In this document: positions 1 through 64,000 of the stretch, piece after piece
Numbering within the stretch: position 1 is the stretch's first letter
How the letters are laid out: each line of letters begins with the position of its first letter
NCBI GenBank assembly: GCA_023397655.1
Contig: JAEWTW010000026.1
Coordinates: 182,463 to 246,462, forward strand
Source: Bacillota bacterium
GTDB taxonomy: Bacteria; Bacillota; Clostridia; Christensenellales; SZUA-584
DNA: 64,000 bases
Direction of reading: 5' to 3'
The notes under the pieces: generated by a model
The model's input: the letters and a program-made list of their open reading frames with translations, nothing else
The model's database searches: none
Told to the model about the DNA's origin: nothing
Program-made: the position numbers and the translations under genes

Positions 1-1
1 G

Positions 2-1543
2 GAAAACGAATGGGGCGGGCTGGATGCCGCGTGCTCCACACCGCCCAAAGCGGGCATGAAGATACGCACCAACACAGAACGTCTGCGCAAATACCGCCGC
101 ATGATACTCGAGCTGCTGCTGGCCAACCACTGCCGCGACTGCACACTGTGCAGCAACAACGGCCGGTGCAAGCTGCAGGACCTCGCAATGCGGTTCAACA
201 TCACCGATGTGCGGTTTCCCAACACCGCAGCCGAGCCCAAAATCGACGATTCGTCGCTGTGCATCACGCGGGACGCCCACAAGTGCATACTCTGCGGCGA
301 CTGTGTGCGCATGTGCAACGAGGTGCAGAAGGTGGGCGCAATTGACTTCGCGCATCGCGGCGCCAAGATGACCATCAGCGCCGCCTTCGACCGGCCAATC
401 GCCGAATCGCCTTGTGTGGGCTGCGGCCAGTGCGCGGCAGTGTGCCCCACCGGTGCCATCGTGGTCAAGATCGATTCCGCACCCGTGCTGCGCGCATTGT
501 CGGACGATAACGTGAAGGTGACGGTGCAGATTGCCCCGGCGGTCCGCGCGGCGGTCAGCCGCGAACTGGGTGATCCTTCCGACGATCAGGCGATGGGCAA
601 AATCGTCGCGGCGATGAAACGCATGGGCTTCGATGAGGTATATGACACCGCCACCGCTGCGGACCTCACCGTGCTGGAGGAAGCGGGTGAGCTGCTCCGC
701 CGCTTGGACGAAGACACCGGCGGCATGCCGTTGTTTACCTCCTGCTGCCCCGCGTGGGTGCAGTACTGCGAAAAGAACTACCCGGAGCTGCTGCCGCACG
801 TGTCCACTTGCCGCTCGCCCATGCAGATGTTCGCTTCGGTCATCAAAGCGCAGAGCGCATCTTCTTCATGCCGCAAGCATGTGCACGTGGCGATCATGCC
901 CTGCACCGCCAAAAAGTTTGAAGCAGCCCGGCCGGAGTTCATGTTCGAGGGCGGCCCGGCAGTGGACTATGTCGTCTCCACGCAGGGCCTCATCCGCATC
1001 ATCAAGGAGTCGGGCATCGTGTTTGGTGAGCTGGAGCCCGAGGCGGTGGATATGCCTTTTGGCACCATGACGGGCGCAGGCGTGATCTTCGGCGTCACGG
1101 GCGGCGTCACGGAAGCGGTGCTGCGGCGCATCTCCTACGACAAATCGTCCGCGTCACTCAAGGCGCTGTCTTTCACCGGCGTGCGCGGCATGCAGGGCGT
1201 GAAGACGGCCACGGTGACGGTAGGCGATCGCGAGCTCAAAATCGCCGTGGTCAGCGGCCTGGGCAACGCGGCGGCACTGATCGAGTCCATCAAGTCCGGC
1301 GAGCATTACGACTTTGTGGAGGTAATGGGGTGCCCGGGTGGTTGCGTAAGCGGCGCGGGCCAGCCCTTCGCGGATTGGTCCGAGAAGCAGACCCGCGGGC
1401 AGCGCCTGTACAGCGCCGACAAGCTGTGCAGCATCAAGCGCAGTGAGGAAAACCCGCTGATGATGTCGCTGTATGAGGGCGTTCTCAAAGGCCGCGTGCA
1501 TGAACTGCTGCATGTGAACTATACGCAGGAGGTTGAGAAATGA
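2..1543 (+). CDS. [FeFe]-hydrogenase large subunit (HydA-like); 5' end lies outside the window
   Basis: Frame is open from nt 2 (ENEWGGLDAACSTPPKAG precedes the first Met at 56). Ferredoxin-type clusters CILCGDCVRMC and CVGCGQCAAVCP. H-cluster signatures FTSCCPAWV, MPCTAKKFEA, EVMGCPGGCVSGAGQP. Confidence 0.9.
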   Translation, partial: ENEWGGLDAACSTPPKAGMKIRTNTERLRKYRRMILELLLANHCRDCTLCSNNGRCKLQDLAMRFNITDVRFPNTAAEPKIDDSSLCITRDAHKCILCGDCVRMCNEVQKVGAIDFAHRGAKMTISAAFDRPIAESPCVGCGQCAAVCPTGAIVVKIDSAPVLRALSDDNVKVTVQIAPAVRAAVSRELGDPSDDQAMGKIVAAMKRMGFDEVYDTATAADLTVLEEAGELLRRLDEDTGGMPLFTSCCPAWVQYCEKNYPELLPHVSTCRSPMQMFASVIKAQSASSSCRKHVHVAIMPCTAKKFEAARPEFMFEGGPAVDYVVSTQGLIRIIKESGIVFGELEPEAVDMPFGTMTGAGVIFGVTGGVTEAVLRRISYDKSSASLKALSFTGVRGMQGVKTATVTVGDRELKIAVVSGLGNAAALIESIKSGEHYDFVEVMGCPGGCVSGAGQPFADWSEKQTRGQRLYSADKLCSIKRSEENPLMMSLYEGVLKGRVHELLHVNYTQEVEK

Positions 1544-1788
1544 TTGAGCTTCGCGTCTGCATCGGCAGCTCCTGCCACTTAAAAGGCTCGTACAACGTTA
1601 TCCAGACTTTTCTACACTTTTTCGAAGAACATGACCTGCATGACAGGATCGACTTCAAGAGCACGTTTTGCATGAAGCGATGCGCCCATAGCGGCGTGGG
1701 TATATCTCTGAACGGTGAAGCGTACCACATCTCGCCGGATAAAGCGATTGACTTTCTCAAGACAGAGGTATTGCCACTAGTCCGCTAG
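1540..1788 (+). CDS. small thioredoxin-like [2Fe-2S] protein (NuoE/HndA-like), translationally coupled to the hydrogenase
   Basis: ATGA start/stop overlap with the hydrogenase. Four Cys at positions 7, 12, 44, 48 (CIGSSCHLKG ... FCMKRCAHSG). Confidence 0.6.
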   Translation: MIELRVCIGSSCHLKGSYNVIQTFLHFFEEHDLHDRIDFKSTFCMKRCAHSGVGISLNGEAYHISPDKAIDFLKTEVLPLVR

Positions 1789-1873
1789 TTGCGGATGGAT
1801 GGCGGATGAGACAGACACCCTTGCATTGAACCTCTTTTGGCATACTGCTTCATTTGTCTCTCCCCGGATAATA

Positions 1874-1901
1874 GTTAAGCGGCCACAAATGGCCGCTTAA
1901 C
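1874..1901. terminator. perfect 11-bp stem hairpin between convergent genes
   Basis: gttaagcggcc / acaaat / ggccgcttaac. No strong T-run on either side. Confidence 0.5.
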
Positions 1902-1983
1902 TCTATTCAGCAGGTAACCACTGTTAAGTGTACATCGATATACTGAACTGCTATTTAATCTCAAGAAAAGGCAATATAATAAA

Positions 1984-2673
1984 TCACACTTTTAACAATT
2001 CCACGTATTCATTACAAAGCGGATAGATTGCCGCTTCATCCTCTTCAATTTCGCCAAACCGCGGCAATACCGGATTGAACCTGTTGTCCACGTTATCGTC
2101 GTTAACCGAGGAAACTTCGCCAACCACCAGATCGCCTTTGCCCTCCAGCGCCCAGAAACTGTGATACATGAAAGGTGTCAGGCTGATACTGCAACCAACC
2201 GGTACTGTAACGACCTCACCCGCCTTCACGATATGCTTGATCCCGTCCATATAAACGGTAACATCGCTGTCGTAGTCGATGCTTTCATCCACTTTCGCGT
2301 TGTAAAGCTTCAGTGCCAGCACGCCGCCTGCACGGTTGATGATATCCTCGGTTTTGCTGTAGTGGAAATGTGTCGGCAATCCCTGACCGTCTGCCAGCAG
2401 TATATATTTTTCGGCATACGGAACACCTATGCTTTTATCCTTTTGGTCTCCATTCCGCACGGTAAACAGTACGCCGCCAATGCGCTGATAATCGTTAAGC
2501 CCGTAATCCGTCACGTCCCATCCCAGCATCGTCTTTTGGATCATATACGTCAGTTCCGCATTTTCGACCCAATCTGTACATTTCCAGTCCGCAAAAACCG
2601 GCAATGAGATATTGTTGTCCTTTAGTAGTTTCTTCGCCCACTCGATTGCGGCATTCACTTCAGACCTTTTCAT
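1984..2673 (-). CDS. D-lyxose/D-mannose family sugar isomerase (cupin)
   Basis: 229 aa. Cupin metal-site region LPTHFHYSKTEDIINRAGG. Overall resemblance to ~225-aa D-lyxose ketol-isomerases, from memory. Confidence 0.7.
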   Translation of the reverse strand: MKRSEVNAAIEWAKKLLKDNNISLPVFADWKCTDWVENAELTYMIQKTMLGWDVTDYGLNDYQRIGGVLFTVRNGDQKDKSIGVPYAEKYILLADGQGLPTHFHYSKTEDIINRAGGVLALKLYNAKVDESIDYDSDVTVYMDGIKHIVKAGEVVTVPVGCSISLTPFMYHSFWALEGKGDLVVGEVSSVNDDNVDNRFNPVLPRFGEIEEDEAAIYPLCNEYVELLKV

Positions 2674-2717
2674 TTTTTCTCTCCTGTTTATTGTCCATTA
2701 TCAAATGCATGTTAATG

Positions 2718-3740
2718 TTACAGATTGGCCCACATTTCAAATACCGCAAATACATTCTCAGGGTTTGCGCCAGGCCCAAACTCACATTGCGCAATGACTC
2801 CCCCGTTATTCCACAAAGTATCTTTAACCAATCTGACAGCTTTTTGAACCTCCTGCCTGCTCCCGTTGGGCAAGATGCCCTGCCTGTCAATCTCACCCCA
2901 AAAAGTGATACTGCCTTTGAACTGCCGCAGTTTGTCCAGCCCCATACAAAAAATCTGTAAATTAACCGCATCTATCCCTATATCGATCAAGTGCGGGATA
3001 ATATCCAGCGTAAACCCATCCGAGTGGAAAAAAATCTTCTTTCCATACTTCTTTGCAATATCAGTGTAGTCCCTGTACATTGGCTTTATCAGCTCGACCC
3101 AAAGCTTTGGGTTGATCAGCAGGCTCTTCTGCGTGCCCCAGTCATCCATAAAGAACAAACCGTCCACATCCGTCTGCGCCCAGGTCGTCAGCAATCTGCA
3201 ATAAAAATCATGCATCCTTTCCATGAAGGCAAACATCTTTGGCGGCTTCAACGCCAAATCGACAAACAGATTCTCCGTCCCTCTGATAAACTGAAGCCTC
3301 TCAAAAGGTCTCGCAATATCGCTCTGCAGCACAAATTTGTCAGTAGCGGCACAGAACTCATTGACTCTCTCTTTATCGAGCGTCAAAAGCTCTTCGGGGA
3401 TGTGAACACGGCTCACGTCATCCCAAAACTCATCATCCGCCGGAACAATCGGATTTTTGACTTCACCGACAATACCTTCGTGAATATTTGTGAATGTGCA
3501 GCCCCATTCATCCGTATATTCACCGACTGCATACCAATCCCCCTGCATTTTGGGCGGCTCGGCATACCGCTTGAAATCCGTCGGCAATTCGACGATGTCA
3601 TCCGCGTAGTCCCTGTGTATGGTGTCGATAACTCTCTGATACCGTTTGTTCGCCCAAGGAAGCAGCCACATCTGCCTTGGTACCCGATCTTCAGCGTTAT
3701 CGAACGCCAGCGTTTTATATACCAACTCTCTCGATGTCAT
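2718..3740 (-). CDS. uroporphyrinogen decarboxylase (URO-D)/MtaA-family protein, paralogue 1
   Basis: 340 aa. N-terminal ...DRVPRQMW. FFHSDG at the position of the H-x-C-G motif found in the other three paralogues. Confidence 0.7.
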   Translation of the reverse strand: MTSRELVYKTLAFDNAEDRVPRQMWLLPWANKRYQRVIDTIHRDYADDIVELPTDFKRYAEPPKMQGDWYAVGEYTDEWGCTFTNIHEGIVGEVKNPIVPADDEFWDDVSRVHIPEELLTLDKERVNEFCAATDKFVLQSDIARPFERLQFIRGTENLFVDLALKPPKMFAFMERMHDFYCRLLTTWAQTDVDGLFFMDDWGTQKSLLINPKLWVELIKPMYRDYTDIAKKYGKKIFFHSDGFTLDIIPHLIDIGIDAVNLQIFCMGLDKLRQFKGSITFWGEIDRQGILPNGSRQEVQKAVRLVKDTLWNNGGVIAQCEFGPGANPENVFAVFEMWANL

Positions 3741-3770
3741 TATATAATATCCCCGAACGGACGTTAGAGA

Positions 3771-4817
3771 TCAATACGCACCGTACTTTTTTCCTGCCTC
3801 GAACATGCGGTATATGTTCTCCATGCTGATGCCGTCGTGCAGAGAATGATCGGACGCGAGAATGTATCTGCCGCCGGGTTTCGCAATTTCAAGGCATTCC
3901 ATGACCTCTCTCTCCACATCGTCGGGCGTGCCGTAAGGCAGGGTTGTCGAGGAGTCCACATTACCGCACAGCGTCACGCGATGACCATACTTCTCCTTGA
4001 TCTGCTTCAGTGACATATTGGCTGTGCGCTGCATCGGATGCAGTACCGTGATGCCGGTATCCACGATATCATCGAGATACTCATTGATGTTGCCGCACGA
4101 ATGGAAGAACACTGGTGTTTCGCCGCATGCATCAACAATACGTGCAAGCTCGGGCAAAACAAGCTGCTTGAACGTTGCCGGCGGCAAAAAGCACTGATTG
4201 CTGTCACCCAGATCTTCCGCCAGCGTGATCATGTCCACCCCCGCTTCCTTCAGCGGTGCAATCATGCCGATGAAATAGTCCGTCGTCTCCTTCAGCAGAG
4301 CCTTGATGAAATCCGGTTCGGTCAGACAGTTGATCATCAGCTCTTCCGGCCCCATCAGCATCCATGCCTGGGTAAACGGCCCATTTCCGCCTGCAGAGAC
4401 CGCGATCTCACCCTTGGCATATTTTACACCCTCTTTGATGTTTTGAAAACGCCCATTATCAGAAGGATTAGGGAATTTGTACTTTTTAAAGCCTTCGTAG
4501 TCACTGAACGGGAAGGCTATGGGCGCATCCACAGGCCACGACGCATCCTCCGTTTGATACGTTGTACCCCATTCATCGATGTACTGTGTGTCGCTCAGCC
4601 GCTTCACTTCATAACCCACTGGCACACTGACCGTACCAAATGCCAGATCGAGGTCCAGTTTCCGTGATGCATCGATTACTTCTATCAGGTCATATTCTTC
4701 AGCGCGCTTCCCCAACACGTGCTTGAAGATATCTCTTTGAAACAGGAAATCATATAACGGTACACGGTCCGGTATTTCTCCGCGAATCGTTTTTAAAATT
4801 CTTTCTCTTCCAGTCAT
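3771..4817 (-). CDS. URO-D/MtaA-family protein, paralogue 2
   Basis: 348 aa. ILKTIRGEIPDRVPL N-terminus and FFHSCGNI motif. Confidence 0.75.
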   Translation of the reverse strand: MTGRERILKTIRGEIPDRVPLYDFLFQRDIFKHVLGKRAEEYDLIEVIDASRKLDLDLAFGTVSVPVGYEVKRLSDTQYIDEWGTTYQTEDASWPVDAPIAFPFSDYEGFKKYKFPNPSDNGRFQNIKEGVKYAKGEIAVSAGGNGPFTQAWMLMGPEELMINCLTEPDFIKALLKETTDYFIGMIAPLKEAGVDMITLAEDLGDSNQCFLPPATFKQLVLPELARIVDACGETPVFFHSCGNINEYLDDIVDTGITVLHPMQRTANMSLKQIKEKYGHRVTLCGNVDSSTTLPYGTPDDVEREVMECLEIAKPGGRYILASDHSLHDGISMENIYRMFEAGKKYGAY

Positions 4818-4847
4818 AATTCCACTAACCTCCTTACCAATTACTTA

Positions 4848-5825
4848 CTAGGCCTTCTGCATATTTCTAACCTGTATCGTGTTGATCAATACAGCGACCA
4901 GAATTAATGCGCCGCGAACAACGTATTTCACATAGTCGTCGAATCGCAGCAGAGTCATGCCGTTGATGAGGATGCCCAGGAATATGATACCGATGAATGT
5001 GCCCCATACCTTGCCGATACCGCCGTTTAAGCTTGCGCCGCCGATGATGACCGAAGAAATAACATCCATTTCATACCCTTTGCCGAACGTCGATGAACCA
5101 GCCATAACCTGGGATGACATGATGATGGAGGCCAGCGCGGCCAGGAACTGTACCGATGTCAGCGTCATAACCTTAACCTTATTGACGTTGATGCCAGAAA
5201 GTCGCGCGGACTCCTGATTGCCGCCCACTGCATAGACCTCACGTCCGAAGCGCGTATAGTTCATAACGACGAACACCACGATGAACACGATAGCCAGCCA
5301 CAATGCGGGTAGTGGTATGACGCCAAACAGCTGCCCTGCACCGATGTTGTTGTACCAGGTCGGGAATGTCGTCACCGGAAAGCCATTGGATATAATGGCT
5401 GATAGACCGTATAACACATTCAACATGGCCAAGGTGATGATAAATGACGGCACGCCAAACTTGGTTCGGATTAGGCCGTTCAATACACCTACTGCAACAC
5501 TGATTGCCAGTGTAATAACGATTGCTATCAGTACGCCGCTCTCTCTCGGAATACCGGCTTCTTCAAAGGAACCCGTAAAGGTGGCCAGCAACACGCAATA
5601 AAACGCAATCGATGAGCCGACAGAAAGATCGATCTCGCCGCTGATAATGACCATTGTCATACCGAATGCAATAACGCCCACAATCGCCATGTTCCGCAAT
5701 ATACCGAGAAGATTGCTTCCTCTGATGAAACCCGGTGCAAACACAGCCAGCAGGATAAAAAGCAGCAGTAATATAATTTCCATCATATACTTTCTAAAAA
5801 TACTCGTAACACTCAGACGCCCCAT
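4848..5825 (-). CDS. sugar ABC transporter permease (RbsC/AraH type)
   Basis: 325 aa, strongly hydrophobic multi-TM protein. Sits directly downstream of the double-ATPase gene. Confidence 0.85.
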   Translation of the reverse strand: MGRLSVTSIFRKYMMEIILLLLFILLAVFAPGFIRGSNLLGILRNMAIVGVIAFGMTMVIISGEIDLSVGSSIAFYCVLLATFTGSFEEAGIPRESGVLIAIVITLAISVAVGVLNGLIRTKFGVPSFIITLAMLNVLYGLSAIISNGFPVTTFPTWYNNIGAGQLFGVIPLPALWLAIVFIVVFVVMNYTRFGREVYAVGGNQESARLSGINVNKVKVMTLTSVQFLAALASIIMSSQVMAGSSTFGKGYEMDVISSVIIGGASLNGGIGKVWGTFIGIIFLGILINGMTLLRFDDYVKYVVRGALILVAVLINTIQVRNMQKA

Positions 5826-5827
5826 TG

Positions 5828-7309
5828 TTATTTACCTCCCATACAAACTGCATATAAGTCTTCAAGGTGACAAGTTTCCGGTTCTATTTCGCCGGTGATT
5901 TCGCCCAGCCGCAGCACAATGATGCGGTTGCACACTTCCAAAAGTTCCTCGAGCTCGGATGACACCACGATGCTCGATATGCCTTTTCTTGAAAGCTCCC
6001 ATATTATTTCAAAAATCTGTTGCTTTGCCCCCACATCAATGCCCCTTGACGGCTCATCCAGAAAAATAACTTTAGGTGATGTGTTGAGCCAGTTGCCGAC
6101 GACCACTTTCTGCTGGTTACCGCCGGAAAGCGAGGATACCGGCACATCTTTATTGGGCGTTTTAATATCAAGATTGGCAATTTGCCTGTCTGCAAACTCG
6201 TTTTCCTTGGCTCTATCAAGAAATGCTCCCTTGGATATCAGCTTCAAGCTTGCGTTGCTCAGGTTTTGCTTCACTGACATGATCTGAACAAGACCTTCGA
6301 ATTTCCTGTCTTCCGGCGTCAGCGCAAACCCCAGCTCTTTCATCTTCTTCGGGGTGGGGTTTTTCACTTCTTTGCCTTCAAAAATAATTTTGCCGCTGTC
6401 GAAGCTGTCCACTCCGAATATTGACCGCAGAAGTTCGGTTCTGCCTGAACCCAGCATACCGGCAATGCCCAGTATCTCACCCTTCTTCAGTTCAAAGGAG
6501 ACATTGTGAAATTTCTGATCCCGGCTCAAATTCTCCACTTTCAATATCACTTCGTCCTGTGGCTTTAAATCATCCGGGCGGCATTTGACTTCAACATCGC
6601 CAAACATCAGCCGGATGACATCTTTATGCTGGCATTCTTTCATATCCAGCCTGCCCGCATAGATGCCATCGCGCAATACCGTACAGCTGTCCGCGATTTC
6701 CCAAAGCTCCTGCAATTTGTGCGAAATGTAGATGATGATAACGTCCTTTTTCTTGAGCTCACGGATCAGCTTGAACAGCATAGCCACTTCGTGCTGCGCC
6801 AAGGCAGACGTCGGCTCGTCGAGCAAAATAACCTTGGGTTCAAAGCTCATGGCCTTGGCGATTTCAATCATCTGCATCTGCCACATGCTCAAGTTATATA
6901 CCATTTCTCTGGGGTTGATATTGATGCCGATGCTGCTTAAAAGTTCCCTGGCTGTCTGATATGTCTTTCTCCAATCGACAAACCCGCCTTTCATCGGCAG
7001 TCTGCCCATCCAGATATTTTCAGCAACCGACATACCCGGCACAAGGCTTAATTCCTGAAAAACCGTTGCCACGCCGTTATTCATGGCTTCTTTGGGATCA
7101 CTGAATTTTATCTCTTTTCCGTCCAGCAGTATGCGACCGCTTGTGGCTTCCTGCACACCGTTTATTATCTTAACCAAAGTCGACTTGCCCGAGCCGTTTT
7201 TTCCGAGCAGAGCGTTGACTTTGCCGCTTTCAAACTCAATATTCACATTGTCAAGCGCCACTGTACCCGGAAACACCTTGGTGATGTTCTCCACTTTTAA
7301 TATACTCAT
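5828..7309 (-). CDS. sugar ABC transporter ATP-binding protein (duplicated ATPase, RbsA/MglA type)
   Basis: Walker A motifs GKNGSGKST and GMLGSGRTE. Signature LSGGNQQK. Walker B ILLDEPT and IFLDEPS. Confidence 0.9.
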   Translation of the reverse strand: MSILKVENITKVFPGTVALDNVNIEFESGKVNALLGKNGSGKSTLVKIINGVQEATSGRILLDGKEIKFSDPKEAMNNGVATVFQELSLVPGMSVAENIWMGRLPMKGGFVDWRKTYQTARELLSSIGININPREMVYNLSMWQMQMIEIAKAMSFEPKVILLDEPTSALAQHEVAMLFKLIRELKKKDVIIIYISHKLQELWEIADSCTVLRDGIYAGRLDMKECQHKDVIRLMFGDVEVKCRPDDLKPQDEVILKVENLSRDQKFHNVSFELKKGEILGIAGMLGSGRTELLRSIFGVDSFDSGKIIFEGKEVKNPTPKKMKELGFALTPEDRKFEGLVQIMSVKQNLSNASLKLISKGAFLDRAKENEFADRQIANLDIKTPNKDVPVSSLSGGNQQKVVVGNWLNTSPKVIFLDEPSRGIDVGAKQQIFEIIWELSRKGISSIVVSSELEELLEVCNRIIVLRLGEITGEIEPETCHLEDLYAVCMGGK

Positions 7310-7366
7310 ATAAATTCACCTTACCAGATAGCGTTTGGTTAAAAACTCTGATCAACGTGTGACTTG

Positions 7367-7389
7367 GCCGGGGGGTATACCCCCCCGGC
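7367..7389 (-). terminator. GC-rich intercistronic stem-loop between the binding-protein and ATPase genes
   Basis: gccgggggg / tatac / ccccccggc. No adjacent T-run, so more likely a partial terminator or mRNA-stabilising hairpin. Confidence 0.5.
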
Positions 7390-7432
7390 TGTCACTCTAT
7401 AACATGTTATTTGATGGTATTCAACAATATTA

Positions 7433-8500
7433 TCAGGCACCTGTTTTCGCTTTGAGGTCTGCAAGGAACGCGTTGATCTCATCCGGGTTTGCGCGCTGAA
7501 GAACGATACCGGGAACGATGAAGCCCTGTCCTTTTGTATCGCTGACATCTTCGCCGTTGATGGCTTTCACAACGACTTCCATCGTTTTCACACCGATTGT
7601 ATAAGGATCCTGGCCTGTAACCGCCTGAAGGATATTGTCCTCACTCAGCAGCAGTTCGCACATCTGCTCGCTCGCATCAGTACCGAACACAACCACTTCG
7701 CCGGCTTTGCCCGCATTCTTCACGCCCATTGCCGCCCCAATCGTGCCGCCTTCATTCGCGGACCAGATCAGGTTGATATCCGGGTTGGCCGTCAGCATAT
7801 CCTGAGCCAGCGTAATCGCCTTATCCTGCAGCCATGCATCCTGATCGTCAACGATTTCAACACCGGGAAGCGTAGTCACAACATCAAGGAATCCGGAAGA
7901 TCTCGCACCGCTCTGCTCGGGCAGCAGCGATTTGAACTGCATAACAGCGATTTTGGCTTTGCCTCCCATTTTCTCTTCGATATACTTCTTCGCAACTTCG
8001 CCCGTAGCTTTGCCCAATTCATAGTTATCGGAGGTATACGAGCCAACCACGTAGTCTTCACCGGAGAGAATATAGTTGGATATGCCAAGAATCAGCCCTG
8101 CATCGTTGGCATCTCTGAGCATCTGCAGAGAAGCGGTTTCGCTGACCGGCGTAATGGCAACGCCAGCATAGCCCTGGTCCGCATACGTCTTCATCATTTC
8201 AATTTCTTTAGCTGCATCAGAGTTCGTGTTGCCCGGTGTGAATTCGAAACCGGCCGCTTCCGCAGCATCCTTATACCCAAGCTGCAGCAGCTTCATGAAC
8301 TGATCTTCCTGGAAAACCACACCCGCCACTTTTACAGGACCTGCCGGCTGTTCTGCCGGCTGCTCTGCGGGCTGCTCTGCCGGTTGCTCCGCGGGCTGTT
8401 CCGCCGGTTGCTCTGCGGGCTTGTCTGTGCTCGGACCGGCGCAACCAACAAACGCAAATGCCAGCGCAATAACCAATACGATTACCAATAATCTTTTCAT
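7433..8500 (-). CDS. sugar ABC transporter substrate-binding lipoprotein
   Basis: Start moved to ATG at 8500 (RBS GGAGGA upstream). Signal peptide plus lipobox AFAFVGC. (PAEQ)x6 linker. Periplasmic-binding-protein-like body. Confidence 0.85.
   Translation of the reverse strand: MKRLLVIVLVIALAFAFVGCAGPSTDKPAEQPAEQPAEQPAEQPAEQPAEQPAGPVKVAGVVFQEDQFMKLLQLGYKDAAEAAGFEFTPGNTNSDAAKEIEMMKTYADQGYAGVAITPVSETASLQMLRDANDAGLILGISNYILSGEDYVVGSYTSDNYELGKATGEVAKKYIEEKMGGKAKIAVMQFKSLLPEQSGARSSGFLDVVTTLPGVEIVDDQDAWLQDKAITLAQDMLTANPDINLIWSANEGGTIGAAMGVKNAGKAGEVVVFGTDASEQMCELLLSEDNILQAVTGQDPYTIGVKTMEVVVKAINGEDVSDTKGQGFIVPGIVLQRANPDEINAFLADLKAKTGA
8341..8420. repeat. 12-bp tandem repeat (about 7 units) encoding the PAEQ linker
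   Basis: ctgccggctgtt ctgccggctgct ctgcgggctgct ... read directly from the sequence. It lies inside the CDS. Confidence 0.9.
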
Positions 8501-8563
8501 CTTTTTCCTCCTAGTATTAGACTTATTTTTTTCACAAACATATATTTGCGAAATCATAAATAA

Positions 8564-9760
8564 TTAATCTGTAGAAAGGGCTGCGTTTAGCACCTTGGCG
8601 ATCGAGCCGAACGCGCCGCTGAATTTCCCAAGGCTCGCTCTTCTCACCTCAATTTCGGCGTCAGTAAAAGGATATGTCTGCTCTTTGGCAACTCTTAAGC
8701 ACTCACCAAACATGATGTCATTGTTTTCGATAAAATCACCGCCGATGAAAATGACATCGGGAGCCAATACGGATATCAGGCTTGAAATCGCTTTTCCTAA
8801 ATAGCGGCCGCATTTTTTAACGGCGCTGATGCAGTTTTCATCCCCGCCCTTTGCGCGTTCCACGATCTCGTTGATCGGAATCTCATTCCCTGTCGCACTT
8901 TTGTAGTAACGAACGGCTGCTTCGCCGTCCGCCATCACTTCAAGGCAGCCCGTTCGTCCGCAGCGGCATGCCGCGCCGAAGCTGTCCACCGTCATATGTC
9001 CAATTTCGAGTCCCGCATCCTTATAGCCGTGATATATTTTCCCTTCAAGCACCAATCCGCCGCCGATACCGACTTTGAAAACGTTCATAGCCAGTATTCT
9101 TTTATATTTGTTGTCAATGTCGATCCAGCTTTCACACAACGCGGCAGCTGATGTTTCTTTTTCGATGTATGTGGTAATACCTGTCTTCTGCTCAAGTATT
9201 TCTTTCACCGGTACATTGCGCCAGCCCACAAAGTTCGGCGGATTGATCATGATCCCTCTCACATGATCGATCGGACCCGCTGTCGCAATGCCGATACCCA
9301 TGACTTTGTTTCTCGGAATGCCGTTTTTTTCGATTATGCTGTTAATCAGCGCTACGATTTGATCAAGTGTCGTCTCCGGTCCGTTGATAATCTCAATTTC
9401 AACACTCTCTCGTGCGATGATATTCGCATTAAAATCAGCGAGTATGCAGATGATTTCGAATATATTCAGTTCAATTCCGATTGCATAACCTGCACTGTTG
9501 TTGAGCTCCAGTACCTTGGGTCTTCTGCCGCCCTGGGAATTGCCCATTCCTGTTTCAACTATGTACCCGTCCGCGATGGCTTTATTGACGAGATTGGTGA
9601 TCGTCGCCGTGGTCAATCCAATCGTTTTGGCAAGGTCTGCACGCGATATGCTTTTGTGCATGCGTATCGCATCAAAAACCAGCGCGGTATTCATTGCACG
9701 CATTTTGATGCTGTTAATATTGTTGTATTTTTTCGTTTCCAATGCACTGCCCCCACACAA
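8564..9760 (-). CDS. ROK-family transcriptional regulator (NagC/XylR type)
   Basis: N-terminal winged HTH (SRADLAKTIGLTTATITNLV). ROK zinc motif CRCGRTGCLE. True start may be the TTG at 9742 (METKKYNN...). Confidence 0.85.
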   Translation of the reverse strand: MCGGSALETKKYNNINSIKMRAMNTALVFDAIRMHKSISRADLAKTIGLTTATITNLVNKAIADGYIVETGMGNSQGGRRPKVLELNNSAGYAIGIELNIFEIICILADFNANIIARESVEIEIINGPETTLDQIVALINSIIEKNGIPRNKVMGIGIATAGPIDHVRGIMINPPNFVGWRNVPVKEILEQKTGITTYIEKETSAAALCESWIDIDNKYKRILAMNVFKVGIGGGLVLEGKIYHGYKDAGLEIGHMTVDSFGAACRCGRTGCLEVMADGEAAVRYYKSATGNEIPINEIVERAKGGDENCISAVKKCGRYLGKAISSLISVLAPDVIFIGGDFIENNDIMFGECLRVAKEQTYPFTDAEIEVRRASLGKFSGAFGSIAKVLNAALSTD

Positions 9761-9791
9761 AAAATATACTCGTCGAACTTAAGACCATTTG

Positions 9792-10856
9792 CTACTGAAT
9801 TAATTCCATCACCTGTTCATACGAACCGTACTTTTTACCTGCTTCCACCATCGCCTGCATATTTTCCGGCTTGGTGTTTGCTCCCATTGCACAGCCGGAG
9901 CTTAAAAACAGCCCCCGACCCTTTGTCTTCTCAATTATTTCTTTCGCTTTGGTGTCTACCTGTTGTGGCGTACCAAAGACCAGCGGATCGCTCGGGTCGA
10001 TGTTGCCCATTAGCACCGTTTTCTCTCCGAACAGGCGCCGGGCCTCCCCCATATCAACCTGCCAGTCTACCTCTATGACGTCCGCATTTGTCTTGGCCAT
10101 TTCATTTATTATTTTGGTTGTGTTGCCGCAGATATGTACCGAATAGCGTCCGCCGTACGACTGCACCGCGTTCACCACATCGATCTCATTCTGAAGCGCA
10201 AACTTCACATACGTTTCCGGCGAGACCAAGTTTGGCCCTGCATAAGAATCGCCCATCGATGTGATGTGTGCGCCGGCGTCAATCTGCGCTTTGGCAAACC
10301 GGATATGCGCTTCTTTGCACCATTCCAGAAGCCCCAAAATATCTTCGGGATCTTCGGTGATCAGATCCATCATGAAATTTTGTGTACCACGCAGCAGACA
10401 CGCAAGGTCGAACGGCCCCTGATCGGCCCGGCCCATGATAAAAACGTGTCCGCCGATTTCGCTTACGAGCCGCTCCGTCGTCTCCAGCCACACAGGCAGC
10501 CTGCCGTCTTTAAGCGGATCGGGCAATTTCAAATCCTTATATCCTGTAATGCTGTCGAGCAGGGGGTGGTGTTCATCCGTAGCCACAACTTCTTCATCCC
10601 GATAGATGCACTTCGCCCCGCACGCCTCGGCCAGCGTTGCGTCGTCCACGTCAATAATGCAGCCGTCGTAACCAAATTTGTCCTGACAAATCACATGCGA
10701 TTTTGCAAGTTTTGCGGCGTCAGTGCAAATCTGACCAATTTTATACCCTGCAGTTTTTGCTGAGAATAAAAAAGCCTGCGGAACAACCGGCACCCTGTCT
10801 GCCACGCCGCCTTCCAGAACTGTCATGCATCGCTCAAGCCCTGTCATTGTCTTCAT
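9792..10856 (-). CDS. URO-D/MtaA-family protein, paralogue 3
   Basis: 354 aa. RBS GGAGG. GGVADRVPVVPQ N-terminus and SVHICGNT motif. Confidence 0.75.
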   Translation of the reverse strand: MKTMTGLERCMTVLEGGVADRVPVVPQAFLFSAKTAGYKIGQICTDAAKLAKSHVICQDKFGYDGCIIDVDDATLAEACGAKCIYRDEEVVATDEHHPLLDSITGYKDLKLPDPLKDGRLPVWLETTERLVSEIGGHVFIMGRADQGPFDLACLLRGTQNFMMDLITEDPEDILGLLEWCKEAHIRFAKAQIDAGAHITSMGDSYAGPNLVSPETYVKFALQNEIDVVNAVQSYGGRYSVHICGNTTKIINEMAKTNADVIEVDWQVDMGEARRLFGEKTVLMGNIDPSDPLVFGTPQQVDTKAKEIIEKTKGRGLFLSSGCAMGANTKPENMQAMVEAGKKYGSYEQVMELIQ

Positions 10857-11043
10857 TGAAACCTCCGCTTCGTCTCGAACCGAAAAGAAAACCGTTATTC
10901 AAGTGCATCAGTAAGTTTATCTAATAATTTTCGTTTGTTAAATGTTTTAACTAAGTATTCTACAAAGCTTTAAATATTCCTTCTTTTTTTCAAAAAAAGT
11001 CTGTGTGGTTTATGTGGAGAAAATGAACTTGTCTTATTACCGC

Positions 11044-12021
11044 CTAAATATTTTCGATATAAATTTGATAATCAAACGTAAATGGAACGTCTTTCTTCAT
11101 GGATACACAAGTTGAGACACCCTGCCTGGAAAGTTCGTTTTCACTGCAGCTGATCGCCGTACCAAAATCGAACGCGGAAGCCACCGGCTCGATGCCAAGA
11201 CAAAGGTTGCGTCCGTTCCATGGCTCAAACTGTCTGCCCCGGTTGCTGAACCACAGCAAGAAATTCGGTATCCTGGTATAATCAAACTCAAGCACGGCAC
11301 GATAGCCTTCCGCATGGTTTTCAATACAGACTTTACCTTCTGCCACTCCGGCCATCATGACCACTTCTTCGGTATGCTGTGTCAGCGGCAGCCGCGACAG
11401 GTCGATCGTGCCGCCTTCAGCCAGCGGCATGTTGCTGATGTCTGTGCATGTTGCATTAGTTTTCAGTATTGAAGTTTCGTCTGTCTTGACCGGATACGTG
11501 CCAATCATATGCGTTCTTGGCACGATCAACTTTGCCATACCGGGTGAATCCGGCAATCGAAATATTGGGTGCGCACCAATGGGCAAACACGTATTTTCCC
11601 GTACATACACGCGGTTTTTAAACGATATGCCTTTTCGTCCGTCCAAAAACCCCACTTCACGCTCCACGCGGCTGATAACTGAATCCGTATATTCAATAAA
11701 TACCTGCGTCGAATCCTCCGTGCACTGACGCGTCGCCCACTTGCCGTTGGAGGAGTACCCATGCGCGTACTCTTTTTCTGAATAATTCTGCAGAGCGACA
11801 TATCCCGGAATCTCCGGCTCCGGCCGTACGCCAAATGGCACGCAGAAAAAGTCACCTTTCAAAAAACCGATCAGACCGCTATCTGTATTTTCCGGCCACG
11901 GATGGGAGTAAAATGGATTGATCCGCTTTCCGTCCATATCAAACTCCCCCGTCACCATGCCGCCATGTTCATGGATTCGAATCCAATCACCTTCTCTTTT
12001 CAGCTCGCACAATACTTTCAT
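11044..12021 (-). CDS. hypothetical protein, possibly aldose-1-epimerase-like fold
   Basis: 325 aa. IGAHPIFRL and CLGIEPVASAFD resemble the GxHPYF and ClEP motifs of mutarotase-like proteins. Weak, by-eye call. Confidence 0.4.
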   Translation of the reverse strand: MKVLCELKREGDWIRIHEHGGMVTGEFDMDGKRINPFYSHPWPENTDSGLIGFLKGDFFCVPFGVRPEPEIPGYVALQNYSEKEYAHGYSSNGKWATRQCTEDSTQVFIEYTDSVISRVEREVGFLDGRKGISFKNRVYVRENTCLPIGAHPIFRLPDSPGMAKLIVPRTHMIGTYPVKTDETSILKTNATCTDISNMPLAEGGTIDLSRLPLTQHTEEVVMMAGVAEGKVCIENHAEGYRAVLEFDYTRIPNFLLWFSNRGRQFEPWNGRNLCLGIEPVASAFDFGTAISCSENELSRQGVSTCVSMKKDVPFTFDYQIYIENI

Positions 12022-12275
12022 GTTTCCCCCTCGCTCAAGCCATATCTTTTATCATATATGTATTCAGCAAACGCTGGCCTCATTTAGTGCTATATGATCA
12101 TTGTATATACTGCCGATACTCATACGCATGATCGCATATACGGCAAAGTCATAATTATTCCGCCTAAAAAAATCAAATCTTTCAAAGGAATATTTACTTT
12201 CGTGTAGAATACTTTATCAATATCTTAAATAAAGTATTTGATTTTTGCAAGGATTTTATTACAAAGGATACGGGT

Positions 12276-13451
12276 ATGAATAAGTTTGATGTTGTCGCCG
12301 CAGGGCATATTTGTCTTGATATGTCACTCAAGTTTACATATACACAAGTGAAGGGGATTGAAGAAGTCTTTATTCCTGGAAGACTGATTAACATGAACGG
12401 AGTCGATTTCAGCGCAGGGGGACCGGTCGCCAACACCGGCTTTGCCATCAGCCGCCTCGGGCTCTCCGTACTTCCCATGGCAAACATCGGGTGCGACGAG
12501 TTCGGAAACATTTTGAGCGGCATCGCACAAAAGGAAATAGGTACCGGCGTCACACAGAGCAGCGACGTCACCACTTCCTACTCTGTCGTGCTGGCGCTGC
12601 CGGGCGTTGACCGCATAATACTGCACGACCCGGCAGGCAACAACACATTTACCGCGAATCATATCGATTACGATCGGCTTAGCGATGCAAGGCTGCTCCA
12701 CTTCGGGTACCCGCCGCTGATGGAAAGGATGTATCAGGCAAACGGCATTGAGCTGACCTCGTTGTTTGAGCGGGCAAAACAGACCGGCATCACCACCTCG
12801 CTCGATATGAGCCTGCCCGACGCGGAGTCAGAATCCGGCCGTGTCGATTGGGCCACCATACTCGTCAAAACGCTGCCATATGTGGATATATTCATGCCCA
12901 GCGTTGAAGAAGCATTATTCATGCTGGACAAAGCGGAATACAATCGCGTTAAAAAAGCAGCCGAATCAGACGACTTTACAAAACATATCGACATGACGAA
13001 AATTCGTGATCTTGGGCAGCGCATACTCGGCATGGGCAGCGCCGTTGCGCTGATCAAGTGCGGCGCAAACGGGATCTATATCAAAACGGCAGACGCGGAC
13101 CGTCTCGCAGCTGTCGGGCGCGGCAGACCCGCGAATATCGCCCAGTGGTCAGGCCAAGAGCTCTTCCGCGAAACCTATGTCGTGAACGATTTTAAATCGG
13201 CACTGGCGGGTGGTGACACCACCATTGCCGGGTTTCTTGCCGCGATGCTTGAAGGCTTTAGCCTCAGCGACGCCGCTAAGATTGCGTGCAAAACCGGAGC
13301 ACTTTGCTGCACGACGTTCGATGCGATCAGCGGACTGATGCCGCTCAGTGCAGTCTATCAAAAAACGCTCGACGAACCGGCGCGCAATGTTGTTGACATG
13401 GGCCGCTATGGTTTCGTATTCGATGACAACAATTTGGTCTGGACAAAATAA
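12276..13451 (+). CDS. PfkB-family carbohydrate kinase
   Basis: 391 aa. N-terminal VVAAGHICLD. C-terminal anion-hole-like GGDTTIAGFLAAML. Confidence 0.8.
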   Translation: MNKFDVVAAGHICLDMSLKFTYTQVKGIEEVFIPGRLINMNGVDFSAGGPVANTGFAISRLGLSVLPMANIGCDEFGNILSGIAQKEIGTGVTQSSDVTTSYSVVLALPGVDRIILHDPAGNNTFTANHIDYDRLSDARLLHFGYPPLMERMYQANGIELTSLFERAKQTGITTSLDMSLPDAESESGRVDWATILVKTLPYVDIFMPSVEEALFMLDKAEYNRVKKAAESDDFTKHIDMTKIRDLGQRILGMGSAVALIKCGANGIYIKTADADRLAAVGRGRPANIAQWSGQELFRETYVVNDFKSALAGGDTTIAGFLAAMLEGFSLSDAAKIACKTGALCCTTFDAISGLMPLSAVYQKTLDEPARNVVDMGRYGFVFDDNNLVWTK

Positions 13452-13509
13452 ATCACCCAAAGGAAAAGAACAAAGAACCGGTAAATTTGCCATAGAAAAA
13501 GGAGGAATC

Positions 13510-14559
13510 ATGAATACGTTTGTCCCAAATTATCAAAACTTGATTGACGCCTGCAAAAACATAGAAGCGGAGCGTACGCCTCTCTATGAACATATCATTG
13601 CACCCGAAGTTATGGAGAAAATACTGAATAAGGAATTTGCCGATCTGATAAACGGCAATGACTCCGACAAAACGGAGCACTTTACTCAATACTGCCGCTT
13701 TTTCCGTGAGATGGGATACGACACTGTCAGCTACGAATGCTGTATCGGTCCTGCAATGCCAGGGAGCGGTGCGCTCGGCGGGCATGCTCCCGGCGTGATC
13801 AAGACCCGGAAGGATTTCGACAGCTATCCCTGGGAACAGATACCGCAGTTCTTCTTTGATAAATTTGCGGAAAACTACGAGATCATGGGTACGTGTCTCC
13901 CCCAAGGCATGAAAGCGGTGGGTGGTCCGGGCAACGGCGTTTTCGAGCTCGTGCAGGACGTTGTTGGCTATGAGCAGCTTTGTCTGATATCCATCGACGA
14001 TCCGGAGCTGTATCAAGATCTGTTCAGCACCGTCGGTAAAATGATGGGCCGCATCTGGGACGAATTTCTGCGTCGTTTCGGCAACCTGTATGCCGTATCC
14101 CGTTTCGGCGACGACCTTGGGTTCAAGAGTTCCACACTGCTGTCGCCCGAAGACATCAAAAAGAACATCATACCACAGTATCAGCATATCGTATCCGTGA
14201 TCCACTCTCACGGCAAACCCTTCCTGTATCACTCATGCGGCAAAAACTTTGCGGTCATGGACGATATTATTGATATCGCTAAAATTGACGCCAAGCACTC
14301 CAACGAGGACGATATTGCGCCGTTCAGCGAGTGGGTTGACCGATATGGCGAAAGAATCGGCAATTTCGGAGGCGTGGATATGGACCACCTCTGCAGCAAG
14401 ACTGAGAAGGAAATCACCGAAATCGTCCATGATGTCATGAGCTACTGCAAAGGCAAGGGTGGCTTCGCGCTTGGGTCAGGCAACTCCATTCCGGATTATG
14501 TGCCGCCGGAAGGTTATCTTGCAATGGTAAACGCGGCAAGGGCTTTCCGTGGAGATTGA
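13510..14559 (+). CDS. URO-D/MtaA-family protein, paralogue 4
   Basis: Start moved to ATG 13510 behind AAGGAGGA. LYHSCGKN motif. The ORF-track N-terminal extension overlaps the kinase gene. Confidence 0.75.
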   Translation: MNTFVPNYQNLIDACKNIEAERTPLYEHIIAPEVMEKILNKEFADLINGNDSDKTEHFTQYCRFFREMGYDTVSYECCIGPAMPGSGALGGHAPGVIKTRKDFDSYPWEQIPQFFFDKFAENYEIMGTCLPQGMKAVGGPGNGVFELVQDVVGYEQLCLISIDDPELYQDLFSTVGKMMGRIWDEFLRRFGNLYAVSRFGDDLGFKSSTLLSPEDIKKNIIPQYQHIVSVIHSHGKPFLYHSCGKNFAVMDDIIDIAKIDAKHSNEDDIAPFSEWVDRYGERIGNFGGVDMDHLCSKTEKEITEIVHDVMSYCKGKGGFALGSGNSIPDYVPPEGYLAMVNAARAFRGD

Positions 14560-14740
14560 GTTTCTTGACTATTGCCGCATTCAACATTTTTAACTTAGTG
14601 TTAGCCAATACTTTTATTCATTATAGCATTCAGAAAATTCGAATGAAAGCATCGGCATAGGCGGCATCGTTCTTGGTGCTAGGTTAATGCTATAACACCT
14701 CAAACTTATATAAATGTGGAAGTACTCTTTTACAAAACAC

Positions 14741-14762
14741 AAAACCCTATTTCAAGGGTTTT
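14741..14762 (+). terminator. hairpin downstream of the sugar locus
   Basis: aaaaccct / atttca / agggtttt followed by taataat. Confidence 0.5.
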
Positions 14763-14883
14763 AATAATCTTGGCGCAGCGAAACGAAAACACATTCTGTG
14801 TTCTTGAACGGTTTTGAGTAACAGTATCAATAAATTGGTCCTCAACTTTTGTATGTGTTACCAGGATAAATTTGTTTTGCTAT

Positions 14884-14911
14884 TTGCATAGTTGAACGAT
14901 TAATATATACT
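14884..14911 (+). promoter_or_regulatory. candidate sigma-70-type promoter of the nqr-like operon
   Basis: TTGCAT, 16 nt spacer, TATACT, located ~70 nt upstream of 14982. Confidence 0.3.
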
Positions 14912-14981
14912 ATTATCGTACTCTATTATAAAGGATATTACTTAAGCCAGCTTAGACGAAATGATCTGACACGGGGGAATT

Positions 14982-15950
14982 ATGATAAAGATCAAAAATT
15001 ATTTCCTGAAACAGAAGATGATGACCCGGGTCCTCATAAGCCTGTTGCCCGTTCTTCTTGCATCCGAATACTTCTTCGGTTTGCGTACGCTTGTGCTGCT
15101 GTCCGTGGTCACCATAACCGGGATTATATGCGAATACGGCATCATGCGATTGATTGACGGCAACAAGGCCAAGGTTTCCGAGGCGCTCTTTGTGACCTGC
15201 CTGTTGTTTACGCTGACACTGCCGCCGACCGTGCCATTCTGGATCGCCGCTGTCGGAATAGCGTTTGGCGTTGTCTTCGGAAAATGTGTTTTCGGCGGAT
15301 TCGGCAGAAACATTTTCAATCCGGCGTTGGTGGGCAGATGTCTGATTTATGTTTCATTCCCGGCGTATATGACGATAGCTTGGGCTGAGCCTTTTAGCGG
15401 CTTTCCGGGAGGCTTAATAAGATGGAGCGGGGGCGTTGACGCGATGACATCCGCTACGCCGATGATTTCATTTAACAAGGAAGGAATCATGACCGATCAT
15501 CTGCGCCTGTTTCTTGGAAATATATCAGGTTCGCTTGGCGAGACATGTGCGCTTATCATTTTAGTGGCTGCGGTTTATCTGATCGTGACGAAAACAGCTT
15601 CCTGGAAAATAATCGTGTCATGTCTGGCTTCATTTGCAGTGTTTGGCTCCATACTATACCTGACGGGAGTCATTGCGACAGATCCCCTGTTTTCAATACT
15701 GTCCGGCGGTTTCCTCTTCGCGGCGGTCTTCATGGCGACCGATCCAATCTCAGCGCCGAAACAGGAAGCATCAAAGTATATTTATGGTGCATTGATCGGT
15801 GTGGTTGCGATGATAATCAGAGCATTTTCGATCTTCACGGAAGGCATCATGTTTGCGATTCTGATCGTCAATGCATTCGTACCGTTGATAGATCGAAATA
15901 TCAAAATAATTAGTGACAAAAGAAAAGCCGGAAAGAAGGTGACAGCATGA
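14982..15950 (+). CDS. NqrB/RnfD-family membrane subunit
   Basis: 322 aa polytopic protein. Flavinylation-type motif MTSATP. First gene of a B-C-D-E-F ordered cluster. Confidence 0.85.
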   Translation: MIKIKNYFLKQKMMTRVLISLLPVLLASEYFFGLRTLVLLSVVTITGIICEYGIMRLIDGNKAKVSEALFVTCLLFTLTLPPTVPFWIAAVGIAFGVVFGKCVFGGFGRNIFNPALVGRCLIYVSFPAYMTIAWAEPFSGFPGGLIRWSGGVDAMTSATPMISFNKEGIMTDHLRLFLGNISGSLGETCALIILVAAVYLIVTKTASWKIIVSCLASFAVFGSILYLTGVIATDPLFSILSGGFLFAAVFMATDPISAPKQEASKYIYGALIGVVAMIIRAFSIFTEGIMFAILIVNAFVPLIDRNIKIISDKRKAGKKVTA

Positions 15951-16549
15951 AGCAAGGACGCATCTATACCGTTGTTTTCATGCTGATAGTCAGCGCGTTT
16001 TTCACTTTACTGCTGGCTGGGGCGAACCAGCTCTATCTGCCAAAAATTCAAGAGAATGAGAAGCTGGCAGAAAGAATAGCGATACTTTATGTTTTTGATA
16101 TCGATCAGAGCGGCAGCGCCGAAGAGGTGCTTAAGCGGTTCGATCAAAATGTCAAACAGACGACGGTTTCCGGAGTCGAGATGTATGAAAACACATCCGC
16201 AGACGGGAAACCGATAGCCTATGCCGTCCCTTTTACCGGGCCCGGATTGTGGGGCAGTATTTCAGGCTATTTGGGCGTTTCGAGCGACCTGGATCACATC
16301 ACCGGTCTGGTTTTCACCGATCAGAGCGAGACCCCGGGGCTTGGGGGACGCATCGATGAATTGGCTTATCGGGAGCAATTCAGGGGTTTGAAGATCTCGC
16401 CTGGGACAACACTGGCTTACGGAAAACAGGGAGACAGTCAGATCGACGCCATTACCGGTGCGACGTTAACGTCAAATTCGGTCATGCGCATTTTGAATGG
16501 GCTGCTTCAGGAAACCGTCAGCAAACTGGAGGTGACAGGCAATGGCTGA
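15947..16549 (+). CDS. NqrC/RnfG-family FMN-binding subunit
   Basis: 200 aa. N-terminal TM helix. DAITGATLTSNSV flavin attachment motif. 4-nt overlap with the upstream gene. Confidence 0.85.
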   Translation: MKQGRIYTVVFMLIVSAFFTLLLAGANQLYLPKIQENEKLAERIAILYVFDIDQSGSAEEVLKRFDQNVKQTTVSGVEMYENTSADGKPIAYAVPFTGPGLWGSISGYLGVSSDLDHITGLVFTDQSETPGLGGRIDELAYREQFRGLKISPGTTLAYGKQGDSQIDAITGATLTSNSVMRILNGLLQETVSKLEVTGNG

Positions 16550-17153
16550 GAAAATGAAGGAAGTCATTTCGAGAAATGTCTGGAAGGACAATCAAGTATT
16601 GCGGCAGATCCTCGGTATCTGCTCGAGTCTCGCAGTCACCAACCTGATGACAAATTCGCTGGTCATGGGACTTGGGCTGACGTTTGTAACGGCTTTTTCC
16701 AGCCTGACGATTTCGCTGCTGCGCAATGTGATCCCGCATAAAGTCAGAATGATCGTGCAAACATTGATCATTGCGGCTTATGTTATTCTGGTCGATATTT
16801 TTCTGAAAGCCAATATGCCCGATATCAGCAAGGCTCTCGGTCCGTATGTGGGCCTCATCATCACAAACTGTATTATCATGGGGCGAGCGGAGGCTTATGC
16901 TCAGAAAAATCCGCCGCTGCTTTCCATGCTGGACGGTTTCTTCGCAGGTATCGGCTATACTGTCGTGCTCCTGATCATCGCGCTGGTTCGAGAGCTGCTT
17001 GGCTTTGGAACAATTTTCGGCTTCAACGTGAATTTCGTTGGGTTTGAGACATGGACCATCATGGTCATGCCGCCGGCGGCGTTCTTCCTGATAGGCGTTT
17101 TGATCTGGATCACATCGAACATTTTCGCCCCGGGTAAGGGCAAGAAATCTTAA
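16542..17153 (+). CDS. NqrD/RnfE-family membrane subunit
   Basis: 203 aa hydrophobic protein. Overlaps the upstream gene. Typical ...GICSSLAVT... segment. Confidence 0.8.
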   Translation: MAEKMKEVISRNVWKDNQVLRQILGICSSLAVTNLMTNSLVMGLGLTFVTAFSSLTISLLRNVIPHKVRMIVQTLIIAAYVILVDIFLKANMPDISKALGPYVGLIITNCIIMGRAEAYAQKNPPLLSMLDGFFAGIGYTVVLLIIALVRELLGFGTIFGFNVNFVGFETWTIMVMPPAAFFLIGVLIWITSNIFAPGKGKKS

Positions 17154-17180
17154 ATAGATTGGAAAGGAGCGGACACGTCT

Positions 17181-17774
17181 ATGACAAGCGGCATTAACCC
17201 ATTGGTCATATTTTTTGCATCTATACTGACAAGCAATATGATACTATCGAATTTCCTCGGCATGTGTTCATATATCTCCATATCGGCAGAGTACAAGACG
17301 GCTTCCAGCCTTGGCAAATCAGTGACTTTGGTCATGGTTTTCACAACAGTGATCAATTTCTGGGTTTACAAGCTGATAATCGTACCGCTGGGCCTTCAAT
17401 ATCTGCAGTATGTTCTGTTTATCATTATAATCGCGGCTTTAGTACAGATCATTGAAATGGCTATGGACAGGCTGCTGCCGGACTTACATGTCAAGCTCGG
17501 CATCTTCCTTCCGCTGATCACAGTCAACTGTGCGATTTTGGGTACTACGCTGTTTATGGTCATCCGAGATTACAACTTCCTCCAGTCTTTGCTGTTCGGG
17601 TTGGGCAGCGGGCTTGGCTGGTGGCTGGCGATCAGCGCGCTGGCAGCTATCCGTGAGAAAATGGGGAAGACGAAATTACCACGGGGTCTTGAAGGTCCGG
17701 GGATAGCATTTATCATTACAGGCATTATGGCTCTGGCTTTTATCGGTTTTTCCGGTATCTTCACGATAAGCTGA
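17181..17774 (+). CDS. NqrE/RnfA-family membrane subunit
   Basis: 197 aa hydrophobic protein. LGMCSYISIS and ITVNCAILG segments. Confidence 0.8.
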   Translation: MTSGINPLVIFFASILTSNMILSNFLGMCSYISISAEYKTASSLGKSVTLVMVFTTVINFWVYKLIIVPLGLQYLQYVLFIIIIAALVQIIEMAMDRLLPDLHVKLGIFLPLITVNCAILGTTLFMVIRDYNFLQSLLFGLGSGLGWWLAISALAAIREKMGKTKLPRGLEGPGIAFIITGIMALAFIGFSGIFTIS

Positions 17775-17793
17775 GCATATGGGAGCAGCAACT

Positions 17794-18891
17794 ATGGAAA
17801 TACTGACAACAGTATTGAGCGTAACCGGGATATCCGTCGCGTTGGCACTTATAATAATTGTGGCCGAGTACTTTTTTAACAATTATGGCGAATGCGAGAT
17901 TGATATCAATAACGGCGATAAAGTGCTCAAGGTTGAAGGCGGATCTTCTCTGCTTTCAACTCTTGCGGCGCAGAAAATATTTATTCCGTCCGCCTGTGGC
18001 GGCAAAGCGACTTGCGGGCTGTGTAAAGTGCAGATACTTGAAGGTGCTGGTCCTCTGCTGCCAACCGAAGAACCGTATCTCAGTGAGGATGAGCGGCAAA
18101 ACAATTATCGGCTATCCTGTCAGGTGAAAGTCAAAAATAATATCCGCATTCTGATACCGGCAGAGCTCTTCAGTATCAAGGAATATATCACGACAATACA
18201 ATCAATTGAGACATTGACACATGATATCAAAGGTTTCCGATTCAGGCTGCCTGCGGGAGAAACAGTGCACTTTAAAGCCGGGCAGTACATGCAGCTTTAT
18301 ACCAAGCCTTATGCCAAGATTAAAGAGAGCGTCTACCGTGCATATTCCATTGCGAGTGTCCCTTCGGATAATGAAGCGATTGAGTTAATTCTGCGGCTGG
18401 TACCGGACGGCATCTGTACAACCTACGCGCATACGCAGTTGAAAGAAGGGGATCAGGTCAACATCAGCGGGCCCTACGGTGATTTCTATTTACGGGGTAA
18501 CTGCAGTGAAATCATCATGATAGCAGGCGGCTCCGGCCTGGCGCCTATCAAATCAATTATCCTCGATGTGCTCGAAAAAGGAATTGATATAAAAATGAAT
18601 TTCTTCTTCGGTGCCGTCACTAAAAAGGATCTCTATTATCTGGATTTTTTCTACGATCTGGCAACGCACCATGACAATTTCCGATTCATTCCCGCGTTAT
18701 CCAAACCTGCTCCTGATGACAATTGGGACGGAGAGGTTGGTCTGATTACCGAGGTCGTCGACCGTTATGTTAATGACGGTTCAAATATGGAAGCCTACCT
18801 TTGCGGCAGCCCCGGAATGATAGATGCCTGCATCAAAGTATTGGCTGCGAAAGGCATACCGGAAGAAAAAGTATACTACGACAAATTCTAA
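17794..18891 (+). CDS. nqrF: NqrF-like subunit (TM anchor + 2Fe-2S ferredoxin + FAD/NAD(P)-binding reductase)
   Basis: Start placed at ATG 17794 (GGAG 8 nt upstream); the ORF-track start is 17779. CGGKATCGLCKV...C ferredoxin motif. RAYSIAS FAD site. GGSGLAPIKS NAD site. Confidence 0.8.
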   Translation: MEILTTVLSVTGISVALALIIIVAEYFFNNYGECEIDINNGDKVLKVEGGSSLLSTLAAQKIFIPSACGGKATCGLCKVQILEGAGPLLPTEEPYLSEDERQNNYRLSCQVKVKNNIRILIPAELFSIKEYITTIQSIETLTHDIKGFRFRLPAGETVHFKAGQYMQLYTKPYAKIKESVYRAYSIASVPSDNEAIELILRLVPDGICTTYAHTQLKEGDQVNISGPYGDFYLRGNCSEIIMIAGGSGLAPIKSIILDVLEKGIDIKMNFFFGAVTKKDLYYLDFFYDLATHHDNFRFIPALSKPAPDDNWDGEVGLITEVVDRYVNDGSNMEAYLCGSPGMIDACIKVLAAKGIPEEKVYYDKF

Positions 18892-18906
18892 GCAGGAGGC
18901 CTGCGC

Positions 18907-19365
18907 ATGAAACAGAGTCCTGAACTTAATCTAATTCAAGCAAATATGGTACCCGGCTCGCTGTCGGCACACGGCTTCCTTGGCGACGACAGCCGCAACC
19001 TGACGGATATACTCCGCGCCGATGCCAAAGCTCTTAAACAAGCAGGAATCACGCAGCAAGCGCTGGCTGATAAGATGCAGAAGCTGACCGATTTTGGCAT
19101 GCAGGGTCTGGGCCGGCCAATGCTTATGGATGGCGGTTTCGAGATTGAGGTCGAAGATTATATGGGGAAACTGCCCTGCCCCTTCAGGGACAACGCCAGG
19201 GTGGACAAACGCCAGACTCGGGTCAGGAGGCTTGATACCGGTGTCATGATGCGCTGGACAGATCTCAACATCCACATGATCCGAGAACATGGCTTCTTTG
19301 AAGGCCACGGAAGCATCTACCGACTTGACCCTGATGTGCTGGTCAGATTTCTCGGAATGATCTAG
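18907..19365 (+). CDS. hypothetical protein, last gene before the island junction
   Basis: 152-aa ORF with AGGAGG RBS. No motif recognised. Confidence 0.5.
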   Translation: MKQSPELNLIQANMVPGSLSAHGFLGDDSRNLTDILRADAKALKQAGITQQALADKMQKLTDFGMQGLGRPMLMDGGFEIEVEDYMGKLPCPFRDNARVDKRQTRVRRLDTGVMMRWTDLNIHMIREHGFFEGHGSIYRLDPDVLVRFLGMI

Positions 19366-19413
19366 CGGCTGCCGCAATACAGACTGAAAAGACACAGCCA
19401 AGTGAGAAAACAA

Positions 19414-19463
19414 TAGTGCATCCATGTATATGAAGTGCCTTACTTCACGCTATGGATGCACTA
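19414..19463. terminator. long hairpin at the chromosome/island junction
   Basis: tagtgcatccat ... atggatgcacta (12-bp arms, with inner gaagt/acttc pairing). Ends 3 nt before the LSR stop codon. Confidence 0.55.
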
Positions 19464-19466
19464 CTA

Positions 19467-21149
19467 TTATTGTTTGTCGCTTTTCATAAAATAGTTGGTG
19501 GAGGCGAGAGAAGATTCGCCCCCGTCGCACAATATTACGTCAACACCCTGATCAGAATCATTTTCGTGTCTTCTTGAGAGTTTTATCGTATCCACGATGT
19601 CCTCGATCTCTTGGGTTATCGAAATATCCTTGCAAAAGTTGAAGACCACCTCTACCCTGTCTTTATAAACAAGAACCTTATCAATAAACGTCTCAACCAA
19701 TACCTTCGTCATTTTCAGAGTCCCGACTTCAAGCTGATTTCTTGCAAGCCCGAACATCTTTGTGATCTCTTCTTCGTTAATCTGTTTGATATTGGTGTTC
19801 TTACAGAGCTCCTGATAACTTTCGTTCAAACGTTCTTTTTCTTGCTCAAGTTCGCTGAGCTTCTTAGCCAACGCAGGCGACGGCGATACCATGATTATTT
19901 CAACGATATTGTCGATTGACTTAGTGACTTCTTTGATCTTCTTCTCGTAATTTGCCTTCGCCTTGATATGCCCGGCATTCTTGCTAATTTGATATTCATC
20001 ATAGGCCGCACAAATATTTGGGATCAGCGTCTCATCAAACAGATATTCCGCAAGCTTCTCCATAACAAAGGTTTCAAGGTATTCTCTACGTATCTCCTTG
20101 TTCTCACAGCCATTCCGGCTCTTTCTGCCGGTACAAGCATATGTCACGTGCAACGTCTTCTTACGTCCGGAGTTCTTTCGGTTTCCCGTATAGACTCTTC
20201 CACATTCCCCGCAGATCACTTTTCTGGATAACAGGTAGACCTCCTTGGCGTTATTGCATGCCCTGATCTTCTTACGCGATTCCATCTTCTTGAGCGCCAG
20301 TTGGTAGTCTTCTCTAGAAATAATCTGAGGCATACCATCTTCGATGCGAACCATCTCGTCTTCTGTCTTATACAGGTGGCTATTTCTCTTACCGTCAATA
20401 TTCTTTGAAGACATGCGATTGAAGATGTATACCCCGGTATATCTTTCATTTCTAAGAATACTTGAAATAGAACCTTTACCAAAAGGTTTGCCGGCCTTGG
20501 TCATATACCCCTGAGCATTTAACGCATCGGCGATGACTCCATAGCCATCCCCTTCGATATACATCCGAAAGATCATTCGGACAGCTGCGGCTTCTTTATC
20601 ATTGATCGTGTACTTTTTCGTGTCAGGATCAACATTGTAGCCAAGCGCTCCTGTGCCGCCAGTATGCAACCCTTTAAGCGCATTTTCAGTCATACCCTTT
20701 TGAACTTCTCTGGCGAGGTTTTTGGAGTAGTACTCAGCCATAGCCTCGAGCACGCTCTCCAGGATGATGCTCTCCGGGCTTTCATCGTCCAGATATTCCA
20801 ATACACTCAAGAGAGAAATACCATGCCGTTTAAGCTCTGTTCGATAACCAATGCTGTCACTTCTGTTTCGTGCAAATCGGTCGAGCTTATGAACAATGAC
20901 TACATCAAACAAATCTTTCTTTGCATCTTTGATCATCGTTAAAAACTCGGGACGGTTATCAGTCATCGCCGATTTTGCACGGTCGATGTATTCAGCAACA
21001 ATGATAATGTCATTTCGTTTTGCATATTCGTTTATCGCGCGAAGCTGAGCATCTATTGATTCATCTCTCTGGTTATCTGAAGAAAATCTTGCGTATACTG
21101 CTGCTCGTACTTTTCCTTTGTTATCTCTGATTTTGTCTAATACTTTCAT
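19467..21149 (-). CDS. large serine recombinase (LSR), copy 1
   Basis: 560 aa. Resolvase catalytic N-terminus AAVYARFSSDNQ. Recombinase domain. Zn-ribbon CGECG...C..C. Coiled-coil C-terminal region. Confidence 0.9.
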   Translation of the reverse strand: MKVLDKIRDNKGKVRAAVYARFSSDNQRDESIDAQLRAINEYAKRNDIIIVAEYIDRAKSAMTDNRPEFLTMIKDAKKDLFDVVIVHKLDRFARNRSDSIGYRTELKRHGISLLSVLEYLDDESPESIILESVLEAMAEYYSKNLAREVQKGMTENALKGLHTGGTGALGYNVDPDTKKYTINDKEAAAVRMIFRMYIEGDGYGVIADALNAQGYMTKAGKPFGKGSISSILRNERYTGVYIFNRMSSKNIDGKRNSHLYKTEDEMVRIEDGMPQIISREDYQLALKKMESRKKIRACNNAKEVYLLSRKVICGECGRVYTGNRKNSGRKKTLHVTYACTGRKSRNGCENKEIRREYLETFVMEKLAEYLFDETLIPNICAAYDEYQISKNAGHIKAKANYEKKIKEVTKSIDNIVEIIMVSPSPALAKKLSELEQEKERLNESYQELCKNTNIKQINEEEITKMFGLARNQLEVGTLKMTKVLVETFIDKVLVYKDRVEVVFNFCKDISITQEIEDIVDTIKLSRRHENDSDQGVDVILCDGGESSLASTNYFMKSDKQ

Positions 21150-21272
21150 CGCTTCCTCCTTAATAAAATTAGGAAGCTAATGCAGCATGAACATTATTAA
21201 ATTGTCAATGTTCTTATAGGTTACCTTAAGTTTATCAGCTTCCGTTTTATATTCAAGGCTGTTAAATGTCTT
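19495..21272 (-). mobile_element. conserved LSR unit copy 1 (gene plus ~120 bp upstream region)
   Basis: Alignable by eye with 45908..47713 and 63026..63518. Homology starts inside the last ~10 codons (ttggtgg) and ends after ...caaggctgttaaatgtctt. Confidence 0.7.
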
Positions 21273-21423
21273 ATACTCGACTCATTGTGGATCTTCTCAA
21301 TTGCGTTTCTCCGCTTCGCCCTGTAGTCAAATTTAATCAAAACATCTGTAACCCTTAATATTTCTTTTTACCCTGCTATTTAGGTGCTTGCCCAATATAC
21401 GCACGGCAACAGCCAACCTCTGC

Positions 21424-21876
21424 TTAAAGGTGAAAGATAACCTCGGGAGCATCCACATGATTTTCAAAGCAAATTTCACCGGAGCCATCGATATGCTTAC
21501 TGATAACGCATCCGTCAAGGCTGGCGATTCTTTCCTTAAACCGGCCTGCGCGGTAGAATGCCCGGATACTTTCTATCGCATGCCGCTGTTCGGCATCATT
21601 GATACCGCCCTTATTAAACATAATTTTTATTTGGTGATTGAGAAAGGTTTCGTCTTCGGTTTCCGCGTCCATTTCCAACACCGTTTTATCATTAAGAATT
21701 GCGATGACATGCCCCGCGATTTCTCCCAGGGTCTTACCGGGAACACTGAGAAGTCCTCTAAAATACAATGAACTGTTTTTCAGGGCTGATATCTGCGCCG
21801 TATATTCTTTGATTTTAAGTATGCCTATCTGTACCAGAGCCTGCGCGCGAGCATAGGGTGCTACGCTTTCCGACAA
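21424..21876 (-). CDS. hypothetical protein (TTG start)
   Basis: 150-aa ORF with GGAG 6 nt upstream of the TTG. In the same frame as the upstream 77-aa ORF, separated only by TAA plus 27 sense codons. Confidence 0.4.
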   Translation of the reverse strand: MSESVAPYARAQALVQIGILKIKEYTAQISALKNSSLYFRGLLSVPGKTLGEIAGHVIAILNDKTVLEMDAETEDETFLNHQIKIMFNKGGINDAEQRHAIESIRAFYRAGRFKERIASLDGCVISKHIDGSGEICFENHVDAPEVIFHL

Positions 21877-21960
21877 TGCGATCTCCAGCAGGAATTCCGG
21901 CGCGTTCAGTCTCTGCAGCAGCTGGTCAAGATGAACCCAGCGCTCCTTTCGGATCTCAGG

Positions 21961-22194
21961 TTACACGTAATCTTCCGGCCCAAAGTCAGTCTCGATTACA
22001 GTTCCCGTATCCGAATAGTACCGCTCTTTCTTGCCGCAGCGCTCACACCATGTGGTTGCTACCCTGCCCGAAGCCGCGAACGACCCATCGTCATCGTCCC
22101 TTAAATCGTGCACAATTTTACCGCATATTCTGCATTCACAATGGGCATTCAAATTTTCTTTGCAAACGTGATCCTTTACTTTTTCTTGATCCAT
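21961..22194 (-). CDS. small zinc-ribbon protein
   Basis: 77 aa with CECRIC ... CERC Cys pairs. RBS AGGAGG. Confidence 0.5.
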   Translation of the reverse strand: MDQEKVKDHVCKENLNAHCECRICGKIVHDLRDDDDGSFAASGRVATTWCERCGKKERYYSDTGTVIETDFGPEDYV

Positions 22195-22212
22195 GATGTA
22201 TACCTCCTCGTT

Positions 22213-23430
22213 TTATTCAATCATACACGCTGAGCCATTATATTTTCGGAACTCAATACCTATACCGATATCCGTATGGTATCCCGGCTCGTCCGCGTAG
22301 TTTCCGTTCCACGCGATCTCATCAAGAGTAGGCGTATCATATGTTTGACGACGCTGTTCAATCAGTCTTAATGCTTCGCGGCCCATAACCGTGAGCGCGA
22401 ACCTGTCCTCCTCAAAAATATCCATTAACGACTCGGCGGCGGCTAAGCGAATTCCATAATTTTCATTGCTCAGCCTGCCATACTCGAATACCGCCTTCTG
22501 GTTGCATTCAGGCAAACCTTCATAAGCGGCAAGACGCACCTCGATACTGCAATCGTGAACAGCGGTATCACGCATCCACTCCATCTTATTCGGGAAATCA
22601 GCCTTTACCAATCTTTTTGCCGCCTCAGGGCGGATATACCAATCGGTTGTGTTTTGGACCAGATCCATCAGTAGATCTGAACGGGTGATTTGGTTTAAGA
22701 GGTTCAAGGCATCAAAGATGATATGTCCATTACAGAGCCGAATATACGCAGCCTCTTCATTTCGCCCCAGCCGTTTAAAAAGAACTTCCTTTTGGTCAAT
22801 CGTCAGTTTCTTATCCTGCAGTTTCGCTTCCAGTACGGCATGATTGCTGCAATGCGATACCGCGCAATGCCATAACCCGTTATTCTCGGCAGTATCCTTT
22901 ACAAATCGCTCGATCGTCTGCTGGTCATCCAGTTCGATCGCAGCATTCAGCCTATTCTCCGGTCTCGCATCCTCGCCGCACACGGCGCGCCTTAGCAAAT
23001 CGTCGGTGAGTTTATTAAAAGCAAGCGCACCTGCCTTCTCCCATTTAGCAGTCTTGGCCACTTGGGTCAGCAACGTTTCGTCAGTCATTGTTTCCACCGC
23101 CGCAGTGTAAAGATCCATCTCCTTGATCGCCAAGCGGCAAAGAAGCTGCTGATTCACCGATCTTTTAATCGCAGCCTGGCGCGTCCGCGCAAGATAGTTT
23201 CCTTCCGCGATACTGTCGATGACCGCCGGGTCGGATATCTGCATTAGCGCTGCGCTTTGGACAGGCGGCCAGCGAGCGTCTCGTACCAGATCAAGCAGCG
23301 CTGCCTGATCTTCGCGCAGCCGCTCTGCACCCAGCTCCGCAAGCTTGCCATCGTATGAATTCAACAGCGTTTTTTTGATCCAGCGCAGATTATTCGTGTG
23401 CAGCATCCTTCGGAATACCCAGGATTCCAT
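22213..23430 (-). CDS. HEAT-like alpha-solenoid paralogue (divergent N-terminus), HTD tail
   Basis: Start moved to MESW (AAGGAGGA upstream). Repeats of the type D..VR/IR..AA..L. Tail EPGYHTDIGIGIEF. Confidence 0.6.
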   Translation of the reverse strand: MESWVFRRMLHTNNLRWIKKTLLNSYDGKLAELGAERLREDQAALLDLVRDARWPPVQSAALMQISDPAVIDSIAEGNYLARTRQAAIKRSVNQQLLCRLAIKEMDLYTAAVETMTDETLLTQVAKTAKWEKAGALAFNKLTDDLLRRAVCGEDARPENRLNAAIELDDQQTIERFVKDTAENNGLWHCAVSHCSNHAVLEAKLQDKKLTIDQKEVLFKRLGRNEEAAYIRLCNGHIIFDALNLLNQITRSDLLMDLVQNTTDWYIRPEAAKRLVKADFPNKMEWMRDTAVHDCSIEVRLAAYEGLPECNQKAVFEYGRLSNENYGIRLAAAESLMDIFEEDRFALTVMGREALRLIEQRRQTYDTPTLDEIAWNGNYADEPGYHTDIGIGIEFRKYNGSACMIE

Positions 23431-23455
23431 TGTCGTCTCCTCCTTAAACATTCAC

Positions 23456-25576
23456 TTAGTGCTCAAAGTCGAACACCGTTTCCACCGTCACATCGCATCT
23501 TTCCGAAGCGCAGCCCGGATCAAAATCATGGTGCTTTAAGAGTGTGCGGCTGCCCAACTGCTTCAGCGTATTATGGCAATCTTGCGACTTTCCGTAGGCA
23601 TAGCAAAGGAAATCCCTCGCTTTTCTAAAGTCCCTCAATTCACTGCAATTTAATACCTTGTCGATCTGTTGCTTTATATACTCCATGCCGCCGTATTCAA
23701 TATAAACGTCGTCCATGTCTTTGCCTGTCAGTTTCGTAATCACCGTGGCATACCGGGGCACTTTATCCGCATCGCCGCTGCGCACCCCTGGTACAGCTGC
23801 TGTGATGATCGCTTCCCGATCTGCCAGAAAAACGTCGTTTGAGAGCCTCGCCAATATCGTTTCCATAGAAACGCGCCCATCGCGTACCAACGCAAGCAGC
23901 GGCGCCCATCGCCTCAAACGGCCGACAGCCGCTGTGCGGATATCCGACTCATCATCTAATATAAGCGATTCAAGAAAGTCCTGATCGTCAATGCGCGCCA
24001 CCGCTGCAACCCGAACACGCAGTGACGAATCGTGCAAGGCTACTTCTTTTAGGTCGCCCTCGTCAAGTGCTACCAGGGCCGCGATGCGCAGATTCTCCAG
24101 TTCCTTGGCGGCGGCCTCATGGACGTCGCTTCTGGCGTCTGTTTGTTGTATGATCCGCTCCAGCGCCGCCGCGTCAGCGATCCGTTCTGCCGCGGCTACG
24201 GCGAAGCGGCTGCCGCCCAGCGCGATCCTGAGCAGGATGGCGGTATCCGTGATATAGTTCAGGACATCGGCGCTGATGTATGTCTCCAGTCCGTCCGCCA
24301 GTCCCATTGCCTGATAGATGATGTCCTGGTTGCGTATCTTTGGCAATGCAGCGGCCACCAGTTCCCTGCCGTCCGCCGTCGGCGTTTGCTTTGTATGCTC
24401 CCAAATAACCTGCCCCAGCCGTTCATCTGAGGTCAAACGGCTGACCGCAGCCATACGTATGGACTGACGATAGCGGTGTCTGTCGCACGCCAGCTCTGCG
24501 AGCAACGGCTCGCTGGTCAGACGCAGCACCGTTTTTTCGTCAAGCTCGCTCATATGGCGCCGCGCATACAGGTTGAGGTCGGACGGGGCGGCGAGCATCG
24601 ATATCGCTTTTTGCCGGGCTTTATAGTCCCGGGATTCGATCGCCACCTCCAGAAGCTGATCCTGAGATAACGCAGTCAGCGGGATATTTGCCGGCGTCTT
24701 TGCTTTCTTCCCACCTTTTCTCTCAATGAGTGCGGGGCGAATCGCCTTTTGCAACAGCGCTTCCGTTACATCGTAAGGATGGGCGCTAATAAACTCTATT
24801 ATGTCTGCACGTTCTGTAAGTCTGCCTGCCGCTGCCTGTCTGATGGTAGCGGAATCGTTATGCAACGCTATACTTAAAAGCACCTTCTTTTCATCAATCC
24901 TGTCGAGCGCCATCATCCTCGCTCTAACTGCTTTTGCTGCACTCACCGCTTCGAGAACAGCGTCCTCGCTTCGCAGCCCCTTCACCAACGGCGCAACCGC
25001 ATCGCTTAGCGTAACTCCCATATCATCAAGCATTTTCAGCGTATTCAGTATCATTTTATCCGAAAATCGCCAAAGCATCGCGGAAACTTCTGGAGCGGAG
25101 CGCGAGAATATCCCCACACATTGCAGCAATACGATCGCCAGAAAATCTTCATCCTTAGCACAGCGTTTCAGGTACTCGTTCCGGGCTTTTTGTTCAAGAG
25201 TTGCCAGCATCTTTGCGAACGCTGCGTGGTCTTCCGTCACATCAAGCGCGGCGGAAAACAACGCAGCCACGCGCGCCGCATCTCCCTGAGACGCTTCATA
25301 TTCCAGCCGCTGCAAGATAGCCTTGAATTCCTGTGGATAATCCGCGATGCAAGAAAGCGCTTTTCCTGCCACACCTGCGCTGATTCGCGGTTCATCGAGA
25401 GCCAGGCGTTCCAGCAACAGCTCGTCTTTGATGCGAGATACCGCGAAAAACGCCACCGATTCCTCACGCGCGCCTTTAGCCGCACGCAGCAGCGCACTGT
25501 CGGAATCCAATGCAGCCACCGCTGCCAGTGCTCTGTTCGTATCTTTATCCTGCCATGCAGGTGACAATAGTCCCAT
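23456..25576 (-). CDS. HEAT-like alpha-solenoid paralogue, 706 aa
   Basis: N-terminus MGLLSPAWQDKD behind AGGAG. Many A..RL.D...L..IA repeats. Tail KHHDFDPGCASERCDVTVETVFDFEH. Confidence 0.7.
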   Translation of the reverse strand: MGLLSPAWQDKDTNRALAAVAALDSDSALLRAAKGAREESVAFFAVSRIKDELLLERLALDEPRISAGVAGKALSCIADYPQEFKAILQRLEYEASQGDAARVAALFSAALDVTEDHAAFAKMLATLEQKARNEYLKRCAKDEDFLAIVLLQCVGIFSRSAPEVSAMLWRFSDKMILNTLKMLDDMGVTLSDAVAPLVKGLRSEDAVLEAVSAAKAVRARMMALDRIDEKKVLLSIALHNDSATIRQAAAGRLTERADIIEFISAHPYDVTEALLQKAIRPALIERKGGKKAKTPANIPLTALSQDQLLEVAIESRDYKARQKAISMLAAPSDLNLYARRHMSELDEKTVLRLTSEPLLAELACDRHRYRQSIRMAAVSRLTSDERLGQVIWEHTKQTPTADGRELVAAALPKIRNQDIIYQAMGLADGLETYISADVLNYITDTAILLRIALGGSRFAVAAAERIADAAALERIIQQTDARSDVHEAAAKELENLRIAALVALDEGDLKEVALHDSSLRVRVAAVARIDDQDFLESLILDDESDIRTAAVGRLRRWAPLLALVRDGRVSMETILARLSNDVFLADREAIITAAVPGVRSGDADKVPRYATVITKLTGKDMDDVYIEYGGMEYIKQQIDKVLNCSELRDFRKARDFLCYAYGKSQDCHNTLKQLGSRTLLKHHDFDPGCASERCDVTVETVFDFEH

Positions 25577-25651
25577 GAATCTACACTCCTATATACGTCT
25601 GCTACAGCCGCTCTAAATCGAAATAAGACCCATAATCCGCGTGTCTTACCA

Positions 25652-25831
25652 TTACGGTAACCATGACCAGCATAAATTCACTGCTGATCCGCTCAACCGC
25701 CTTGCACACCAGTTGATATTGTTGATTTTGCAGGCAAGCCGCACCAAGAGTTCATCATCTGTGCATACGTGCCTGATGGCCTTTTTGGCCCGAGCAATAT
25801 TCTTACTCATCCACGGTATAAATAGTCCCAA
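25652..25831 (-). CDS. 59-aa mini-paralogue: N-terminal motif plus one repeat (possibly a remnant)
   Basis: TTG start 7 nt after GGGAGG gives MGLFIPWMSKNIARAKKAI... The upstream DNA resembles that of the 27046 start. Confidence 0.4.
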   Translation of the reverse strand: MGLFIPWMSKNIARAKKAIRHVCTDDELLVRLACKINNINWCARRLSGSAVNLCWSWLP

Positions 25832-25933
25832 ATTAATACCTCCCATTTTGATGCAGAGCATCGGCCTTTCTAGCAAAAAACTAGATTTACAGATCAATCG
25901 TTGTTGGTAGTCGCTACCCAAGAATATTACAGA

Positions 25934-27046
25934 TCATACGGGCAGGTCAAAGTGCACCTCCGCTTTATCTTCGTGTGGGGCACAACGATCTTCTCTATAG
26001 TCGTAATGCTCGTGATATGTACGTCGAGGGATTTTCAAAATCGCTTCACGCACCGCATCGTCCTTGGTTTCGCGATACATTTCCAGCAAGGCTTTCCGCG
26101 CAAAAGGCGCAACACGTCGGCTTTTTTCCATTATACGCAACAACGCTTCCACCGATGCTTGGGTTCGGATGTCTTTGAGCCGATCACATACTTCCCGATA
26201 TTGATCAAAATCTTTGCGATCTATCAGCTTCTCCAGTGCCGGAACAACGCGCGGATCGTCAAGCTCCATCAGATAATACGCATTATCGTTGCGTAGACAT
26301 TTGCTTATTAAAGCTGCAAGCGGCTGGGAATAGCGTGAAGAATCACGCTTCATGAGTTCAACTGCCACAAGGCAGCGCACATGCTTCAAGTTATCGGTGC
26401 ATAGCGCAAAGGACAGTAGCGAAGCATTGGATAATCGCGTCATTGCCAATTCAGCAATTCTTGCACGGCACCCCTCGTCTGAATCTTCCAAAAGATTTTT
26501 TTCGAGCAGGGCTAGATCGTCAATCTTATCGAAAATGTCCTTATTCCAATAGGGGTCTCGACGAAAACAGAAATACAATGTGTTTGGATCGGTAGTGATT
26601 TTTGCAAGGTGTTGGGCGGTGTTCCTGCGGACCTGGTGATCTTTTTCAGACATGATCAGTTCTTTTAGCAGTTCCACGTTCATAATTTTTTTCGAGGCAT
26701 TCATTCGAGCGAAGAAACTTGTTGCTTCTGCCGCTATCTTGAACAGCATATTATCGTCGTAGATTTCCTCCATTGCTTTTCTTGTGGCTTGATTCTCCTT
26801 AATACGATAAATTTTTGAATAATCGCATTTTATAATTGCCTCGGTTCGTACATAAACCGAGCTATCCGTTGCAGCGATTTTCGCGATTACTTCTTGATCC
26901 GTCAGCTTTTTTACAGCGAAGGCGCGCGTTCTTTCAAGTGGTGCTTTGAGCGCTGCTTCAGCAATCTTTCTCTGGTCGTTCAGATTTTCGATGGCATTTT
27001 CAGCTCGAGCTCTGTCCGTGCTCATCCATGGTGTAAATAGTCCCAT
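25934..27046 (-). CDS. HEAT-like alpha-solenoid paralogue, 370 aa
   Basis: Start at MGLFTPWMSTDRARAENAI (AGGAGG upstream). Tail TYHEHYDYREDRCAPHEDKAEVHFDLPV. Confidence 0.7.
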   Translation of the reverse strand: MGLFTPWMSTDRARAENAIENLNDQRKIAEAALKAPLERTRAFAVKKLTDQEVIAKIAATDSSVYVRTEAIIKCDYSKIYRIKENQATRKAMEEIYDDNMLFKIAAEATSFFARMNASKKIMNVELLKELIMSEKDHQVRRNTAQHLAKITTDPNTLYFCFRRDPYWNKDIFDKIDDLALLEKNLLEDSDEGCRARIAELAMTRLSNASLLSFALCTDNLKHVRCLVAVELMKRDSSRYSQPLAALISKCLRNDNAYYLMELDDPRVVPALEKLIDRKDFDQYREVCDRLKDIRTQASVEALLRIMEKSRRVAPFARKALLEMYRETKDDAVREAILKIPRRTYHEHYDYREDRCAPHEDKAEVHFDLPV

Positions 27047-27089
27047 ATTAGTACCTCCTACTTTTGCGCATCTGATATGTTTCAACAAT

Positions 27090-28598
27090 CTAGTTCACAG
27101 ACAGCGCATACAATTCCTCTACACTCATGCCGAATCGCTCCTGAACGCTCTCTTTGAAAATATTCATTGATACGTTCATAAAATCATCACCCGTCGCATT
27201 AAAGGCTTCGTTAAGCGCCGAGCGTAAGGGTTCAATACTTTGCGGGTTATATTCAAATTTATTCGTGGCAGGATAATAGTCAAATCTTGCCTCGGTGCCG
27301 TCTTTTTCCAAAGAAATGAAATAAACATTCTTATCTGCGAAATATAAAATCAGCATCTGATAGCCCTTCACATCGGGATCAACAAAAGACATGCTCCAGT
27401 CAAGCCTATTCTCGACGGCGACATTATTATCCCATTCCGGTTTATGAATAGAAATTTCCATGCCGTTTTCTTGGTAAGTATAAGTTCCCTTATAATCAAG
27501 AAATGCAAATCCAAGTGTTTCATACGGGGATTGCAGCACAATATTTTCATCAAAGGGCATGCTATACAGTATATCGATGGGAAGTCCTAAAGCCTCCTGA
27601 ATTATATTGTCAAAGAAGACAAAGGGGGTAAGCAGTACATCCTTGTCGTTCACATCGTTAAACGCCTCCCGTACAATTGCCTCCATGCTTTCACGGTCAC
27701 AGTTGAAGCTGTTTGTGGTGACATTGTAAACATAGGTATAATTTTTCTGAGTGTTTGGATTAAACATCCATACAACATAGGCGTTATGCACCGGATAGAA
27801 ACCGATAGCATTCTTATAGCCACTCTTAGCCCCGGTAACCACTCGAATGCAGTTTTGCCAATCTTGCTGCGGCGGATCACCCCACTCGACATGATTGATG
27901 CGTATGTCGTATTTATCCGTTTGATACAACGCCAGTTTGTCGTCATCGTTGAAGTTAAAGCCAAGCTCGGCAAGGGTAAAAGCCACATCAAAGTCGGCTT
28001 GTTCGAGGTTTGCGCGCATATCCGCAAGCGGAAAGTAGTTCCCAATCTGGCTACCCTCAAGGTACAGACATTTTAGGTTGGTGAGAGCTAAAAGCGGTGT
28101 TGGGTCTGCGATTGTGGAATGATCCAGCATCAAGACACTCAGGTTGGTCAGTCTGGCAAGCGGAGTATAGTCTTCTGCCGTGCAACCGGAGAGTATCAAT
28201 GCTTTCAAGTTGGTCAGAGCTGACAGAGGTGCAATATCGGTGATTGCGTTGCCGGATAAATCAAGGCTCTCGAGGCTTGTAAAGTTCTCCAATCCGGCGA
28301 TACTGCTAATCGGTGCTTTTTCCGATATGTATTTCTGCCAATCCGCAAAAGCGAGGTTCAAGCTTGTCACAGCTTTCGCTTCCGCAGCCGTAATATCACC
28401 GTTGGGCTTGCCCATAGCACCACGCACTATCACCTCAAGCGTTGGGTCGGCAAAGGTCACAACGCTAGTCGTCGCAGTTTCTGTCTGCGTTGGCGTTGGT
28501 AACGGTGTTGGTAATGGTGTTGCCGCAGTCGGTGTGCCACATGCCACCAGTGAAGTGAGTAGCAGCAGAGCGAACAATGCGGACAGTACCTTTTTCAT
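27090..28598 (-). CDS. lipoprotein with leucine-rich repeats (internalin-like LRR)
   Basis: Start moved to MKKVLSALF (GGAGGA upstream). Lipobox LTSLVAC. TP-rich linker. LRRs such as LESLDLSGNAITDIAPLSALTNLKALIL. Confidence 0.75.
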   Translation of the reverse strand: MKKVLSALFALLLLTSLVACGTPTAATPLPTPLPTPTQTETATTSVVTFADPTLEVIVRGAMGKPNGDITAAEAKAVTSLNLAFADWQKYISEKAPISSIAGLENFTSLESLDLSGNAITDIAPLSALTNLKALILSGCTAEDYTPLARLTNLSVLMLDHSTIADPTPLLALTNLKCLYLEGSQIGNYFPLADMRANLEQADFDVAFTLAELGFNFNDDDKLALYQTDKYDIRINHVEWGDPPQQDWQNCIRVVTGAKSGYKNAIGFYPVHNAYVVWMFNPNTQKNYTYVYNVTTNSFNCDRESMEAIVREAFNDVNDKDVLLTPFVFFDNIIQEALGLPIDILYSMPFDENIVLQSPYETLGFAFLDYKGTYTYQENGMEISIHKPEWDNNVAVENRLDWSMSFVDPDVKGYQMLILYFADKNVYFISLEKDGTEARFDYYPATNKFEYNPQSIEPLRSALNEAFNATGDDFMNVSMNIFKESVQERFGMSVEELYALSVN

Positions 28599-28624
28599 TT
28601 GGTGAATCCTCCTTTTTTTATCAA

Positions 28625-29812
28625 TTAGTTGTTGATAAAGCTCCAATATTCCGAGAAGTTTTCCTCACTTAGAAGAATCCTTGATCCGTAGATCTGCTTG
28701 CCCTTTGCTGCATCGAGCATCTCTTTGCGCACGCTCTCGCCGACAGTAGTGGCATAGTCAAACAATCTTTCGGAGAAAATGCTCTCTCCCGTTGTAAGGT
28801 TCAACAATTCGGCATCCAGCGAGGCGTTGTATTGCGGAATGGTCGAATCATCATCACCGAAATGGAACGTCCCGATTTTGTTTTCATAGCTGTAATGCAA
28901 CAGAAGCGCATAGGTGGCTTTGTTGGGATCATCGGTTAAGATCAGTCCGCCGAACAAAAGATTGCCTGAGGTTTCTATCATGTCCTGCGTGCTGATTGGC
29001 TTATGTCGGGCGGAGGCACTGTTGTACCCGCCTTCGGATTCCCTTTTTGTTACGAGATCGATCACCTTATCCGCACAGACGATGTAGTATTTGGGAATGG
29101 GAGAGGACGGCGTAAAGGCGCGGATGTCCGAAACCCCATAGGCGCTTTGAAGGGCTTGTTCATCCCAATTACGAAGCAGCGTCTCATCAAAAATGGTTTC
29201 AGCGGGGTCTCTTAGTGCGGCTAGCTCATCTTCTGCTTGAGACGAATAGTAGGTGCTGGGATCCTGTATGGATAATTTGAAACCGAAAACGCCACACCCG
29301 ATTGTTGTTTGCGTGCCATCTGTTCCGCTGTACAAATAGTTGTACACCAATAAGAACGGAGCAAACTCTTCGTTAAAGCACAGGTTTGAAATCGTGTTCG
29401 CGCCCACAGAAAATTCATCAGTATATTTGCCATATTGAACAGGGTACGGCCCCGCGAAGTTCTCTGTGGCCGAGGCAACTTTTATTTGGGTCTTTGAATC
29501 CCCACTGCCCACTGATGCATTTAAGTTTGAGATCTTAATCGTTACGTCATGGATGTACGTTTTGTCGGCAGAGAGAATAAAGCTGCATTTGATATCGCCA
29601 ACACCGGAATTCTTGCTATGCCCTGCGAAAAGCAATTCGCCTTCTTTGGGCTTAGCCACAGGTTCCACAGTGGGGGCTGACGGTGGTTCAACCGTGGGCG
29701 CTGCGGACGATAGTACTTCCGGTGATGCCGTTACTGCGGGAACGGGTGCACTGCAGGCTGCCATCGAAACAATTAGCAACAACGCAAGAAATGTGAACAG
29801 TGTCTTTTTCAT
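28625..29812 (-). CDS. lipoprotein of unknown function
   Basis: Signal peptide and lipobox IVSMAAC. No other motif recognised. Confidence 0.6.
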   Translation of the reverse strand: MKKTLFTFLALLLIVSMAACSAPVPAVTASPEVLSSAAPTVEPPSAPTVEPVAKPKEGELLFAGHSKNSGVGDIKCSFILSADKTYIHDVTIKISNLNASVGSGDSKTQIKVASATENFAGPYPVQYGKYTDEFSVGANTISNLCFNEEFAPFLLVYNYLYSGTDGTQTTIGCGVFGFKLSIQDPSTYYSSQAEDELAALRDPAETIFDETLLRNWDEQALQSAYGVSDIRAFTPSSPIPKYYIVCADKVIDLVTKRESEGGYNSASARHKPISTQDMIETSGNLLFGGLILTDDPNKATYALLLHYSYENKIGTFHFGDDDSTIPQYNASLDAELLNLTTGESIFSERLFDYATTVGESVRKEMLDAAKGKQIYGSRILLSEENFSEYWSFINN

Positions 29813-29868
29813 AATAGAAACCTCATTTTCTTATTAGCCTCACCTTGTGAAAGATATCTTGTCATGCG

Positions 29869-30864
29869 CTACTTAAACAAATTCCATGATAAATCCGTCA
29901 GGTCATACAGCACTTCATGCGTCATTTTACTTTTATCGCACAATTTTCCCGTCAGCAACAATGTTCCATCACGCTTTAACCCAGCGGTTATATCAGCGTT
30001 GGCTTTTATGGCCACAATGTCAAGCCAGTGCTGTGTTGCTGTTTCTCCATTTTCACTAAATCCTGCGGAAACAACGGTACCGTCTCCCTTAAGCCCTATT
30101 GACGTATGGTTACCAGCCGCGACAGCAACGATATCACGCCATTGCTCCACCGCGAGGCAGCCGCCAGCATCGTTCCCAAACGCTTTCACCGTTCCATCAG
30201 CTTTTAACAAAAGCGTATGGTTAAAGCCTGCAGCGGCCCCAATGACGCTTTCAATTCCGGGAATATCACATTGCCCACAGTTGTTATCGCCGGCGGCAAG
30301 CACTTTACCGTCGGCGGTGATTCCAATGGTATGATTATCTCCTGTAGCGACGTCGACCACGTTGTTCCATCCGCTTACATCGCATTGCCCATAGGCGTTG
30401 TAACCCGCTGCACTAACGCTGCCATCCTCATGAACGGCAACAAAATGATTCATCCCAGCGGAGCCTGTCAACACGTTGCACATCCCTGCAACGTCGCATC
30501 GCCCGTGCGCATTCTCTCCGGCTGTAAGCACAGTCCCTTTATTGGTGATCGCTGCCGAAAAGTAGCCACCACCGCAAAGAACCGCAACATTTTTCCAGTC
30601 TTTGCTGTTGTTTCTGCCATCCTTACCGAAACCTGCGGAGAGAACACTGCCGTTGTTCCTGAGGCCCATCACATAACCGCCGCCAACGGCGATTCGAGCC
30701 ATCATTTTTCTTGTTTCACTTAGACTGAATCGAGCTGCTTGCACCGCTTCTTCATAAACCAGGCCGCACGCCCGTTTTGGCTGTTGTATCTGCGGTTTTT
30801 GTCCCGATGCCAGTGAGTTGTTGGTCTCCTTTTCCGTCTTTTTCAAAATATCAGAAAATCCCAT
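29869..30864 (-). CDS. RCC1-like repeat (beta-propeller) protein
   Basis: At least six repeats of ...G..HT.G...DG.V.A.G.N..GQCDV..W.... No signal peptide. Confidence 0.75.
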   Translation of the reverse strand: MGFSDILKKTEKETNNSLASGQKPQIQQPKRACGLVYEEAVQAARFSLSETRKMMARIAVGGGYVMGLRNNGSVLSAGFGKDGRNNSKDWKNVAVLCGGGYFSAAITNKGTVLTAGENAHGRCDVAGMCNVLTGSAGMNHFVAVHEDGSVSAAGYNAYGQCDVSGWNNVVDVATGDNHTIGITADGKVLAAGDNNCGQCDIPGIESVIGAAAGFNHTLLLKADGTVKAFGNDAGGCLAVEQWRDIVAVAAGNHTSIGLKGDGTVVSAGFSENGETATQHWLDIVAIKANADITAGLKRDGTLLLTGKLCDKSKMTHEVLYDLTDLSWNLFK

Positions 30865-30987
30865 CTTTATATCTCCTTTGTTTTGGTTTAAATCATCTAT
30901 AATCTGTAGACCGATTAGCAGCTAAGAGTTCTGCGTCTACCGGTTAAATCCCCTGGCTTGAAACCTAACCCAATCGCTGTACTGGTT

Positions 30988-32244
30988 TCATAGTGGCTCA
31001 ATAAGCCCGTCCTTGACCACATAATCACTATGGCCGGCACAATTGCTGCTGATGGGTCCGTCGTTGTGGACATCGCGGAATCGCTTTTTCTGGCGGGCAG
31101 CGTGCTGTGCGAACGGCTCCGGCAGCTCCGCCTCGGAATAGAGCCAGCGCAACTGTACGGTGGCAAAATGATCACCTCCCGACACCCTTTTTTCCAACGC
31201 CTCGATTAGCGCAAATGAACAGCGCTTTTGGAAAAGCCCGCGCAGCTCCCCACTGTCACCGGATTGCTGCACATACCGAATAGCATCCTCCTCGCCACCA
31301 CACCAGGCAAGCCGTTGCTTAAAAATATCGCTGTGCTGCGGATATTCCGCCTCGCGTCTCCGCCACCAGCAAGCCGACGCGTATTCAACTGGTATCCATG
31401 TGGCGATATGTTCACGTTTTAGACTATCTTTTGGCAAATTTTCAAACAGCGTCATAAGCTCATCGGCCTTCATTTTTTTCATAGCGGCAGTTTCGGCATC
31501 TATCACTGTCGTTTTGACAAAGACGTCTTGTGCGTCGCCAGGATCAATACGTTTGGCGGCTCTGACACTTATATAGCTATCCATAAGGGCAATCTGTTTC
31601 AAAAGTGCTGGGTTTTTGATACATTCATCCTCAATGCTCTTGATACACAGCTTTTGCATGCTCTTTTCGTCAGCGAATGAGAGGATCAACTTGCATAGCG
31701 CGTCCTCATCCGTTATCTGTTCACCGCAAAGAGCACGCAGCTCGCCGTTTTCCGAAGCATCCATCGCAATTTGCGCAAACAGCCTTTGGTCAGCCTCGCC
31801 CCAGTCGGATTGTTTAAGCTCCCCCAGGCGCTCCATCGCGGCACAACGCACATCTGCAGAAAGCGCGCTATCCGCCACAACATGGGTAAGCAGTCGGACG
31901 TCGCTCAGGTGTCTCACAGCCGCGCGTTTCCCGGAGTCGCTGGGGTGCTGTCGCACAAGCGCATACAGCAAGCTTGGGTCGGTCAGCCGTTTCAATACTA
32001 TCCAGCCGAAGGCTTCCAATGGCAGTTCTTGCGTCAGTGCCATAAAGAACTGTGCAAGAAATTGCTGGTCATTAATACGTTCAATGCAAAGCTGACGCAA
32101 ATGAACCTGATCGTCGGGGAGCAGGCCGGAATGGCCTATATCCGAAAGCAGTATTTTAATCAGCTTTTTCTCGTCGCGTATTCTGCCGATAGCCTTTTTT
32201 TGCTTAGCCCAGTTTGTCGTCATATAAGGCTTAAAAATACCCAC
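30988..32244 (-). CDS. HEAT-like alpha-solenoid paralogue, 418 aa (GTG start)
   Basis: AAGGAGGA, 4 nt spacer, then GTG gives MGIFKPYMTTNWAKQKKAI. Lies 16 nt downstream of the radical-SAM stop. Tail FRDVHNDGPISSNCAGHSDYVVKDG. Confidence 0.7.
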   Translation of the reverse strand: MGIFKPYMTTNWAKQKKAIGRIRDEKKLIKILLSDIGHSGLLPDDQVHLRQLCIERINDQQFLAQFFMALTQELPLEAFGWIVLKRLTDPSLLYALVRQHPSDSGKRAAVRHLSDVRLLTHVVADSALSADVRCAAMERLGELKQSDWGEADQRLFAQIAMDASENGELRALCGEQITDEDALCKLILSFADEKSMQKLCIKSIEDECIKNPALLKQIALMDSYISVRAAKRIDPGDAQDVFVKTTVIDAETAAMKKMKADELMTLFENLPKDSLKREHIATWIPVEYASACWWRRREAEYPQHSDIFKQRLAWCGGEEDAIRYVQQSGDSGELRGLFQKRCSFALIEALEKRVSGGDHFATVQLRWLYSEAELPEPFAQHAARQKKRFRDVHNDGPISSNCAGHSDYVVKDGLIEPL

Positions 32245-32260
32245 AATATCCTCCTTTTCG

Positions 32261-34456
32261 TTACGTGAGCATGCCTGCCAAATGTATAAACGCGGCTTTC
32301 CGAGCCGTGCAGTCAAAGTCTCCGCTGTCAATGTTCTTATCTTTTGACCATGCCTTACACATCCCGCCGCAAAGGTATCGAACTTCGCATTCTTTGCATT
32401 TTTCATTCATGTCCACATCGTGCCGGGTTAGTTCACGGAAAGTCACTCCCTCTACAACATCATCCAACCTATCTTTGAGCAAGTTGCCCAGCTTCTTATC
32501 CGCACCGCACCACGCATAGCACGGATAAGCGCCGCCGTCCGGCTCCACGTAAAGGTTCTGCCCAAAGCCGCAGGAGAAGCGCGGCCTGAAAGGCCGTTTC
32601 TTCTCATTCTCGTCTATGCAGAGAAAATCCGAGTCCTTCGGTGCGCTTTCCGCCCTACCTAACGGTAGAATTGGTCTGAATCGCACATTTTCGATCCCAA
32701 GACGTTCGCACAATTCATCAACCGATTTCCCTTCTTGTCCTTCGCGCTGCGTTTTAGTCAGCGTCGCGCAGACGCCTACCCTGCGGATGAAGCCCAATTC
32801 CTTAATTCGTTCAAGGTTATCTATCGTCCGTGCGTAACGCCCTGCGCCGCGCTGCGCATCGTGGCTCGCTTCGTCGCCGTCTACGCTGACCACAATTTCA
32901 GGAAAGGCCTCGCACACAGCTTTCAGGCGCTCATCGGAAATCGGAAAGCCAAGCGACGTGCGCAGTATCAGCCGCATACCTTTCAGCGAAATACGCCTGA
33001 TTCCCGCGAGCATTGCGTCGATTTCGGTATGCACAAGCGGCTCTCCGCCCGTCACCACCACCGCGCGAAAAAACGACTTCTGCGCCGCTTTGATAATATT
33101 AAGCATCGCGTTTGCAGGCATTTCGTTCATTTCACTCTCGCCACCCCGCGCATAGCAATGCCCACAGCGCAGCGGGCAATCGAACGTGACATGCAGATAC
33201 AGCTTGTTGAGTTCATTGACTCGGTTTTTCTTGTAACGCTCAAGAGCAGTACTCGCGCCATACGGATAACGGCCCCACTTGGACGCTTGTCTCATACGCT
33301 GTTCGTTGATCTCCAGATCGTAGGGGTGCGGCTGGTCCCCTGCCATCTGCAGCAGCGGAGCATTCTCAGGAGGTATGCGTTTCGTCATAATGTAACCCAT
33401 CTCAAGCGCCATATCGCGCGATATCTCGTCAAACAACGCGCGGTATGCCTTGCAATAAGGGTCTTTCGTGGTGTCTGAAGCAAACATGTTGTAAAGGCAT
33501 CCGCCGCTGCAATACGGGAAATGAACGCACGTCCCGCACTCAGTATGCGCGCCTTCCTGCTTTTCCAGTAATTTGCGGTACGCTGCGCTTTCAATAATCT
33601 GCGCTTCGGTCAGGTCGTCCATCACGTTTCCCAGCGCAAATTCCTCATGCCCGCAGAAGCGCTGGCATGAATAAACGCTGCCGTCCGGAGCAATCGCGGC
33701 GAAACGCCCGAGGCACGGAAAAAAAGTGCACGTATGCCCTTCGCCATCAAAGCAGCCTTTCGCCATGGAATCCAGCGTAAATACCCTTGTCTGCCGCATA
33801 TTTTTCTTGTATGCAGCCAGGGTATCCAGCATAATTCTGGCCATGTCGTGAGCGGTCACAGTATACGCGTCAGGCTCGCAGCCCAGTGCGCGTACCGCAC
33901 CGTGCAAAGCATATGGAATTCCGCTGCGCAGACTGCCCGCATAATGCCGGAATACGCGCTCAGCCTCGCCCGCGGATTCATGGGTAAACGTGCAAATACG
34001 GCTGGTCTCCACGCCATATTGCAGCAGCACCGACCGACCGCTCTCATTGGCAGCATAGTACCCTTTCCCGCGCTGCGCATCGCACATCGCTTCATCGCCA
34101 TCGATGCTGGTTCCTACGGCAATGCGGTAATCCCGGATGAGCTGCGCCATATGTTCGTCCATCGCGATGAGGTTACTCTGTATGGAAAGGCGTAACCTGC
34201 GTCCAAAGCGTTGCTGCAGTTTTGGCAGTATGGTTTCGAAAAATCCCGCACCAGCCAGCAAAGGTTCGCCGCCGTGAAATGTAACGCGTACGCTTCCCTC
34301 TTCCGGCGCGATCCGTTCCATAAAATCAAGCACTTTATCTGCCACCTCGCGCGTCATGGTTTCACCCCGGTTGGGGCCGAAGCAATAGGTACACGAGGCC
34401 TGGCAGGCCGCTGTGGGCACGAGCATGAAATTGCCGGGGCGAAAAGACGGTTCCAT
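32261..34456 (-). CDS. fused double radical-SAM/SPASM-domain enzyme
   Basis: Two CX3CX2C sites (CQASCTYC and CPLRCGHC). Each is followed by Cys-rich SPASM-like segments (CTFFPC...CQRFC...CGTCVHFPYCSGGC and CGFG...CYAWC...CKECEVRYLCGGMC). Start is ATG 34456 or GTG 34459, behind GGAGG. Confidence 0.85.
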   Translation of the reverse strand: MEPSFRPGNFMLVPTAACQASCTYCFGPNRGETMTREVADKVLDFMERIAPEEGSVRVTFHGGEPLLAGAGFFETILPKLQQRFGRRLRLSIQSNLIAMDEHMAQLIRDYRIAVGTSIDGDEAMCDAQRGKGYYAANESGRSVLLQYGVETSRICTFTHESAGEAERVFRHYAGSLRSGIPYALHGAVRALGCEPDAYTVTAHDMARIMLDTLAAYKKNMRQTRVFTLDSMAKGCFDGEGHTCTFFPCLGRFAAIAPDGSVYSCQRFCGHEEFALGNVMDDLTEAQIIESAAYRKLLEKQEGAHTECGTCVHFPYCSGGCLYNMFASDTTKDPYCKAYRALFDEISRDMALEMGYIMTKRIPPENAPLLQMAGDQPHPYDLEINEQRMRQASKWGRYPYGASTALERYKKNRVNELNKLYLHVTFDCPLRCGHCYARGGESEMNEMPANAMLNIIKAAQKSFFRAVVVTGGEPLVHTEIDAMLAGIRRISLKGMRLILRTSLGFPISDERLKAVCEAFPEIVVSVDGDEASHDAQRGAGRYARTIDNLERIKELGFIRRVGVCATLTKTQREGQEGKSVDELCERLGIENVRFRPILPLGRAESAPKDSDFLCIDENEKKRPFRPRFSCGFGQNLYVEPDGGAYPCYAWCGADKKLGNLLKDRLDDVVEGVTFRELTRHDVDMNEKCKECEVRYLCGGMCKAWSKDKNIDSGDFDCTARKAAFIHLAGMLT

Positions 34457-34472
34457 CACGATATTTCCTCCA

Positions 34473-35522
34473 TCAATCAGGTTGAAACAGTATCGGTTGT
34501 TCAATAGCATCTGTATGCCCCATATCTATGTGATCTCCGAGGTCATAAAACTCATGATGCACATCGCTGTGACGCTCGGGAAGAATCATGCGTCCGCGGA
34601 ACAAATGAATTTGTTCCACAAATCTCCCGTTCTTATAGATGAACTTGAGCAAAGCGCTTGCAATCATTGAGTGTTTTTCAAAGCATACATGGACGAGCGC
34701 CTGAAGCAAGGCGTCGTCTGTATTATCTATCCAGTCGGTGCGGCCTTCTTCGCTCAGCTGTATCAGTCGTTCACCCGCCTTTTCTGCATAACCATCTCCG
34801 CCGCTCAGAAAAATATTTAAAATTCCCATTGGTTTTAGTCGTGCCAATGCGGCGTCCGAACGATGCTTTTTCGCGGCTTTAAGGAAAACCTGCTGATTGT
34901 CGGGCATCCTCTCCAGCGCCCATTCACGAGTGTCCGGATATGTAGAATTCGAGGCTATATAGGCGATATCCGCCTTTTCAACTATTTTTGAGAACGCCGC
35001 TTTGCGCACATCTGAGTCCTGATCATTCAGGCATATTTGCAGCAATACGTCTCGGCATACATTTCCAGATTTCACTGCTTTACGCTTTTCATAAGCTGAA
35101 TGTGCATACTGCGCAATAAGCGTATCAGCTTCTGGATCATTGCCCAGTCGTCTGTGCGCAACCGCTCGCACTCCCCAGTTGGGATCGGTTTTGGTAAGTT
35201 CTTGGAGAACCGCCGCGTTTTCAATGCGTTCGGCAGCTCTCTGGCGAAAGCTGTCAGTTTCGCAATGCCGCCCGATCTGACTCAAGAGTCCCTGGTCGGT
35301 GATTCGATCAAGCAAGTCGGCAGCGTAGACGTTTGGTTTCATAACAATTTGATATAGCAGCGTCTGATCGGTAAGCCGTTCTGCCGCGACTTTTCTTACT
35401 TTATAGTGGAAGCTTCCATCCGAGATAATCTCAAACAACGTTTGTTGATCCCTGATACGTTCGACGGCTTTTGCCGCTTTAACATGATCCCGATGTTTCC
35501 ATCCGGGTGTGAACAGGCCCAT
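34473..35522 (-). CDS. HEAT-like alpha-solenoid paralogue, 349 aa, HxD-richest tail
   Basis: Start at MGLFTPGWKHRD (GGGAGGA upstream). Its stop lies 1 nt before the radical-SAM gene's GGAGG RBS (start 14-17 nt further downstream). Tail ERHSDVHHEFYDLGDHIDMGHTDAIEQPILFQPD. Confidence 0.7.
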   Translation of the reverse strand: MGLFTPGWKHRDHVKAAKAVERIRDQQTLFEIISDGSFHYKVRKVAAERLTDQTLLYQIVMKPNVYAADLLDRITDQGLLSQIGRHCETDSFRQRAAERIENAAVLQELTKTDPNWGVRAVAHRRLGNDPEADTLIAQYAHSAYEKRKAVKSGNVCRDVLLQICLNDQDSDVRKAAFSKIVEKADIAYIASNSTYPDTREWALERMPDNQQVFLKAAKKHRSDAALARLKPMGILNIFLSGGDGYAEKAGERLIQLSEEGRTDWIDNTDDALLQALVHVCFEKHSMIASALLKFIYKNGRFVEQIHLFRGRMILPERHSDVHHEFYDLGDHIDMGHTDAIEQPILFQPD

Positions 35523-35535
35523 CGTTGAATCCTCC

Positions 35536-38187
35536 CTACTCGTCCAAATTGAAATATGTATACCCCTCATCATTGTGGCACCACTCGTCGCGGTATGCTT
35601 TGCCCTGAACATCCGTGTGGGATATGACTTTCTTTTCGAGTCCTTTTATAGCATTCGTAAACCGTCCCATTGAATAAACCTGTTTGAGCGCCACTGCCAT
35701 TGGCCGGTAATCAAACCGCTCATCCTTTTCGTTTTCAGCAATGACAGATATCATCTCCCTAACCGTTGTTTCGCTCAGTTGCCGCGCCCAACCCACGTCC
35801 AATTCATTTAAACGTGCACAAATCTCCGGTGTAAAGGTAAACGGTATGTTTGATATTACGATTTGGAAAAGCGCATTTGCATCTGTGATATGCTGCAGCG
35901 CACGCTTGCGAGTTTGCAGTTCCTTTGCATTGCGGGCAATAGTCAGAAGTTTATCTTTGTCGGATATCCTCAATAAATCCATATCAACCCTCTCGATTTT
36001 CAGCGCGATGTCGCAAAGCATATTCTCATTCGTGATACGGTGTATGGCTTCGATCCGCATATCCAGCGGCATACTCACGTCGAGCGCAATGGCTTTGAGT
36101 TTTTTTGCATCTTTTATATCCTCAAACTCTGCCATTTGTTTTTTGAGGTTTACATCTCCATATGAAACGTTGTTATCACCCTTTTCTCTCAGTGTTGTTT
36201 CTGGCATCGGCAGTAAATCCATGTAGACATAATCGCCGTCCTGATGGCACCATTTGTCGCGGTATTCCTTGCCGGTAAGGTCAAGGTGCGCCACGGCTTT
36301 TCCATGCAGCTTTGCAATCGCCACTTTTGATCGTCCCTGCATATAGACGTTTTTCAATACGGCGGCAAAGTGCCGGTAATCAAATTTCTCATCCTTTTCG
36401 TTGCCCGCAATGACGTCTATCAGCGCCTTGACTGCCGCGTCGTCAAGCTGTTGCACCCAGTCCGCATCCAGCTCATTAAGGCGCTCGCAAATCTCAGGCA
36501 TAAAACTTTTTGGCACGTTGGCGATTACTGCTTTATATAGCGCCTTCGCGTCATGAACGCGCTGCAGCGCCTGTTTGCGTATCCGCCGATCCTTTGCGTC
36601 TCTGGCAATTCGCAACAGCATATCCGGATCTTTGATCGTGTGCAGGTTGAAATCCTGCTTCTCCGGCATCTCGATTTTAAGCGCAACGTCAAGCAGCGTA
36701 TATTCGTCCGTGATGCGGCGTGCTGCCGCCGCGCGTATTCTCGGCGCGACATCGCTATCTAGCGCAATTTCTTTTAAAGCTGTCTGGCTTGTGACCAACT
36801 GCAGATCTTGCAGTGCATCGTCTGCATCCCTGTTATTTCGCAGCCTGAATATCGTCGGATCGATCTCCGGCTTTATATCGTCAAGTTCCAGATAGGTAAA
36901 GCCTCCGTCTTCGTGGCAGCCCTTATCACGGTTCACCTTGCCGCTGGAATCGCTGTGAGATACGGCAGTCCCTTTAAGCGCCGCGATACTCTGCGTCGCA
37001 CGTCCTTTCCCGTATATGCGCCTCAGTGCGGTCGCAATATGTGTATAATCGAACCGCTCTTCCGCCGTATTCTCCGACAATATTTGCGCCAAGCCCTCCA
37101 CGGTGCGGTTACTGGCTTTTTGCACCCATTCTTTATCGATTTCGTCGAGTCGCTCGAAAAATTTTCGGTCTCTGTAGTGCTTCGGGTTGTTGTCGAACAG
37201 TGTAAGCATCGTATCCAGCCTACCGATACGCAGCAGTGCCTTCTCGCTGATTTCGCTATCCTTTGCGCCATTGTGAATACGCAAAAGCGCCTCATCCCCT
37301 GACACATACTTCAACGCCTCCTGGCACAAAAAGCCCATCTGGTATTCGGACGGAAACAGTTCTGGGCCATCGTGCATGGCAATGCGCTCAAATATCGTGA
37401 AATCCCGGATACGACTTTTTGCCTGCACACGCACCTCCTCTGGCCCGCACAGCGCCATCAACGCCAGCCGTCGGTCGTCTCCGATGTCTTCGGGGCTTAC
37501 CAGCTTCGCGCATTCACACAGCACGTATTGATTCAACGTTTGATCCATGATTACCTGCGCAAGTGCCGGGTCGCCCGCTTTCTTCACTGCTCCGGTGCAA
37601 ATGTGTGATTTCTGCGCCGTGTGTGCCAGCTTAACCGCGCGGTCGGTATTTTTCATATTGACAATTGCGGCTAAGCGAATCTCTTCATTCTCCGCCATGT
37701 CGAACATGTCCTGCAGGTATTGCTGATCGCCAATCCTCTTCAGCGCAATAATTCGCACATCCCGATCGGGGTCTTTCGCCGCCAGCCATTTGAGCACCTC
37801 CTGGTCCGCCAAATGTGCTGCCGCCTTTCGGCGCAGCCCGTAGCCCCCTGCGTACCGAGCCACGGCAGCCAGACAGCTTTGCAGTTTCGCGTCGTTTTCG
37901 ACTGACTCCTTATCCAACTTTTCAAGGCCGTCCCACACGCGACACAGCGGCTCCACCGCCATCAGCCGCCGAAGCGCGGCTTCACGAGGGGCGCTTAATT
38001 TAGGCACATTGATAACATCGAGGATCAACCCGCAGTCCCAAAGCCTTTTTACCGCTTCCTCTTGGATATAGTGATTGGGTGCATTCAACGCCGCGTCGCG
38101 AAGTATTGCTTCCTTTTGAACTTTGTTCAGCGCCACCAATGCATTTTTAAAGTTCTCCGACATCCATCCCGGTTTGAAAAGACCCAT
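35536..38187 (-). CDS. HEAT-like alpha-solenoid paralogue, 883 aa, with a triplicated C-terminal module
   Basis: MGLFKPGWMSENF behind AGGAGGA. Three modules each end in H-x-D ... CH-x-D ... Y.Y..L. Confidence 0.75.
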   Translation of the reverse strand: MGLFKPGWMSENFKNALVALNKVQKEAILRDAALNAPNHYIQEEAVKRLWDCGLILDVINVPKLSAPREAALRRLMAVEPLCRVWDGLEKLDKESVENDAKLQSCLAAVARYAGGYGLRRKAAAHLADQEVLKWLAAKDPDRDVRIIALKRIGDQQYLQDMFDMAENEEIRLAAIVNMKNTDRAVKLAHTAQKSHICTGAVKKAGDPALAQVIMDQTLNQYVLCECAKLVSPEDIGDDRRLALMALCGPEEVRVQAKSRIRDFTIFERIAMHDGPELFPSEYQMGFLCQEALKYVSGDEALLRIHNGAKDSEISEKALLRIGRLDTMLTLFDNNPKHYRDRKFFERLDEIDKEWVQKASNRTVEGLAQILSENTAEERFDYTHIATALRRIYGKGRATQSIAALKGTAVSHSDSSGKVNRDKGCHEDGGFTYLELDDIKPEIDPTIFRLRNNRDADDALQDLQLVTSQTALKEIALDSDVAPRIRAAAARRITDEYTLLDVALKIEMPEKQDFNLHTIKDPDMLLRIARDAKDRRIRKQALQRVHDAKALYKAVIANVPKSFMPEICERLNELDADWVQQLDDAAVKALIDVIAGNEKDEKFDYRHFAAVLKNVYMQGRSKVAIAKLHGKAVAHLDLTGKEYRDKWCHQDGDYVYMDLLPMPETTLREKGDNNVSYGDVNLKKQMAEFEDIKDAKKLKAIALDVSMPLDMRIEAIHRITNENMLCDIALKIERVDMDLLRISDKDKLLTIARNAKELQTRKRALQHITDANALFQIVISNIPFTFTPEICARLNELDVGWARQLSETTVREMISVIAENEKDERFDYRPMAVALKQVYSMGRFTNAIKGLEKKVISHTDVQGKAYRDEWCHNDEGYTYFNLDE
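35539..36867 (-). repeat. two full ~220-aa tandem protein modules (aa 441-660 and 661-883); a half module precedes them (aa ~330-440)
   Basis: Aligned by eye: LKEIALDSDVAPRIRAAAARRITDEYTLLDVALKIE vs LKAIALDVSMPLDMRIEAIHRITNENMLCDIALKIE, and PEICERLNELDADWVQQL vs PEICARLNELDVGWARQL. Confidence 0.8.
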
Positions 38188-38241
38188 TGTATCCTCCTAG
38201 CTGGTTTCCGCCGGTTTTTCCTTCACCGCACGGAACTTTTC

Positions 38242-39288
38242 CTACCACCCCGCTGTTTGTTCATTTTTGTCCTCAGCCCAGCGTAAAGTAGGTATAACCT
38301 TCATCGTTATGGCTCGATTCACATGGCCACTGTGAGTAATCGGTTTGTTCACTAAGCCTTTAATCTCCGTTTTAGATTGTTCTCTTTTATATATCCGTTG
38401 TGAAAACCCGTATTCTGCCGCCTTTACGCTAATGTTTTCCCACTCGTGTTTTACGGGAAAACGTCGGCTATGTTTGCACGTTGCGATGCGCTCGAACACA
38501 GTAAAATCCTGAATCCTGCCCGCTGCATCTGCACGTATCTCCTCAGGCCCGCACAGTACCAGCAAAGCCAGCCGCCAGTCATCCGTGATATCGGCCGCGC
38601 TCACCATTCTTGCGCACTCTTCGCATACGGCCAGGTGCAGCGTCTGCCCCATAATCTCTGCAGCGAGCGCCTTATCACCTGTTTTGCGGAGCGCTTTGAC
38701 GCATATATAGGGTTCTTCGGTATTACGCGCCATCCATGCCGCGGACGCGGTATTTTGCATATAGACAGCAATGCACAAGCGCAAGTCCTCGGAATCCGCC
38801 GCATCGAACACAGCCTGTAGGTAATCCTGGTCTTCTATCCGAATCAGCGCATTAACGCGCACGGCTTCGTCTTTATCATTCTCGTATATCCATTTCAGCA
38901 GCGCCTGATCCGTCACATAACCTGCTGCTTAGCGGCGCAGTATCTCGGTTCCATACCGCGATACACAGGCGAGGCAGTCTTGAAGCAGAGTATTATGTAT
39001 GGCTGCTCTCCCGTTGGTCATGCAGATATCACACCATGCTCTCGCAAACGGCTCAATCCCCAGCAGCCGGACAACCGCCCGCTCACCAATGCCTTCCGGC
39101 ACCATGTCAGCAGCCAGCCTCATCAGCATAGTAGAATCATTCATCCGATCAACGGCCATGCACCGGATACGCATATCAACCGCTTTGCGCGCCGCGCGGC
39201 AGAGCACGACCTGACGTTTTACCCGCTGAAGCGCTAACTCCGCTTTCCTGTAGTTGGTGGACATCCACGCCGGTTTAAATAGGCCCAT
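38242..39288 (-). pseudogene. disrupted paralogue of the 883-aa gene
   Basis: MGLFKPAWMSTNY N-terminus. In-frame TAA at 38929-38931 where the paralogue has Lys (RRK vs RR*). A frameshift near the 3' end: the shifted frame reads HNDEGYTYFTLG* and ends at 38273. A large internal deletion relative to 35536..38187. Confidence 0.75.
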
Positions 39289-39299
39289 ACAACGTTTCC

Positions 39300-39944
39300 T
39301 TACTCCATCTCCAGATTAAATTCGTCGAAGCAGTGTGCCGCCACGTCGCCGCGCTGTGCAAGCACCTGCTGACAAACGATCACCGCTTTTGTGAACTCGC
39401 TCATGCGTTTATCAGAGGTGTCTATTGTAGCCAGCTCCTCGAAAAAACTCATTCGCCGCAGCAGATCTGCTTTCAGCAGCAGGTAGCGGTTCCAATCACG
39501 CTTCCGGCAACGTCTCATCTTTCGTTGGGTTAATTCCAGACACTTCGCACGCATTTCCCGCGCACGGACATCATCCTCCGCATCATCGCAGACCCATACC
39601 GCACAAAGGTATGCGCGAATCGCGCCTCGTATATCTTTTTGATGCTCACAGTGCAGCGCGCGCTTCTGGAATTGATATCCCAATTGGGGAAGCCCTATAT
39701 CTGCGGTCGCATATAACCGCTCCAGCACTTTGCATGCCGGGCGCGGCCATTTGCTTATATTTTCCGCCACGTAACCACAGTGTGGGCATATCATGATCCA
39801 GTGCTTCATCGTGGAACGTAAAAGCTGTGCGGGACGAAAATCAAGATCAGGCCCAGAAAACGTACTGAAAGACACCAACCACGTTTGCTCACTCGGCTGT
39901 CCACACGCAACACAATAAGCGATTTTTTCTTTTATCGTGCTCAT
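39300..39944 (-). CDS. DUF2225-like zinc-ribbon plus helical-repeat protein
   Basis: CVACG ... DLDFRP ... CPHCGYVA arrangement recalled from DUF2225, followed by a helical C-terminal half. Confidence 0.5.
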   Translation of the reverse strand: MSTIKEKIAYCVACGQPSEQTWLVSFSTFSGPDLDFRPAQLLRSTMKHWIMICPHCGYVAENISKWPRPACKVLERLYATADIGLPQLGYQFQKRALHCEHQKDIRGAIRAYLCAVWVCDDAEDDVRAREMRAKCLELTQRKMRRCRKRDWNRYLLLKADLLRRMSFFEELATIDTSDKRMSEFTKAVIVCQQVLAQRGDVAAHCFDEFNLEME

Positions 39945-40080
39945 TCTGTTATACCCTGCCTTTTCGGTAAACCTTGCTTATCGTCACATAGCTGCCCGCA
40001 TATGACGCAGCATGCGCTTCTCTCTTCCGCAAGCTTCAAGCCTTCCGCCGACAACGTCCGCATTGTGTCGCTCCCCCGGC

Positions 40081-40473
40081 TCAGAAATACATCAGATAAT
40101 CGAGTATCTCCTGCCGTACTTCTTCGTCATACTCCGCGGAAAGCCAAGGCTCCGGGCCCTCGTATTCAAAATGCGCACGCGCCATGGCACGCACAAAATC
40201 GCTCCCGTCCTCTAGCGAGATGCGCAGCAGCAGCGTCTTGTCCTCCAGACGCTTTACCGCTTCGGCGCGCACGCTGTCGCTTGGGTCGCCCTGCACAATT
40301 ATCGCCATACAGCCTTGGTTTTGCAGCTTATTGACTATCTCAAAGCGCACATCCTCATACGAGCTTTTCCTCCACATACGCATCAGGCGCTGATTGTCTT
40401 CTGCTTTTTTTGCCTTCCATAGCTGACAAGCCTCTATGAACCTGTGCCAGCATTCCGTTAGCCCTGTTTTCAT
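40081..40473 (-). CDS. short HEAT-like paralogue (130 aa) lacking the N-terminal motif and HxD tail
   Basis: DSVRAEAVKRLEDKTLLLRISLEDGSDFVRAMA repeat. Confidence 0.45.
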   Translation of the reverse strand: MKTGLTECWHRFIEACQLWKAKKAEDNQRLMRMWRKSSYEDVRFEIVNKLQNQGCMAIIVQGDPSDSVRAEAVKRLEDKTLLLRISLEDGSDFVRAMARAHFEYEGPEPWLSAEYDEEVRQEILDYLMYF

Positions 40474-40514
40474 AGCGGTACCTCCATTGTATGAGCGAGA
40501 TAATCGAAGCCCGG

Positions 40515-41138
40515 TTAATCACCCTGTTCAATATCCTGATTTTCCGACAGCACCGCGTAAGCAGTGCGAAAACCTTCGCACATACGCGCCATTTCCAAAT
40601 AGCATCCTTTTCGCGTATTAAAGTATAGCTTAAGCCAGAGATACTGTGCTTCCCACAGCGTTATCGTATCCTGTTCTAATCCAGAATTCGGGTGGATGTG
40701 AATATCCATTAGTATCTGCGCCAGCACCGCATTGGCCCCCTCGCTGTCCGACGTTTCCACTTCGCGCCGGATCAATTCTTCTGATTGCAGGTATCCTTTC
40801 CATGCTTCTTCAAATAAAAATGTGAGGTCATGACTCTGGCACACCATAAAGAACTTGCACTCCTCGCAATACTTGCCTTCAAACTCCGAATCGCAGGGCG
40901 TCACAAAATCCGTGCCATTTTCTTCGATATCACGGGCGCGCGCCTCCATTTTGCCTGCTTCTTGGTGCATTTTGTAGATACCGGCTATCGTCGGATCGTC
41001 CAGAACGTCACGGTTACTCATAGCCACCCCCGCAGTGCGGACAAACTTGAATATAGTATCCACAGGTACATTCTCCCGAGTCTCCAGTATATCCGCCGTT
41101 TCCCAGCCCCGTTCCATGATAAATCGGGCAATTTTCAT
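40515..41138 (-). CDS. hypothetical protein
   Basis: 207-aa ORF. Its first 125 nt overlap the 41014..41289 ORF. The alternative start MSNRDV at 41021 would give an ATGAGTAA coupling. Confidence 0.4.
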   Translation of the reverse strand: MKIARFIMERGWETADILETRENVPVDTIFKFVRTAGVAMSNRDVLDDPTIAGIYKMHQEAGKMEARARDIEENGTDFVTPCDSEFEGKYCEECKFFMVCQSHDLTFLFEEAWKGYLQSEELIRREVETSDSEGANAVLAQILMDIHIHPNSGLEQDTITLWEAQYLWLKLYFNTRKGCYLEMARMCEGFRTAYAVLSENQDIEQGD

Positions 41139-41289
41139 CCCAGACGGACTCCAGACGCTTATAACGAATCACCGCTCCACAGTGAGAACATATTTCAGGG
41201 TTTCGTTTTGACTCACGTATCGACCGGATAATGAATACCGAAATATAAAGCAGTAGTATGCCAAGCCCATCATTATACCCATGACGCAA
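41014..41289 (-). CDS. possible small membrane-anchored Cys-rich (zinc-ribbon-like) protein
   Basis: TTG start. TM segment GLGILLLYISVFII. CSHCG ... CTCG ... CPHCG. Conflicts with the 5' end of 40515..41138. Confidence 0.3.
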   Translation of the reverse strand: MRHGYNDGLGILLLYISVFIIRSIRESKRNPEICSHCGAVIRYKRLESVWDENCPIYHGTGLGNGGYTGDSGECTCGYYIQVCPHCGGGYE

Positions 41290-41337
41290 CCCCTTTCAAT
41301 TTTCTGTATCCGGATTGAACCAACACTACCGAAAGGT

Positions 41338-41766
41338 TTATTCCCCCAGAGCTTGAAGATCTAAATGCGCCAGCGCTTCCTGTGTCTCAGAGAACCCCAT
41401 ACCGTGCGTGATGCAGTACAGCAGCGCAACATCGCGTTTTACCCGTGGATACAGTTCGTTCTTTTTCGCGATTCTCAGCATTTTTTGCGTTTTTTCCACA
41501 TCCACACCCAACCCAATGGCCAGTTGTATTACCTTATCGCGTGATGGCCTGCGTGTGCCATTAAAAATTTGATGCCCATAGGTTCGCTCAATGCCGGAAC
41601 GCTTAATGACATGCTGTGGTGTCTCACCCATGCTCATGCATAGCTCTCTGATGTAATCTGAAAATGACGGCAAATCCGGCAAGTCCGTATGAGTGATGTA
41701 CTGATCAATGTTATCTGTTTTAAATAGGCTTTCTAGTAAATCGCCGGTGGACATTTTCTTCTCCAT
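41338..41766 (-). CDS. XRE-type helix-turn-helix protein, paralogue A
   Basis: Shares IERTYGHQIFNGTRRPSRDKVIQLAIGLG with the 44311..44757 product (IEKAFCNQLFNGTRKPSRDKVIQLAFGFG). Confidence 0.65.
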   Translation of the reverse strand: MEKKMSTGDLLESLFKTDNIDQYITHTDLPDLPSFSDYIRELCMSMGETPQHVIKRSGIERTYGHQIFNGTRRPSRDKVIQLAIGLGVDVEKTQKMLRIAKKNELYPRVKRDVALLYCITHGMGFSETQEALAHLDLQALGE

Positions 41767-41842
41767 AATGAACCTCCATTTGCATTAACCTTTTACTCGC
41801 AAGAATAAACGCCACAAGGGGCAACTTTCTATACATCTTTGG

Positions 41843-42397
41843 TCAAGCCCTCGCTGTCATCTTTTCCATAAGTCTTTCAAATATGTTGGGTTGTATACAA
41901 TAACGGGGGTCACCTGCTCTCAATGCTGTCAGCACGTCATAAGCTTTCTGCCAATAAAGGCCGCAGATTTCTTCCTTTTGAAATCGCTCCAGATCAATAT
42001 CATTTACTTTTAAAACATACACTCGGTCAATTTCGTTGTTGATAAATCTCGATCCATGGAATTCGGCTTCCCAGCTTACATGCTGATCAAACAGAAATTC
42101 AAGTCCCTTTCCCGGCTTTATACCAAGCTCTTCCTCAAGCTCTCTATTCGCGGTTGTCTCATATGTCTCCCCTTTGGCAACATGTCCTGCACAGGAGGTA
42201 TCGAAGCAATTCGGGAAAGCGTCCTTGTCAGGGCTGCGCTGCTGCAACAGGACAAAAAAGCTGTTGCCTTCCGCGTCATCCCGTACTACCCATACATGGG
42301 AGCTGGCATGCAAATCTCCGTCCCTATGAACTGCATTGCGGTCTTTATATATTCCGGTACCGCTGCCGTCCTCATTAAAAATCTCCAACTGTTCCAT
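41843..42397 (-). CDS. NUDIX hydrolase
   Basis: Nudix box GHVAKGETYETTANRELEEELGI. Confidence 0.85.
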   Translation of the reverse strand: MEQLEIFNEDGSGTGIYKDRNAVHRDGDLHASSHVWVVRDDAEGNSFFVLLQQRSPDKDAFPNCFDTSCAGHVAKGETYETTANRELEEELGIKPGKGLEFLFDQHVSWEAEFHGSRFINNEIDRVYVLKVNDIDLERFQKEEICGLYWQKAYDVLTALRAGDPRYCIQPNIFERLMEKMTARA

Positions 42398-42511
42398 GAC
42401 TGCCTCCTTGCGCTGTTTACAATTGTGGAAATATTATTTTCTATCCTTAAAGTAAAGTTGTTCTCAAATAATATGAAGCTGATAAAAGAATTGTAGCAGT
42501 TTAAAATAATT

Positions 42512-42534
42512 TAAGGTGTGCAGACTGCACACCT
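42512..42534. terminator. hairpin between the kinase and Nudix genes
   Basis: aaggtgtgcag a ctgcacacctt, with A/T-rich runs on both sides (bidirectional appearance). Confidence 0.55.
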
Positions 42535-42559
42535 TTCGGTATTTTTTTGATATTTACCC

Positions 42560-44311
42560 TCACTGATATGTAATTTCTATATTGGTTCCCGTCAGCGCTT
42601 GCGCCGCGCCCCGCATATCCTCGGTGAGCGTAATGTTTTCAAGATTAGGGAGCCGTATAAGGGGTAAAAGGTCAATATCCGGCATATTCCATACTCCCAC
42701 ATTGTTGAGGCTCGCCAGGTTTTCGATCCCCGACAGCGATTTAATTTCTACGCCGTCCAACTCCAAACTCTCCAAATCCTCAATTCCGGCCAGTTCGTGA
42801 AGCGATGCGAGCGAAGACGCCGCGATCTTTAATTGATGTATCGTTTTTCCGTTTAGATACGGCAGGTATTTTTCAGTATCCATATTGATCATATGCAGAT
42901 ACTCAATATCCCCGAGCGAAGCAAGCGGGGAAAAATCATCCGTCAAACAACTGACTAAAATCAGTTCCCTGATGCTTGGGCAATCTGCCAGCGGAGACAG
43001 ATCCATAACGGCGTCACAATCCGTCAATAGAAAATGTTTCAGCCCCGGAAGTTGCCGGATGATTTCGATGTCGGTGACAGGACAAGAGTAAAGTTCCAGC
43101 GATTGAAGGCCGGAAAGCTGCACAAGCGCGGATATGTCTGTAAAATCCTGATACCCCAAGCTTAGTTGCTGAAGATTCTTTAGTTTGGCGATATCGCCCA
43201 GATCAGATATAGCTCCCTCTCCTGCTTCGATCTCACCACTGTTAACCTGCCCGCGCAGTTCGTTCAGTTCCTCCTGCGTTTTTGCGGTATGGCCGGCGTA
43301 GATATACAGCTCCTTAACGTTATTTAGTTCCTCCACTTGAATAGGCTCATCTTCCGACTTGCCAAGCTGAAGACGCACCGCCTGCTCAACAAGCGGCTCG
43401 GAAAAATATGCATCGGAGTTGTTATAGAAAACAGGAGGCCTGATATCGGTAAATCTTCCGATCGCAAACCCTGCATTTAGCAATACAAACGATGCAAGCG
43501 CCATGCCAAGCACCAGCAGCGTCTTTTTCTTTTTGTGCCCGTCGGCGCTTTGAAGTGCTCTTCTAACTTGTTCCGCATCACGGTATCGGTCTTTCGGCGC
43601 AAAGGCCGTACATTTGCGCACGATATGTTCCAATCTGCGGTTCTTTAAGCGTAAAGCCTTCAATGATGTGCGCCCAGTTAGCAGCCAGGAAAGAACTACG
43701 CCCAATGAAAATATATCAGCGCGATTATCGGTTTGAGAAAACCCGTATTGCTCGGGCGGCGCAAATTCCTGCGTTCCGAAGAAAACGGTGTCTGCCCGTG
43801 CGGATTCGTCATACTCACGCGAAATGCCAAAGTCAATCAGCGTCACTTTTCCGCTTTCATCTATTATAATATTTTGCGGCTTTAAATCCCGGTGTATGAT
43901 TGGTGGCTTTTGCTTATGAAGATACGCGAGTATTTCACAAAGTTGTATGCCGATATTGATGACCTGCTTTTCCGAAAGCCGTTCTTTAAGCTGGCTTAAC
44001 GGGTCACCCTGCGCAAACTGACGTACGACACAGAGCATGTTTTTGTTTTGAAACTCCTCCACCAGCTCAGGCAAACCTCTATGATGGAGCTTTTTCAGTA
44101 ATTCATTTTCTGATGCTTGAGATAATAAGGAAGTGTCAGTATAGCACTTTGCTATATAGTCGGTATTGAAGCTGTCTCTGACGAGCAGAGTTTCTCCCAT
44201 CTGATTTTGCGCAAGGCATTCCATAGGCTCATATTTTTCAAGAAAATCCTTAGGATAATAGTTATCGTCATATTCCTTAAGGAAATCATTTAAGATTTCT
44301 TTATCCATCAT
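42560..44311 (-). CDS. membrane Ser/Thr protein kinase with an extracytoplasmic LRR domain
   Basis: YIAKC, HRDLKPQNIII, DFGISRE and APPE kinase motifs. One TM helix (LLVLGMALASFVLL). C-terminal LRRs (LKNLQQLSLGYQDFTDISALVQLSGLQSLEL...). Confidence 0.85.
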   Translation of the reverse strand: MMDKEILNDFLKEYDDNYYPKDFLEKYEPMECLAQNQMGETLLVRDSFNTDYIAKCYTDTSLLSQASENELLKKLHHRGLPELVEEFQNKNMLCVVRQFAQGDPLSQLKERLSEKQVINIGIQLCEILAYLHKQKPPIIHRDLKPQNIIIDESGKVTLIDFGISREYDESARADTVFFGTQEFAPPEQYGFSQTDNRADIFSLGVVLSWLLTGRTSLKALRLKNRRLEHIVRKCTAFAPKDRYRDAEQVRRALQSADGHKKKKTLLVLGMALASFVLLNAGFAIGRFTDIRPPVFYNNSDAYFSEPLVEQAVRLQLGKSEDEPIQVEELNNVKELYIYAGHTAKTQEELNELRGQVNSGEIEAGEGAISDLGDIAKLKNLQQLSLGYQDFTDISALVQLSGLQSLELYSCPVTDIEIIRQLPGLKHFLLTDCDAVMDLSPLADCPSIRELILVSCLTDDFSPLASLGDIEYLHMINMDTEKYLPYLNGKTIHQLKIAASSLASLHELAGIEDLESLELDGVEIKSLSGIENLASLNNVGVWNMPDIDLLPLIRLPNLENITLTEDMRGAAQALTGTNIEITYQ

Positions 44312-44757
44312 TATGTTTCCCCAAGTATCTGTAATCCAAGATCGTGCAGCAAGCTTTGGGTTTTATCAATATTGAAAAGATGATTGATGCAATAGATGAT
44401 GGCGGCATCTCTTTTAAGCCGGGGGTATAACGGGCTTTTTTGTGCAATCTGAAGCATCTTCTGAGTTCCTTCCAGATCAAGCCCAAAACCGAAGGCCAAC
44501 TGAATCACTTTATCTCTGGAGGGTTTTCGCGTTCCGTTAAAAAGCTGATTACAAAAAGCCTTTTCGATAGAAGCTCGGCTTGCTATATCGCTTTTCTTTT
44601 CTCCGCGTTCGTTGCGCATCTGTTCGATATAGTCATGAAAAACTGGTATCTTTAGGTCTACTTGGTTATTTTCAATAAAGTCTTTGATGTCAGCTGTTTT
44701 GAATAGTCGGCGAAAAAGTGTGCTTGTCCTCAACCCCGACCCCTTTTCTTCCTGCAT
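44311..44757 (-). CDS. XRE-type helix-turn-helix protein, paralogue B, coupled to the kinase
   Basis: TAATG stop/start overlap with the kinase gene. HTH segment as in paralogue A. Confidence 0.65.
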   Translation of the reverse strand: MQEEKGSGLRTSTLFRRLFKTADIKDFIENNQVDLKIPVFHDYIEQMRNERGEKKSDIASRASIEKAFCNQLFNGTRKPSRDKVIQLAFGFGLDLEGTQKMLQIAQKSPLYPRLKRDAAIIYCINHLFNIDKTQSLLHDLGLQILGET

Positions 44758-44772
44758 TTAGACACCCTTTAT

Positions 44773-44816
44773 ATGAATAATATTTGATAATAGTCATATT
44801 TTACAATGAATAATAT
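44773..44816. promoter_or_regulatory. two direct ATGAATAATAT repeats 33 bp apart, upstream of the HTH-kinase operon
   Basis: Exact 11-mers at 44773..44783 and 44806..44816 in the AT-rich leader. Candidate operator; no experimental basis. Confidence 0.3.
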
Positions 44817-45000
44817 AACATAAAAGAGATATAGTATCAATTATATTACCTTAATAATATAAATATTAGCTAAAAAACTGATCATGTGTGATCGACAGCA
44901 TTCCACAATTCTAACTCATATAATTTTTTCCTATAAAAGCGCACTATGGAGAATACGTGCCAAATTTCCTACACCATGAGTGGATATATTTAGGCCCTAA

Positions 45001-45810
45001 CTATAATGTCATATCCTTTTCTTGGTCTTTACGTATTATAGACAATTTCTTTGTTGAGCCAACTATTATGCTCCTTACCTTTTTTCTTATTACTTGATCG
45101 TCAAGTTCTGCAACCTTAAATTTCTGCTGCAAGAACTCTTTGACCTCCTGATCAGTAATTGTTGGAGAGCCTTTACATATTTGTCCCCGCTGTTCAACTC
45201 GATTACTACAGCGCCAAATTATCTCTTTATGATCCTTAGCACTTCGCGTAATACGGCGATATACTCCTCCACATTCTGAACATATTATAAGCCCACTCAA
45301 AGCATAGCCGCTGTTATACTTTGTAGCTTTTCTTTCAGAGCCGCCTTCGCTCCGTGTGATATTAGTACGACGAAACTTTTCAGTTTGAACTTCTTCAAAC
45401 AGTTCTTTTGTAATTATAGGCGGATGATTATTATGTGCAACGTGCTGCTTTAATTCTCCGGTATTATTGACTTGTCTTCCGTCACTTACAAACGTCTTTT
45501 GTAGTAAAGCGTCTCCGATATACTTTTCATTTGAAAGCAACTTATCAATTGCCTCTCTATTCCACCTGGGCTTACCCGTTGGAGATTGCACGCCTTTTTC
45601 AAATAGAAAATCGGCTATTTTCCCCAGACTATAACCCAATATATAAAGTTCGAATATACTTAGAACGTTTTTTGCTTCATGCTCATTAATAACAAGATTG
45701 CCTTGAACGTCTTGTTTATAGCCATAGCAGGTTCGATTCGCCATTTTTGAATTGCCATCAGAAAAACCTTTTCTGATTCCTTCTGAAATTAGCTCGTTTA
45801 TTCTGTCCAT
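45001..45810 (-). pseudogene. serine-recombinase remnant: recombinase plus zinc-ribbon domains, no catalytic N-terminal domain
   Basis: Begins MDRINELISEGIRKG...RTCYGYKQD (alpha-E / recombinase-domain boundary). CSECG...C..C ribbon. Still has GGAGGA plus ATG, so it may be expressed. A different lineage from the three LSR copies. Confidence 0.6.
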
Positions 45811-45897
45811 AATCAATCCTCCTAATTTTAAGAAAACAAAAAAGACACAACTTTCTCTTGTGCCTATTGAAATAATCATTTTTATAAATCAGGTTTG

Positions 45898-47559
45898 TCA
45901 ACTTATCTTGGTGGTGACGAGGGGAGAATTGCCCCCGTCGCACAATATTGCATTCTGGCCCTGGCCAGAAGCATTTTCGCTTCCTTCTGAGAGCTTAATA
46001 GAACCTACGATGTCCTCGATCTCTTTGGTTATTGATATATCCTTGCAGAAGTTGAATACTACCTCTACCCAGTCTTTATAGACAATAACCTTATCGATAA
46101 ATGTCTCTACCAATACCTTAGTCATTTTCAGAGTACCGACTTCAAGCTGATTTCTTGCAATCCTGAACATCTTTGTGATCTCTTCTTCATTAAGCTGCTT
46201 GATATTGGCGTTCTTACAAAGCTCCTGATAGCTTTCATTTAGACGTTCTTTTTCTTGTTCAAGCTCGCTGAGCTTCTTTGCTAACGCGGTTGATGGCGAT
46301 GCCATAATCATTTCAACAATGTTGTCGATAGACTTCGTGACTTCTTTGATCTTCTTCTCGTAATTCGCCTTCGTATTTATATGCCCGGCATTCTTGCTCA
46401 GTTGATATTCACCGTAGGCCGCACAGATTTTTGGAATCAGCGTTTCATCAAAAAGATATTCTGCAAGCTTCTCCATAACAAAGGTTTCAAGGTATTCCCT
46501 GCGTATTTCTTTGTTCTCACAGCCGTTACGGCTCTTTCTGCCAGTACAAGCATAGGTCACATGCAACGTCTTTTTGCGTCCGGAGTTCTTCCGGTTTCCC
46601 GTATAGACTCTCCCGCATTCTCCGCAGATGACTTTTCTGGAAAGCAGGTAGACCTCTTTGGCGTTATTGCATGACCTGATTTTTCTGCGTGATTCCATTT
46701 TTTTAAGAGCAAGTTGGTAGTCTTCCTTGGAAATAATCTGTGGCACTCCGCCTTCAATACGAACCATCTCTTCTTCAGCTTTATACAGGTGGCTGTTTCT
46801 CCTGCCATCAATATCCTTTGAAGACATGCGATTGAAGATGTATACGCCGGTATATCGTTCATTTCTCAGAATACTTGAAATGGAGCCTTTACTGAAAGGT
46901 TTTCCGGCTTTGGTCATATACCCCTGAGCGTTTAGCGCATCTGCGATTACACCGTAACCGCTCCCTTCTATATACATCTGAAATATCATTCGAACGGCTT
47001 CAGCTTCTTTTTCATTGATGGTGTACTTTTTTGTATCGGGATCGACATTGTAACCAAGCGCTCCGGTACCGCCAGTATGCAGTCCTTTAAGTGCATTTTC
47101 AGTCATGCCTTTTTGTACTTCTCTGGCAAGGTTTTTAGAATAGTACTCAGCCATCGCCTCAAGTACGCTCTCCAGGATAATGCTCTCCGGGCCGTCGTCC
47201 AGATATTCCAAAACACTTAAGAGAGATATACCGCTTCTCTTAAGCTCTGTCCGGTAACCAATGCTATCACTTCTGTTTCGCGCAAACCGGTCGAGTTTAT
47301 GAACGATGACCACATCAAACAGATCTTTCTTTGCATCCTTGATCATTGTCAAAAACTCAGGACGGTTATCTGTCATTGCCGATTTTGCACGATCAATGTA
47401 TTCAGCAACAACGATAATATCATTTCGCTTTGCGTATTCGTTTATCGCACGAAGTTGAGCATCAATTGATTCATCTCTCTGGTTATCCGAAGAGAATCTT
47501 GCATAAACCGCCGCACGTACCGTTCCTCTGTTTTCTCTGATTTTTTCTAAAACTTTCAT
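45898..47559 (-). CDS. large serine recombinase (LSR), copy 2
   Basis: 553 aa, collinear with copy 1. There are 6 substitutions in the first 108 aa and a one-codon indel. The C-terminal tail differs after ...CDGG. Confidence 0.9.
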   Translation of the reverse strand: MKVLEKIRENRGTVRAAVYARFSSDNQRDESIDAQLRAINEYAKRNDIIVVAEYIDRAKSAMTDNRPEFLTMIKDAKKDLFDVVIVHKLDRFARNRSDSIGYRTELKRSGISLLSVLEYLDDGPESIILESVLEAMAEYYSKNLAREVQKGMTENALKGLHTGGTGALGYNVDPDTKKYTINEKEAEAVRMIFQMYIEGSGYGVIADALNAQGYMTKAGKPFSKGSISSILRNERYTGVYIFNRMSSKDIDGRRNSHLYKAEEEMVRIEGGVPQIISKEDYQLALKKMESRRKIRSCNNAKEVYLLSRKVICGECGRVYTGNRKNSGRKKTLHVTYACTGRKSRNGCENKEIRREYLETFVMEKLAEYLFDETLIPKICAAYGEYQLSKNAGHINTKANYEKKIKEVTKSIDNIVEMIMASPSTALAKKLSELEQEKERLNESYQELCKNANIKQLNEEEITKMFRIARNQLEVGTLKMTKVLVETFIDKVIVYKDWVEVVFNFCKDISITKEIEDIVGSIKLSEGSENASGQGQNAILCDGGNSPLVTTKIS

Positions 47560-47713
47560 CGCTTCCTCCTTAATAGAAATAGGAAGCTAATGCAGCATGA
47601 ACATTATTAAATTGTCAATGTTCTTATATGTTACCTTAAGTGTATCAGCTTCCGTTTTATAATCAAGGCTGTCAAATGTCTTGCTCGTTATATTGGCATT
47701 CGTAAATACAACC
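45908..47713 (-). mobile_element. conserved LSR unit copy 2
   Basis: Same boundaries logic as copy 1. The upstream homology with copy 3 runs ~40 bp further than with copy 1 (to ...aaatacaacc). Confidence 0.7.
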
Positions 47714-47829
47714 ATTCGTGCGTTTAACAGCGTCACGTCGCCAATGTTTAATATTTACTCACTCAACGTGCGTCGATATTAGTCAACTGCTGCGTATGTT
47801 TCCTCACCACTGAACCGTCGTGTGTTGTT

Positions 47830-47867
47830 AAAAGCAATAAAAAGAAGGCGGTTTTTACTTAACCGCC
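47830..47867 (-). terminator. rho-independent terminator after the ars genes
   Basis: Minus-strand ggcggtt / aagtaaa / aaccgcc followed by ttctttttattgctttt. Confidence 0.75.
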
Positions 47868-47893
47868 CACTTCTTTGTTAACTTGAAACAGTG

Positions 47894-48343
47894 TTAACAA
47901 CAACATCCACTGTTACCGCTGCAGCAACAGCCGGAATTCTTTGATGTTTCCTGCTTTTCTTCTATTCCTAAAGCTTTGTACGCCGCCTGGCGAATGGCTT
48001 TAGCGGGGATATCATCGTAATCGTTACCTTCAAATTTAACCGCTCGACAATATGTTTCTTTTCCCAATAAAGCAGTACAAGACTCACAATAGTTATCATA
48101 AACTTCTATATCGAGTATGTCTTCAATGGGGACTCCATTAAACAGCACGGTATTCGATTGTGGGATTTGATTATCATCAAGTTTTGTCTCGGTCAGTTCG
48201 AAAACAATACCCTGAGGCTCAAGAGTCCTTTTTAATCTCTTTACCTCATTTGCAAGATTTTCACCCGTATCATAGCAGCGATCACAAGTATCACCTTCTA
48301 CGTCAAGGTGTCTCCATTCAATTTTAAGCGTTTTCAAAATCAT
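47894..48343 (-). CDS. DUF2703-like protein with a poly-Cys tail
   Basis: LKIEWRHLDVEGDTCDRC N-terminus (recalled from ars-linked DUF2703). C-terminus NSGCCCSGNSGCCC. 4-nt overlap with arsM. Confidence 0.6.
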   Translation of the reverse strand: MILKTLKIEWRHLDVEGDTCDRCYDTGENLANEVKRLKRTLEPQGIVFELTETKLDDNQIPQSNTVLFNGVPIEDILDIEVYDNYCESCTALLGKETYCRAVKFEGNDYDDIPAKAIRQAAYKALGIEEKQETSKNSGCCCSGNSGCCC

Positions 48344-49158
48344 CTCTCCTCTTTTTTGTTGATTACTGGTTTATTTGCTTCGATAATAAACGATGCGACA
48401 TAGTCTTCGACGTTTTTACCAAACCCCCATGATTTTATAATCTCTCTGCTATTTTCTTTTGGGGTTAACTGAATGTCACTGAATCCAGCGTTTTGAAGCA
48501 TTATTCTAACGTCTTCGACATATTCAGCGCCACCAATGCAGCCTGAAACCAATTGTAAATCTTCTCGTGTCTGTTCAGGGAGCTTTTCTGTTGCGACAAC
48601 GTCCGATACGGACAGTCTTCCGCCCTGTCTCAGAACTCTGAATGTTTCTTTAAAAACTTGCTCTTTATCTAAAGATAAGTTAATCACACAGTTAGAAATA
48701 ATAACATCGATTGATTCGTCGGCAACGGGCAAATGTTCAATTTCTCCTAATCTGAAATCTACTCGTGTATATCCACCATTATCGGCATTTTTTCTTGCGA
48801 GTGCGATCATATCAGGGGTCATATCAACGCCGATTACATAGCCTGATGCTCCAACCCGGCGGCTGGCAAGGAAACAATCAAAGCCACCGCCGCATCCAAG
48901 GTCAAGTACACTTTCTCCTTCTTTTAATTCAGCAATTGCTATAGGATTGCCGCATCCCAACCCCATATTGGCGTCTTTGGGCATATTTTTAAGATCCGCT
49001 TCCGTATATCCCAATTTCTTAGCCGAATCCTTAATATCAACTGGAACGCCGCTGCAACAGCACCCTCCTGCGCAGCATCCCCCGGTCGAACCGCTCTTAG
49101 CCACTTCCGCATAGTTTTTTCGGATAGCGTTTCGTATATCTTCTCTATTTTTTTTCAT
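48340..49158 (-). CDS. arsM: arsenite S-adenosylmethionine methyltransferase
   Basis: N-terminal GGCCAGGCCCSG Cys cluster. SAM motif VLDLGCGGGFD. Length 272 aa. Confidence 0.85.
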   Translation of the reverse strand: MKKNREDIRNAIRKNYAEVAKSGSTGGCCAGGCCCSGVPVDIKDSAKKLGYTEADLKNMPKDANMGLGCGNPIAIAELKEGESVLDLGCGGGFDCFLASRRVGASGYVIGVDMTPDMIALARKNADNGGYTRVDFRLGEIEHLPVADESIDVIISNCVINLSLDKEQVFKETFRVLRQGGRLSVSDVVATEKLPEQTREDLQLVSGCIGGAEYVEDVRIMLQNAGFSDIQLTPKENSREIIKSWGFGKNVEDYVASFIIEANKPVINKKEER

Positions 49159-49240
49159 AAGCTACCTCCTTTCAAAAAAAATACGTCTATTTGTAAAGAC
49201 GTACTTAGTTGAAAAAGGACGCATTTATTCTTCAACATTC

Positions 49241-49816
49241 TCAACAAAATTGGCAGTTTGAGCTTCTTTTTTTGTAATTAATTATATTCCCCAGACCATC
49301 AAACTCCAAACTGCAACACCCAAGTACCATTTCCTTAAGAATATCCCTTGCACGCTGCACCCGTGACTTTGCCCCGGACACGGAAATACCCACCATTTCA
49401 CTGTATTCCTTCTGGGTATGGTTTTCAAAAATGGTTATTTGAATTGCTTGCTTATATATTTCAGGAAGCTTATCAACCATATTTTTTAAGCAATAAGCTA
49501 TTTCTTTGTTAAAAGTCAAATCTTCATCCAGAACAAGCGGCAGTTCTTCCGGAATGCTTTCTAAATCTAAGCTCTTATGATTTCTCCGATAATAGTCTAT
49601 TATCGCGTTTCGAGTGACCCTGTAAATCCAGGCATGGACCTTTTGATCGTCCATTAATTTGTCTATGTTACTTATGAGTTTCAAAAAAACATCCTGAAGA
49701 ATATCTTCAATGTCCTCTTCATTTGACACACGATTCCTGATGAAATTTTTGAGCGGTGCTTTTGATTCTTCCCAATAGTCAATCAGACAAATCGACACTT
49801 CTATCACCCGTTTCAA
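49241..49816 (-). CDS. ECF-type RNA polymerase sigma factor (SigZ-like) with a Cys-rich C-terminus
   Basis: Region 2 EDILQDVFLKL...WIYRVTRNAIIDYYRR. Region 4 HTH. C-terminal GCCSLEF...NCQFC. The exact start is uncertain (TTG/GTG). Confidence 0.75.
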   Translation of the reverse strand: MKRVIEVSICLIDYWEESKAPLKNFIRNRVSNEEDIEDILQDVFLKLISNIDKLMDDQKVHAWIYRVTRNAIIDYYRRNHKSLDLESIPEELPLVLDEDLTFNKEIAYCLKNMVDKLPEIYKQAIQITIFENHTQKEYSEMVGISVSGAKSRVQRARDILKEMVLGCCSLEFDGLGNIINYKKRSSNCQFC

Positions 49817-49947
49817 GACCCATTAAGTCTATTTTTTAATATCAAGCTTAAACAATAACTACTATATGTTTATAAAATAGTAATCGAAAATAGGCCGAAC
49901 ATGCGAAAAATCATTTTGCGTCGTTAAAGCTTCCGCTTTCGCTTGCC

Positions 49948-50268
49948 TTAAAACGTGACAGTCTTATCTGCCCATTCTACCATTTTAACGCAATCGATCA
50001 TCGTTGAAATAGGGCAAACATCTGACCCTTCCATTTTGCGGGACTTTAAACATGTACCGCAAGCAAGTATTTCTCCGCCTACTTCAATAAATGCTTTAAG
50101 TTGCCGCGCTACATCAAACTTTTCATGAGTAAGCGCCTCGCATTCAACGGCTTCACCCATTAGAAAAACCTTAACTTCATGGGCTTCGTTTTTCGCCGTT
50201 ACAGCAAAACGAAATGCATTCCATGCCTTTTCAAATTCCCTTGTTTCAAGTATAATTCCAAGTTTCAT
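49948..50268 (-). CDS. DsrE/DsrF-like family protein
   Basis: Start moved to MKLGIILE. ~106 aa with ACGTC motif. Confidence 0.6.
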   Translation of the reverse strand: MKLGIILETREFEKAWNAFRFAVTAKNEAHEVKVFLMGEAVECEALTHEKFDVARQLKAFIEVGGEILACGTCLKSRKMEGSDVCPISTMIDCVKMVEWADKTVTF

Positions 50269-50332
50269 GATGTATACATCCTTTTCCACTACTAACAACC
50301 ATAGAGCTTTCAATCAATCACCAGATATGATA

Positions 50333-50372
50333 ACACCCATGTGGGGCCGAGGATACAATCCCACATGGGTGT
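50333..50372 (-). terminator. 13-bp perfect-stem hairpin downstream of hcp
   Basis: acacccatgtggg ... cccacatgggtgt. Weak T-run. Confidence 0.6.
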
Positions 50373-50385
50373 GGTTGCGATATTT

Positions 50386-52014
50386 TTAAGCCATAAACAG
50401 TTCGATATCGTCCTCTACTGTTCCAATTCCTGAAATGCCAAACTTCTCAACAAGTACATTGGCGACATTAGGCGACAGAAATCCAGGCAGACTCGGTCCG
50501 AGATGGATGTTCTTTACGCCCAGATATAAAAGCGCCAGAAGAACGATTACGGCCTTTTGCTCATACCAGGCAATGTTGAAAGCGATAGGCAGCTTGTTAA
50601 TGTCATCCAAGCCGAACACCTCTTTGAGCTTAAGCGCAATAATCGCCAGGGAATAGGAGTCATTGCACTGTCCGGCGTCCAATACACGCGGTATACCGCC
50701 AATATCGCCCAACTCCAGCTTATTGTAACGATATTTGGCGCAGCCAGCTGTCAGGATAACCGTATCTTTCGGAAGCTTATTCGCAAAATCGGTGTAATAA
50801 TCTCTTGACTTCATCCTGCCGTCACAGCCAGCCATGACAAAGAATTTTTTAATAGCACCGGATTTGACTGCTTCGACAACCTTGTCGGCGAGCGCGATTA
50901 CCTGATTATGTGCGAAGCCGCCTACGATGCTGCCCGTTTCAATCTCATCAGGCGCAGAGAGCGTTTTGGCAAGTACGATAATCTGAGAGAAGTCCTTTTT
51001 GCCGTCTGCGTCCGCCACAATGTGCGGGCATCCGGGATAGCCCGATGAGTTTGTCGTGAAGATGCGGTTCCTGACCTCCTCACTTTTTGGCGGGACAATG
51101 CAATTGGTAGTAAACAGAATCGGCCCATGGAAGGATTCGAACTCGCTAACCTGCTTCCACCACGCATTGCCATAGTTACCCACAAAGTTGTCATACTTCT
51201 TGAACGCAGGATAATAATGCGCCGGAAGCATTTCGCTATGGGTATAGACATCTACGCCAGTCCCCTTAGTTTGTTCCAGCAGTTGTTCCAAGTCGGTCAG
51301 ATCGTGGCCTGATATCAGAATGGCCGGATTCTTACGAACGCCGATATTCACCTCGGTGATTTCCGGATTACCGTATTTGGAGGTGTTGGCTTCATCTAAA
51401 AGGGCCATCGCCTTTACGCCATGTTCTCCGGTCTTCAACGTCAACGCAACCAGATCATCGGCAGATAGCGTGTTATCCAGCGTCGCGGCCAGCGCCTCAT
51501 AAATAAACGCATAAATCTCCAGGTTCTCCTTGCCAAGGTTTAGTGCATGCTCAGCATAAGCCGCCATACCCTTCAAACCATATGTAATCATCTCGCGCAG
51601 AGAACGGGCATCTTCGTTTTCGGAAGACAATACACCAATACCTGCTGCCTTTAAAAGCATGACTTCTCTGGTATCCACATTAAAGCTCGCGGCATCGTGC
51701 AGATCACTTGCGGTCACGGTTTTCTTCAGTCCATTTCTTAGAGAAAGAACCTTTTTTATCTGCGCTTCGATTGCTGCATCGTCAAAGTTGGCGTTGGTTA
51801 TAGTCATGAATAAACTATTCAACACCTGATGATTGGCATCATGCAGATTGGCGATATCAAGCTTGCCTTTCACCACTATTTCTGATACACCTTTTAGTGT
51901 GTAGATCAGTAAATCCTGCAATTTGGCAACTTCTTCGGTCTTTCCGCACACTCCGCGGACTTCACAGCCGGTTCCTCTGGCCGTTTCCTGACATTGATAA
52001 CAAAACATGCTCAT
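50386..52014 (-). CDS. hcp: hybrid-cluster protein / hydroxylamine reductase
   Basis: [24 protein letters not shown]-terminal cluster motif. 542 aa. Confidence 0.9.
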
Positions 52015-52035
52015 ATTAAATTTCCCCCAAAATAT

Positions 52036-52200
52036 TTAGTCTTTTATAAGTTCAAAATCATCTTTCCCCACAAAACAGACCGGGCAAACCCAATCGTCTG
52101 GAAGGTCTTCAAAGGATGTTCCGGGAGCAACTCCGCTGTCCGGATCACCTTGCTCAGGATCATAAATGTAACCGCAGGGGATGCATCTGTATTTTTTCAT
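52036..52200 (-). CDS. rubredoxin (54 aa; below the ORF-track size cut-off)
   Basis: Own translation: [54 protein letters not shown]. Contains CxxCG and CPxC. Confidence 0.9.
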
Positions 52201-52240
52201 TTATTATTTTTCTCCATTCTCATACACTTTTTATAAACTC

Positions 52241-52810
52241 TTATTCTACGCCAAAAGCCTCTGCCCACGTATCAATCATAGCATGTAATTTTTCGTGGAT
52301 ACCGTGTCCCATGACATTCTCTTCATATTGCTCGAATTTTTCGAACAGAATATCTTGTTCGTTTTCGTCAATCACATTATCCGCCATTTGGAAAAGTACA
52401 TTGCCTTCTTTTTCAATATGGCTACGCAACAGGTCGCGGTATTGCACGGCGGCGTTATTGAATCCGTTAATATCCTTTTCATCAAGACAGCGGCTCATTT
52501 GTGCTATGTAGCTTCTCCCCTGAGCATGTTCCTGTAGCATTTGGCCGACGGGACCACCCTCATTAGGAATTCCTTTCTGAACAAGCTCTTTGAATAAATA
52601 ATTCTCTTCTTTGCCGTGGTGGCATTTATCTACAAATGTTTTTAAGAAATAGATCACCTCGTCATAATAACGAAGCAGAGATTCAGATTCGCTGCTATCC
52701 GATAGCATCATTTGATCGAGTATTTGTAACACATAAAGGATAGCATCATGTTCCTTTCGCAGATCTTGCGTTGCCTTACCCACTTTAATCCTCCTTATAT
52801 CATCAAACAT
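52241..52810 (-). CDS. hemerythrin-domain protein
   Basis: HHGKEE and H..E..LF motifs. 189 aa. Confidence 0.75.
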   Translation of the reverse strand: MFDDIRRIKVGKATQDLRKEHDAILYVLQILDQMMLSDSSESESLLRYYDEVIYFLKTFVDKCHHGKEENYLFKELVQKGIPNEGGPVGQMLQEHAQGRSYIAQMSRCLDEKDINGFNNAAVQYRDLLRSHIEKEGNVLFQMADNVIDENEQDILFEKFEQYEENVMGHGIHEKLHAMIDTWAEAFGVE

Positions 52811-52838
52811 TACGACACCATTTTATAAAATCTATTTT

Positions 52839-53153
52839 TTAGCTTTTCGGAGCAGGCGCCTTTATGACAATCAACTCCAATGTCTCATCATGCAGATTCT
52901 TGACATCCATTTTAGTTTGAAACGGGATTTTCAGAAGAGTCCCGGCCTCGTATTCATGGATTTCCTGTTCATCAAGGCCGATGGAGAGCTTCCCGCGAAC
53001 AACGGTCATATACACGTTCGAATTGGAGTGGTGTTCCGGTAGACCCTCGTCTTTATTAAACACCATGTGTAGATAATGAATATTTTCATCGAATATGACT
53101 TTTTCGATGGCTTTTTTATTGCCAAAAGAGAGTTTGAATATCTGCTCAACCAT
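52839..53153 (-). CDS. cupin-domain protein
   Basis: 104 aa. EHHSNSNVYMTVVRGK cupin core. Confidence 0.6.
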   Translation of the reverse strand: MVEQIFKLSFGNKKAIEKVIFDENIHYLHMVFNKDEGLPEHHSNSNVYMTVVRGKLSIGLDEQEIHEYEAGTLLKIPFQTKMDVKNLHDETLELIVIKAPAPKS

Positions 53154-53232
53154 ATTGAAATACCTCCTAAATATTTTATCACATCTTAAAAATTGTGTAG
53201 ATTTATTATACCAACAGCGCCATGATTTTTAT

Positions 53233-53246
53233 GTTGCAATTGCAAC
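53233..53246. promoter_or_regulatory. perfect 14-bp palindrome GTTGCAATTGCAAC upstream of the cupin-hemerythrin-rubredoxin-hcp genes
   Basis: Read directly from the sequence, ~80 nt upstream of the 53153 start. Candidate operator. Confidence 0.35.
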
Positions 53247-53272
53247 GTGTAAGGCGATCCCGCTTCTATTAC

Positions 53273-53662
53273 TTACAATAAAGACACTGGCAGCAGCTTG
53301 CTATAAATGGCTTTACTCTGTATATTCTCAATATATTCTTTTAAAGCAACGGCATTGTTATGTGTCTCATCCTTTGCAGCGTACACAAACGTGACCGTGT
53401 GCCCTGTCTGTTTCTCCATAATGGCGTGAACCAATACTTCCTTGGTTTGTAATTCTTCAAAATAGAGCCGTTTAAATTCAGGCCATTTCGATTCGTCGTG
53501 CGAAAACCACTTACGCAATAGGTTGCTGGGCGCAACTTCTTTGACCCATTCATCAATCTTGCCTTTGGCCTTGCTGACTCCCCGGGGCCAAAGACGGTCC
53601 ACCAGCATCCTGTAACCATCACTCTCTTCGTAGATATCGTACACCCGTTTCAACTTGATCAT
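53273..53662 (-). CDS. DUF488-family protein
   Basis: KRVYD...DRLWPRGVSK...W.KE.APS..LRKWF pattern. Confidence 0.7.
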   Translation of the reverse strand: MIKLKRVYDIYEESDGYRMLVDRLWPRGVSKAKGKIDEWVKEVAPSNLLRKWFSHDESKWPEFKRLYFEELQTKEVLVHAIMEKQTGHTVTFVYAAKDETHNNAVALKEYIENIQSKAIYSKLLPVSLL

Positions 53663-53803
53663 CTTCTAGCCTCCGCAGCCCCTTCGTATGCAAGCAGCAA
53701 ATCAACTAAATGCTTGTTCCATTTTATCAGCTTCTCAAGCAAAATAGAATGACCCGTTCCAGTATATTCCATTTCCTCACGTTTCCTCTTGACTCATATT
53801 GAA

Positions 53804-53974
53804 TTACTTTTGTTTCGCATTATTTTGTCTCTTCTTATCTAGTATTCGTTTACGCATACAATATGGCTCGTATTTTTTAAAGGCTGTATGATAGGCAATG
53901 CATTCTTCGCATTTACCAAATCGTTCGCAATCTTTTTTTTTGCAGGTGCAATTGTCTAATCCGTTTTTTAACAT
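53804..53974 (-). CDS. small Cys-rich protein (56 aa)
   Basis: Start moved to MLKNGLDNCTCKKKDCERFGKCEECIAYH. Confidence 0.4.
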   Translation of the reverse strand: MLKNGLDNCTCKKKDCERFGKCEECIAYHTAFKKYEPYCMRKRILDKKRQNNAKQK

Positions 53975-54020
53975 TACTTGCGAGCCGCCCAATGAAATAT
54001 TTTGCTTGAATGTATATATA

Positions 54021-54614
54021 TTATCTTTGCAAAAACCCTTTCTGGATGGAATCCTCAATCATTGCTTTGGCATACTCCCAAAGCAATGGTGCGTTCTCCT
54101 CTAATAGCTCATTTCGTTTCAGCACTTTCGCGCTCGCGATTCCTGGTTTTTGCCACGTATGCCCGCTTGTGTTATAGTTTAATATTAAAGGCTGAAACCT
54201 ATCTATGCCTGCAGCAAATCTGGATTCCGGCGTATTTAATTGCTCAAACTCGTTCCATAAATCCAAAATTTCTTTAGCCTGGTCTGATGGCAGGAGAGAG
54301 AATAATTTTTGGGCAGCCTTTTGTTCCCGTTCTTCTTTATCCTCATAACCTTTTTCGTCATAACAAAATGTATCTCCAGCGTCAATCTCCACTAGATCAT
54401 GGATAAGAACCATTTTTACCACTTTTAAGATATCTATGTTCTTATCTGTTGAATACTCAGAAAAAAGAATTGCCATCATTGCCAAGTGCCAGGAGTGCTC
54501 CGCATCATTCTCGTTTCTTTCTGTCCCGATAACAATATTCTGTCTAAATATTTGTTTCAATTTATCGATTTCTTTTATAAATTGAATTTGTTGCTCTAGC
54601 CTAGCGTTTACCAT
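54021..54614 (-). CDS. HD-domain phosphohydrolase (YfbR-like)
   Basis: AEHSWHLAMMA and IHDLVEIDAGD motifs. Confidence 0.75.
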   Translation of the reverse strand: MVNARLEQQIQFIKEIDKLKQIFRQNIVIGTERNENDAEHSWHLAMMAILFSEYSTDKNIDILKVVKMVLIHDLVEIDAGDTFCYDEKGYEDKEEREQKAAQKLFSLLPSDQAKEILDLWNEFEQLNTPESRFAAGIDRFQPLILNYNTSGHTWQKPGIASAKVLKRNELLEENAPLLWEYAKAMIEDSIQKGFLQR

Positions 54615-54658
54615 TTATCATGCTCCTTTTCTTATATTAAATTGCTTTAGAGGAGCCA

Positions 54659-55198
54659 TTAAAGTAAAGCTTTTAATGATTCATAGGTTTGATTGTATTT
54701 TTCGTGTATCATCTTTCTGTCAAATTCCCAAAATTCATTCAGCATTTTTTCTTGTTCATCGGCGCTGAAATATTTTTCTGTCTCGGGAAAAAATACATTA
54801 TCTTCTTTTTTAATATGCACTGGGTAGAACTGGGTTAAAAAGAATAGCTTTTCATAAATGACCTTAGCCTTTGAAGTGTCGCCGTTTTCGTATTGTTTGT
54901 TGGCCAAATAAAGATCCCCAACCGCTTTTCGCGCTTCAATATGCTCACGGATGAGTTCTTCCATCATGCTCTGGTCTGCTTCTATTAAATCCTTATCCAT
55001 TAATACCTTAAAAAGAATATCTTCTTCTTTTCCATGATGTGTCCGATCTGCGTAAGTCTTAATAAAATCTATAATAATACTAATTAAAGATGAGTTCGCC
55101 TTGTTCCCGTTTTTAATATTATCCAATTCTTTAGTTGCTAAATTCAGCATTTTTTCAATAAGCCTGTGCTCTATCATCAATGGCCCTCTTGGTTTCAT
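54659..55198 (-). CDS. hemerythrin-domain protein
   Basis: Start at MKPRGPLMIEHRLI (GGAGGGG upstream). HHGKEEDILF motif. Confidence 0.75.
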   Translation of the reverse strand: MKPRGPLMIEHRLIEKMLNLATKELDNIKNGNKANSSLISIIIDFIKTYADRTHHGKEEDILFKVLMDKDLIEADQSMMEELIREHIEARKAVGDLYLANKQYENGDTSKAKVIYEKLFFLTQFYPVHIKKEDNVFFPETEKYFSADEQEKMLNEFWEFDRKMIHEKYNQTYESLKALL

Positions 55199-55292
55199 AT
55201 CGAACCCCTCCAATATTTTGGTGTTGTTATATCAATAATAACACCAAAACCCCACTTAGTAAATCACTAGGCAAGACTTGGGCAGACGCTTA

Positions 55293-55919
55293 TTACCGTT
55301 TACCGTATACGATTGCCGATTTTGGGCAGACGGCCGCGCAATCAGTACATTGAAGACATATCCTCTGGCTGATCGATGCCTTTTTATCTTCGTTCCTTAC
55401 CACAATTGCCTCAGACGGGCAGGCTTTCTCGCACAACTTGCAACCGATACAGGAATCTCTGTCTACCTTTTTTGTGAACAATGCAAACCGTCCGAAGGTT
55501 CTTTGCAATGTGCCAAACGGGCAAATCAAATTGTGGAATACTGAAGGCTTATATCTTAATGTCACTAAAATAGCTACGGCCAGCCAGATGGGCAGTATGG
55601 GCAAATTGATATGCAGCAGCTTTTGGGATAAAAGCATCGCTGCAGCACTGACAATCAGGAGTATCCACGCAAACACTCCATTTTTTAACCACTTGGGTTT
55701 GTTATTAGTTTGAAGCTTTAGCTTCTTTGAGAGCCATTCCGCAGGAATCATCAGCGTGTGCATCGGGCAGACATATCCGCAATACACCCTGCCGAAGAAT
55801 AATGCCGCTATCAGGCTCACCGCAAACAGCGCAAGCCACAGCAACATATTGCCTGTAGCAATAAGAAATATGAATAACCCCAAAAACAGCACCCTTATAA
55901 TCGTAACAATCCATTTCAT
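55293..55919 (-). CDS. membrane-bound 4Fe-4S ferredoxin-type protein
   Basis: TM helices. CGYVCP. CIGCKLCEKACP and CLQCTDCAAVCP. Confidence 0.7.
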   Translation of the reverse strand: MKWIVTIIRVLFLGLFIFLIATGNMLLWLALFAVSLIAALFFGRVYCGYVCPMHTLMIPAEWLSKKLKLQTNNKPKWLKNGVFAWILLIVSAAAMLLSQKLLHINLPILPIWLAVAILVTLRYKPSVFHNLICPFGTLQRTFGRFALFTKKVDRDSCIGCKLCEKACPSEAIVVRNEDKKASISQRICLQCTDCAAVCPKSAIVYGKR

Positions 55920-56659
55920 GATATTTCCCCCTTCATTGCTTTTTCAAAAATAATGGCTTTGGTTGGACATTTTTGAGCCGATTCCATCACAGCCTTAACT
56001 GCTTCTTTATTATCCGGTGAAGCCTTAACACATGCCTTGTTGTTTTTCATTTCGTAGTAATCTGGCAGTATTTCAGCGCATAAGCCACAGCCTATGCAGT
56101 ATTCCTCCTTTACACTAAAAACGTCCGTTTGCTTGTTTAACGCAATACCAGGCATATCTTTCTTCTTCACAACAATCGCTGTTAAATACGCCATCACAAA
56201 TATACAAATAACCGTAAGTATCCATCGAACAATCATGAAATCCACACCAAGGAACTTGGCTTCGTTAGCCAGCATTGGTACTTTTATAACCGCCCACGAA
56301 CTTAAGATAATAACTATGTTTCTTACACTTGCACCTTTTGAAAGCAGCGATTTGCTGATTGGAAAGGCCGCATAAATAGGGCCGGCAGAAATACTTCCCA
56401 GGAGCAACGAAAGCAGATTGCCTTTAAACCCTGATTTTTCACCAAAGTCCCGCATAATCAACTCTTTTGGCACCCATGCTTCAATCACCACAGTGAGAAG
56501 AAATATCACGGGAAGTACCTGCAGCATTTCAACGAGATAGTAGACACTGTTGCCAACTGATTTCATGGCAGTTTGAGGAGCTGCCATGAAAAAGATTCCA
56601 TATACCAGTGCAACAAGCACAAGCAGCTTGTTTTTCTTTAATATATTTAATGTTTTCAT
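55916..56659 (-). CDS. permease subunit (COG0701-like) with a C-terminal ferredoxin domain
   Basis: Hydrophobic body. CIGCGLCAEILP...CPTKAI. Overlaps both neighbours by 4 nt. Confidence 0.6.
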   Translation of the reverse strand: MKTLNILKKNKLLVLVALVYGIFFMAAPQTAMKSVGNSVYYLVEMLQVLPVIFLLTVVIEAWVPKELIMRDFGEKSGFKGNLLSLLLGSISAGPIYAAFPISKSLLSKGASVRNIVIILSSWAVIKVPMLANEAKFLGVDFMIVRWILTVICIFVMAYLTAIVVKKKDMPGIALNKQTDVFSVKEEYCIGCGLCAEILPDYYEMKNNKACVKASPDNKEAVKAVMESAQKCPTKAIIFEKAMKGEIS

Positions 56660-57138
56660 AAAATTACCCCCATTACCAGAGCAATCACAACCGCAAAGCC
56701 GAAGCTCAAGATGTTTCTGGTTAGTGCGAATTTAGTACCGAACTCTTTTCTTTCAAGCGGGAATGTGACAACCCCCACCATGGTCAATGTGGTGAGAAAC
56801 GCAACAGCGGGTATTATGCTGGCACCCGCATCGACTAAAGAACCTACCAGCGGAAACGCTACAAATGCGGGAATTAACGTGATACTGCCCACTAAAGCGC
56901 CCACGATTGTTGATAAAAAGGTGTTCGCAGAGCCCAGCGCAGACTTTATGGTTTCTGGTGGTATCAATGTAAGCAATAGTCCAATTAAAAATATGATGGC
57001 GATGATTTCCCCAAGCATATTTCCCATCATGCTCTTAGATTTTTTCATTGCCGCAAAGGTTTTCTTCTTATTTTTTATGATAGATGCCACTGTCAATCCA
57101 ACCGCGATGATTAGAAATATAAGCGTAAATATGTCCAC
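56656..57138 (-). CDS. permease subunit (second half of a two-component permease)
   Basis: 160-aa hydrophobic protein, coupled to 55916..56659. Confidence 0.55.
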   Translation of the reverse strand: MDIFTLIFLIIAVGLTVASIIKNKKKTFAAMKKSKSMMGNMLGEIIAIIFLIGLLLTLIPPETIKSALGSANTFLSTIVGALVGSITLIPAFVAFPLVGSLVDAGASIIPAVAFLTTLTMVGVVTFPLERKEFGTKFALTRNILSFGFAVVIALVMGVIL

Positions 57139-57197
57139 AAAATTCCTCCCCTTACTTGAATATATCTATACTATAAGACTATAATGAGAAAAATGGC

Positions 57198-57211
57198 GTT
57201 ACCAAGGTAAC
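57198..57211. promoter_or_regulatory. 14-bp palindrome GTTACCAAGGTAAC in the divergent permease / crp-fnr intergenic region
   Basis: Read directly from the sequence. Same GTTnCnAnnGnAAC outline as 53233..53246. Confidence 0.35.
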
Positions 57212-57232
57212 ACAGCAGGAAGGGATTGTTGT

Positions 57233-57892
57233 TTGAATCAAAATTTTAAACTTTTGCAGGTCTCAACTTTGCTTAAAGGGTTGCGGCCCGAAGACATACA
57301 AACCTATGTAAAAGAAAATAGGTTTCGACTCGTTTCATACAAGAAAAACACTGTTATTCATTTTGAGGGAGAGCCATGCACCAGTCTGGAAATAATCCTT
57401 TCCGGCAAGGTGGCGGTGGAGCGTATTGACGAGTCCGGTGGCTTGCTTGCTATCGCAGAGTTCTATAGTGATGATATTCTGGGAGGAAATTTATTGTTTT
57501 CCAGAAATCCATGTTATCCGATGACCATTACAGCTCAACAGCCTTCTGTAATTGTTGGAATCGAAAAAGATCTGTTGTTTAAAACATTCTGCAGCAATCC
57601 AGCTTTTTTACAAATGTATTTGGAATATGTTTCAGACCACGCCTTTATTTTGGGCGATAAAATTAAGCACTATATCAACAAAACCATAAGGGAAAGTCTG
57701 ATGAGCTTCCTTAAGTATGAAAGCAAAAAGCAAAATTCTAATCATGTTCAGCTGAATATGACCAAGAAGGCACTGGCGGAAAAGATCGGCGTACAGCGAA
57801 CATCGCTTTCTAGGGAGTTGTCTAAAATGAAGCATGATGGGCTCATTTTATTTGATGCGGAATCTGTAACGATACTCAAAAACAACCAATGA
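57233..57892 (+). CDS. Crp/Fnr-family transcriptional regulator (TTG start)
   Basis: cNMP-binding-like N-domain. C-terminal HTH KKALAEKIGVQRTSLSRELSKM. Confidence 0.8.
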   Translation: MNQNFKLLQVSTLLKGLRPEDIQTYVKENRFRLVSYKKNTVIHFEGEPCTSLEIILSGKVAVERIDESGGLLAIAEFYSDDILGGNLLFSRNPCYPMTITAQQPSVIVGIEKDLLFKTFCSNPAFLQMYLEYVSDHAFILGDKIKHYINKTIRESLMSFLKYESKKQNSNHVQLNMTKKALAEKIGVQRTSLSRELSKMKHDGLILFDAESVTILKNNQ

Positions 57893-57951
57893 ATAACACT
57901 TCATTTTTTTGATAGGTTACATATTCGCTCTGAACTATCATATAGTCAAGT

Positions 57952-58075
57952 GTGGCGAATAGATTACATTGACTTTCGGCCCCACAGTTCCCTAGGGAAT
58001 TTAACTCCAAGAGATTATGTTTTGGCGATGGAATCTGCCATCCAATTACTTCTAGAATATATCCGAAATTACTAA
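57952..58075 (+). mobile_element. 3' remnant of an IS3-family transposase (integrase-core C-terminus)
   Basis: WRIDYIDFRPHSSLGNLTPRDYVLAMES...*. No upstream ORF. Confidence 0.65.
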
Positions 58076-58299
58076 CATTTTGACCTGACCAGTTTCCGGA
58101 AGACCCTCAATAATCCGAAATTCTCACTTTCAACTTGTACAATTCTGTGGGATAGGGTCGATTATGAGCGCGCACCAATTCATTTATAATTATTATATTC
58201 AGCATTATCAGAGTTGTTAAGAACCGTTTTCATGGTTCTCTTATTCACTTTTGCTACTTTTTAAAATTGGACAGACACCTTTACTTCAGCTCATCGTTA

Positions 58300-58904
58300 T
58301 TAATCTGGTTCGCGGAGCATACACCAGATTCGGTAATTGAATTTTAGGATACATGCATTGTATACCAGTTTGAAACCGTGCTTTTGATAATATTCTACAT
58401 TTCTCTACTTATGCGTTTCAAGGTAAATAGTAGCTTTCTGGCATTGGCATCATCAATAACTTGTTGAACAAGCGCGGTCCCAATACCTTTTGACTTTTTA
58501 TCCACATCAACCGCGAGAGTCCATATATAGAAATATTGCCGGTTTATCATTAACTCTATTCAAGTTTTATCAACAAAATCTTCACATTCCATGGAGCGAT
58601 AATAATTCCTAAAGCCAAGCGCAAACGGAGAAAGTAAAAATCCGTTTTGAATATATTCTAATATGGAGATTTTTGTTTTTTCTGGAGGCATAATCGAGAT
58701 TACGCCTGAAAGATCAGGAGAAGTATACACTTCACCGAAGCGTAAAGCCGTACGCAAGATATTTCTAAAATACCACGGCAAAAAACGAGCACGACGCTTC
58801 GAATCAAGGAAATATAAGGTAAACCTTGGACAGTCAAAGAAAGAATTGGCCAAGACCTCAGACGCTCTACGAAGATGATGTGGGTCCAATTTGATAATTT
58901 CCAT
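58300..58904 (-). pseudogene. decayed GNAT-family acetyltransferase
   Basis: In-frame TGA after ...FVDKT. +1 shift in an A6 run before KSKGIGTALVQQVIDDA. A second shift back. In-frame TAG in YLETHK*RNVEYYQKHGF. Confidence 0.7.
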
Positions 58905-59039
58905 TATTTTACTCCAGTTGTATTTGTTTCCACTATCTCGGATAATCTTATGCTAACACGAAAGCTGATACTGGGAATATAGTGACATTTTAACCTTTTT
59001 ACCAGATTGGATCATGCTTATATGGAATTTAAACATAAA

Positions 59040-59127
59040 ACCGATAACAAAACTTGCTAAGATTAAAAACGAAGAGCTTCTTTCATTTGATGCTGAATCT
59101 GTTACAATACTCAAAAACAACCAATGA
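59040..59127 (+). pseudogene. 3' fragment of a second Crp/Fnr paralogue
   Basis: ...KLAKIKNEELLSFDAESVTILKNNQ*. The last 45 bp match 57851..57895 with 3 mismatches, all synonymous. Confidence 0.65.
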
Positions 59128-59167
59128 ATATCTGAATCAAACTCCTTACTAACGTCATACTAGCTGT

Positions 59168-60199
59168 TTAGTAATCACCCATGCGGTAATCTTGAATACT
59201 GTCTTTTGGAATCGTGCTTATGTTATCCGCCGCTTTTCCAGTCCCGATAGCGACGCAAGAAATAGCGTCCTCTGCGACATAGCATGGCAGGCCGGTTTTC
59301 TCGCTAATAAGCCTGTCCAGGCCATACAAAAGCGCGCCTCCCCCGGTTATACAAACACCATTTTCCGTTATGTCAGATAAAAGCTCGGGGGGCGTGCGTC
59401 CAAGAACATTGTGGATAGTTTCTAACATAGAGCTTAAAGGTTCATCAAAAGCCTCTATGATGTCGTTAGAATTTAACGTTATTGTCTTGGGTAAGCCCGA
59501 CACAAAATTTCGGCCTGCCACCTCCATGTAAGCTTTTTCTTTCCTTGGAAATGCAGAACCAATGTTCATTTTAATATTTCCGGCGGTCTTTTCACCGATA
59601 AAAATGTTATACTTTTTTCGCATATATCTGATCACAGCTTCATCCAGTTTATCCCCGGCAACTTTTATTGATTCGTTCACGACCATGCCACCTAACGCAA
59701 TAACTGCAACATCAGTTGTTCCGCCGCCGATATCGATGATCATGTTTCCATATGGAGCCCCAATATCTATACCGGCACCGATTGCGGCTGCGATTGGCTC
59801 TTCAATCAGGTTGGCCTGTTTCGCGCCGGCTTCCTCTGTCACCTCAATTAATGCCCGCCGTTCAACCTCAGTCACTCCTGATGGTACGCACACCATCACC
59901 CTTGGTTTGAAAAACAGCCTTCTGCCGATAACTTTGCGAAGAAAAAAACGCAGCATCCTCTCAGTGTCATGATAGCTTGAAATAACACCATCTTTCAGCG
60001 GGCGCACAACAACAATATTTCCAGGCGCCCTACCAAGCATAGCATGGGCTTCTTCTCCAATGGCAAGCATATCCCCAGTATTTCTGTTAACCGCAACCAC
60101 TGATGGTTCGCTTAGTACAATTCCTTTTCCCTTTACATATATACGGACGTTTGCTGTACCGAGATCAATCCCTATACTCTCATTCTCAAGAAACCCCAT
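59168..60199 (-). CDS. mreB: rod-shape-determining actin homologue MreB/Mbl
   Basis: IGIDLGTANV, VRPLKDGVI and DIGGGTTD motifs. 343 aa. Confidence 0.9.
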   Translation of the reverse strand: MGFLENESIGIDLGTANVRIYVKGKGIVLSEPSVVAVNRNTGDMLAIGEEAHAMLGRAPGNIVVVRPLKDGVISSYHDTERMLRFFLRKVIGRRLFFKPRVMVCVPSGVTEVERRALIEVTEEAGAKQANLIEEPIAAAIGAGIDIGAPYGNMIIDIGGGTTDVAVIALGGMVVNESIKVAGDKLDEAVIRYMRKKYNIFIGEKTAGNIKMNIGSAFPRKEKAYMEVAGRNFVSGLPKTITLNSNDIIEAFDEPLSSMLETIHNVLGRTPPELLSDITENGVCITGGGALLYGLDRLISEKTGLPCYVAEDAISCVAIGTGKAADNISTIPKDSIQDYRMGDY

Positions 60200-60236
60200 T
60201 CTTTACTCCCAAATTAATTAATGCAACAAAGTCTGC

Positions 60237-60650
60237 TTACGATTGTTTTGCCGCAAGCCTTTCCCATGCTTCTGGTTGATAAATGACTTTTTTTACTTCA
60301 ACCTTTGTGATACCGGAAGGTACTTTCCATTCAAAACTATCTCCCTCTCGGTATCCAAGGATTGCGGTTCCAATTGGCGATAACACGGATATCTTGCTCT
60401 GCGATACATCAGCTTCATTTGGATAAACAAGTGAAACCTCTTCCTCAGTTCCGTCCAGCAACAATAAAACTTTAGAATTCATTGTAATGACATCATTCGG
60501 AAGTTTCTCATCGGATACCACTTTCGCCCGCGTTAATTCCAGATCAAGTTCCCGTACATGGTCCTTATCTTTTGCATATTCTATTTCATCATCAATAATC
60601 TCTTTTAGCTTTTTCATGTCGGGCTCTGTAATATATATTTTGCGTGACAT
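60237..60650 (-). CDS. GreA/GreB-family protein (Rnk-like)
   Basis: 137 aa. C-terminal ISVLSPIGTAILGYREGD...W..P Gre-type domain. Confidence 0.7.
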   Translation of the reverse strand: MSRKIYITEPDMKKLKEIIDDEIEYAKDKDHVRELDLELTRAKVVSDEKLPNDVITMNSKVLLLLDGTEEEVSLVYPNEADVSQSKISVLSPIGTAILGYREGDSFEWKVPSGITKVEVKKVIYQPEAWERLAAKQS

Positions 60651-60651
60651 A

Positions 60652-61491
60652 CTAACCCTCCGATTTCAGATCATATTTTTGTTTCATATACTTTGCTACT
60701 CCATCATCGTCGCAGCTATCTATAACTCCTGTGACAATTCGTTTAACTTCCTCAATCGCGTTATCCGGAGCAAAACTGAAATCCGCCACATGCATCATAT
60801 CAATGTCATTATGATTATCACCAAAGACTATAACTTCATCTGCTAAAACTCGTTGTTTGAGATTAAGTAACGCATTTGCTTTATTCGCCTTTTCATCAAA
60901 TATCTCAAGACAGTATAGTCCGTTATATATATTCAAATACATTACGGATTCTATACCTTCTACTGTTTTAATCTTATCTGATACCGATTGTATCTTTTGC
61001 TTTTTTCCAGTTAACGCAAAATAAATCACTTGGCGATCAGTCGCTTCACGCGATAATTGATTAATACGCTTTATTTTCCTGCACTCTTCAATCGCTCTTC
61101 TGCTTAAATATTGAGCATCCTGATCTTCCGATTCTGACTTATAAAATATGCTTATCGCATTATCCTCAAATGAATACATATATGCATTGCAATCGCATTC
61201 ATCTAGAATGTTTTCAATCTCAAGCACTTTTTTGTTTTCAATAGTTCTAACGTCGATATATTTTTTATCATTAAATGAATATAAACATGCTCCGTTCATA
61301 ATAATGCCGGGAATATTTAAGTCGATATTTTTAAGCTTATAGTCGCAACCGTACGCCATTCTAGCCGTAGCAATTGTAAAGAAGCCTCCCTGCGAAACAA
61401 ACTTATTGATAATATCAACAGAAAACCGGCTCACTTTCTTTTCGGTATTAAAAAGTGTGCCATCAAGATCAGATACATATAGCGTTTTCAT
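60652..61491 (-). CDS. Cof-type HAD-IIB hydrolase
   Basis: LYVSDLDGTL motif I. GDNHNDIDM motif. 279 aa. Confidence 0.85.
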   Translation of the reverse strand: MKTLYVSDLDGTLFNTEKKVSRFSVDIINKFVSQGGFFTIATARMAYGCDYKLKNIDLNIPGIIMNGACLYSFNDKKYIDVRTIENKKVLEIENILDECDCNAYMYSFEDNAISIFYKSESEDQDAQYLSRRAIEECRKIKRINQLSREATDRQVIYFALTGKKQKIQSVSDKIKTVEGIESVMYLNIYNGLYCLEIFDEKANKANALLNLKQRVLADEVIVFGDNHNDIDMMHVADFSFAPDNAIEEVKRIVTGVIDSCDDDGVAKYMKQKYDLKSEG

Positions 61492-61663
61492 TTCAGCCTC
61501 CCTTAAAATAATTTGTTATAACTTATCATAGTAAAAGACATCCCGCGAAGATGCGAAATGCCTTATATTATTTAATTATTTCTATAATACTATCATATGT
61601 GACTATCTATGATTTGTCAATACTGGATTGTGCGCCCATTTTTTTGAATGTATGTATTTTAAT
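61492..61663 (-). promoter_or_regulatory. promoter-leader cassette, copy A
   Basis: Minus strand: TTGACA (61620..61615), 17 nt spacer, TATGAT (61597..61592). Leader hairpin 61562..61537 followed by UUUU. GGGAGG RBS. ~172 bp alignable with 62733..62906. Confidence 0.65.
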
Positions 61664-61844
61664 CCTTGCTATGATATCACGTACGAAGCTTGTGGGGAGC
61701 ATTAAAAACTCTGATAAAAACCTTTTATCATCATCACCTTTTTTAGAGGGCAACTCTCAAATAGTAACAGGTAAGAAACTTCTTAAAATCCGAATCTTTT
61801 GTATTTAGTAAATCCTTCAACGATTTTTTCTATGTCAATGCCCC

Positions 61845-62045
61845 TATAAATAGCTTTCCCTCGCACTGAACCGGTTCTCCATTAATGATTTCAAAGACTT
61901 TCACATCTCCAATAGAAGTTAGTCCGGCTAGTACCCCTTATCCATTTATATCCCTCAGTTAACGTTTTACATCATATTTCCCATAGAGTGTAGGGTCGAT
62001 TGCACTATTTTTCATACATTACTTTGTTAACTCTTTAATTTCTTC
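61845..62045 (-). pseudogene. N-terminal fragment of a citrate synthase gene
   Basis: EEIKELTK*CMKNSAIDPTLYGKYDVKR*LRDING*GVLAGLTSIGDV...GEPVQCEG. Three in-frame TAA, and no continuation downstream. Confidence 0.6.
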
Positions 62046-62195
62046 TTTGTGATTTCCTCAGTCAAATATTTGCATTTAATCATCTCCCCCCAAATAATAT
62101 TTGTTATTATCTTTTGAATAAAGCTAGATACTTTTATTTCTGTTATTGGCTACATTTAAAGTGATTAGTTCTTTAAGTTGAAGCCCAAATAAGCT

Positions 62196-62732
62196 TCATT
62201 TTTTGGTAATATGACCGCCAAAGACGAGATTAACACTACTCGTTGTAATAAACACATCCTTCGAATACTTCTTAACTATGTGCACCGCCTCAGAAGTGCG
62301 TCTTCTTCTGAGATGCAATATCAGTATTTTGCGCTCTCCTTCTTTGCCTTCTCCGCCTAAAACCGTCACGCCAAAGTCGTTTTCTCTCAGCTTATCCACA
62401 AGCCCTTCGTGGTTGATGTTCTCGGGGACGATAACCTGAATAGAGCTTATACCAAAGGCAAGCTTGCCTTCCAGCCACGATCCCAAATAGTTACCAAGAG
62501 CAAATGCCAAGGCAAAAATGCCAATCTTGATCCAATCGCTCGAGAAACCGGCAAGCACAGTACCCGTTACAATGAGCCAAAGCGAAACTTCAAAAAAGGC
62601 AAGAATACTACCTATTAACCGCTCCCCCCTGTTGATGAGCATATGTCGCAGGGTAGATACACTGACCTCGATCATCTTACCGAAAAAAATGAATAGGTAT
62701 ACCCATATACTTGATCCTAGAAAAAACTCCAT
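62196..62732 (-). CDS. UPF0316/DUF2179-family membrane protein
   Basis: Three N-terminal TM helices plus a C-terminal DUF2179-like domain (FGVTVLGGEGKEG). Confidence 0.7.
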   Translation of the reverse strand: MEFFLGSSIWVYLFIFFGKMIEVSVSTLRHMLINRGERLIGSILAFFEVSLWLIVTGTVLAGFSSDWIKIGIFALAFALGNYLGSWLEGKLAFGISSIQVIVPENINHEGLVDKLRENDFGVTVLGGEGKEGERKILILHLRRRRTSEAVHIVKKYSKDVFITTSSVNLVFGGHITKK

Positions 62733-62906
62733 TTCAGCCTCCCTTAAAATAGTTTGTTGTAACTTACTATAGTAAAAGACATCCCGCGAAGATGCGAAAT
62801 GCCTAATATTATTTAATTATGATTCTTTAATGATATTATATGCTGCCAACTATGATTTGTCAATACTGGATTGTGTTTACATTTTATTGATTGTATGTAT
62901 TTTAAT
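62733..62906 (-). promoter_or_regulatory. promoter-leader cassette, copy B
   Basis: Minus strand: TTGACA (62863..62858), 17 nt spacer, TATAAT (62840..62835). Identical leader hairpin at 62803..62778. GGGAGG RBS. Confidence 0.65.
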
Positions 62907-63004
62907 ATTTTATGTGTTATTAAATTCATGTAATGTTTACTTTTCAATACAAGTCCAGCCATTAATGAATATAGGCTTTATGGCTGACCTTTTGAATTGC
63001 AAAC

Positions 63005-63364
63005 TCACAGTGCCTGTGATCTTGTAATACCTATGTCGTGCCGTTTAAGCTCTGTTCGATAACCAATGCTATCGCTTCTGTTTCGTGCAAACCGGTCAAG
63101 CTTATGAACGATAACTACATCAAACAAATCTTTCTTTGCATCTTTGATCATCGTTAAAAACTCGGGGCGATTATCCGTCATCGCTGATTTTGCACGGTCA
63201 ATGTATTCAGCAACAACGATAATATCGTTTCGCTTTGCATATTCGTTTATCGCGCGAAGCTGAGCATCAATCGATTCATCTCTCTGGTTATCTGAAGAAA
63301 ATCTTGCGTAAACCGCTGCTCGTATTGTTCCTTTGTTATCTCTGATTTTGTCTAATACTTTCAT
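63005..63364 (-). pseudogene. large serine recombinase copy 3, truncated after ~108 codons
   Basis: Matches copies 1 and 2 through ...GYRTELKRH, then reads DIGITRSQAL*. Homology is lost around 63026..63040. Confidence 0.8.
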
Positions 63365-63518
63365 TGCTTCCTCCTTAATAAAATTAGGAAGCTAATGCAG
63401 CATGAACATTATTAAATTGTCAATGTTCTTATAGGTTACCTTAAGTTTATCAGCTTCCGTTTTATATTCAAGGCTGTCAAATATCTTGCTCGTTATATTG
63501 GCATTCGTAAATACAACC
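63026..63518 (-). mobile_element. conserved LSR unit copy 3 (5' third plus upstream region only)
   Basis: The upstream region 63365..63518 aligns with 21150..21272 and 47560..47713. Confidence 0.7.
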
Positions 63519-63635
63519 CATTAATGCATTAAGCAACGCCGAAAAATCAATTGTGTTTTTTTCATTATAAGATATCTTGAAATTCTGAATTCGGCTCTCC
63601 ACTCTTTTCTTCATACTCTTTTCCTTTCATGAGCA

Positions 63636-63677
63636 GATAAAAACAGGGCACAATCGCATCAGAGACTGCGCCCTGTT
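63636..63677 (-). terminator. rho-independent terminator (minus strand)
   Basis: Arms aacagggc (63642..63649) and gccctgtt (63670..63677). On the minus strand the hairpin is followed by tttttat. Confidence 0.7.
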
Positions 63678-64000
63678 GATATCAGTTTTTATCACTAAGC
63701 ATCATGAACGGCAATTGGCTATTGCCTCATTGGAATCTCACCACCCCCTCAACGAGCGGGGTACACTCTGGGACTTAACCTCGACTATGCACAAGTATCA
63801 TTATCCATCCATGTGGGTCGTCGCCAGAGCCTGCCACAGCTCATTTTGACATCAGTATTGATCGCTCCCGCGCTTGCGGTCATGGCGTACCTGTCATCCG
63901 GCTTTCCCTTCCCGGGTCACATGGAGAAAGTATTCATTTCTGCCTTTATTCATTTTTCAAGGTACAGAGAGCAGAAAACTGCTCTCATACCCTGAAAGGA

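Follow-up and report, generated by a model that had tools for sequence, protein, structure and literature searches.

The window, a 64-kb stretch of DNA from a Bacillota bacterium, carries a minus-strand array of genes that appear to be diverged paralogues within a so far uncharacterised cytoplasmic alpha-solenoid family, with one gene for a fused double radical SAM/SPASM enzyme in its middle (Table 1). Seven of the genes open with the peptide [MLV]-G-[LI]-[FL]-x-P-(x)-[WY]; their starts (25576, 25831 (TTG), 27046, 32244 (GTG), 35522, 38187 and 39288) lie where the sequence-only reading had re-set them, and gene calls on three related metagenome contigs agree with the re-set starts (products of 349, 418, 370 and 706 aa). 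A search of the 64 kb with a degenerate DNA pattern encoding [start]-G-[LI]-[FL]-x-P yields seven sites, exactly these seven and all on the minus strand, against 0.17 +/- 0.40 matches expected from shuffled sequence, in which seven were never attained. Chance does not account for the M-G-L-F-x-P-x-W peptide, which marks an uncharacterised family. The seven 5' ends differ from each other at synonymous positions; conservation is therefore at the protein level, and a DNA repeat was rejected as the source of the peptide. A GGAGG-like ribosome-binding site had been described for all seven genes, and in six of them a GGAGG or GGAG core does precede the start by 5-9 nt, but 39288 has only AAGGA; the intergenic gaps are 11 to 136 nt, not the 3-30 nt first described.

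Table 1. Genes of the array and its surroundings, in order of transcription, with the C-terminal tails of family members.
Feature	Coordinates	Strand	Description	C-terminal tail (coordinates)
XRE/HTH_31-type regulator	41338..41766	-	Head of array; weak Pfam HTH_31 match (23.0 bits, below the cut-off of 27)	
I	40081..40473	-	130 aa; 2-3 family repeats; no N-terminal peptide	none
Zinc-finger + helical protein	39300..39944	-	214 aa; 66-68% identical to same-position genes in L012 and L015	
H1	38929..39288	-	119 aa; MGLFKPAWMS; N-terminal part of a decayed paralogue of G/H type; matches G residues 1-120 at 37% identity	
H2	38242..38916	-	224 aa; continuation of the decayed gene of H1; 41% identical to G residues 126-330	..ITHSGHVNRA.. 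(corrupted; ..HxD..CHxD expected)
G	35536..38187	-	883-aa paralogue; MGLFKPGWMS; C-terminal module in three internal copies	each module [SA]-H-x-D ... C-H-x-D (36877-36960, 36211-36294, 35539-35622)
F	34473..35522	-	349-aa paralogue; MGLFTPGWK; directly upstream of radical SAM gene	RHSD..DHID.GHTD..LFQPD (34476-34598)
Radical SAM/SPASM enzyme, fused double	32261..34456	-	731 aa; ORF could reach 34510	
E	30988..32244	-	418-aa paralogue; GTG start, VGIFKPYMT; directly downstream of radical SAM gene	..VHND...CAGHSD..IEPL
D	25934..27046	-	370-aa paralogue; MGLFTPWMS	YHEHYD..RCAPHED..VHFDLPV (25937-26020)
C	25652..25831	-	59 aa; TTG start, LGLFIPWMS	
B	23456..25576	-	706-aa paralogue; MGLLSPAWQ	..KHHDF.PGCASERCD..VFDFEH
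A	22213..23430	-	405-aa family member without N-terminal peptide	one unit: ..GYHTDIGIGIEF..
Stand-alone zinc-ribbon ORF	21961..22194	-	77 aa; C..C...C..CG twice; called as gene in L001 and L002	
orf150	21424..21876	-	3' remnant of another family gene; tail complete	..KHID....CFENHVD..VIFHL

Some members of the array are decayed. On alignment, H1 and H2 are two pieces of a single gene that is intact in loci L015 and L012, where the orthologues have 474-486 aa and are 72-80% identical to H2. C is, by similar comparison, what is left of the 5' end of a D-like gene that has decayed: 23 of its first 27 nt match those of D in the same ribosome-binding context, with 59% identity over 22 aa. The remnant orf150, overlooked in the earlier reading, shares 45% identity with the last 150 aa of a 352-aa MGLFKPGWMS protein of L050. 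The 418-aa product of E recurs in an independent gene call, and both L053 and L054 have an E orthologue on the downstream side of the radical SAM gene. Gene I keeps its synteny in L012 and L015, and the 214-aa protein, which has no significant family match in Pfam or NCBIfam, likewise keeps its place relative to the array in both of the closest genomes. Homologues of the regulator head family arrays in L012, L014, L033, L044, L052 and L055-L057. The stand-alone 77-aa ORF resembles, by eye only, the C-terminal ribbon of a zinc-ribbon subfamily.

Helical repeat and N-terminal peptide

AlphaFold2 models of D and F (overall pLDDT 82.6 and 84.4) are all-alpha, with stacked helix pairs, each of about 10 residues, and bear out the alpha-solenoid fold claimed from the sequence; in the F model residues 11-240 have pLDDT >90 and residues 309-349 <50. 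Foldseek returned nothing but generic HEAT/ARM/alphaRep matches. The repeat period is 26 aa rather than the ~30 aa first estimated, and the unit would be a helix hairpin of the type L-T-D-Q..L..IA....VR..A. A repeat-unit HMM trained on non-window relatives only recovers G (E-value 8e-22), D (3e-18), F (4e-14), B (5e-11) and H2 (9e-11), and finds the repeats noticed earlier in A (3e-9) and I (2e-7), which lack the peptide; E, C and H1 score weakly. HEAT_2 detects D at 35.0 bits, above its cut-off of 27.7, and A at 26 bits, slightly under it. Apart from such weak HEAT matches the family has no model in Pfam or NCBIfam, and our literature search found no published account of it.

The peptide is enriched beyond this locus and proved to be family-wide. 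In a search of 185,579 species genomes, about 37 of the 50 matches (47 loci) to the strict DNA pattern for MGLFKP[AG]W are true family members, and members with the peptide occur in at least six phyla (Bacillota, Actinomycetota, Chloroflexota, Spirochaetota, Bacteroidota and Deferribacterota); most of these members end in a zinc ribbon and have no radical SAM gene close by, and others belong to further C-terminal subtypes. Of 20 trimmed N-termini, 18 have the first L-T-D-Q anchor at residue 22-23, an offset of 21-22 from Met1, and MGLFKPAW aligns onto the ..LA.IA. of the internal 26-aa repeat, that is, in the register of the L-A-x-I-A helix that a preceding repeat would supply. Residues 1-10 of the D and F models (pLDDT 69-72) include a short helical turn ahead of helix 1. 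Because the peptide is in register with the internal repeat, the simplest reading is that M-G-L-F-x-P-x-W is probably an N-terminal capping half-repeat of the helical fold, and the fixed spacing suits such a cap better than the recognition, docking or leader role first suggested. From this register and the family-wide distribution, the peptide would replace the absent preceding helix and shield the first repeat. Its near-constant placement at Met1 is also compatible with a terminal recognition signal, which counts against a cap.

His-x-Asp tails and their linkage to the enzyme gene

The sequence-only reading had passed over the C-termini. Two to three His-x-Asp (HxD) units, often C-H-x-D, close D, E, F, orf150 and, three times over, G, and one unit closes each of A and B. 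An exhaustive profile search finds three module stretches in protein P0011, which is identical to G, and the B tail type recurs in the homologues P0036 and P0040. A Cys lies 0-2 residues ahead of an HxD in 50 of the 78 non-identical tails compiled. The tails are predicted to be disordered (pLDDT <50; residues 343-370 of D reach at most about 50), yet they house the invariant residues of the D group: R342, Y344, H345, H347, D349, H358, D360, V364, H365, F366, D367 and L368 are shared by eight homologues of 44-88% identity. Each intact paralogue would have a flexible, highly conserved end that holds one to three His-x-Asp units, commonly an [S/A]-H-x-D and then a C-H-x-D, and finishes in a short hydrophobic strand.

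These tails recur beside the enzyme gene. Among 24 metagenome loci with a fused full-length enzyme homologue, 21 have a same-strand gene available upstream, and its product carries at least two HxD in its last 50 aa in 16 cases and at least one in 18. Five of the 21 upstream neighbours show no clear tail; for some of them the ORF may have been miscalled on a contig that is short or high in GC (L065, L069), and the tail protein of L062 lies downstream instead. The pairing extends to genome loci of Christensenellaceae (L015), Clostridiales (L050) and Parabacteroides (L030), and so is seen in Bacillota and Bacteroidota as well as in metagenome loci; the L030 operon consists of only two tail proteins and an enzyme that is 34% identical over its full length. 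L015, L050, L052-L055 and L103 all keep F directly ahead of the radical SAM gene, and P0044, an F orthologue identified without reference to the enzyme, likewise has the radical SAM gene following it, with an overlapping start. Among genome loci fetched via the N-terminal peptide, the enzyme is present in three of four with an HxD tail, the fourth ending before the expected enzyme position, and in none of 29 without a tail (Fisher p = 7e-4), where no radical SAM gene lies within the fetched 8 kb; the proteins of these 29 loci are of zinc-ribbon type (20) or other or cut (23). Tail type goes with enzyme clade: endings of the form ..V.F.L accompany enzymes of 48-85% identity and ..FPPYPF.D endings those of 32-38%.

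The linkage to a double radical SAM gene that had been suspected for the peptide thus exists, but it follows the His-x-Asp tail and not the peptide. RCC1 homologues are absent from every other locus examined, as are homologues of a 395-aa lipoprotein, and LRR genes are sporadic, in three loci only. The peptide is very unlikely to serve all paralogues as a common leader, docking site or recognition signal read by the enzyme or by other machinery such as export or proteolysis. It is the most constant feature of otherwise diverged paralogues, stands at their extreme N-terminus and occurs in most tail proteins adjoining the radical SAM gene (15 of the 21 upstream neighbours are family members), and a single maturase serving many precursors through a conserved leader is a RiPP theme; but it is equally present in zinc-ribbon and other subfamilies, whose neighbourhoods are unrelated and have neither a radical SAM gene nor a recurrent partner, and tail proteins without it adjoin the enzyme (434 aa in L056, 246 aa in L061, and A and orf150 in the window). 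Its spacing and register agree with the repeat itself, and 300-880 residues separate it from the tail.

The enzyme and its candidate substrates

Pfam assigns two Radical_SAM and two SPASM domains to the enzyme, forming two complete CX3CX2C + SPASM modules; the clusters are intact in both halves, and both cluster motifs and both SPASM Cys sets are invariant relative to the Parabacteroides homologue (34-36% identical). Its nearest families in an NCBIfam search all mature peptides or proteins (TIGR04083, anSME, PapB, QhpD, StsB, SCIFF and cyclophane synthases), although the N-half alone falls below the TIGR04083 cut-off, and the closest solved structure is that of anSME (4K37), which works on whole proteins. 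Gene calls and a ribosome-binding site back the ATG start, the stop of F being followed by a 16-nt spacer with GGAGG and then the ATG. Gaps of 16 nt flank the gene on both sides, in which no small precursor ORF would fit. The first cluster motif begins at residue 36 of the 749-aa ORF (residue 18 of the 731-aa product), too early for an N-terminal RiPP recognition element to precede it. More distant relatives of the enzyme adjoin classical small Cys-rich precursors (L081, L088).

Since the tails are encoded beside the enzyme, we infer from this observed co-occurrence that they are probable protein substrates of it. A single enzyme, encoded mid-array, would serve many substrate proteins. Speculatively, it would most likely abstract a hydrogen at the Asp beta-carbon and then form a cross-link to the His two residues upstream, as in triceptides, or to a neighbouring Cys, as in ranthipeptides or with QhpD, each enzyme half perhaps taking one unit; because Cys is absent from F-type and some other tails, a thioether is excluded as the universal product. 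The product might be a rigid, possibly metal-binding C-terminal knob, in the role of the zinc ribbon of the sister subfamily. Points against the proposal include the single HxD unit of A and B, the upstream neighbours with no clear tail, the low score of the N-half, the lack of space for an N-terminal recognition element, and the fact that the radical SAM-modified substrates known so far are mostly short peptides. The relation would be comparable to that of HxsA with HxsBC, to triceptides or to anSME: the 214-aa protein that HxsB/HxsC mature has five His-x-Ser repeats (PMC13128918), and triceptide synthases cross-link His-x-x motifs such as HTK, HAA and HNR (PMC11499958). We consider the explanation as a whole, a solenoid family with an N-cap and His-x-Asp tails that serve as enzyme substrates, to have about an even chance of being right.

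The His/Asp/Cys tail could, unmodified, simply bind metal. That it is such a site, a variant of the zinc ribbon, and that the solenoids are partners of the enzyme, whether as scaffolds or adaptors presenting a substrate or as metal or cluster donors, is a tentative and on balance unlikely alternative. The tails hold two to four His, two to four Asp and often one Cys before the strand; the D model places two short strands around a loop; 20 family members in genome loci have, in place of the tail, a Cys-rich end resembling a zinc ribbon; and solenoids of the HEAT type commonly serve as interaction scaffolds. In L030, L058 and L059, however, the minimal operon holds nothing but tail protein(s) and enzyme, with no other conserved candidate substrate, and both the co-variation of tail type with enzyme clade and the substrate-modifying relatives of the enzyme count against this alternative. 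Modification followed by cleavage and export, with the tails as core peptides of a RiPP-like product behind a very large leader, is highly improbable. Repeated short C-terminal motifs, several precursors per enzyme, a SPASM maturase and MacB-type ABC exporter genes near the enzyme in both Gram-negative loci would fit it, but the block in the window, like the majority of loci, has neither peptidase nor exporter, the compiled tails show no Gly-Gly or other conserved cleavage motif ahead of them, and the motif occurs three times internally in the 883-aa G.

Genomic setting

Large serine recombinase genes flank the block, its GC is higher than that of the flanks, and its cassettes differ among 92-99%-identical strains, with others in place of orf150 in strain L001. 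Together with the partial decay of the array (C, H1/H2 and the orf150 remnant), the recombinase flanks and the strain variation suggest an accessory function with fast turnover. All these features would also suit conflict-system cassettes for defence or immunity on a mobile island, in which variable solenoids would act in binding and the enzyme-matured end would stay constant; the HXS anti-phage system is a precedent for radical SAM-matured repeat proteins as defence effectors (PMC13128918). We regard such a role as decidedly unlikely: PADLOC gave no defence-system match beyond generic radical SAM similarity, the sole match in viral contigs was spurious, no toxin or nuclease domain was detected in the scanned genes of the block, family members elsewhere lie among housekeeping genes, and HxsA has a signal peptide, whereas the solenoid proteins of the window have none. 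This reading concerns the biological role of the array and is compatible with the tails being substrates of the enzyme.

The N-terminal peptide and the repeat fold

The seven paralogue starts that the sequence-only reading had set on the minus strand (25576, 25831 with TTG, 27046, 32244 with GTG, 35522, 38187 and 39288) are all present. Each encodes [MLV]-G-[LI]-[FL]-x-P-(x)-[WY] at 5-9 nt behind a ribosome-binding site, the core of which is GGAGG or GGAG at six of the seven and AAGGA only at 39288. A degenerate DNA pattern for the peptide finds exactly these seven sites in the 64-kb window, against 0.17 ± 0.40 in shuffles, and the same starts are used by the gene calls on three related metagenome contigs. 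Because third-codon positions vary freely across the seven 5' ends, selection acts on the peptide and not on a DNA repeat; an origin of the N-terminal conservation in a DNA repeat or recombination site is ruled out by the same synonymous differences. The peptide is also enriched beyond this locus: a scan with the strict DNA pattern for MGLFKP[AG]W, covering GTDB contigs with one genome per species, returned 47 loci. About 37 of 50 pattern matches run on as W-[MQ]-S-x-N-x-x-K-A-x-x-A-V-x-K-x-T-D-Q..L..IA followed by more repeats, and their sources span Oscillospiraceae, Lachnospiraceae, Christensenellaceae, Coriobacteriia, Propionibacteriaceae, Anaerolineae, Spirochaetales, Bacteroidales and Deferribacteraceae. 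Adjoining paralogues carry variants outside the pattern (MRLFQPEW, MELFKPAW, MSFKDLFKKPW). A profile of the seven N-termini gave one match among 431 candidates in a word-indexed protein search, which had too little power. The sole match in a scan of viral contigs was spurious, and a phage link was therefore rejected.

That these proteins are alpha-solenoids is borne out by structure prediction and by a repeat HMM, although the period is 26 aa and not the approximately 30 aa first read by eye. AlphaFold2 models of two window paralogues, D (pLDDT 82.6) and F (84.4), consist of regularly stacked, approximately 10-residue helix pairs, and for these models Foldseek finds only generic HEAT/ARM/alphaRep solenoids in the PDB, the best match by TM-score being the alphaRep 4zv6 (TMt 0.50). 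A repeat-unit HMM that assumed a 31-aa period failed. Between the L-T-D-Q..L anchors of relatives a spacing of 26 residues is dominant, and an HMM of the 26-aa unit, built from relatives outside the window only, matches G, D, F, B, H2, A and I at 8e-22 to 2e-7 and none of the non-family genes of the block. As to the suggested likeness to HEAT_2/PBS-lyase repeats (PF13646, PF03130, PF02985), the sequence matches are mixed: D and F exceed the Pfam gathering score (HEAT_2 35.0 against a cut-off of 27.7, and HEAT 24.5 against 23.5, respectively), but most paralogues fall below it. A lies just under the cut-off (HEAT_2 26.0), the matches of G, H2 and I are sub-threshold and unrelated, and B, C, E and H1 are unmatched. 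In common with PBS-lyase/HEAT_2 proteins, the family has short two-helix repeats with a D..VR..A signature that form a right-handed alpha-solenoid; it differs from them in its 26-aa period with an L-T-D-Q..L..IA signature, in its specific N-terminal cap peptide and specific ends (a His-x-Asp tail or a zinc ribbon), and in having no lyase context. The family is uncharacterised, as had been claimed: Pfam and NCBIfam give only weak HEAT_2/HEAT matches, and our literature search found no paper on the peptide, the family or the tail-enzyme system described below. In a Pfam census of 133 neighbour genes from 33 genome loci, no partner of the family as a whole recurred.

A capping motif in a repeat protein is expected to stand in for a half-repeat that has no predecessor. 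In 18 of 20 aligned N-termini the first L-T-D-Q anchor lies 21-22 residues past Met1, and when the sequences are aligned on this anchor, MGLFKPAW coincides with the position that the ..L-A-x-I-A.. helix of the preceding unit takes in the consensus of the internal repeats. The peptide thus occupies the place of a half-repeat, being in register with that helix. In the AlphaFold2 models residues 1-10 (pLDDT 69-72) form a short turn ahead of helix 1. Taken together, the alignments suggest that the N-terminal peptide probably serves as a cap, in place of a half-repeat with nothing before it, a role in terminal recognition being less likely; capping would explain why the peptide is common to all subfamilies, whatever their C-terminus or neighbourhood. 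At one locus (L064:2454-3678), a fused radical SAM homologue is followed downstream by a gene that starts MGLFKPNVEKLKKKRDVKGL and otherwise looks like a common HEAT_2 protein; a GLFxP start may predate the solenoid family and be common to other PBS/HEAT-type repeat proteins.

His-x-Asp tails and the fused radical SAM enzyme

The survey of the array from sequence overlooked conserved C-terminal His-x-Asp tails, which were found on reading the C-termini. A C-terminal module is common to B, D, E, F, A and the 150-aa remnant orf150, and is present in three copies in G. It consists of a helical part (..L..hY..GR...I..L.G..h), then His-x-Asp units, often [S/A]-H-x-D followed by C-H-x-D, and then a short hydrophobic strand (V-x-F-x-L). 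There are two to three units in D, E, F, orf150 and each module of G, and one in A and B. Most of the invariant residues of the D group lie in the tail, and the tails are modeled by AlphaFold2 with a pLDDT below 50. We compiled 78 non-identical tails, a set selected for at least two H-x-D units, most of which have 2-5; the middle position is usually taken by T, S, N, E or D. A Cys lies 0-2 residues ahead of an HxD in 50 of the 78, and 28 have no nearby Cys, as is the case for the F-type tail that is encoded directly upstream of the enzyme. The C-termini of 52 family proteins in the peptide loci divide into 20 that are Cys-rich and zinc-ribbon-like, nine with a His-x-Asp tail, and a remainder that are of other kinds or cut. 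The window-type module is rare, with 33 clusters at 50% identity among 1.84 billion representatives, and most of these clusters begin with the N-terminal peptide.

The gene between F and E joins two complete radical SAM/SPASM modules in one protein. It starts at 34456, 16 nt past the stop codon of F and behind a GGAGG. The whole protein reaches 332.3 bits against TIGR04083, a model of peptide-modifying radical SAM enzymes (cut-off 300), but only because both halves add up (276.2 for the N-half alone and 62.5 for the C-half). The N-half matches, in order of rank, TIGR04083, anSME, PapB, CbpB, DynA, AmcB, QhpD and HxsB, and its closest solved structure is anSME 4K37 (E = 1e-24); the C-half alone matches StsB, PapB and the SCIFF maturase weakly. 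At three loci (L081, L084 and L088) the enzyme has more distant relatives, which are encoded by two or three separate radical SAM genes and adjoined by small Cys-rich peptides with GG motifs, such as ..INGGTGDWCYSSSREKCCEKAGSCLGICADGSTGC; these neighborhoods look like classical RiPP clusters. The matches to maturases and the presence of distant relatives beside Cys-rich peptides place the enzyme, as judged from sequence, within the peptide- and protein-modifying SPASM radiation, in no named family.

A linkage to a double radical SAM gene, which the sequence-only reading had proposed to test, does exist, but it belongs to the C-terminal tail and not to the N-terminal peptide. Among the loci fetched with the peptide, enzyme homologues are present in exactly the three that also have complete His-x-Asp-tailed proteins (L015, L050 and L030). 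One of these, from a Parabacteroides isolate (L030), has an operon of two tail proteins followed by a full-length fused enzyme of 34% identity. In this set the enzyme is found in three of four loci with tails, the fourth of which ends before the expected position of the enzyme, against none of 29 tail-less loci (Fisher p = 7e-4). A metagenome scan with the enzyme gave 24 loci with a fused full-length homologue. In 21 of them a same-strand upstream gene is on the contig, and its product has at least two HxD in the last 50 residues in 16 cases and at least one in 18; 15 of the upstream genes are family members by BLAST. Tail carriers in two loci (L056 and L061) are outside the family or without the N-terminal peptide, and it is for this reason that the link is drawn between tail and enzyme. 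Tails ending in ..V.F.L go with enzymes of 48-85% identity, and those ending in ..G-I-G-V-x-F-P-P-Y-P-F-x-D with enzymes of 32-38% identity. An orthologue of F that was found independently of the enzyme is again followed by an enzyme gene, the start of which overlaps it. The adjacency is conserved, the tail type co-varies with the enzyme clade, and the clusters are intact in both halves of the enzyme. The earlier interpretation stands in part, as regards an uncharacterised family, a peptide enriched elsewhere and a radical SAM link; it does not stand in tying that link to the peptide, for which a capping role is the better reading. Of the other proposed associations, that with the RCC1-repeat gene was not recovered, as this gene and the 395-aa lipoprotein gene have no homologue in any other locus examined, and that with LRR genes recurs, but in three loci only.

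Comparison with known maturases and a proposed modification

Most of what is known of radical SAM/SPASM maturases concerns short RiPP precursors, and to our knowledge only a few act on full-size proteins, namely anSME, QhpD and, recently, HxsB/C. anSME, a SPASM enzyme, needs neither a leader nor a recognition element to modify its full-size protein substrate; it is the second-best NCBIfam match of the enzyme described here (TIGR03942, 193.6 bits against a cut-off of 349.45). The present system differs in having solenoids instead of sulfatases as candidate substrates and a duplicated and fused enzyme, and the C/S-x-P-x-R sulfatase motif is absent from the 78 tails. PapB, of the ranthipeptides, and QhpD, acting on QhpC, form Cys-Asp thioethers, and abstraction at the Asp beta-carbon has precedent there. 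Both enzyme halves match PapB-type models and the N-half also matches QhpD, with scores below the cut-offs (190.2 bits against 340 for PapB and 117.6 against 453 for QhpD). Many tails have C-x-H-x-D (Cys-X3-Asp) or C-H-x-D, but the 28 tails noted above, the F type included, have no Cys near an HxD.

The HXS system resembles this locus in having two radical SAM modules together, a protein rather than a short peptide as substrate or, here, candidate substrate, and several copies of a His-x-[small polar or acidic] motif, each of which is essential in HXS (PMC13128918). HxsB and HxsC mature the 214-aa HxsA, which has five His-x-Ser repeats, with a change of +8 Da on SHRSS (PMC13128918). Here, in contrast, a single polypeptide carries both modules, there are several candidate substrates per enzyme, and His-x-Asp lies at the extreme C-terminus of alpha-solenoids of 250-880 aa. 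No signal peptide was seen by eye in the solenoid proteins, which also differ from HxsA in lacking a peptidoglycan-binding domain (neither HxsA nor such a domain is matched in them in NCBIfam or Pfam). No HxsD was recognised, HxsC is absent at E <= 1e-15 for both enzyme halves, and HxsB (TIGR03978) reaches 139.8 bits against a cut-off of 370. HXS is 99.7% pseudomonadotal (PMC13128918), whereas the system described here is found in Bacillota, Bacteroidota and termite or rumen anaerobes.

The triceptide (three-residue cyclophane) radical SAM/SPASM synthases, such as HtkB, HaaB and YhhB, cross-link His-x-x motifs, among them HTK, HAA and HNR (PMC11499958); the bond runs from the aromatic residue to a C-beta, at -2 Da per motif. 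The likeness lies in a SPASM maturase and in aromatic-X-X motifs that recur towards the C-terminus of the substrate or candidate substrate, with His as an accepted aromatic residue (PMC11499958). Triceptide substrates are short leader-core peptides, whereas those proposed here are large folded proteins; His at position 1 with Asp at position 3 was not among the triceptide cases considered. Cyclophane synthase models score far below their cut-offs (YhhB 111/445, FxsB 94/370, GrrM 90/310, AmcB 110/425), and likewise XyeB. A classical RiPP cluster finds no room for a small precursor ORF in the gaps that flank the enzyme, which are 16 nt on each side, and the block has no peptidase or ABC genes. 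PADLOC-DB 2.0, which predates HXS, gave no known defence system, only a generic radical SAM likeness to pVip (75 bits) and a weak HEAT-ARM match. By analogy, the system may work like the HXS, triceptide and PapB/QhpD precedents without belonging to them, as the family scores are not reached.

We infer that the tails are the substrates of the enzyme and that one enzyme serves all paralogues; the candidate substrates are folded proteins of 246-883 aa. Speculatively, abstraction at the Asp C-beta would be followed by a cross-link to the His two residues upstream or to an adjacent Cys, and each of the two enzyme halves might take one of the two kinds of unit. The product could be a knob, either rigid or metal-binding, that takes the place of the zinc ribbon in the sister subfamily. 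We tentatively propose, with somewhat less than even confidence, that the locus represents an undescribed maturation system that crosses phyla, in which a two-headed radical SAM/SPASM enzyme covalently modifies the His-x-Asp tails of many full-size solenoids to give a new cross-linked, possibly metal-binding or effector, C-terminal knob; the array of paralogues would then be a set of diversifying binding modules with a common matured end. Relative to known SPASM maturases with motif-repeat substrates, the fused double-headed enzyme, the large solenoids and the His-x-Asp tails would be new, and beyond their co-occurrence this is a proposal. The locus offers a compact pairing of a fused double maturase with soluble, easily expressed solenoids that have conserved 30-40-residue tails and a simple His-x-Asp code. 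This pairing is kept in anaerobes of the gut, termites and the rumen that range from Bacillota to Bacteroidota. Should the tails be modified, they would constitute a new substrate class, probably with new His/Asp/Cys cross-link chemistry, and would open a widespread but unannotated family of repeat proteins to functional study; if they are unmodified, the locus would be an ordinary capped HEAT-like family beside an orphan maturase.

Genes for MacB-type ABC exporters are found only in two Gram-negative loci, L030 (188-2141) and the P0045 contig, in both of which they are near neighbors of the radical SAM gene; the P0045 contig has membrane-fusion, outer-membrane and TetR genes alongside them. 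These neighbors could reflect export of the product or coincidence.

Genomic setting of the array

The block at approximately 21.4-41.8 kb is GC-richer (0.50-0.53) than its flanks (0.38-0.49) and is bracketed by three large serine recombinase genes, of which the 292-aa one has no resolvase domain; it is probably one or two integrated mobile elements. Several family members in it are decayed copies. The mobile, variable and decaying state of the block weakly suggests an accessory or conflict-related function. A promoter and terminator scan of the array remained at shuffle level and so was uninformative on the operon structure that had been proposed.

Features of the array, its decayed copies and its surroundings
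Feature	Coordinates	Strand	Remark
Large serine recombinase genes	19467-21149, 45001-45879, 45898-47559	-	bracket the GC-rich block
orf150 (150-aa ORF)	21424-21876		3' end of another family member
C			59-aa 5' fragment of a D-like gene
LRR lipoprotein, 395-aa lipoprotein, 331-aa RCC1-repeat protein (without signal peptide)	27090-30864	-	interrupt the array
Fused double radical SAM/SPASM enzyme	32261-34456	-	731 aa
H1 and 224-aa ORF	38242-38916 (224-aa ORF)		two pieces of one gene, intact (474-486 aa) in L015 and L012
214-aa zinc-finger/helical protein	39300-39944	-	synteny with the array kept in L012 and L015
207-aa protein	40515-41138	-	kept in L012 only
XRE-type HTH gene	41338-41766		at the array head
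583-aa Ser/Thr protein kinase with C-terminal LRRs	42560-44311	-	directly after the 148-aa HTH gene
148-aa HTH gene	44311-44757	-	resembles the array-head HTH
DUF2703, SAM-dependent methyltransferase, ECF-type sigma factor, hybrid-cluster (prismane) protein	47894-52014	-	

Homologues of the XRE-type HTH gene head family arrays elsewhere. The two lipoprotein genes and the RCC1 gene interrupt the array only in this lineage and are missing from four otherwise syntenic loci (L052-L055), and no family model matched the 214-aa and 207-aa proteins. The genes from DUF2703 to the hybrid-cluster protein look like ordinary flanking content at lower GC. In L056 and L057 the radical SAM unit is preceded by an HTH gene similar to the 148-aa one, together with a 594-aa gene. 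In L001, from a strain 92-99% identical to the window in the common parts, other cassettes lie between the 77-aa gene and the recombinase (L001:15203-19662 against window 21300-21960), comprising a 324-aa MGLFKKVW protein, an LRR lipoprotein, a 173-aa fragment and a 242-aa member with an HxD tail; at this position the window has the 150-aa remnant only.

Follow-up and report, generated by a model that had tools for sequence, protein, structure and literature searches.

An accessory block of RCC1 and lipoprotein genes, probably linked to an LRR-ectodomain Ser/Thr kinase, on a mobile radical-SAM/HEAT-like island

Do three genes for an RCC1-type propeller and two lipoproteins, lying in the middle of a radical-SAM/HEAT-like operon, belong to the system that surrounds them? 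The window, i.e. the whole stretch of 64,000 nucleotides that was analysed, comes from an uncultured Clostridia-type bacterium, and the operon is carried on a mobile island bounded by two serine recombinase genes that are 91% identical. A twin radical-SAM/SPASM enzyme of 731 aa (32261..34456, minus strand; two Radical_SAM and two SPASM domains) scores 332 bits against TIGR04083, for a cut-off of 300, and served as the anchor for finding homologous loci. The block is flanked by two HEAT-like paralogues on the minus strand. The upstream one (HEAT418, 418 aa, 30988..32244) has a GTG start, begins with MGIFKPY and carries an H/D/C-rich C-terminal tail, and the downstream one (370 aa, 25934..27046) begins with MGLFTPW, has a tail ending in HEHYDYREDRCAPHEDKAEVHFDLPV and matches Pfam HEAT_2 (2.2e-8). 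An HMM of the tail (HxD...C.HxD...FD[FL]), built from 20 paralogue tails with the five window paralogues in training, recovers these five with E-values from 4e-10 to 2e-5, the 370-aa protein at 4e-10. The operon thus resembles TIGR04083 peptide-maturase loci, in which a radical-SAM/SPASM enzyme stands beside candidate substrates with conserved C-terminal tails. Unlike the parts of such loci, the RCC1 protein and the two lipoproteins, here called lipo395 and LRRlipo, show no sign of a substrate or maturation-factor role. None of the three matches the tail HMM, and the lipoproteins are predicted to be extracytoplasmic.

A preliminary description of the DNA had placed three same-strand genes between HEAT-like paralogues, and three minus-strand ORFs indeed fill the interval 27090..30864. 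The gaps along the row of paralogue, RCC1, lipo395, LRRlipo and paralogue are 123, 56, 26 and 43 bp, a Shine-Dalgarno-like sequence precedes each of the three genes, and no minus-strand terminator-like site was found within the interval. The RCC1 copy of the metagenome-assembled genome (MAG) L004, a 92%-identical relative, is frameshifted near codon 214, as might be expected if the ORFs were not real genes or were decaying pseudogenes. This reading is extremely improbable. All three near-identical contigs that were examined carry the three genes intact and unchanged, and 16 contigs have the exact RCC1 protein on record. All three are under purifying selection, with dN/dS values of 0.13-0.34 relative to L004, both halves of its frameshifted RCC1 copy included. 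Together with the ribosome-binding sites, strong domain matches and confident AF2 models, this rules out pseudogene status for the window copy.

The gene at 29869..30864 (minus strand) encodes a seven-bladed RCC1-type β-propeller of 331 aa. It matches Pfam RCC1_2 (PF13540) with E=1.1e-34 and 117.8 bits (cut-off 22) over five scored stretches, and WD40_RLD with 103 bits, under the cut-off of 150. A sequence search of the PDB gave weak matches to HERC1, RPGR, RCC1 and UVR8. When the blades are anchored on the [DNK]G[STK][VL] motif, seven are counted with an exact 38-residue period (at 71, 109, 147, 185, 223, 261 and 299), so that the earlier count of at least six was right though low. A short tag, MGFSDILKKTEK, forms the N-terminus. 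A scan for hydrophobic segments found none, and no signal peptide, TM segment or export signal is present; the protein therefore remains cytoplasmic-looking, as first described. Of its 120 best relatives, 92 have a signal peptide or a TM segment, both lacking in the window copy. The G..HT.G...DG.V.A.G.N..GQC repeat and the seven-bladed propeller are those of the RCC1 superfamily, but the blades have 38 aa compared to 50-60 aa in eukaryotic forms. BLIP-II-like proteins are short-blade bacterial members of this superfamily. The genes of the island give no evidence for a GEF role, and no partner GTPase is evident among their predicted products. A further difference from other RCC1-type proteins is that an orthologue with 84% identity (P0133) is fused to an extra module of about 105 aa, of the HEAT-like paralogue N-terminal type. 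Residues 28-148 of P0133 align to residues 3-127 of the HEAT-like paralogue adjoining the radical-SAM gene of locus L015 (E=1e-11). The window protein begins with MGFSDILKK and is devoid of HEAT-like repeats; the paralogue signature is MGLFxPxW followed by 'TDQ' repeats. Because a close orthologue keeps the paralogue module before its propeller, the island's own HEAT-like paralogues may be the source of the RCC1 gene, or may have recombined with it, and its propeller might act as an alternative intracellular interaction scaffold beside the HEAT-like paralogues.

The two remaining proteins are predicted lipoproteins according to a rule that asks for a positively charged n-region, an h-region of hydrophobic residues and a lipobox of the form [LVIM][ASTVI][GAS]C. 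Both start with MKK, followed by a hydrophobic stretch (segment at residues 1-26/30) and a lipobox, SMAAC in lipo395 and LVAC in LRRlipo, with the cysteine at residue 20. Their signal sequences, MKKTLFTFLALLLIVSMAAC and MKKVLSALFALLLLTSLVAC, fit this pattern, which bears out the lipoprotein signals that had been called clear. Lipo395 (395 aa, 28625..29812, minus strand) comprises the lipobox, an Ala/Pro-rich linker, a β-sandwich domain (~55-182) and an α/β domain (~205-395). The protein has no match in Pfam, NCBIfam, PHROG or PADLOC, and its family is rare and unannotated. A word-indexed search returned 12 homologues; in a set of 1.84e9 proteins, 44 family representatives reach E<=1e-30. The AF2 model (pLDDT 73.6) gave no fold match in the PDB. 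Relatives of lipo395 carry a Zn-ribbon plus a TM anchor in place of the lipobox, and P0286, P0293 and P0011 combine its domains with LRR_5 and PG_binding_1 in fusion proteins.

LRRlipo (27090..28598, minus strand) likely starts at the ATG at 28598 rather than at the TTG at 28646, because AAAGGAGG lies upstream of 28598 and a start there yields 502 aa, the length also predicted from other contigs. Its lipobox is followed by a Pro/Thr linker, an internalin-like N-cap with LRRs (~45-205; LRR_4, 1.1e-12) and two tandem modules, a duplicated β-sheet plus helix (~215-346 and ~365-498). These C-terminal 300 aa match nothing in Pfam or, by sequence, in the PDB. The AF2 model has a pLDDT of 87.2, and Foldseek places the LRR domains of InlA, InlB and InlH as its best matches. 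The modelled LRR part superposes on InlA/InlH at ~3 Å rmsd with ~30% identity, and a PDB profile search matches positions 46-197 of the profile to InlA (6.6e-97). The LRR_4 match and this superposition confirm the internalin-like LRRs noticed beforehand. Matches to NCBIfam internalin models are partial, with 53-56 bits for cut-offs of 1050-1600. Slr is a streptococcal membrane-bound LRR lipoprotein (PMC3105044). LRRlipo shares with Slr/Blr and the Listeria internalins the character of a Gram-positive surface LRR protein with an internalin-type N-cap and tandem 22-residue repeats, the latter two being traits of class 1 internalins. Unlike internalins, it has only ~6 repeats and lacks the inter-repeat Ig-like domain, an LPXTG/GW anchor and an above-cut-off family score. 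It is set apart from the whole comparison set by the absence of a histidine-triad region, by the 300-aa region with its two tandem modules and by its source, which is no known pathogen but an uncultured Bacillota lineage known from metagenomes only. Cys20 is invariant in 44 homologues. More than 280 homologues exist and, among the 120 matches listed, most are full-length with 40-90% identity. In the island variant L001, a second, different LRR lipoprotein gene adjoins another HEAT-like paralogue.

The whole block was found only in the near-identical contigs L001-L003 and in MAG L004 (92% nucleotide identity). We searched about 50 radical-SAM loci, with radical-SAM identities of 32-76%, by tblastn and family HMMs, and RCC1 and LRRlipo were absent from them, neither family HMM having a match in L005-L059; many metagenome loci are short, so that absence is established for only ~25 loci, those whose flank is 3 kb or longer (279 kb of flank in total). 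The slot of the block varies between island variants and elsewhere holds other genes or none. An orthologue of HEAT418 (72-75% identity) is present in L006-L008 with a different gene next to it, which in L007/L008, of the 74% lineage, encodes a Zn-ribbon multi-TM protein. Locus L010 consists of the radical-SAM gene plus one HEAT-like gene only. In L015, the radical-SAM gene is followed by one for a lipoprotein that consists solely of the lipo395 N-domain, the only trace of lipo395 in L005-L059. According to the preliminary description, the association would be fortuitous if homologous loci elsewhere never contained these genes; this largely holds for RCC1 and LRRlipo, while part of lipo395 recurs. 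As the block is absent from homologous loci outside the island lineage, and minimal loci lack it, it is lineage-specific and accessory, not core to the radical-SAM/HEAT-like system.

A Hanks-type Ser/Thr kinase with an LRR ectodomain, correctly recognised from the start, is encoded at 42560..44311 (minus strand; Pkinase 1e-33, LRR_4, one TM segment at 263-285), and its matches among PADLOC models are generic kinase ones only. It forms a conserved two-gene pair with an XRE-type HTH protein of 148 aa (44311..44757, minus strand; HTH_19/HTH_3), of whose gene a second copy lies at 41338-41766. An HTH orthologue precedes the kinase in L012, L061 and L075, and the HTH family also occurs in radical-SAM loci L004, L006, L009 and L057. 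In L012/L013, 2.3 kb separate the pair from the radical-SAM gene downstream of it. The lipo395 family repeatedly accompanies this pair: the two lie at most 13 kb apart in four of six lipo395 contexts (the window/L004 lineage, L061/62, L071/72 and L075/76), counts that are not fully independent since L061 and L075 are possibly orthologous operons. The other two contexts, L060 and L063, show no kinase within the sequence at hand. The L061 and L075 operons share genes for the HTH protein, the LRR kinase, a lipo395-like protein with a Zn-ribbon/TM anchor, a ~330-aa lipoprotein and a multi-TM protein, with two further genes between the kinase and lipo395-like genes in L061. Compared to the window, their kinases are 38-40% and their HTH proteins 44% identical. 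In L071 an LRRlipo-family gene (51%), with lipo395 (85%) immediately behind it, lies ~9.6 kb downstream of the LRR kinase gene; this cluster also contains a member of the Zn-ribbon multi-TM family of L007/L008. No radical-SAM gene was seen in L071 over the sequence from the kinase gene downstream. LRRlipo-family genes occur within an HTH and LRR-kinase cluster only in L071 and in the window lineage. The comparison of the LRRlipo LRRs with those of the kinase ectodomain, suggested earlier, showed little sign of a specific relationship, with only 24-27% identity and a shared generic internalin-type N-cap.

Same-strand orientation, tight packing and the lack of terminator-like sites could suggest an obligate multi-compartment machine that unites the kinase and the radical-SAM enzyme with the HEAT-like paralogues, RCC1 and the two lipoproteins, and of which the three genes are integral parts. 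The continuous 7.4-kb block 27072-34446, inherited with the radical-SAM gene at a uniform 91.8% identity to L004, points in the same direction, as do the fusion of an RCC1 orthologue to a paralogue module and the lipo395 N-domain lipoprotein of L015. Their distribution nevertheless largely refutes such a machine already, and we consider it improbable: neither RCC1 nor LRRlipo occurs in any other homologous locus that was examined, not even in the closest outgroup lineage (74%), minimal loci contain only the radical-SAM gene and HEAT-like genes, and members of both lipoprotein families turn up at loci in which radical-SAM/HEAT genes were not seen.

Somewhat less doubtful, though still on the unlikely side, is the proposal that the lipoproteins are hitch-hiking cargo, i.e. 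self-contained surface proteins, for instance adhesins or mobile-element defence/superinfection-exclusion factors, that entered a permissive slot of the operon by recombination and are functionally unlinked to the kinase, RCC1, radical-SAM and HEAT-like genes. LRRlipo homologues with 61-81% identity mostly stand alone in unrelated defence or mobile regions that contain no kinase or lipo395 gene in the vicinity. Their neighbours include McrBC, Vsr and DNA methylases (L064-67), a type I R-M system with an HNH protein and, directly upstream, a TIR protein (L073), transposases and serine recombinases (L068), TnpV (L069) and an integrase (L074). The recombinase genes at the island's ends and the variable slot fit this proposal, and between 27600 and 29700 the GC skew departs from the values in the adjoining genes. 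Relative to L004, synonymous divergence amounts to 0.11-0.22 for the three genes and 0.40 for the radical-SAM gene, which is compatible with later exchange. However, lipo395 recurs both with the kinase pair and with an LRRlipo-family gene, island variant L001 harbours a second, different LRR lipoprotein gene beside another HEAT-like paralogue, and 27072-34446 was inherited as a single segment. PADLOC models match none of the three proteins, and PHROG matches neither lipoprotein. The P0133 fusion, the lipo395-kinase contexts, the pairing in L071, the domain fusions and the recurrence of the kinase beside radical-SAM genes show that the block is not purely fortuitous.

The reading that we prefer, with a probability of about one half, is that the block is accessory, that its two components have different origins, that the lipoproteins are tied to the kinase and that the link to the radical-SAM/HEAT-like genes is indirect. 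The block is probably an accessory envelope module linked to the kinase, which is likely a signalling hub connected with lipo395. The two lipoprotein genes may have been drawn from a mobile pool of envelope genes. According to signal-peptide rules, both proteins would cross the membrane through Sec, receive a lipid at Cys20 and stay anchored on the outer side of the cytoplasmic membrane of a monoderm. There, judging from their folds, they would display binding surfaces, the LRRs and duplicated module in one case and the β-sandwich and α/β domains in the other. The kinase gene lies 12.7 kb upstream in the same orientation on the island. Lipo395, and probably the adjacent LRRlipo, would assist this kinase outside the cell as accessory proteins or by presenting ligands, and the kinase may relay a signal to cytoplasmic targets. 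The tie to the radical-SAM/HEAT-like genes would run indirectly through the kinase pair, since this pair also recurs beside other radical-SAM/HEAT loci. A system spanning the cytoplasm and the cell surface had been proposed at the outset; its kinase-centred idea is supported by the lipo395-kinase contexts, L015, L012/L013 and P0133, whereas RCC1 and LRRlipo are not core to it.

The PASTA kinases PrkC and PknB are bacterial receptor kinases of the Hanks type whose sensor domains are extracellular. The window kinase resembles these in its single-pass topology, its extracellular repeat domain and the genes for predicted extracellular accessory proteins alongside; unlike PrkC/PknB, its ectodomain consists of LRRs instead of PASTA domains, and the partner proteins come from unannotated families. 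Plant LRR receptor kinases work together with LRR co-receptors. A likeness to these is a speculation on function. We give little credence to the further possibility that the kinase, lipo395 and LRRlipo might form a receptor-kinase/co-receptor complex steering radical-SAM-modified HEAT-like paralogues and their RCC1 derivative. If true, the entire island would amount to a single mobile system that senses and responds in a eukaryote-like manner.

The gene array occupies about 26 kb (roughly 21.2-45.9 kb) on the minus strand between two directly oriented large serine recombinase genes (19467-21149 and 45898-47559), which are 26.4 kb apart and encode proteins that are 91% identical. A truncated third recombinase gene (45001-45879) adjoins the upstream copy; the paired recombinases and this truncated gene suggest tandem or nested recombinase-mobilised elements. 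GC content is 0.59 at positions 1-2000, about 0.48-0.53 over the island and 0.36-0.42 from 44 kb on, and such sharp shifts in base composition indicate that the window joins segments of different origin. The array starts with an XRE-type HTH protein (44311-44757) and a Hanks-type kinase with an LRR ectodomain and one TM segment (263-285; gene at 42560-44311). Also encoded on the minus strand are a Nudix protein and another HTH protein, small Zn-ribbon proteins, a run of HEAT-like paralogues that have an N-terminal MGLFxPxW start and an H/D/C-rich tail, and a twin radical-SAM/SPASM enzyme (32261-34456; TIGR04083, 332 bits). Three further minus-strand genes, here called the block, separate the paralogues at 30988-32244 and 25934-27046: an RCC1 protein (29869-30864, 331 aa), the lipoprotein lipo395 (28625-29812) and the LRR lipoprotein LRRlipo (most likely 27090-28598, 502 aa, after correction of the start codon of a gene that is otherwise confirmed). 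The gaps between successive genes across the block are 123, 56, 26 and 43 bp. Each of the three genes has its own ribosome-binding site, and no minus-strand terminator-like site was detected in the block interval. HMM searches revealed no further member of the three families in the window, and phage and plasmid collections contained no DNA match to the block.

The HEAT-like paralogues of the window (22213-38187) end in an HxD...C.HxD...FD[FL] or FPPYPF[ND]D tail. Such proteins are also encoded in L005, L007, L012, L014, L015, L022, L029, L031, L048 and L051, and in many metagenome loci, with enzyme identities as low as 32%, they lie beside the twin radical-SAM/SPASM enzyme. These tails, carried on full-length proteins, look like candidate substrates of the radical-SAM enzyme. 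The 883-aa paralogue (35536-38187) has three copies of the tail motif (residues 414-439, 642-660 and 855-885) and, from its sequence, looks like three paralogue units fused into one protein. At 38242-39288 the window harbors a 119-aa MGLF-type ORF and a neighbouring 224-aa HEAT-like ORF where L001 (1577-2290) has a single 237-aa gene call, which suggests that the paralogues vary by indel or fusion. A 214-aa Zn-ribbon protein (window 39300-39944, L004 4313-4954, L005 9251-9892) is 64-68% conserved and stays near the radical-SAM gene in diverged loci; being conserved above most paralogues, it may be a core component.

The RCC1 protein comprises seven blades with an exact 38-residue period, rather than the "at least six" repeats of the preliminary description, and matches Pfam RCC1_2 with E=1.1e-34. 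It is a genuine RCC1_2 propeller of the bacterial type with short blades. Its PDB sequence matches, to HERC1, RPGR, RCC1 and UVR8, are weak, and PHROGs returned only generic "regulator of chromosome condensation" matches. No hydrophobic segment was found, in keeping with the cytoplasmic character first ascribed to it; 92 of its 120 best relatives, in contrast, carry a signal peptide or TM segment. An orthologue, P0133 (436 aa, 84% identical), contains about 105 extra residues between its N-terminal tag and the propeller. These residues align with residues 3-127 of the HEAT-like paralogue beside the radical-SAM gene of L015 (34% identity, E=1e-11), from the W...K signature through the "LTDQ" repeats. 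The presence of a paralogue N-terminal module in P0133 indicates that the RCC1 gene is a chimeric derivative of the HEAT-like paralogue family of the island; the window copy either lost this module or never gained it. By eye, the RCC1 C-terminus (LCDKSKMTHEVLYDL) is similar to a paralogue tail (RCAPHEDKAEVHFDL), but the tail HMM gave no match and the likeness was taken as chance. A single frameshift near codon 214 splits the RCC1 gene in the L004 MAG (13593-14589). Since both halves are under purifying selection, the frameshift reflects either a misassembly or an inactivation that is very recent.

The two lipoproteins described earlier, the second with internalin-like LRRs, are borne out. Lipo395 begins with MKK, a hydrophobic stretch and an SMAAC signal, followed by an Ala/Pro-rich linker. 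Its AF2 model (pLDDT 73.6) comprises a β-sandwich (about 55-182) and an α/β domain (about 205-395). No match to lipo395 was found in Pfam, NCBIfam, PHROGs, PADLOC or the PDB; a Foldseek comparison of the fold with the PDB gave nothing at E<=0.001, with TM-scores <0.25, and the match of a PDB profile search with the lipo395 alignment was confined to a Zn-ribbon/TM part. The family is rare: a word-indexed search gave 12 homologues, and 44 were found at E<=1e-30 when 1.84 billion representatives were searched exhaustively with a profile, the 16,408 weaker matches being mostly due to the Zn-ribbon part of the profile. In most relatives a cytoplasmic Zn-ribbon and a TM anchor replace the lipobox, leaving the predicted outside topology unchanged. 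Three homologous proteins (P0286, P0293, P0011) have lipo395 domains fused to BspA-type LRRs and peptidoglycan-binding domains.

LRRlipo carries an MKK...LVAC signal whose Cys20 is invariant across 44 homologues, an internalin-like cap and LRRs. Its last 300 residues form two tandem β-sheet and helix modules (AF2 pLDDT 87) to which Pfam has no match, and PADLOC and PHROGs returned nothing for the protein. It works like proteins of the internalin or Slr class without belonging to that class (PMC3105044). The family is large, with >280 homologues; most of the 120 listed are full-length at 40-90% identity. Comparison of the LRRlipo LRRs with those of the kinase ectodomain, an earlier suggestion, ruled out close paralogy (24-27% identity, generic cap motif). 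L001, otherwise 99.5% identical to the window, has an extra HEAT-like paralogue (323 aa) and a second LRR lipoprotein gene at its distal end (19021-20994); this second lipoprotein is different, with 38% identity to LRRlipo. In L069, a 225-aa protein (7216-7893) upstream of two tandem LRRlipo-family genes has a soluble domain of about 120 aa (IRHIVCLCYDAPYIN...VKYFVLYA) with no Pfam match, which by eye is apparently also the C-terminus of a multi-TM protein of L061 (12523-14367).

Homologous loci were fetched with the twin radical-SAM enzyme (2 from species-representative genomes and 54 from metagenomes), to which the exact RCC1 protein added 3 near-identical contigs. All were searched by tblastn with every island protein and by family HMMs for RCC1, lipo395 and LRRlipo. 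As a set, the three block genes are confined to L001-L003 (99-100% identity) and the Bacillota MAG L004, in which a continuous 7.4-kb block (window 27072-34446, L004 10002-17374) is 91.8% identical in nucleotides. The dN/dS against L004 is 0.13-0.34 for all three genes. The window and L004 form a mosaic, with 91.8% identity from the radical-SAM gene to LRRlipo and only 75-81% in upstream genes, HEAT349 being replaced. Between LRRlipo and the following paralogue, L004 additionally has two genes (17520-19158), for a 340-aa MGLF-start protein and a 203-aa Zn-ribbon/TM protein that by eye is like the 211-aa one after the L071 kinase.

According to the preliminary description, the association would be fortuitous if homologous loci never contained these genes. 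RCC1 and LRRlipo are indeed absent from L005-L059 (radical-SAM identity 32-86%), a set with 279 kb of flanking sequence in all and 25 loci whose flank reaches 3 kb or more; the sole partial exception to the absence of the block is L015 (52%), where a 196-aa lipoprotein corresponding to the lipo395 N-domain follows the radical-SAM gene. In the nearest outgroup lineage (L006-L008, 73-74%) the gene after the orthologue of the 418-aa paralogue at 30988-32244 encodes a 337-aa Zn-ribbon multi-TM protein, and another paralogue comes after that. The Christensenellaceae locus L005 (63%) has the radical-SAM gene and three paralogues without any block gene, and L010 has the radical-SAM gene and one HEAT-like gene, then housekeeping genes. 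The position of the block inside the radical-SAM operon is therefore specific to one lineage, and its absence elsewhere indicates that it is accessory to the radical-SAM/HEAT system.

The lipo395 family is linked by neighbourhood to the LRR kinase. L061 (5264-14367) and L075 (1391-8461) share an operon of an HTH protein (~150 aa), the LRR kinase, a Zn-ribbon/TM-anchored lipo395-like protein, a lipoprotein (~330 aa) and a multi-TM protein (~610-656 aa), with two further genes between kinase and lipo395-like gene in L061. Compared with their window counterparts, the kinases are 38-40% identical, lipo395 43% and the HTH protein (L075) 44%; between L061 and L075 the kinases share 53% identity. In a looser version, L071 (1-11188; contig CAYTPV010000010.1, GCA_964440115.1), the kinase heads a cluster of regulators (among them a 511-aa HTH regulator), Zn-ribbon membrane proteins and lipoproteins, which ends with an LRRlipo-family gene (51%, frameshifted) and, directly after it, lipo395 (85%). 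An LRR kinase lies within 13 kb in 4 of the 6 lipo395 contexts, the window lineage counted; none was found within that distance in L060 and L063. In L012/L013 the HTH and kinase pair is likewise encoded, 2.3 kb upstream of the radical-SAM gene, and the HTH family occurs in radical-SAM loci L004, L006, L009 and L057. A Zn-ribbon multi-TM protein is common to L071 and radical-SAM loci L007/L008, and L015 encodes a homologue, 44% identical, of the L061/L063 multi-TM protein. A literature search on radical SAM, SPASM and HEAT repeats and on Hanks kinases with LRR ectodomains in Clostridia found no description of this arrangement.

We consider it about an even chance (roughly 0.5) that the block is an accessory envelope module joined by a paralogue-derived propeller, with lipo395 as a partner of the kinase. 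Lipo395 and LRRlipo would be exported by Sec, lipidated at Cys20 and displayed on the outer face of the membrane. There lipo395, probably with the adjacent LRRlipo, may assist the island's LRR kinase from outside the cell, as an accessory protein or by binding ligand. Together with its HTH partner, the kinase would couple extracellular input to cytoplasmic targets, possibly the HEAT-like paralogues, and the RCC1 propeller would be a cytoplasmic scaffold variant of that family. The pairing of kinase and partner resembles Hanks receptor kinases with extracellular sensors and, by analogy only, plant pairs of LRR receptor kinase and co-receptor. The system spanning cytoplasm and cell surface that was proposed from the HEAT, RCC1, LRR and kinase modules gains from the lipo395-kinase neighbourhood and the RCC1-module fusion, but the block is not core to the radical-SAM/HEAT system.

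A more doubtful explanation is that the block genes are functionally independent cargo. The surroundings of LRRlipo homologues with 61-81% identity are unrelated and mostly belong to mobile regions or defence islands (McrBC, Vsr, methylases, type I R-M, a TIR protein, transposases, serine recombinases, an integrase), and those loci have no kinase, lipo395 or radical-SAM gene. The GC skew over the lipoprotein genes is unlike that of neighbouring genes, dS to L004 is 0.11-0.22 for the block genes versus 0.40 for the radical-SAM gene, and the distant LRRs of LRRlipo and the kinase fit this explanation too. However, the P0133 module ties RCC1 to the paralogues, and lipo395 recurs near the kinase, whose pairing with the HTH protein recurs beside radical-SAM loci. 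The fusions of lipo395 domains to LRRs and peptidoglycan-binding domains, the envelope families common to kinase clusters and radical-SAM loci, and the second LRR lipoprotein beside the extra L001 paralogue also argue against independent cargo. That the three genes are integral to the radical-SAM system is improbable, given the absence of RCC1 and LRRlipo from L005-L059, and we give very little weight to the block being an artefact.

Taken singly, the three proteins (RCC1_2 propeller, LRR lipoprotein, surface lipoprotein) are of familiar types, and the finding alone is modest. The conserved kinase/lipo395 operon and the radical-SAM/HEAT-tail system are leads of more interest than the block itself. 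To our knowledge, bacterial LRR receptor kinases are a class without known ligands or co-factors. The HTH/kinase/lipo395 operon, conserved and unannotated in uncultured Clostridia, provides a candidate extracellular partner for such a kinase. The fusion of the RCC1 propeller to the N-terminal module of the paralogues hints at which part of them is the interaction module, and the kinase pair recurring beside the radical-SAM/HEAT-like system offers a testable handle on the regulation of that system.

Follow-up and report, generated by a model that had tools for sequence, protein, structure and literature searches.

Radical SAM/SPASM enzymes are known mostly as makers of small modified peptides, and to our knowledge those with clear full-size-protein targets are few, comprising anSME, QhpD, and the recently described HXS system. 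QhpD, whose target is an enzyme subunit, and PapB both join a Cys sulfur to side-chain carbons of Asp or Glu. FbiC (the F0 synthase, a fused CofG/CofH) has two CX3CX2C radical SAM domains in one polypeptide, serving one pathway. The HXS antiphage system combines two radical SAM/SPASM enzymes, HxsB and HxsC, with HxsD and a His-x-Ser repeat effector, HxsA, and the maturation of HxsA by HxsB and HxsC is a precedent for the modification of a repeat protein by such a pair (Li et al. 2026, PMC13128918). Triceptide synthases (HaaB, HtkB, YhhB and ChlB) link an aromatic residue, including His through its C2, to the C-beta two positions further on (PMC11499958).

We have analysed a 64-kb stretch of DNA, referred to here as the window, in which a gene encoding two radical SAM/SPASM modules in one chain lies among genes for HEAT/ARM-like proteins with a His-x-Asp (HxD) tail; the features are listed in Table 1. 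The fusion protein is 732 residues long when read from the GTG, or 731 residues from an ATG at 34456, the start indicated by homologues and by a separate gene prediction on an almost identical contig. The original prediction gave 730–749 residues, of which the lengths of 731–732 stand, whereas the 749-residue reading (from an ATG at 34510) overlaps the upstream gene and is dropped. It had also proposed that the chain contains two complete radical SAM plus SPASM halves, and this is borne out at several levels. First, Radical_SAM (PF04055, E = 1.3e-28) and SPASM (PF13186, E = 2.9e-16) each match two stretches of the protein in Pfam, together with a TIGR04085 score of 95 bits against a cutoff of 27. 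Secondly, the combination that marks the radical SAM superfamily, a CX3CX2C motif accompanied by the GGE and ribose motifs for SAM binding in a partial TIM-barrel fold, occurs twice, as CQASCTYC/GGEPL/SIDG (the Cys motif at residues 19–26, nt 34382–34405) and as CPLRCGHC/GGEPL/SVDG (residues 428–435, nt 33155–33178; 732-residue numbering), and the Cys-rich segments quoted earlier (CTFFPC and CQRFC in the N-terminal half, CGFG and CYAWC in the C-terminal half) are present exactly as given. Thirdly, both halves carry a SPASM domain, characterised by a seven-Cys pattern (C-x(9-15)-G-x4-C ... C-x2-C-x5-C-x3-C ... C) and two auxiliary [4Fe-4S] clusters, with cluster binding predicted here; there are eight Cys residues in the N-terminal half (C244, C249, C265, C308, C311, C317, C321 and C336, invariant among 67 homologues) and seven in the C-terminal half (C630, C647, C688, C691, C697, C701 and C717, conserved in the same set). 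Across these homologues, which share 36–85% identity, conservation is 90% or higher, and in places complete, for both copies of CX3CX2C, GGEPL, S-x-DG, and the SPASM Cys set.

Table 1. Features of the fusion gene and of the surrounding cluster of tail-bearing paralogues (window coordinates).
Feature	Coordinates	Strand	Remarks
Short copy or remnant, ~150 aa	21424..21876	-	full tail HIDGSGEICFENHVDAPEVIFHL kept; adjoins a serine recombinase gene
412-aa paralogue	22213..23451	-	weak HEAT_2 match; tail HTDIGIGIEFRKYNGSACMIE
706-aa paralogue	23456..25576	-	starts MGLLSPAW; variant tail HHDFDPGCASERCDVTVETVFDFEH
370-aa paralogue	25934..27046	-	HEAT_2 34.7 bits; tail HYDYREDRCAPHEDKAEVHFDLPV, nt 25937-26008
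Downstream putative substrate, 418 aa	30988..32244	-	GTG start; alpha-solenoid; flexible tail HNDGPISSNCAGHSDYVVKDGLIEPL, nt 30991-31068
Fused two-module radical SAM/SPASM gene	32261..34459	-	stop TAA 32261-32263; 732 aa from GTG 34459
C-module, residues 416-732	32264..33214	-	radical SAM core and canonical 7-Cys SPASM; no named family
Helical linker, residues 356-415	33215..33394	-	conserved LLxMAGDxPHPYD
N-module, residues 10-355	33395..34432	-	radical SAM core and 8-Cys SPASM; TIGR04083, anSME-like
Upstream putative substrate, 349 aa	34473..35522	-	starts MGLFTPGW; tail HSDVHHEFYDLGDHIDMGHTDAIEQPILFQPD, nt 34476-34571
883-aa paralogue, three 223-aa modules	35536..38187	-	each module closes with the tail motif (nt 36874-36957, 36205-36288, 35539-35619; two of the three internal)
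Broken paralogue, fragments of 119 aa and 224 aa	38242..39288	-	resembles the 883-aa gene; tail lost

The whole fusion chain is modelled by AF2 as one rigid body (pLDDT 92.7, pTM 0.89) with both radical SAM cores confidently placed, and the second half, whose SAM-binding architecture had been named as a point on which the original prediction could fail, is modelled as a full, high-confidence core. Structure comparison found no solved structure covering both halves. Catalytically dead radical SAM domains exist, and one whole lineage of the fusion family has lost both CX3CX2C motifs, as might be expected if only one module were catalytic and the other a degenerate radical SAM fold used for substrate binding or electron transfer. 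This is distinctly unlikely for the protein described here, as the CX3CX2C, GGEPL, and S-x-DG motifs are kept twice even at 36% identity, the C-module is modelled with its core entire, and the standalone relatives of the C-module are apparently independent enzymes.

Profile searches, suggested earlier as the way to place each half, assign the N-module to TIGR04083 and the C-module to no named family. TIGR04083 is an NCBIfam hypothetical equivalog with a whole-protein cutoff of 300 bits and a model that spans the N-module only (332.5 bits, residues 11–354 against model positions 2–347 of 376), and NCBI applies the name to distant fused homologues of 780–820 aa. The best NCBIfam match of the C-half is StsB (94.5 bits, cutoff 625), with PapB and SCIFF maturases also among the top matches and all far under their cutoffs. 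There are 108 representatives of the C-half at E≤1e-30, mostly fused; standalone relatives adjoin nif11-type precursors with Cys-rich cores, one with CFHSD, in three RiPP cluster contexts that include leader peptides and a C39 ABC exporter.

Among solved structures the nearest to the N-half is anSME (90 bits; target-normalised TM ~0.8), with ChlB the second-best structural match, and anSME (TIGR03942) is also the second-best NCBIfam match. The likeness to anSME (PDB 4K36–4K39) includes the absence of an RRE, an eight-Cys SPASM whose two auxiliary clusters are fully ligated (as predicted for the fusion) and, as proposed here, a full-size protein target; however, anSME is a single module whose target is C/S-x-P/A-x-R in sulfatases. 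That the fusion is a tandem-duplicated anSME, or a cofactor maturase of the QhpD, PqqE or MftC kind, is scarcely credible given scores of 193.8 bits for anSME (cutoff 349.45), 117 for QhpD (cutoff 453) and 88 for mycofactocin (cutoff 265). Neither a sulfatase nor an amine dehydrogenase, PqqA, or MftA accompanies the gene; domain searches of the interval from 17.8 to 44.3 kb, covering ORFs of ~120 aa or longer, gave no sulfatase, peptidase, or transporter; and the tails of the neighbouring proteins are without the sulfatase motif.

The fusion gene is separated by 13–16 nt from the paralogous alpha-solenoid genes on either side, and the tight junctions that had been described were recovered when re-measured. 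At the 5′ junction the upstream TGA (34475–34473) is followed after 1 nt by a GGAGG (34471–34467) and a 7–10 nt spacer ahead of the fusion start; at the 3′ junction the TAA is followed by a GGAGG (32254–32250) and the GTG of the next gene, across a gap of 16 nt. The flanking genes had been called HEAT-like paralogues, and several observations agree with this. They are paralogues of each other (BLASTP, E = 2e-10), and the AF2 model of the downstream protein is an all-helical solenoid of 26 paired helices (pLDDT 86) with a low-confidence tail, whose top PDB fold matches are all HEAT/ARM proteins, if weak (E≥1.6e-3). HEAT/ARM membership is taken here as tandem helix-turn-helix repeats in an alpha-solenoid together with a Pfam HEAT-family match; the latter is weak in the window (HEAT 24 bits, HEAT_2 20–35 bits) and strong in other phyla, with HEAT_2 matched by 53 of 84 tail-bearing neighbours (best E = 5e-156). 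Sequence divergence is rapid among orthologues of the downstream gene, for which a search gave just 11 matches, and yet the tail is invariant. Tail-bearing copies or remnants number at least seven in the window, and one has three tail modules; the broken paralogue to the right of the 883-aa gene is probably a pseudogene because its tail is lost.

In species genomes, a scan confirmed at least 558 related stretches, spread across many bacterial phyla and archaea and occurring in lineages as far apart as Bacillota, Methanospirillum, and an Asgard MAG; there are more than 120 full-length clusters. The original prediction described such a fusion as unusual, which is true among characterised enzymes but not in genomes, where it is common and its N-half already carries the TIGR04083 name. 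In the literature we found nothing relevant on TIGR04083, on HxD, or on radical SAM/SPASM enzymes paired with HEAT repeats, and on two or tandem radical SAM domains we found only a mention of FbiC; the fusion with its neighbours, a probable protein-modification system, is widespread and appears to be unstudied.

The tail of the HEAT proteins is a flexible C-terminus with 2–7 HxD triads, usually one Cys, and often a GIG-x-FP end; a C-x(0-4)-HxD spacing is seen in many. A regular expression and a strict tail HMM proved too narrow to catch all tails (35 of 81 loci), and detection was widened to an HxD count combined with a filter on composition. Among the 42 loci with at least 3 kb of flank on both sides, a tail-bearing gene lies on the same strand within 3 kb of the fusion in 36, and within 200 bp in 32. 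At least two HxD triads occur in the last 60 residues of 87 of 91 tails and of 14 of 1848 background ORFs (0.8%); the 87/91 figure is circular because the tail-bearing genes were picked partly by HxD count, and the fair controls are the background ORF rate and independent BLAST clustering. In that clustering (78 loci) no neighbour family is conserved other than HEAT/tail, which comprises 113 ORFs at 55 loci. In the survey of recurrence and flanks that had been proposed, the fusion recurs widely with a HEAT-repeat protein as its conserved neighbour, and the linkage to some other known substrate class that had been considered as a refutation is not seen at these loci. In an alignment of 84 proteins, near-invariance is confined to the columns of the H and D in two triads. 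Exactly one Cys is present in the last 50 residues of 70 of 91 tails and none in 8 of 91, including that of the upstream 349-aa neighbour, which has three HxD triads and no Cys, so that a Cys-based step cannot be universal.

In a classical RiPP cluster the precursor, a leader joined to a core, is encoded by a short gene, and a leader peptidase and an exporter are usually found with it. The NCBI family name includes 'peptide-modifying' and the nearest standalone relatives of the C-module sit in true RiPP clusters, in keeping with a RiPP maturase whose short precursor gene has been missed and for which the HEAT genes are bystanders. We regard this as very improbable: a six-frame scan found no short ORF with the tail motif in the 64-kb window, and of the six ORFs of at least 20 aa there with two or more HxD triads near the end, five are large genes of the cluster. 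The intergenic gaps beside the fusion, moreover, are just 13–16 nt, and neighbour clustering over the 78 loci gave no recurrent short precursor, peptidase, or exporter family. The usual partners of SPASM enzymes are thus absent nearby, as was first noted from the sequence. Rfam and tRNA scans returned nothing relevant to the cluster.

The flanking repeat proteins were put forward at the outset as substrates, and the recurrence of the HxD/Cys tail across phyla gives this strong comparative support; we infer the substrate role of the tails from gene linkage and motif conservation. In keeping with it, in the lineage of the family that has lost both CX3CX2C motifs the HEAT-like neighbour at one locus (L091) is devoid of an HxD tail, and a second locus (L071) has no tail-bearing gene. 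The HEAT proteins could instead be partners (scaffolds, chaperones, or recognition subunits docking via their tails) of an enzyme whose real substrate is another protein, a peptide, or a small molecule encoded elsewhere. HEAT solenoids are typically interaction scaffolds, the fusion enzyme is without an RRE domain, and a few loci have no tail-bearing gene within reach, e.g. that of Anaerolinea thermolimosa (L031); there is also a parallel in HxsC, which requires the small partner HxsD (PMC13128918). We nevertheless think a partner role unlikely, as each locus has several to many paralogous carriers whose bodies diverge fast while the His/Asp/Cys tail is invariant, which points to substrates sharing a core rather than to one dedicated partner; furthermore, the loci have no other conserved gene, and the tail is predicted by AF2 to be flexible, as a core peptide would be.

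We consider it probable, from sequence comparison, that the fusion is a single-chain two-module radical SAM/SPASM maturase acting on the C-terminal tails of the adjacent HEAT/ARM-like proteins; we infer the activity of both modules and all of the chemistry that follows. The maturase could hold up to six [4Fe-4S] clusters, and its substrates would be the co-transcribed, fast-evolving solenoids on both sides and further along the cluster. The target would be the flexible tail, with its two or more HxD triads, usual single Cys, and short hydrophobic end. Each module would cleave SAM, abstract a hydrogen atom from a tail residue, and introduce a modification, probably one per module. The product would be a full-size intracellular protein, since the system has no leader peptide, protease, or exporter. 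The C-module would act on the tail Cys to form a thioether-type cross-link towards the adjacent HxD; its seven-Cys SPASM and the Cys-rich RiPP clusters of its nearest standalone relatives suggest it as the Cys handler, and because its SPASM has seven Cys its auxiliary cluster I may have one open coordination site. The anSME-like N-module, with both auxiliary clusters predicted to be fully ligated, would carry out a second step dependent on hydrogen abstraction at an HxD triad, closing a triceptide-type cyclophane from His to the Asp C-beta or introducing an oxidation. This division of chemistry between the modules is drawn from Cys counting and three anecdotal RiPP contexts.

The proposed maturase shares some properties with each of the described systems. 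As in HXS there are two radical SAM/SPASM catalysts and a protein with repeated His-x-(small polar) triads, and the proposed product is a modified protein, not an excised peptide. Unlike HXS, the enzymes are fused in one chain, the repeat is His-x-Asp rather than His-x-Ser, and the carrier is a cytoplasmic HEAT solenoid with a C-terminal motif and no signal peptide cleavage or peptidoglycan-binding domain. A His-Xaa-Ser system has separate HxsB and HxsC above cutoff, an HxsD partner, and a His-x-Ser repeat protein; the match to HxsB (TIGR03978) is partial, in the N-half, and far under the cutoff of 370 (140 bits for the whole protein, 61 for the C-half), and no NCBIfam or Pfam match marks an HxsD partner among the window neighbours. 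Nor does PADLOC support a link to phage defence: the radical SAM cores gave only generic viperin-fold matches, and there was a single weak HEAT match.

With PapB, QhpD, and sactisynthases (CteB) the fusion shares the seven-Cys SPASM of its C-module, typical of that group, and a tail that often reads C-x(0-4)-H-x-D. In contrast to them, it has usually one Cys per tail and in some tails none, and no leader peptide or RRE. A PapB-type ranthipeptide maturase (NF047865) scores at least 340 bits and has a leader-bearing precursor with Cys-x3-Asp repeats; the scores here are 190 bits (N-half) and 78.6 bits (C-half), with no short precursor. Triceptide synthases are recognised by a family score above cutoff, aromatic-x-x precursor motifs, and an aromatic-to-C-beta cross-link. 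His-x-Asp fits the repeated aromatic-x-x pattern, and ChlB ranks second among the structural matches. YhhB (NF041707, 111 bits, cutoff 445), GrrM/OscB (TIGR04261, 90 bits, cutoff 310), and FxsB (TIGR04269, 93.7 bits, cutoff 370) are all under cutoff; these synthases, moreover, are single-module enzymes with short leader-containing precursors, and a His-x-Asp cyclophane is here a candidate only. FbiC, unlike the fusion, has no SPASM domain, makes a small-molecule cofactor, and is unrelated in sequence.

The family is thus large (at least 558 stretches) and phylogenetically broad, pairing two enzymes in one chain with HEAT proteins that share only a His-x-Asp/Cys tail, and the enzyme, the operon, and the substrate motif are defined well enough for direct testing. 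A more specific reading, which we offer tentatively as a possibility, is that this is an undescribed system, very widespread among bacteria and archaea, in which a six-cluster, two-module enzyme puts two different RiPP-type cross-links into the C-terminal tails of cytoplasmic HEAT proteins of full size; one conceivable pair is a cyclophane between His and Asp and a thioether at Cys. If so, whole families of fast-diversifying scaffold proteins would carry a His/Asp-rich cap that is covalently stapled and might bind metal. If the tails are modified at all, they would represent a new class of protein post-translational modification and a natural system for the cooperation of two radical modules on one substrate, and would provide a function for thousands of genes labelled only as 'HEAT repeat protein' or 'TIGR04083 family'.

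The best-supported reading of the fusion gene, which encodes two radical SAM/SPASM halves (the N- and C-modules) in one polypeptide, is that of a two-module protein maturase with the C-terminal tails of co-transcribed HEAT-like proteins as candidate substrates. The translation contains CQASCTYC (residues 19–26) and CPLRCGHC (residues 428–435), each followed by GGEPL, S-I/V-DGDEA and a C-terminal segment rich in Cys, in exact agreement with the motifs quoted in the original prediction; Pfam Radical_SAM (E=1.3e-28) and SPASM (E=2.9e-16) each match two stretches. The predicted length of 730–749 aa can be narrowed, as the 749-aa start of the longest ORF (32261–34510) falls within the upstream gene, whereas homologues support ATG 34456 (731 aa) or GTG 34459 (732 aa, followed here for residue numbers); a database protein 99% identical to it is 731 aa long, and independent gene calling on a near-identical contig yields three consecutive genes of 349, 731 and 418 aa. 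The tight junctions proposed with both neighbours are also present: the upstream stop (34475–34473) is followed by one nucleotide, GGAGG, and 7–10 nt to the fusion start, and the 16 nt between the fusion stop and the GTG of the downstream gene include GGAGG.

Clustering by BLAST of the ORFs at 78 non-redundant loci identified a single neighbour family conserved across them, the HEAT-repeat proteins (113 ORFs at 55 loci), into whose cluster the window paralogues fall; the remaining clusters that recur consist of antisense artefacts, generic regulators and ABC ATPases. The pairing with HEAT-like proteins seen in the window is a recurrent one. Pfam HEAT_2 matches 53 of 84 tail carriers (best E 5e-156), and NCBIfam has no model for them. 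What these proteins have in common is the tail, a C-terminal segment predicted to be flexible and bearing His-x-Asp (HxD) triads, with examples from Methanospirillum (...SEHNDHYSSSDCGHTDNGKIGLDFPL), Chloroflexia (...HSHEDHEKSSDCFFHTDEGIDVAFPG), Bryobacterales (...HADFAGHDDNHESFNDCKHADHRSHEDKGIGVAFPV), Prolixibacteraceae (...DCTHQDNSWIEKNHTDIGIGMEFPEKPPKL) and, among others, the window (...HNDGPISSNCAGHSDYVVKDGLIEPL and ...HYDYREDRCAPHEDKAEVHFDLPV). In an alignment of 84 proteins, conservation reaches 90% at the H and D positions of two triads and in no other column. Two to seven HxD triads occur in the last 60 residues of 87 of 91 tails, a count that is partly circular because HxD content helped to select the tails, the fair controls being the BLAST clustering and the background rate of 14 in 1848 (0.8%) among the remaining ORFs (150 aa or longer) at the same loci. 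Exactly one Cys is present in the last 50 residues of 70 of the 91 tails (eight have none), and in 77 a Cys stands 0–8 residues ahead of an HxD, often with S-D just before it. Among 42 loci flanked on both sides by at least 3 kb, a same-strand tail-bearing gene lies within 3 kb of the fusion at 36 and within 200 bp at 32, either upstream or downstream; at two of the six remaining loci the tail is a variant form, with a single HxD and Cys.

In the window the HEAT-like tail family forms an array spanning about 21.4–40.5 kb (see table), in which most copies begin M-G-L-F-x-P. Apparent pseudogenes, the broken, tail-less copies suggest that the array undergoes birth-and-death turnover. In the 883-aa paralogue the tail motif closes each of three 223-aa modules (residues 411–438, 634–661 and 857–883), so that two candidate modification sites are internal rather than C-terminal, and two relatives keep this architecture. 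The tail of the upstream neighbour has three HxD triads but lacks Cys. Only 11 homologues of the downstream neighbour could be detected in 5.8 billion clustered sequences, and H393, D395, G396, G404, H405, D407, I415, P417 and L418 are invariant in them: the body is fast-evolving and the tail fixed; its AlphaFold2 model is a 26-helix solenoid (pLDDT 86, below 50 at residues 391–405), and its fold matches are exclusively HEAT/ARM proteins, but weak.

Coordinates of the features discussed, in the window and at related loci in other genomes
Feature	Locus	Coordinates	Strand	Remarks
Large serine recombinase	window	19467-21149	-	Resolvase, Recombinase and Zn_ribbon_recom domains
Tail-bearing short copy or remnant	window	21424-21876	-	
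Tail-bearing gene	window	22213-23451	-	
Tail-bearing gene	window	23456-25576	-	
Tail-bearing gene	window	25934-27046	-	
LRR lipoprotein	window	27090-28646	-	
RCC1-repeat protein	window	29869-30864	-	in or beside array
Downstream neighbour	window	30988-32244	-	tail-bearing
Fusion gene	window	32261-34459	-	two-module radical SAM/SPASM
Upstream neighbour	window	34473-35522	-	tail-bearing
883-aa paralogue	window	35536-38187	-	tail-bearing
Broken copies	window	38242-39288	-	tail-less; 119 + 224 aa
CxxC-pair protein	window	39300-39944	-	214 aa
Broken copy	window	40081-40473	-	tail-less; 130 aa
Ser/Thr kinase fused to LRRs	window	42560-44311	-	in or beside array
pemK RNA motif	window	63727-63804	-	RF02913, 55.9 bits
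Three-module relative	L005	6471-9140		
Three-module relative	L010	3413-5986		
Fusion without CX3CX2C	L091	3224-5383		protein P0106
Relative of CxxC-pair protein	L091	6767-7726		
Fusion without CX3CX2C	L071	9896-12034		
Precursor-type ORF	L084	164-484		beside standalone C-half relative
Precursor-type ORF	L085	76-294		beside standalone C-half relative
Precursor-type ORF	L086	4544-4849		beside standalone C-half relative
Fusion with non-HEAT tail carrier	L002	1-9000 and 21675-22184		context of P0077
In-frame TGA	L051	2728-2790		

Interleaved in the array are the LRR lipoprotein, which has LRR similarity to the kinase-LRR protein, a second lipoprotein and the RCC1-repeat protein, none of them conserved across phyla in the 78 loci. 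The serine recombinase gene is directly downstream of the array, and GC content is 50–53% in the array (22–44 kb) versus 38–42% in the next 20 kb (44–64 kb), so the cluster may belong to an integrated element or island. L002, a homologous locus in a Clostridia MAG, likewise has a serine recombinase nearby. The CxxC-pair protein (two such pairs, a PDLDFRP...LLRSTMKHW motif and no significant Pfam family) may be the product of a lineage-specific accessory gene. The pemK motif, unrelated to the fusion system, is the sole hit above gathering score in an Rfam scan of the window.

Judged by conservation, both halves of the fusion look functional. Among 67 aligned full-length homologues (36–85% identity), F61, G63, P66, L67 and eight SPASM cysteines (C244, C249, C265, C308, C311, C317, C321 and C336) are invariant in the N-half, as are G471, G472, E473, P474, C630, C647, C688 and C701 in the C-half, and conservation is at least 90% for C19, C23 and C26 in the former and C428, C432, C435, C691, C697 and C717 in the latter. 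The AlphaFold2 model from this alignment (mean pLDDT 92.7, pTM 0.89) implies two well-formed cores in a defined relative orientation, joined by a helical linker bearing a conserved PHPYD motif. The concern that the second half might lack a SAM-binding architecture is answered by its modelled core and conserved motifs, which are complete. A structure search found no solved structure covering both halves; the best matches, which each cover a single half, are to anSME (target-normalised TM about 0.8), ChlB (a triceptide synthase) and CteB (a sactisynthase). The halves share only 23% identity (52 bits) and the N-half is nearer to anSME (90 bits) than to the C-half, which points either to distinct SPASM lineages joined together or to a very old duplication. 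The N-half also resembles anSME, in which both auxiliary clusters are fully ligated, in having eight SPASM cysteines. The C-half keeps the canonical seven, with no counterpart of C249 in the alignment of the halves, and by cysteine counting and analogy with CteB its auxiliary cluster I may have a coordination site free for a substrate thiolate.

Profile searches place the N-half in NCBIfam TIGR04083, 'peptide-modifying radical SAM enzyme' (332.5 bits, cutoff 300), a hypothetical equivalog model of 376 positions that spans this half only. The remaining named families score far under their cutoffs: anSME (194 bits, cutoff 349), PapB (190, 340), DynA (164, 450), HxsB (140, 370), QhpD (117, 453) and YhhB (111, 445). 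No named family fits the C-half searched alone (top match StsB, 94.5 bits, cutoff 625). An exhaustive phmmer search of 1.84 billion representatives matched it to 108 at E≤1e-30, most of which are 700–830 aa long and matched at about residues 400–770, and are therefore fused; past this threshold the scores fall to the level of generic SPASM maturases about 450 aa long.

More than 120 full-length homologue clusters were recovered, and a scan of one genome per species confirmed at least 558 related stretches. Among the matches listed, carriers include Bacillota, Chloroflexota, Planctomycetota, Bacteroidota, Acidobacteriota, Armatimonadota, Desulfobacterota, Nitrospirota, the Gammaproteobacterium Lamprocystis purpurea and, in the archaea, Methanospirillum, Methanoplasma and an Asgard MAG; those closest to the window are Bacillota MAGs apparently in or near Christensenellales (OH_PBB_276, 93% identity). 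The architecture, recurring over many phyla, is thus common in genomes, and the expectation that a tandem fusion would be unusual holds only in that we know of no characterised enzyme with it. In a Nitrospirae MAG (nDJH13bin1; L051) an in-frame TGA stands at the first Cys of the N-module CX3CX2C (MTPSFMIIPSMA-TGA-QSNCTYCFGPN) and could encode selenocysteine or reflect a sequencing error; no unusual hairpin (z=0.43) is seen in the 67 nt that begin with the TGA.

One fusion lineage (L091 and L071) has lost both CX3CX2C motifs and has degraded GGEPL motifs, with the SPASM cysteines kept. At L091 the adjoining HEAT-like gene lacks the HxD tail altogether, and at L071 tail-bearing genes are absent; small Cys-rich zinc-ribbon-like ORFs are nearby instead, and a protein similar to the CxxC-pair protein is encoded at L091. 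The motif loss is probably a single evolutionary event, and its coincidence with tail loss is the correlation expected if radical chemistry and tail go together. The L002 locus pairs the fusion with a 252-aa non-HEAT tail carrier (...DRHDDYGNDCGWHNDKSVFAEFKL), and its neighbours are a TIR-TPR protein, a Ser/Thr kinase and a kinase-STAND (NB-ARC/AAA_16) protein, a neighbourhood that is conflict-system-like at this one locus.

The few standalone relatives of the C-half (358–384 aa) are located in classical RiPP clusters, where they adjoin nif11-type leaders ending in GG, followed by Cys-rich cores: GCFHSDEEFKRNGCNFPCSNYC (L084, with a C39 peptidase ABC exporter), GESWCYHHKE and GLCCDYTYRCSPYFPCNGNCDH. 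One of the three cores has C-x-H-x-D, and the clusters contain additional radical SAM genes. By analogy, these anecdotal contexts point to Cys-directed chemistry for the C-module.

We propose that the tails of the co-transcribed HEAT-like proteins would be the substrates and that each module would introduce one modification. The C-module would form a Cys-dependent thioether-type link; PapB and QhpD join Cys to Asp or Glu carbons. Because some tails have no Cys, this step cannot be universal. On an HxD triad, the N-module would carry out a second step that depends on hydrogen abstraction. H-x-D matches the aromatic-x-x pattern of triceptide cyclophanes, and links from His C2 to C-beta are known in HAA, HNR and HTK motifs (PMC11499958). 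Since the system includes no leader, protease or exporter, the product would stay a full-size intracellular protein.

The closest system-level precedent is HXS, in which two separate radical SAM/SPASM enzymes and HxsD mature a His-x-Ser-repeat protein, with +8 Da at an SHRSS motif (PMC13128918). Here, however, the enzymes are fused, the motif, carrier fold and localisation differ, and the score lies below the HxsB cutoff. The N-half family is already catalogued, under a long-standing NCBIfam accession and generic name; a search of the open-access literature found no paper on a TIGR04083-type enzyme, its two-module nature or HEAT-repeat substrates. We rate the fusion as a probable radical SAM/SPASM maturase acting on proteins, belonging to a broad family whose architecture has no precedent among characterised enzymes; through the proposed substrate motif the system can be tested directly.
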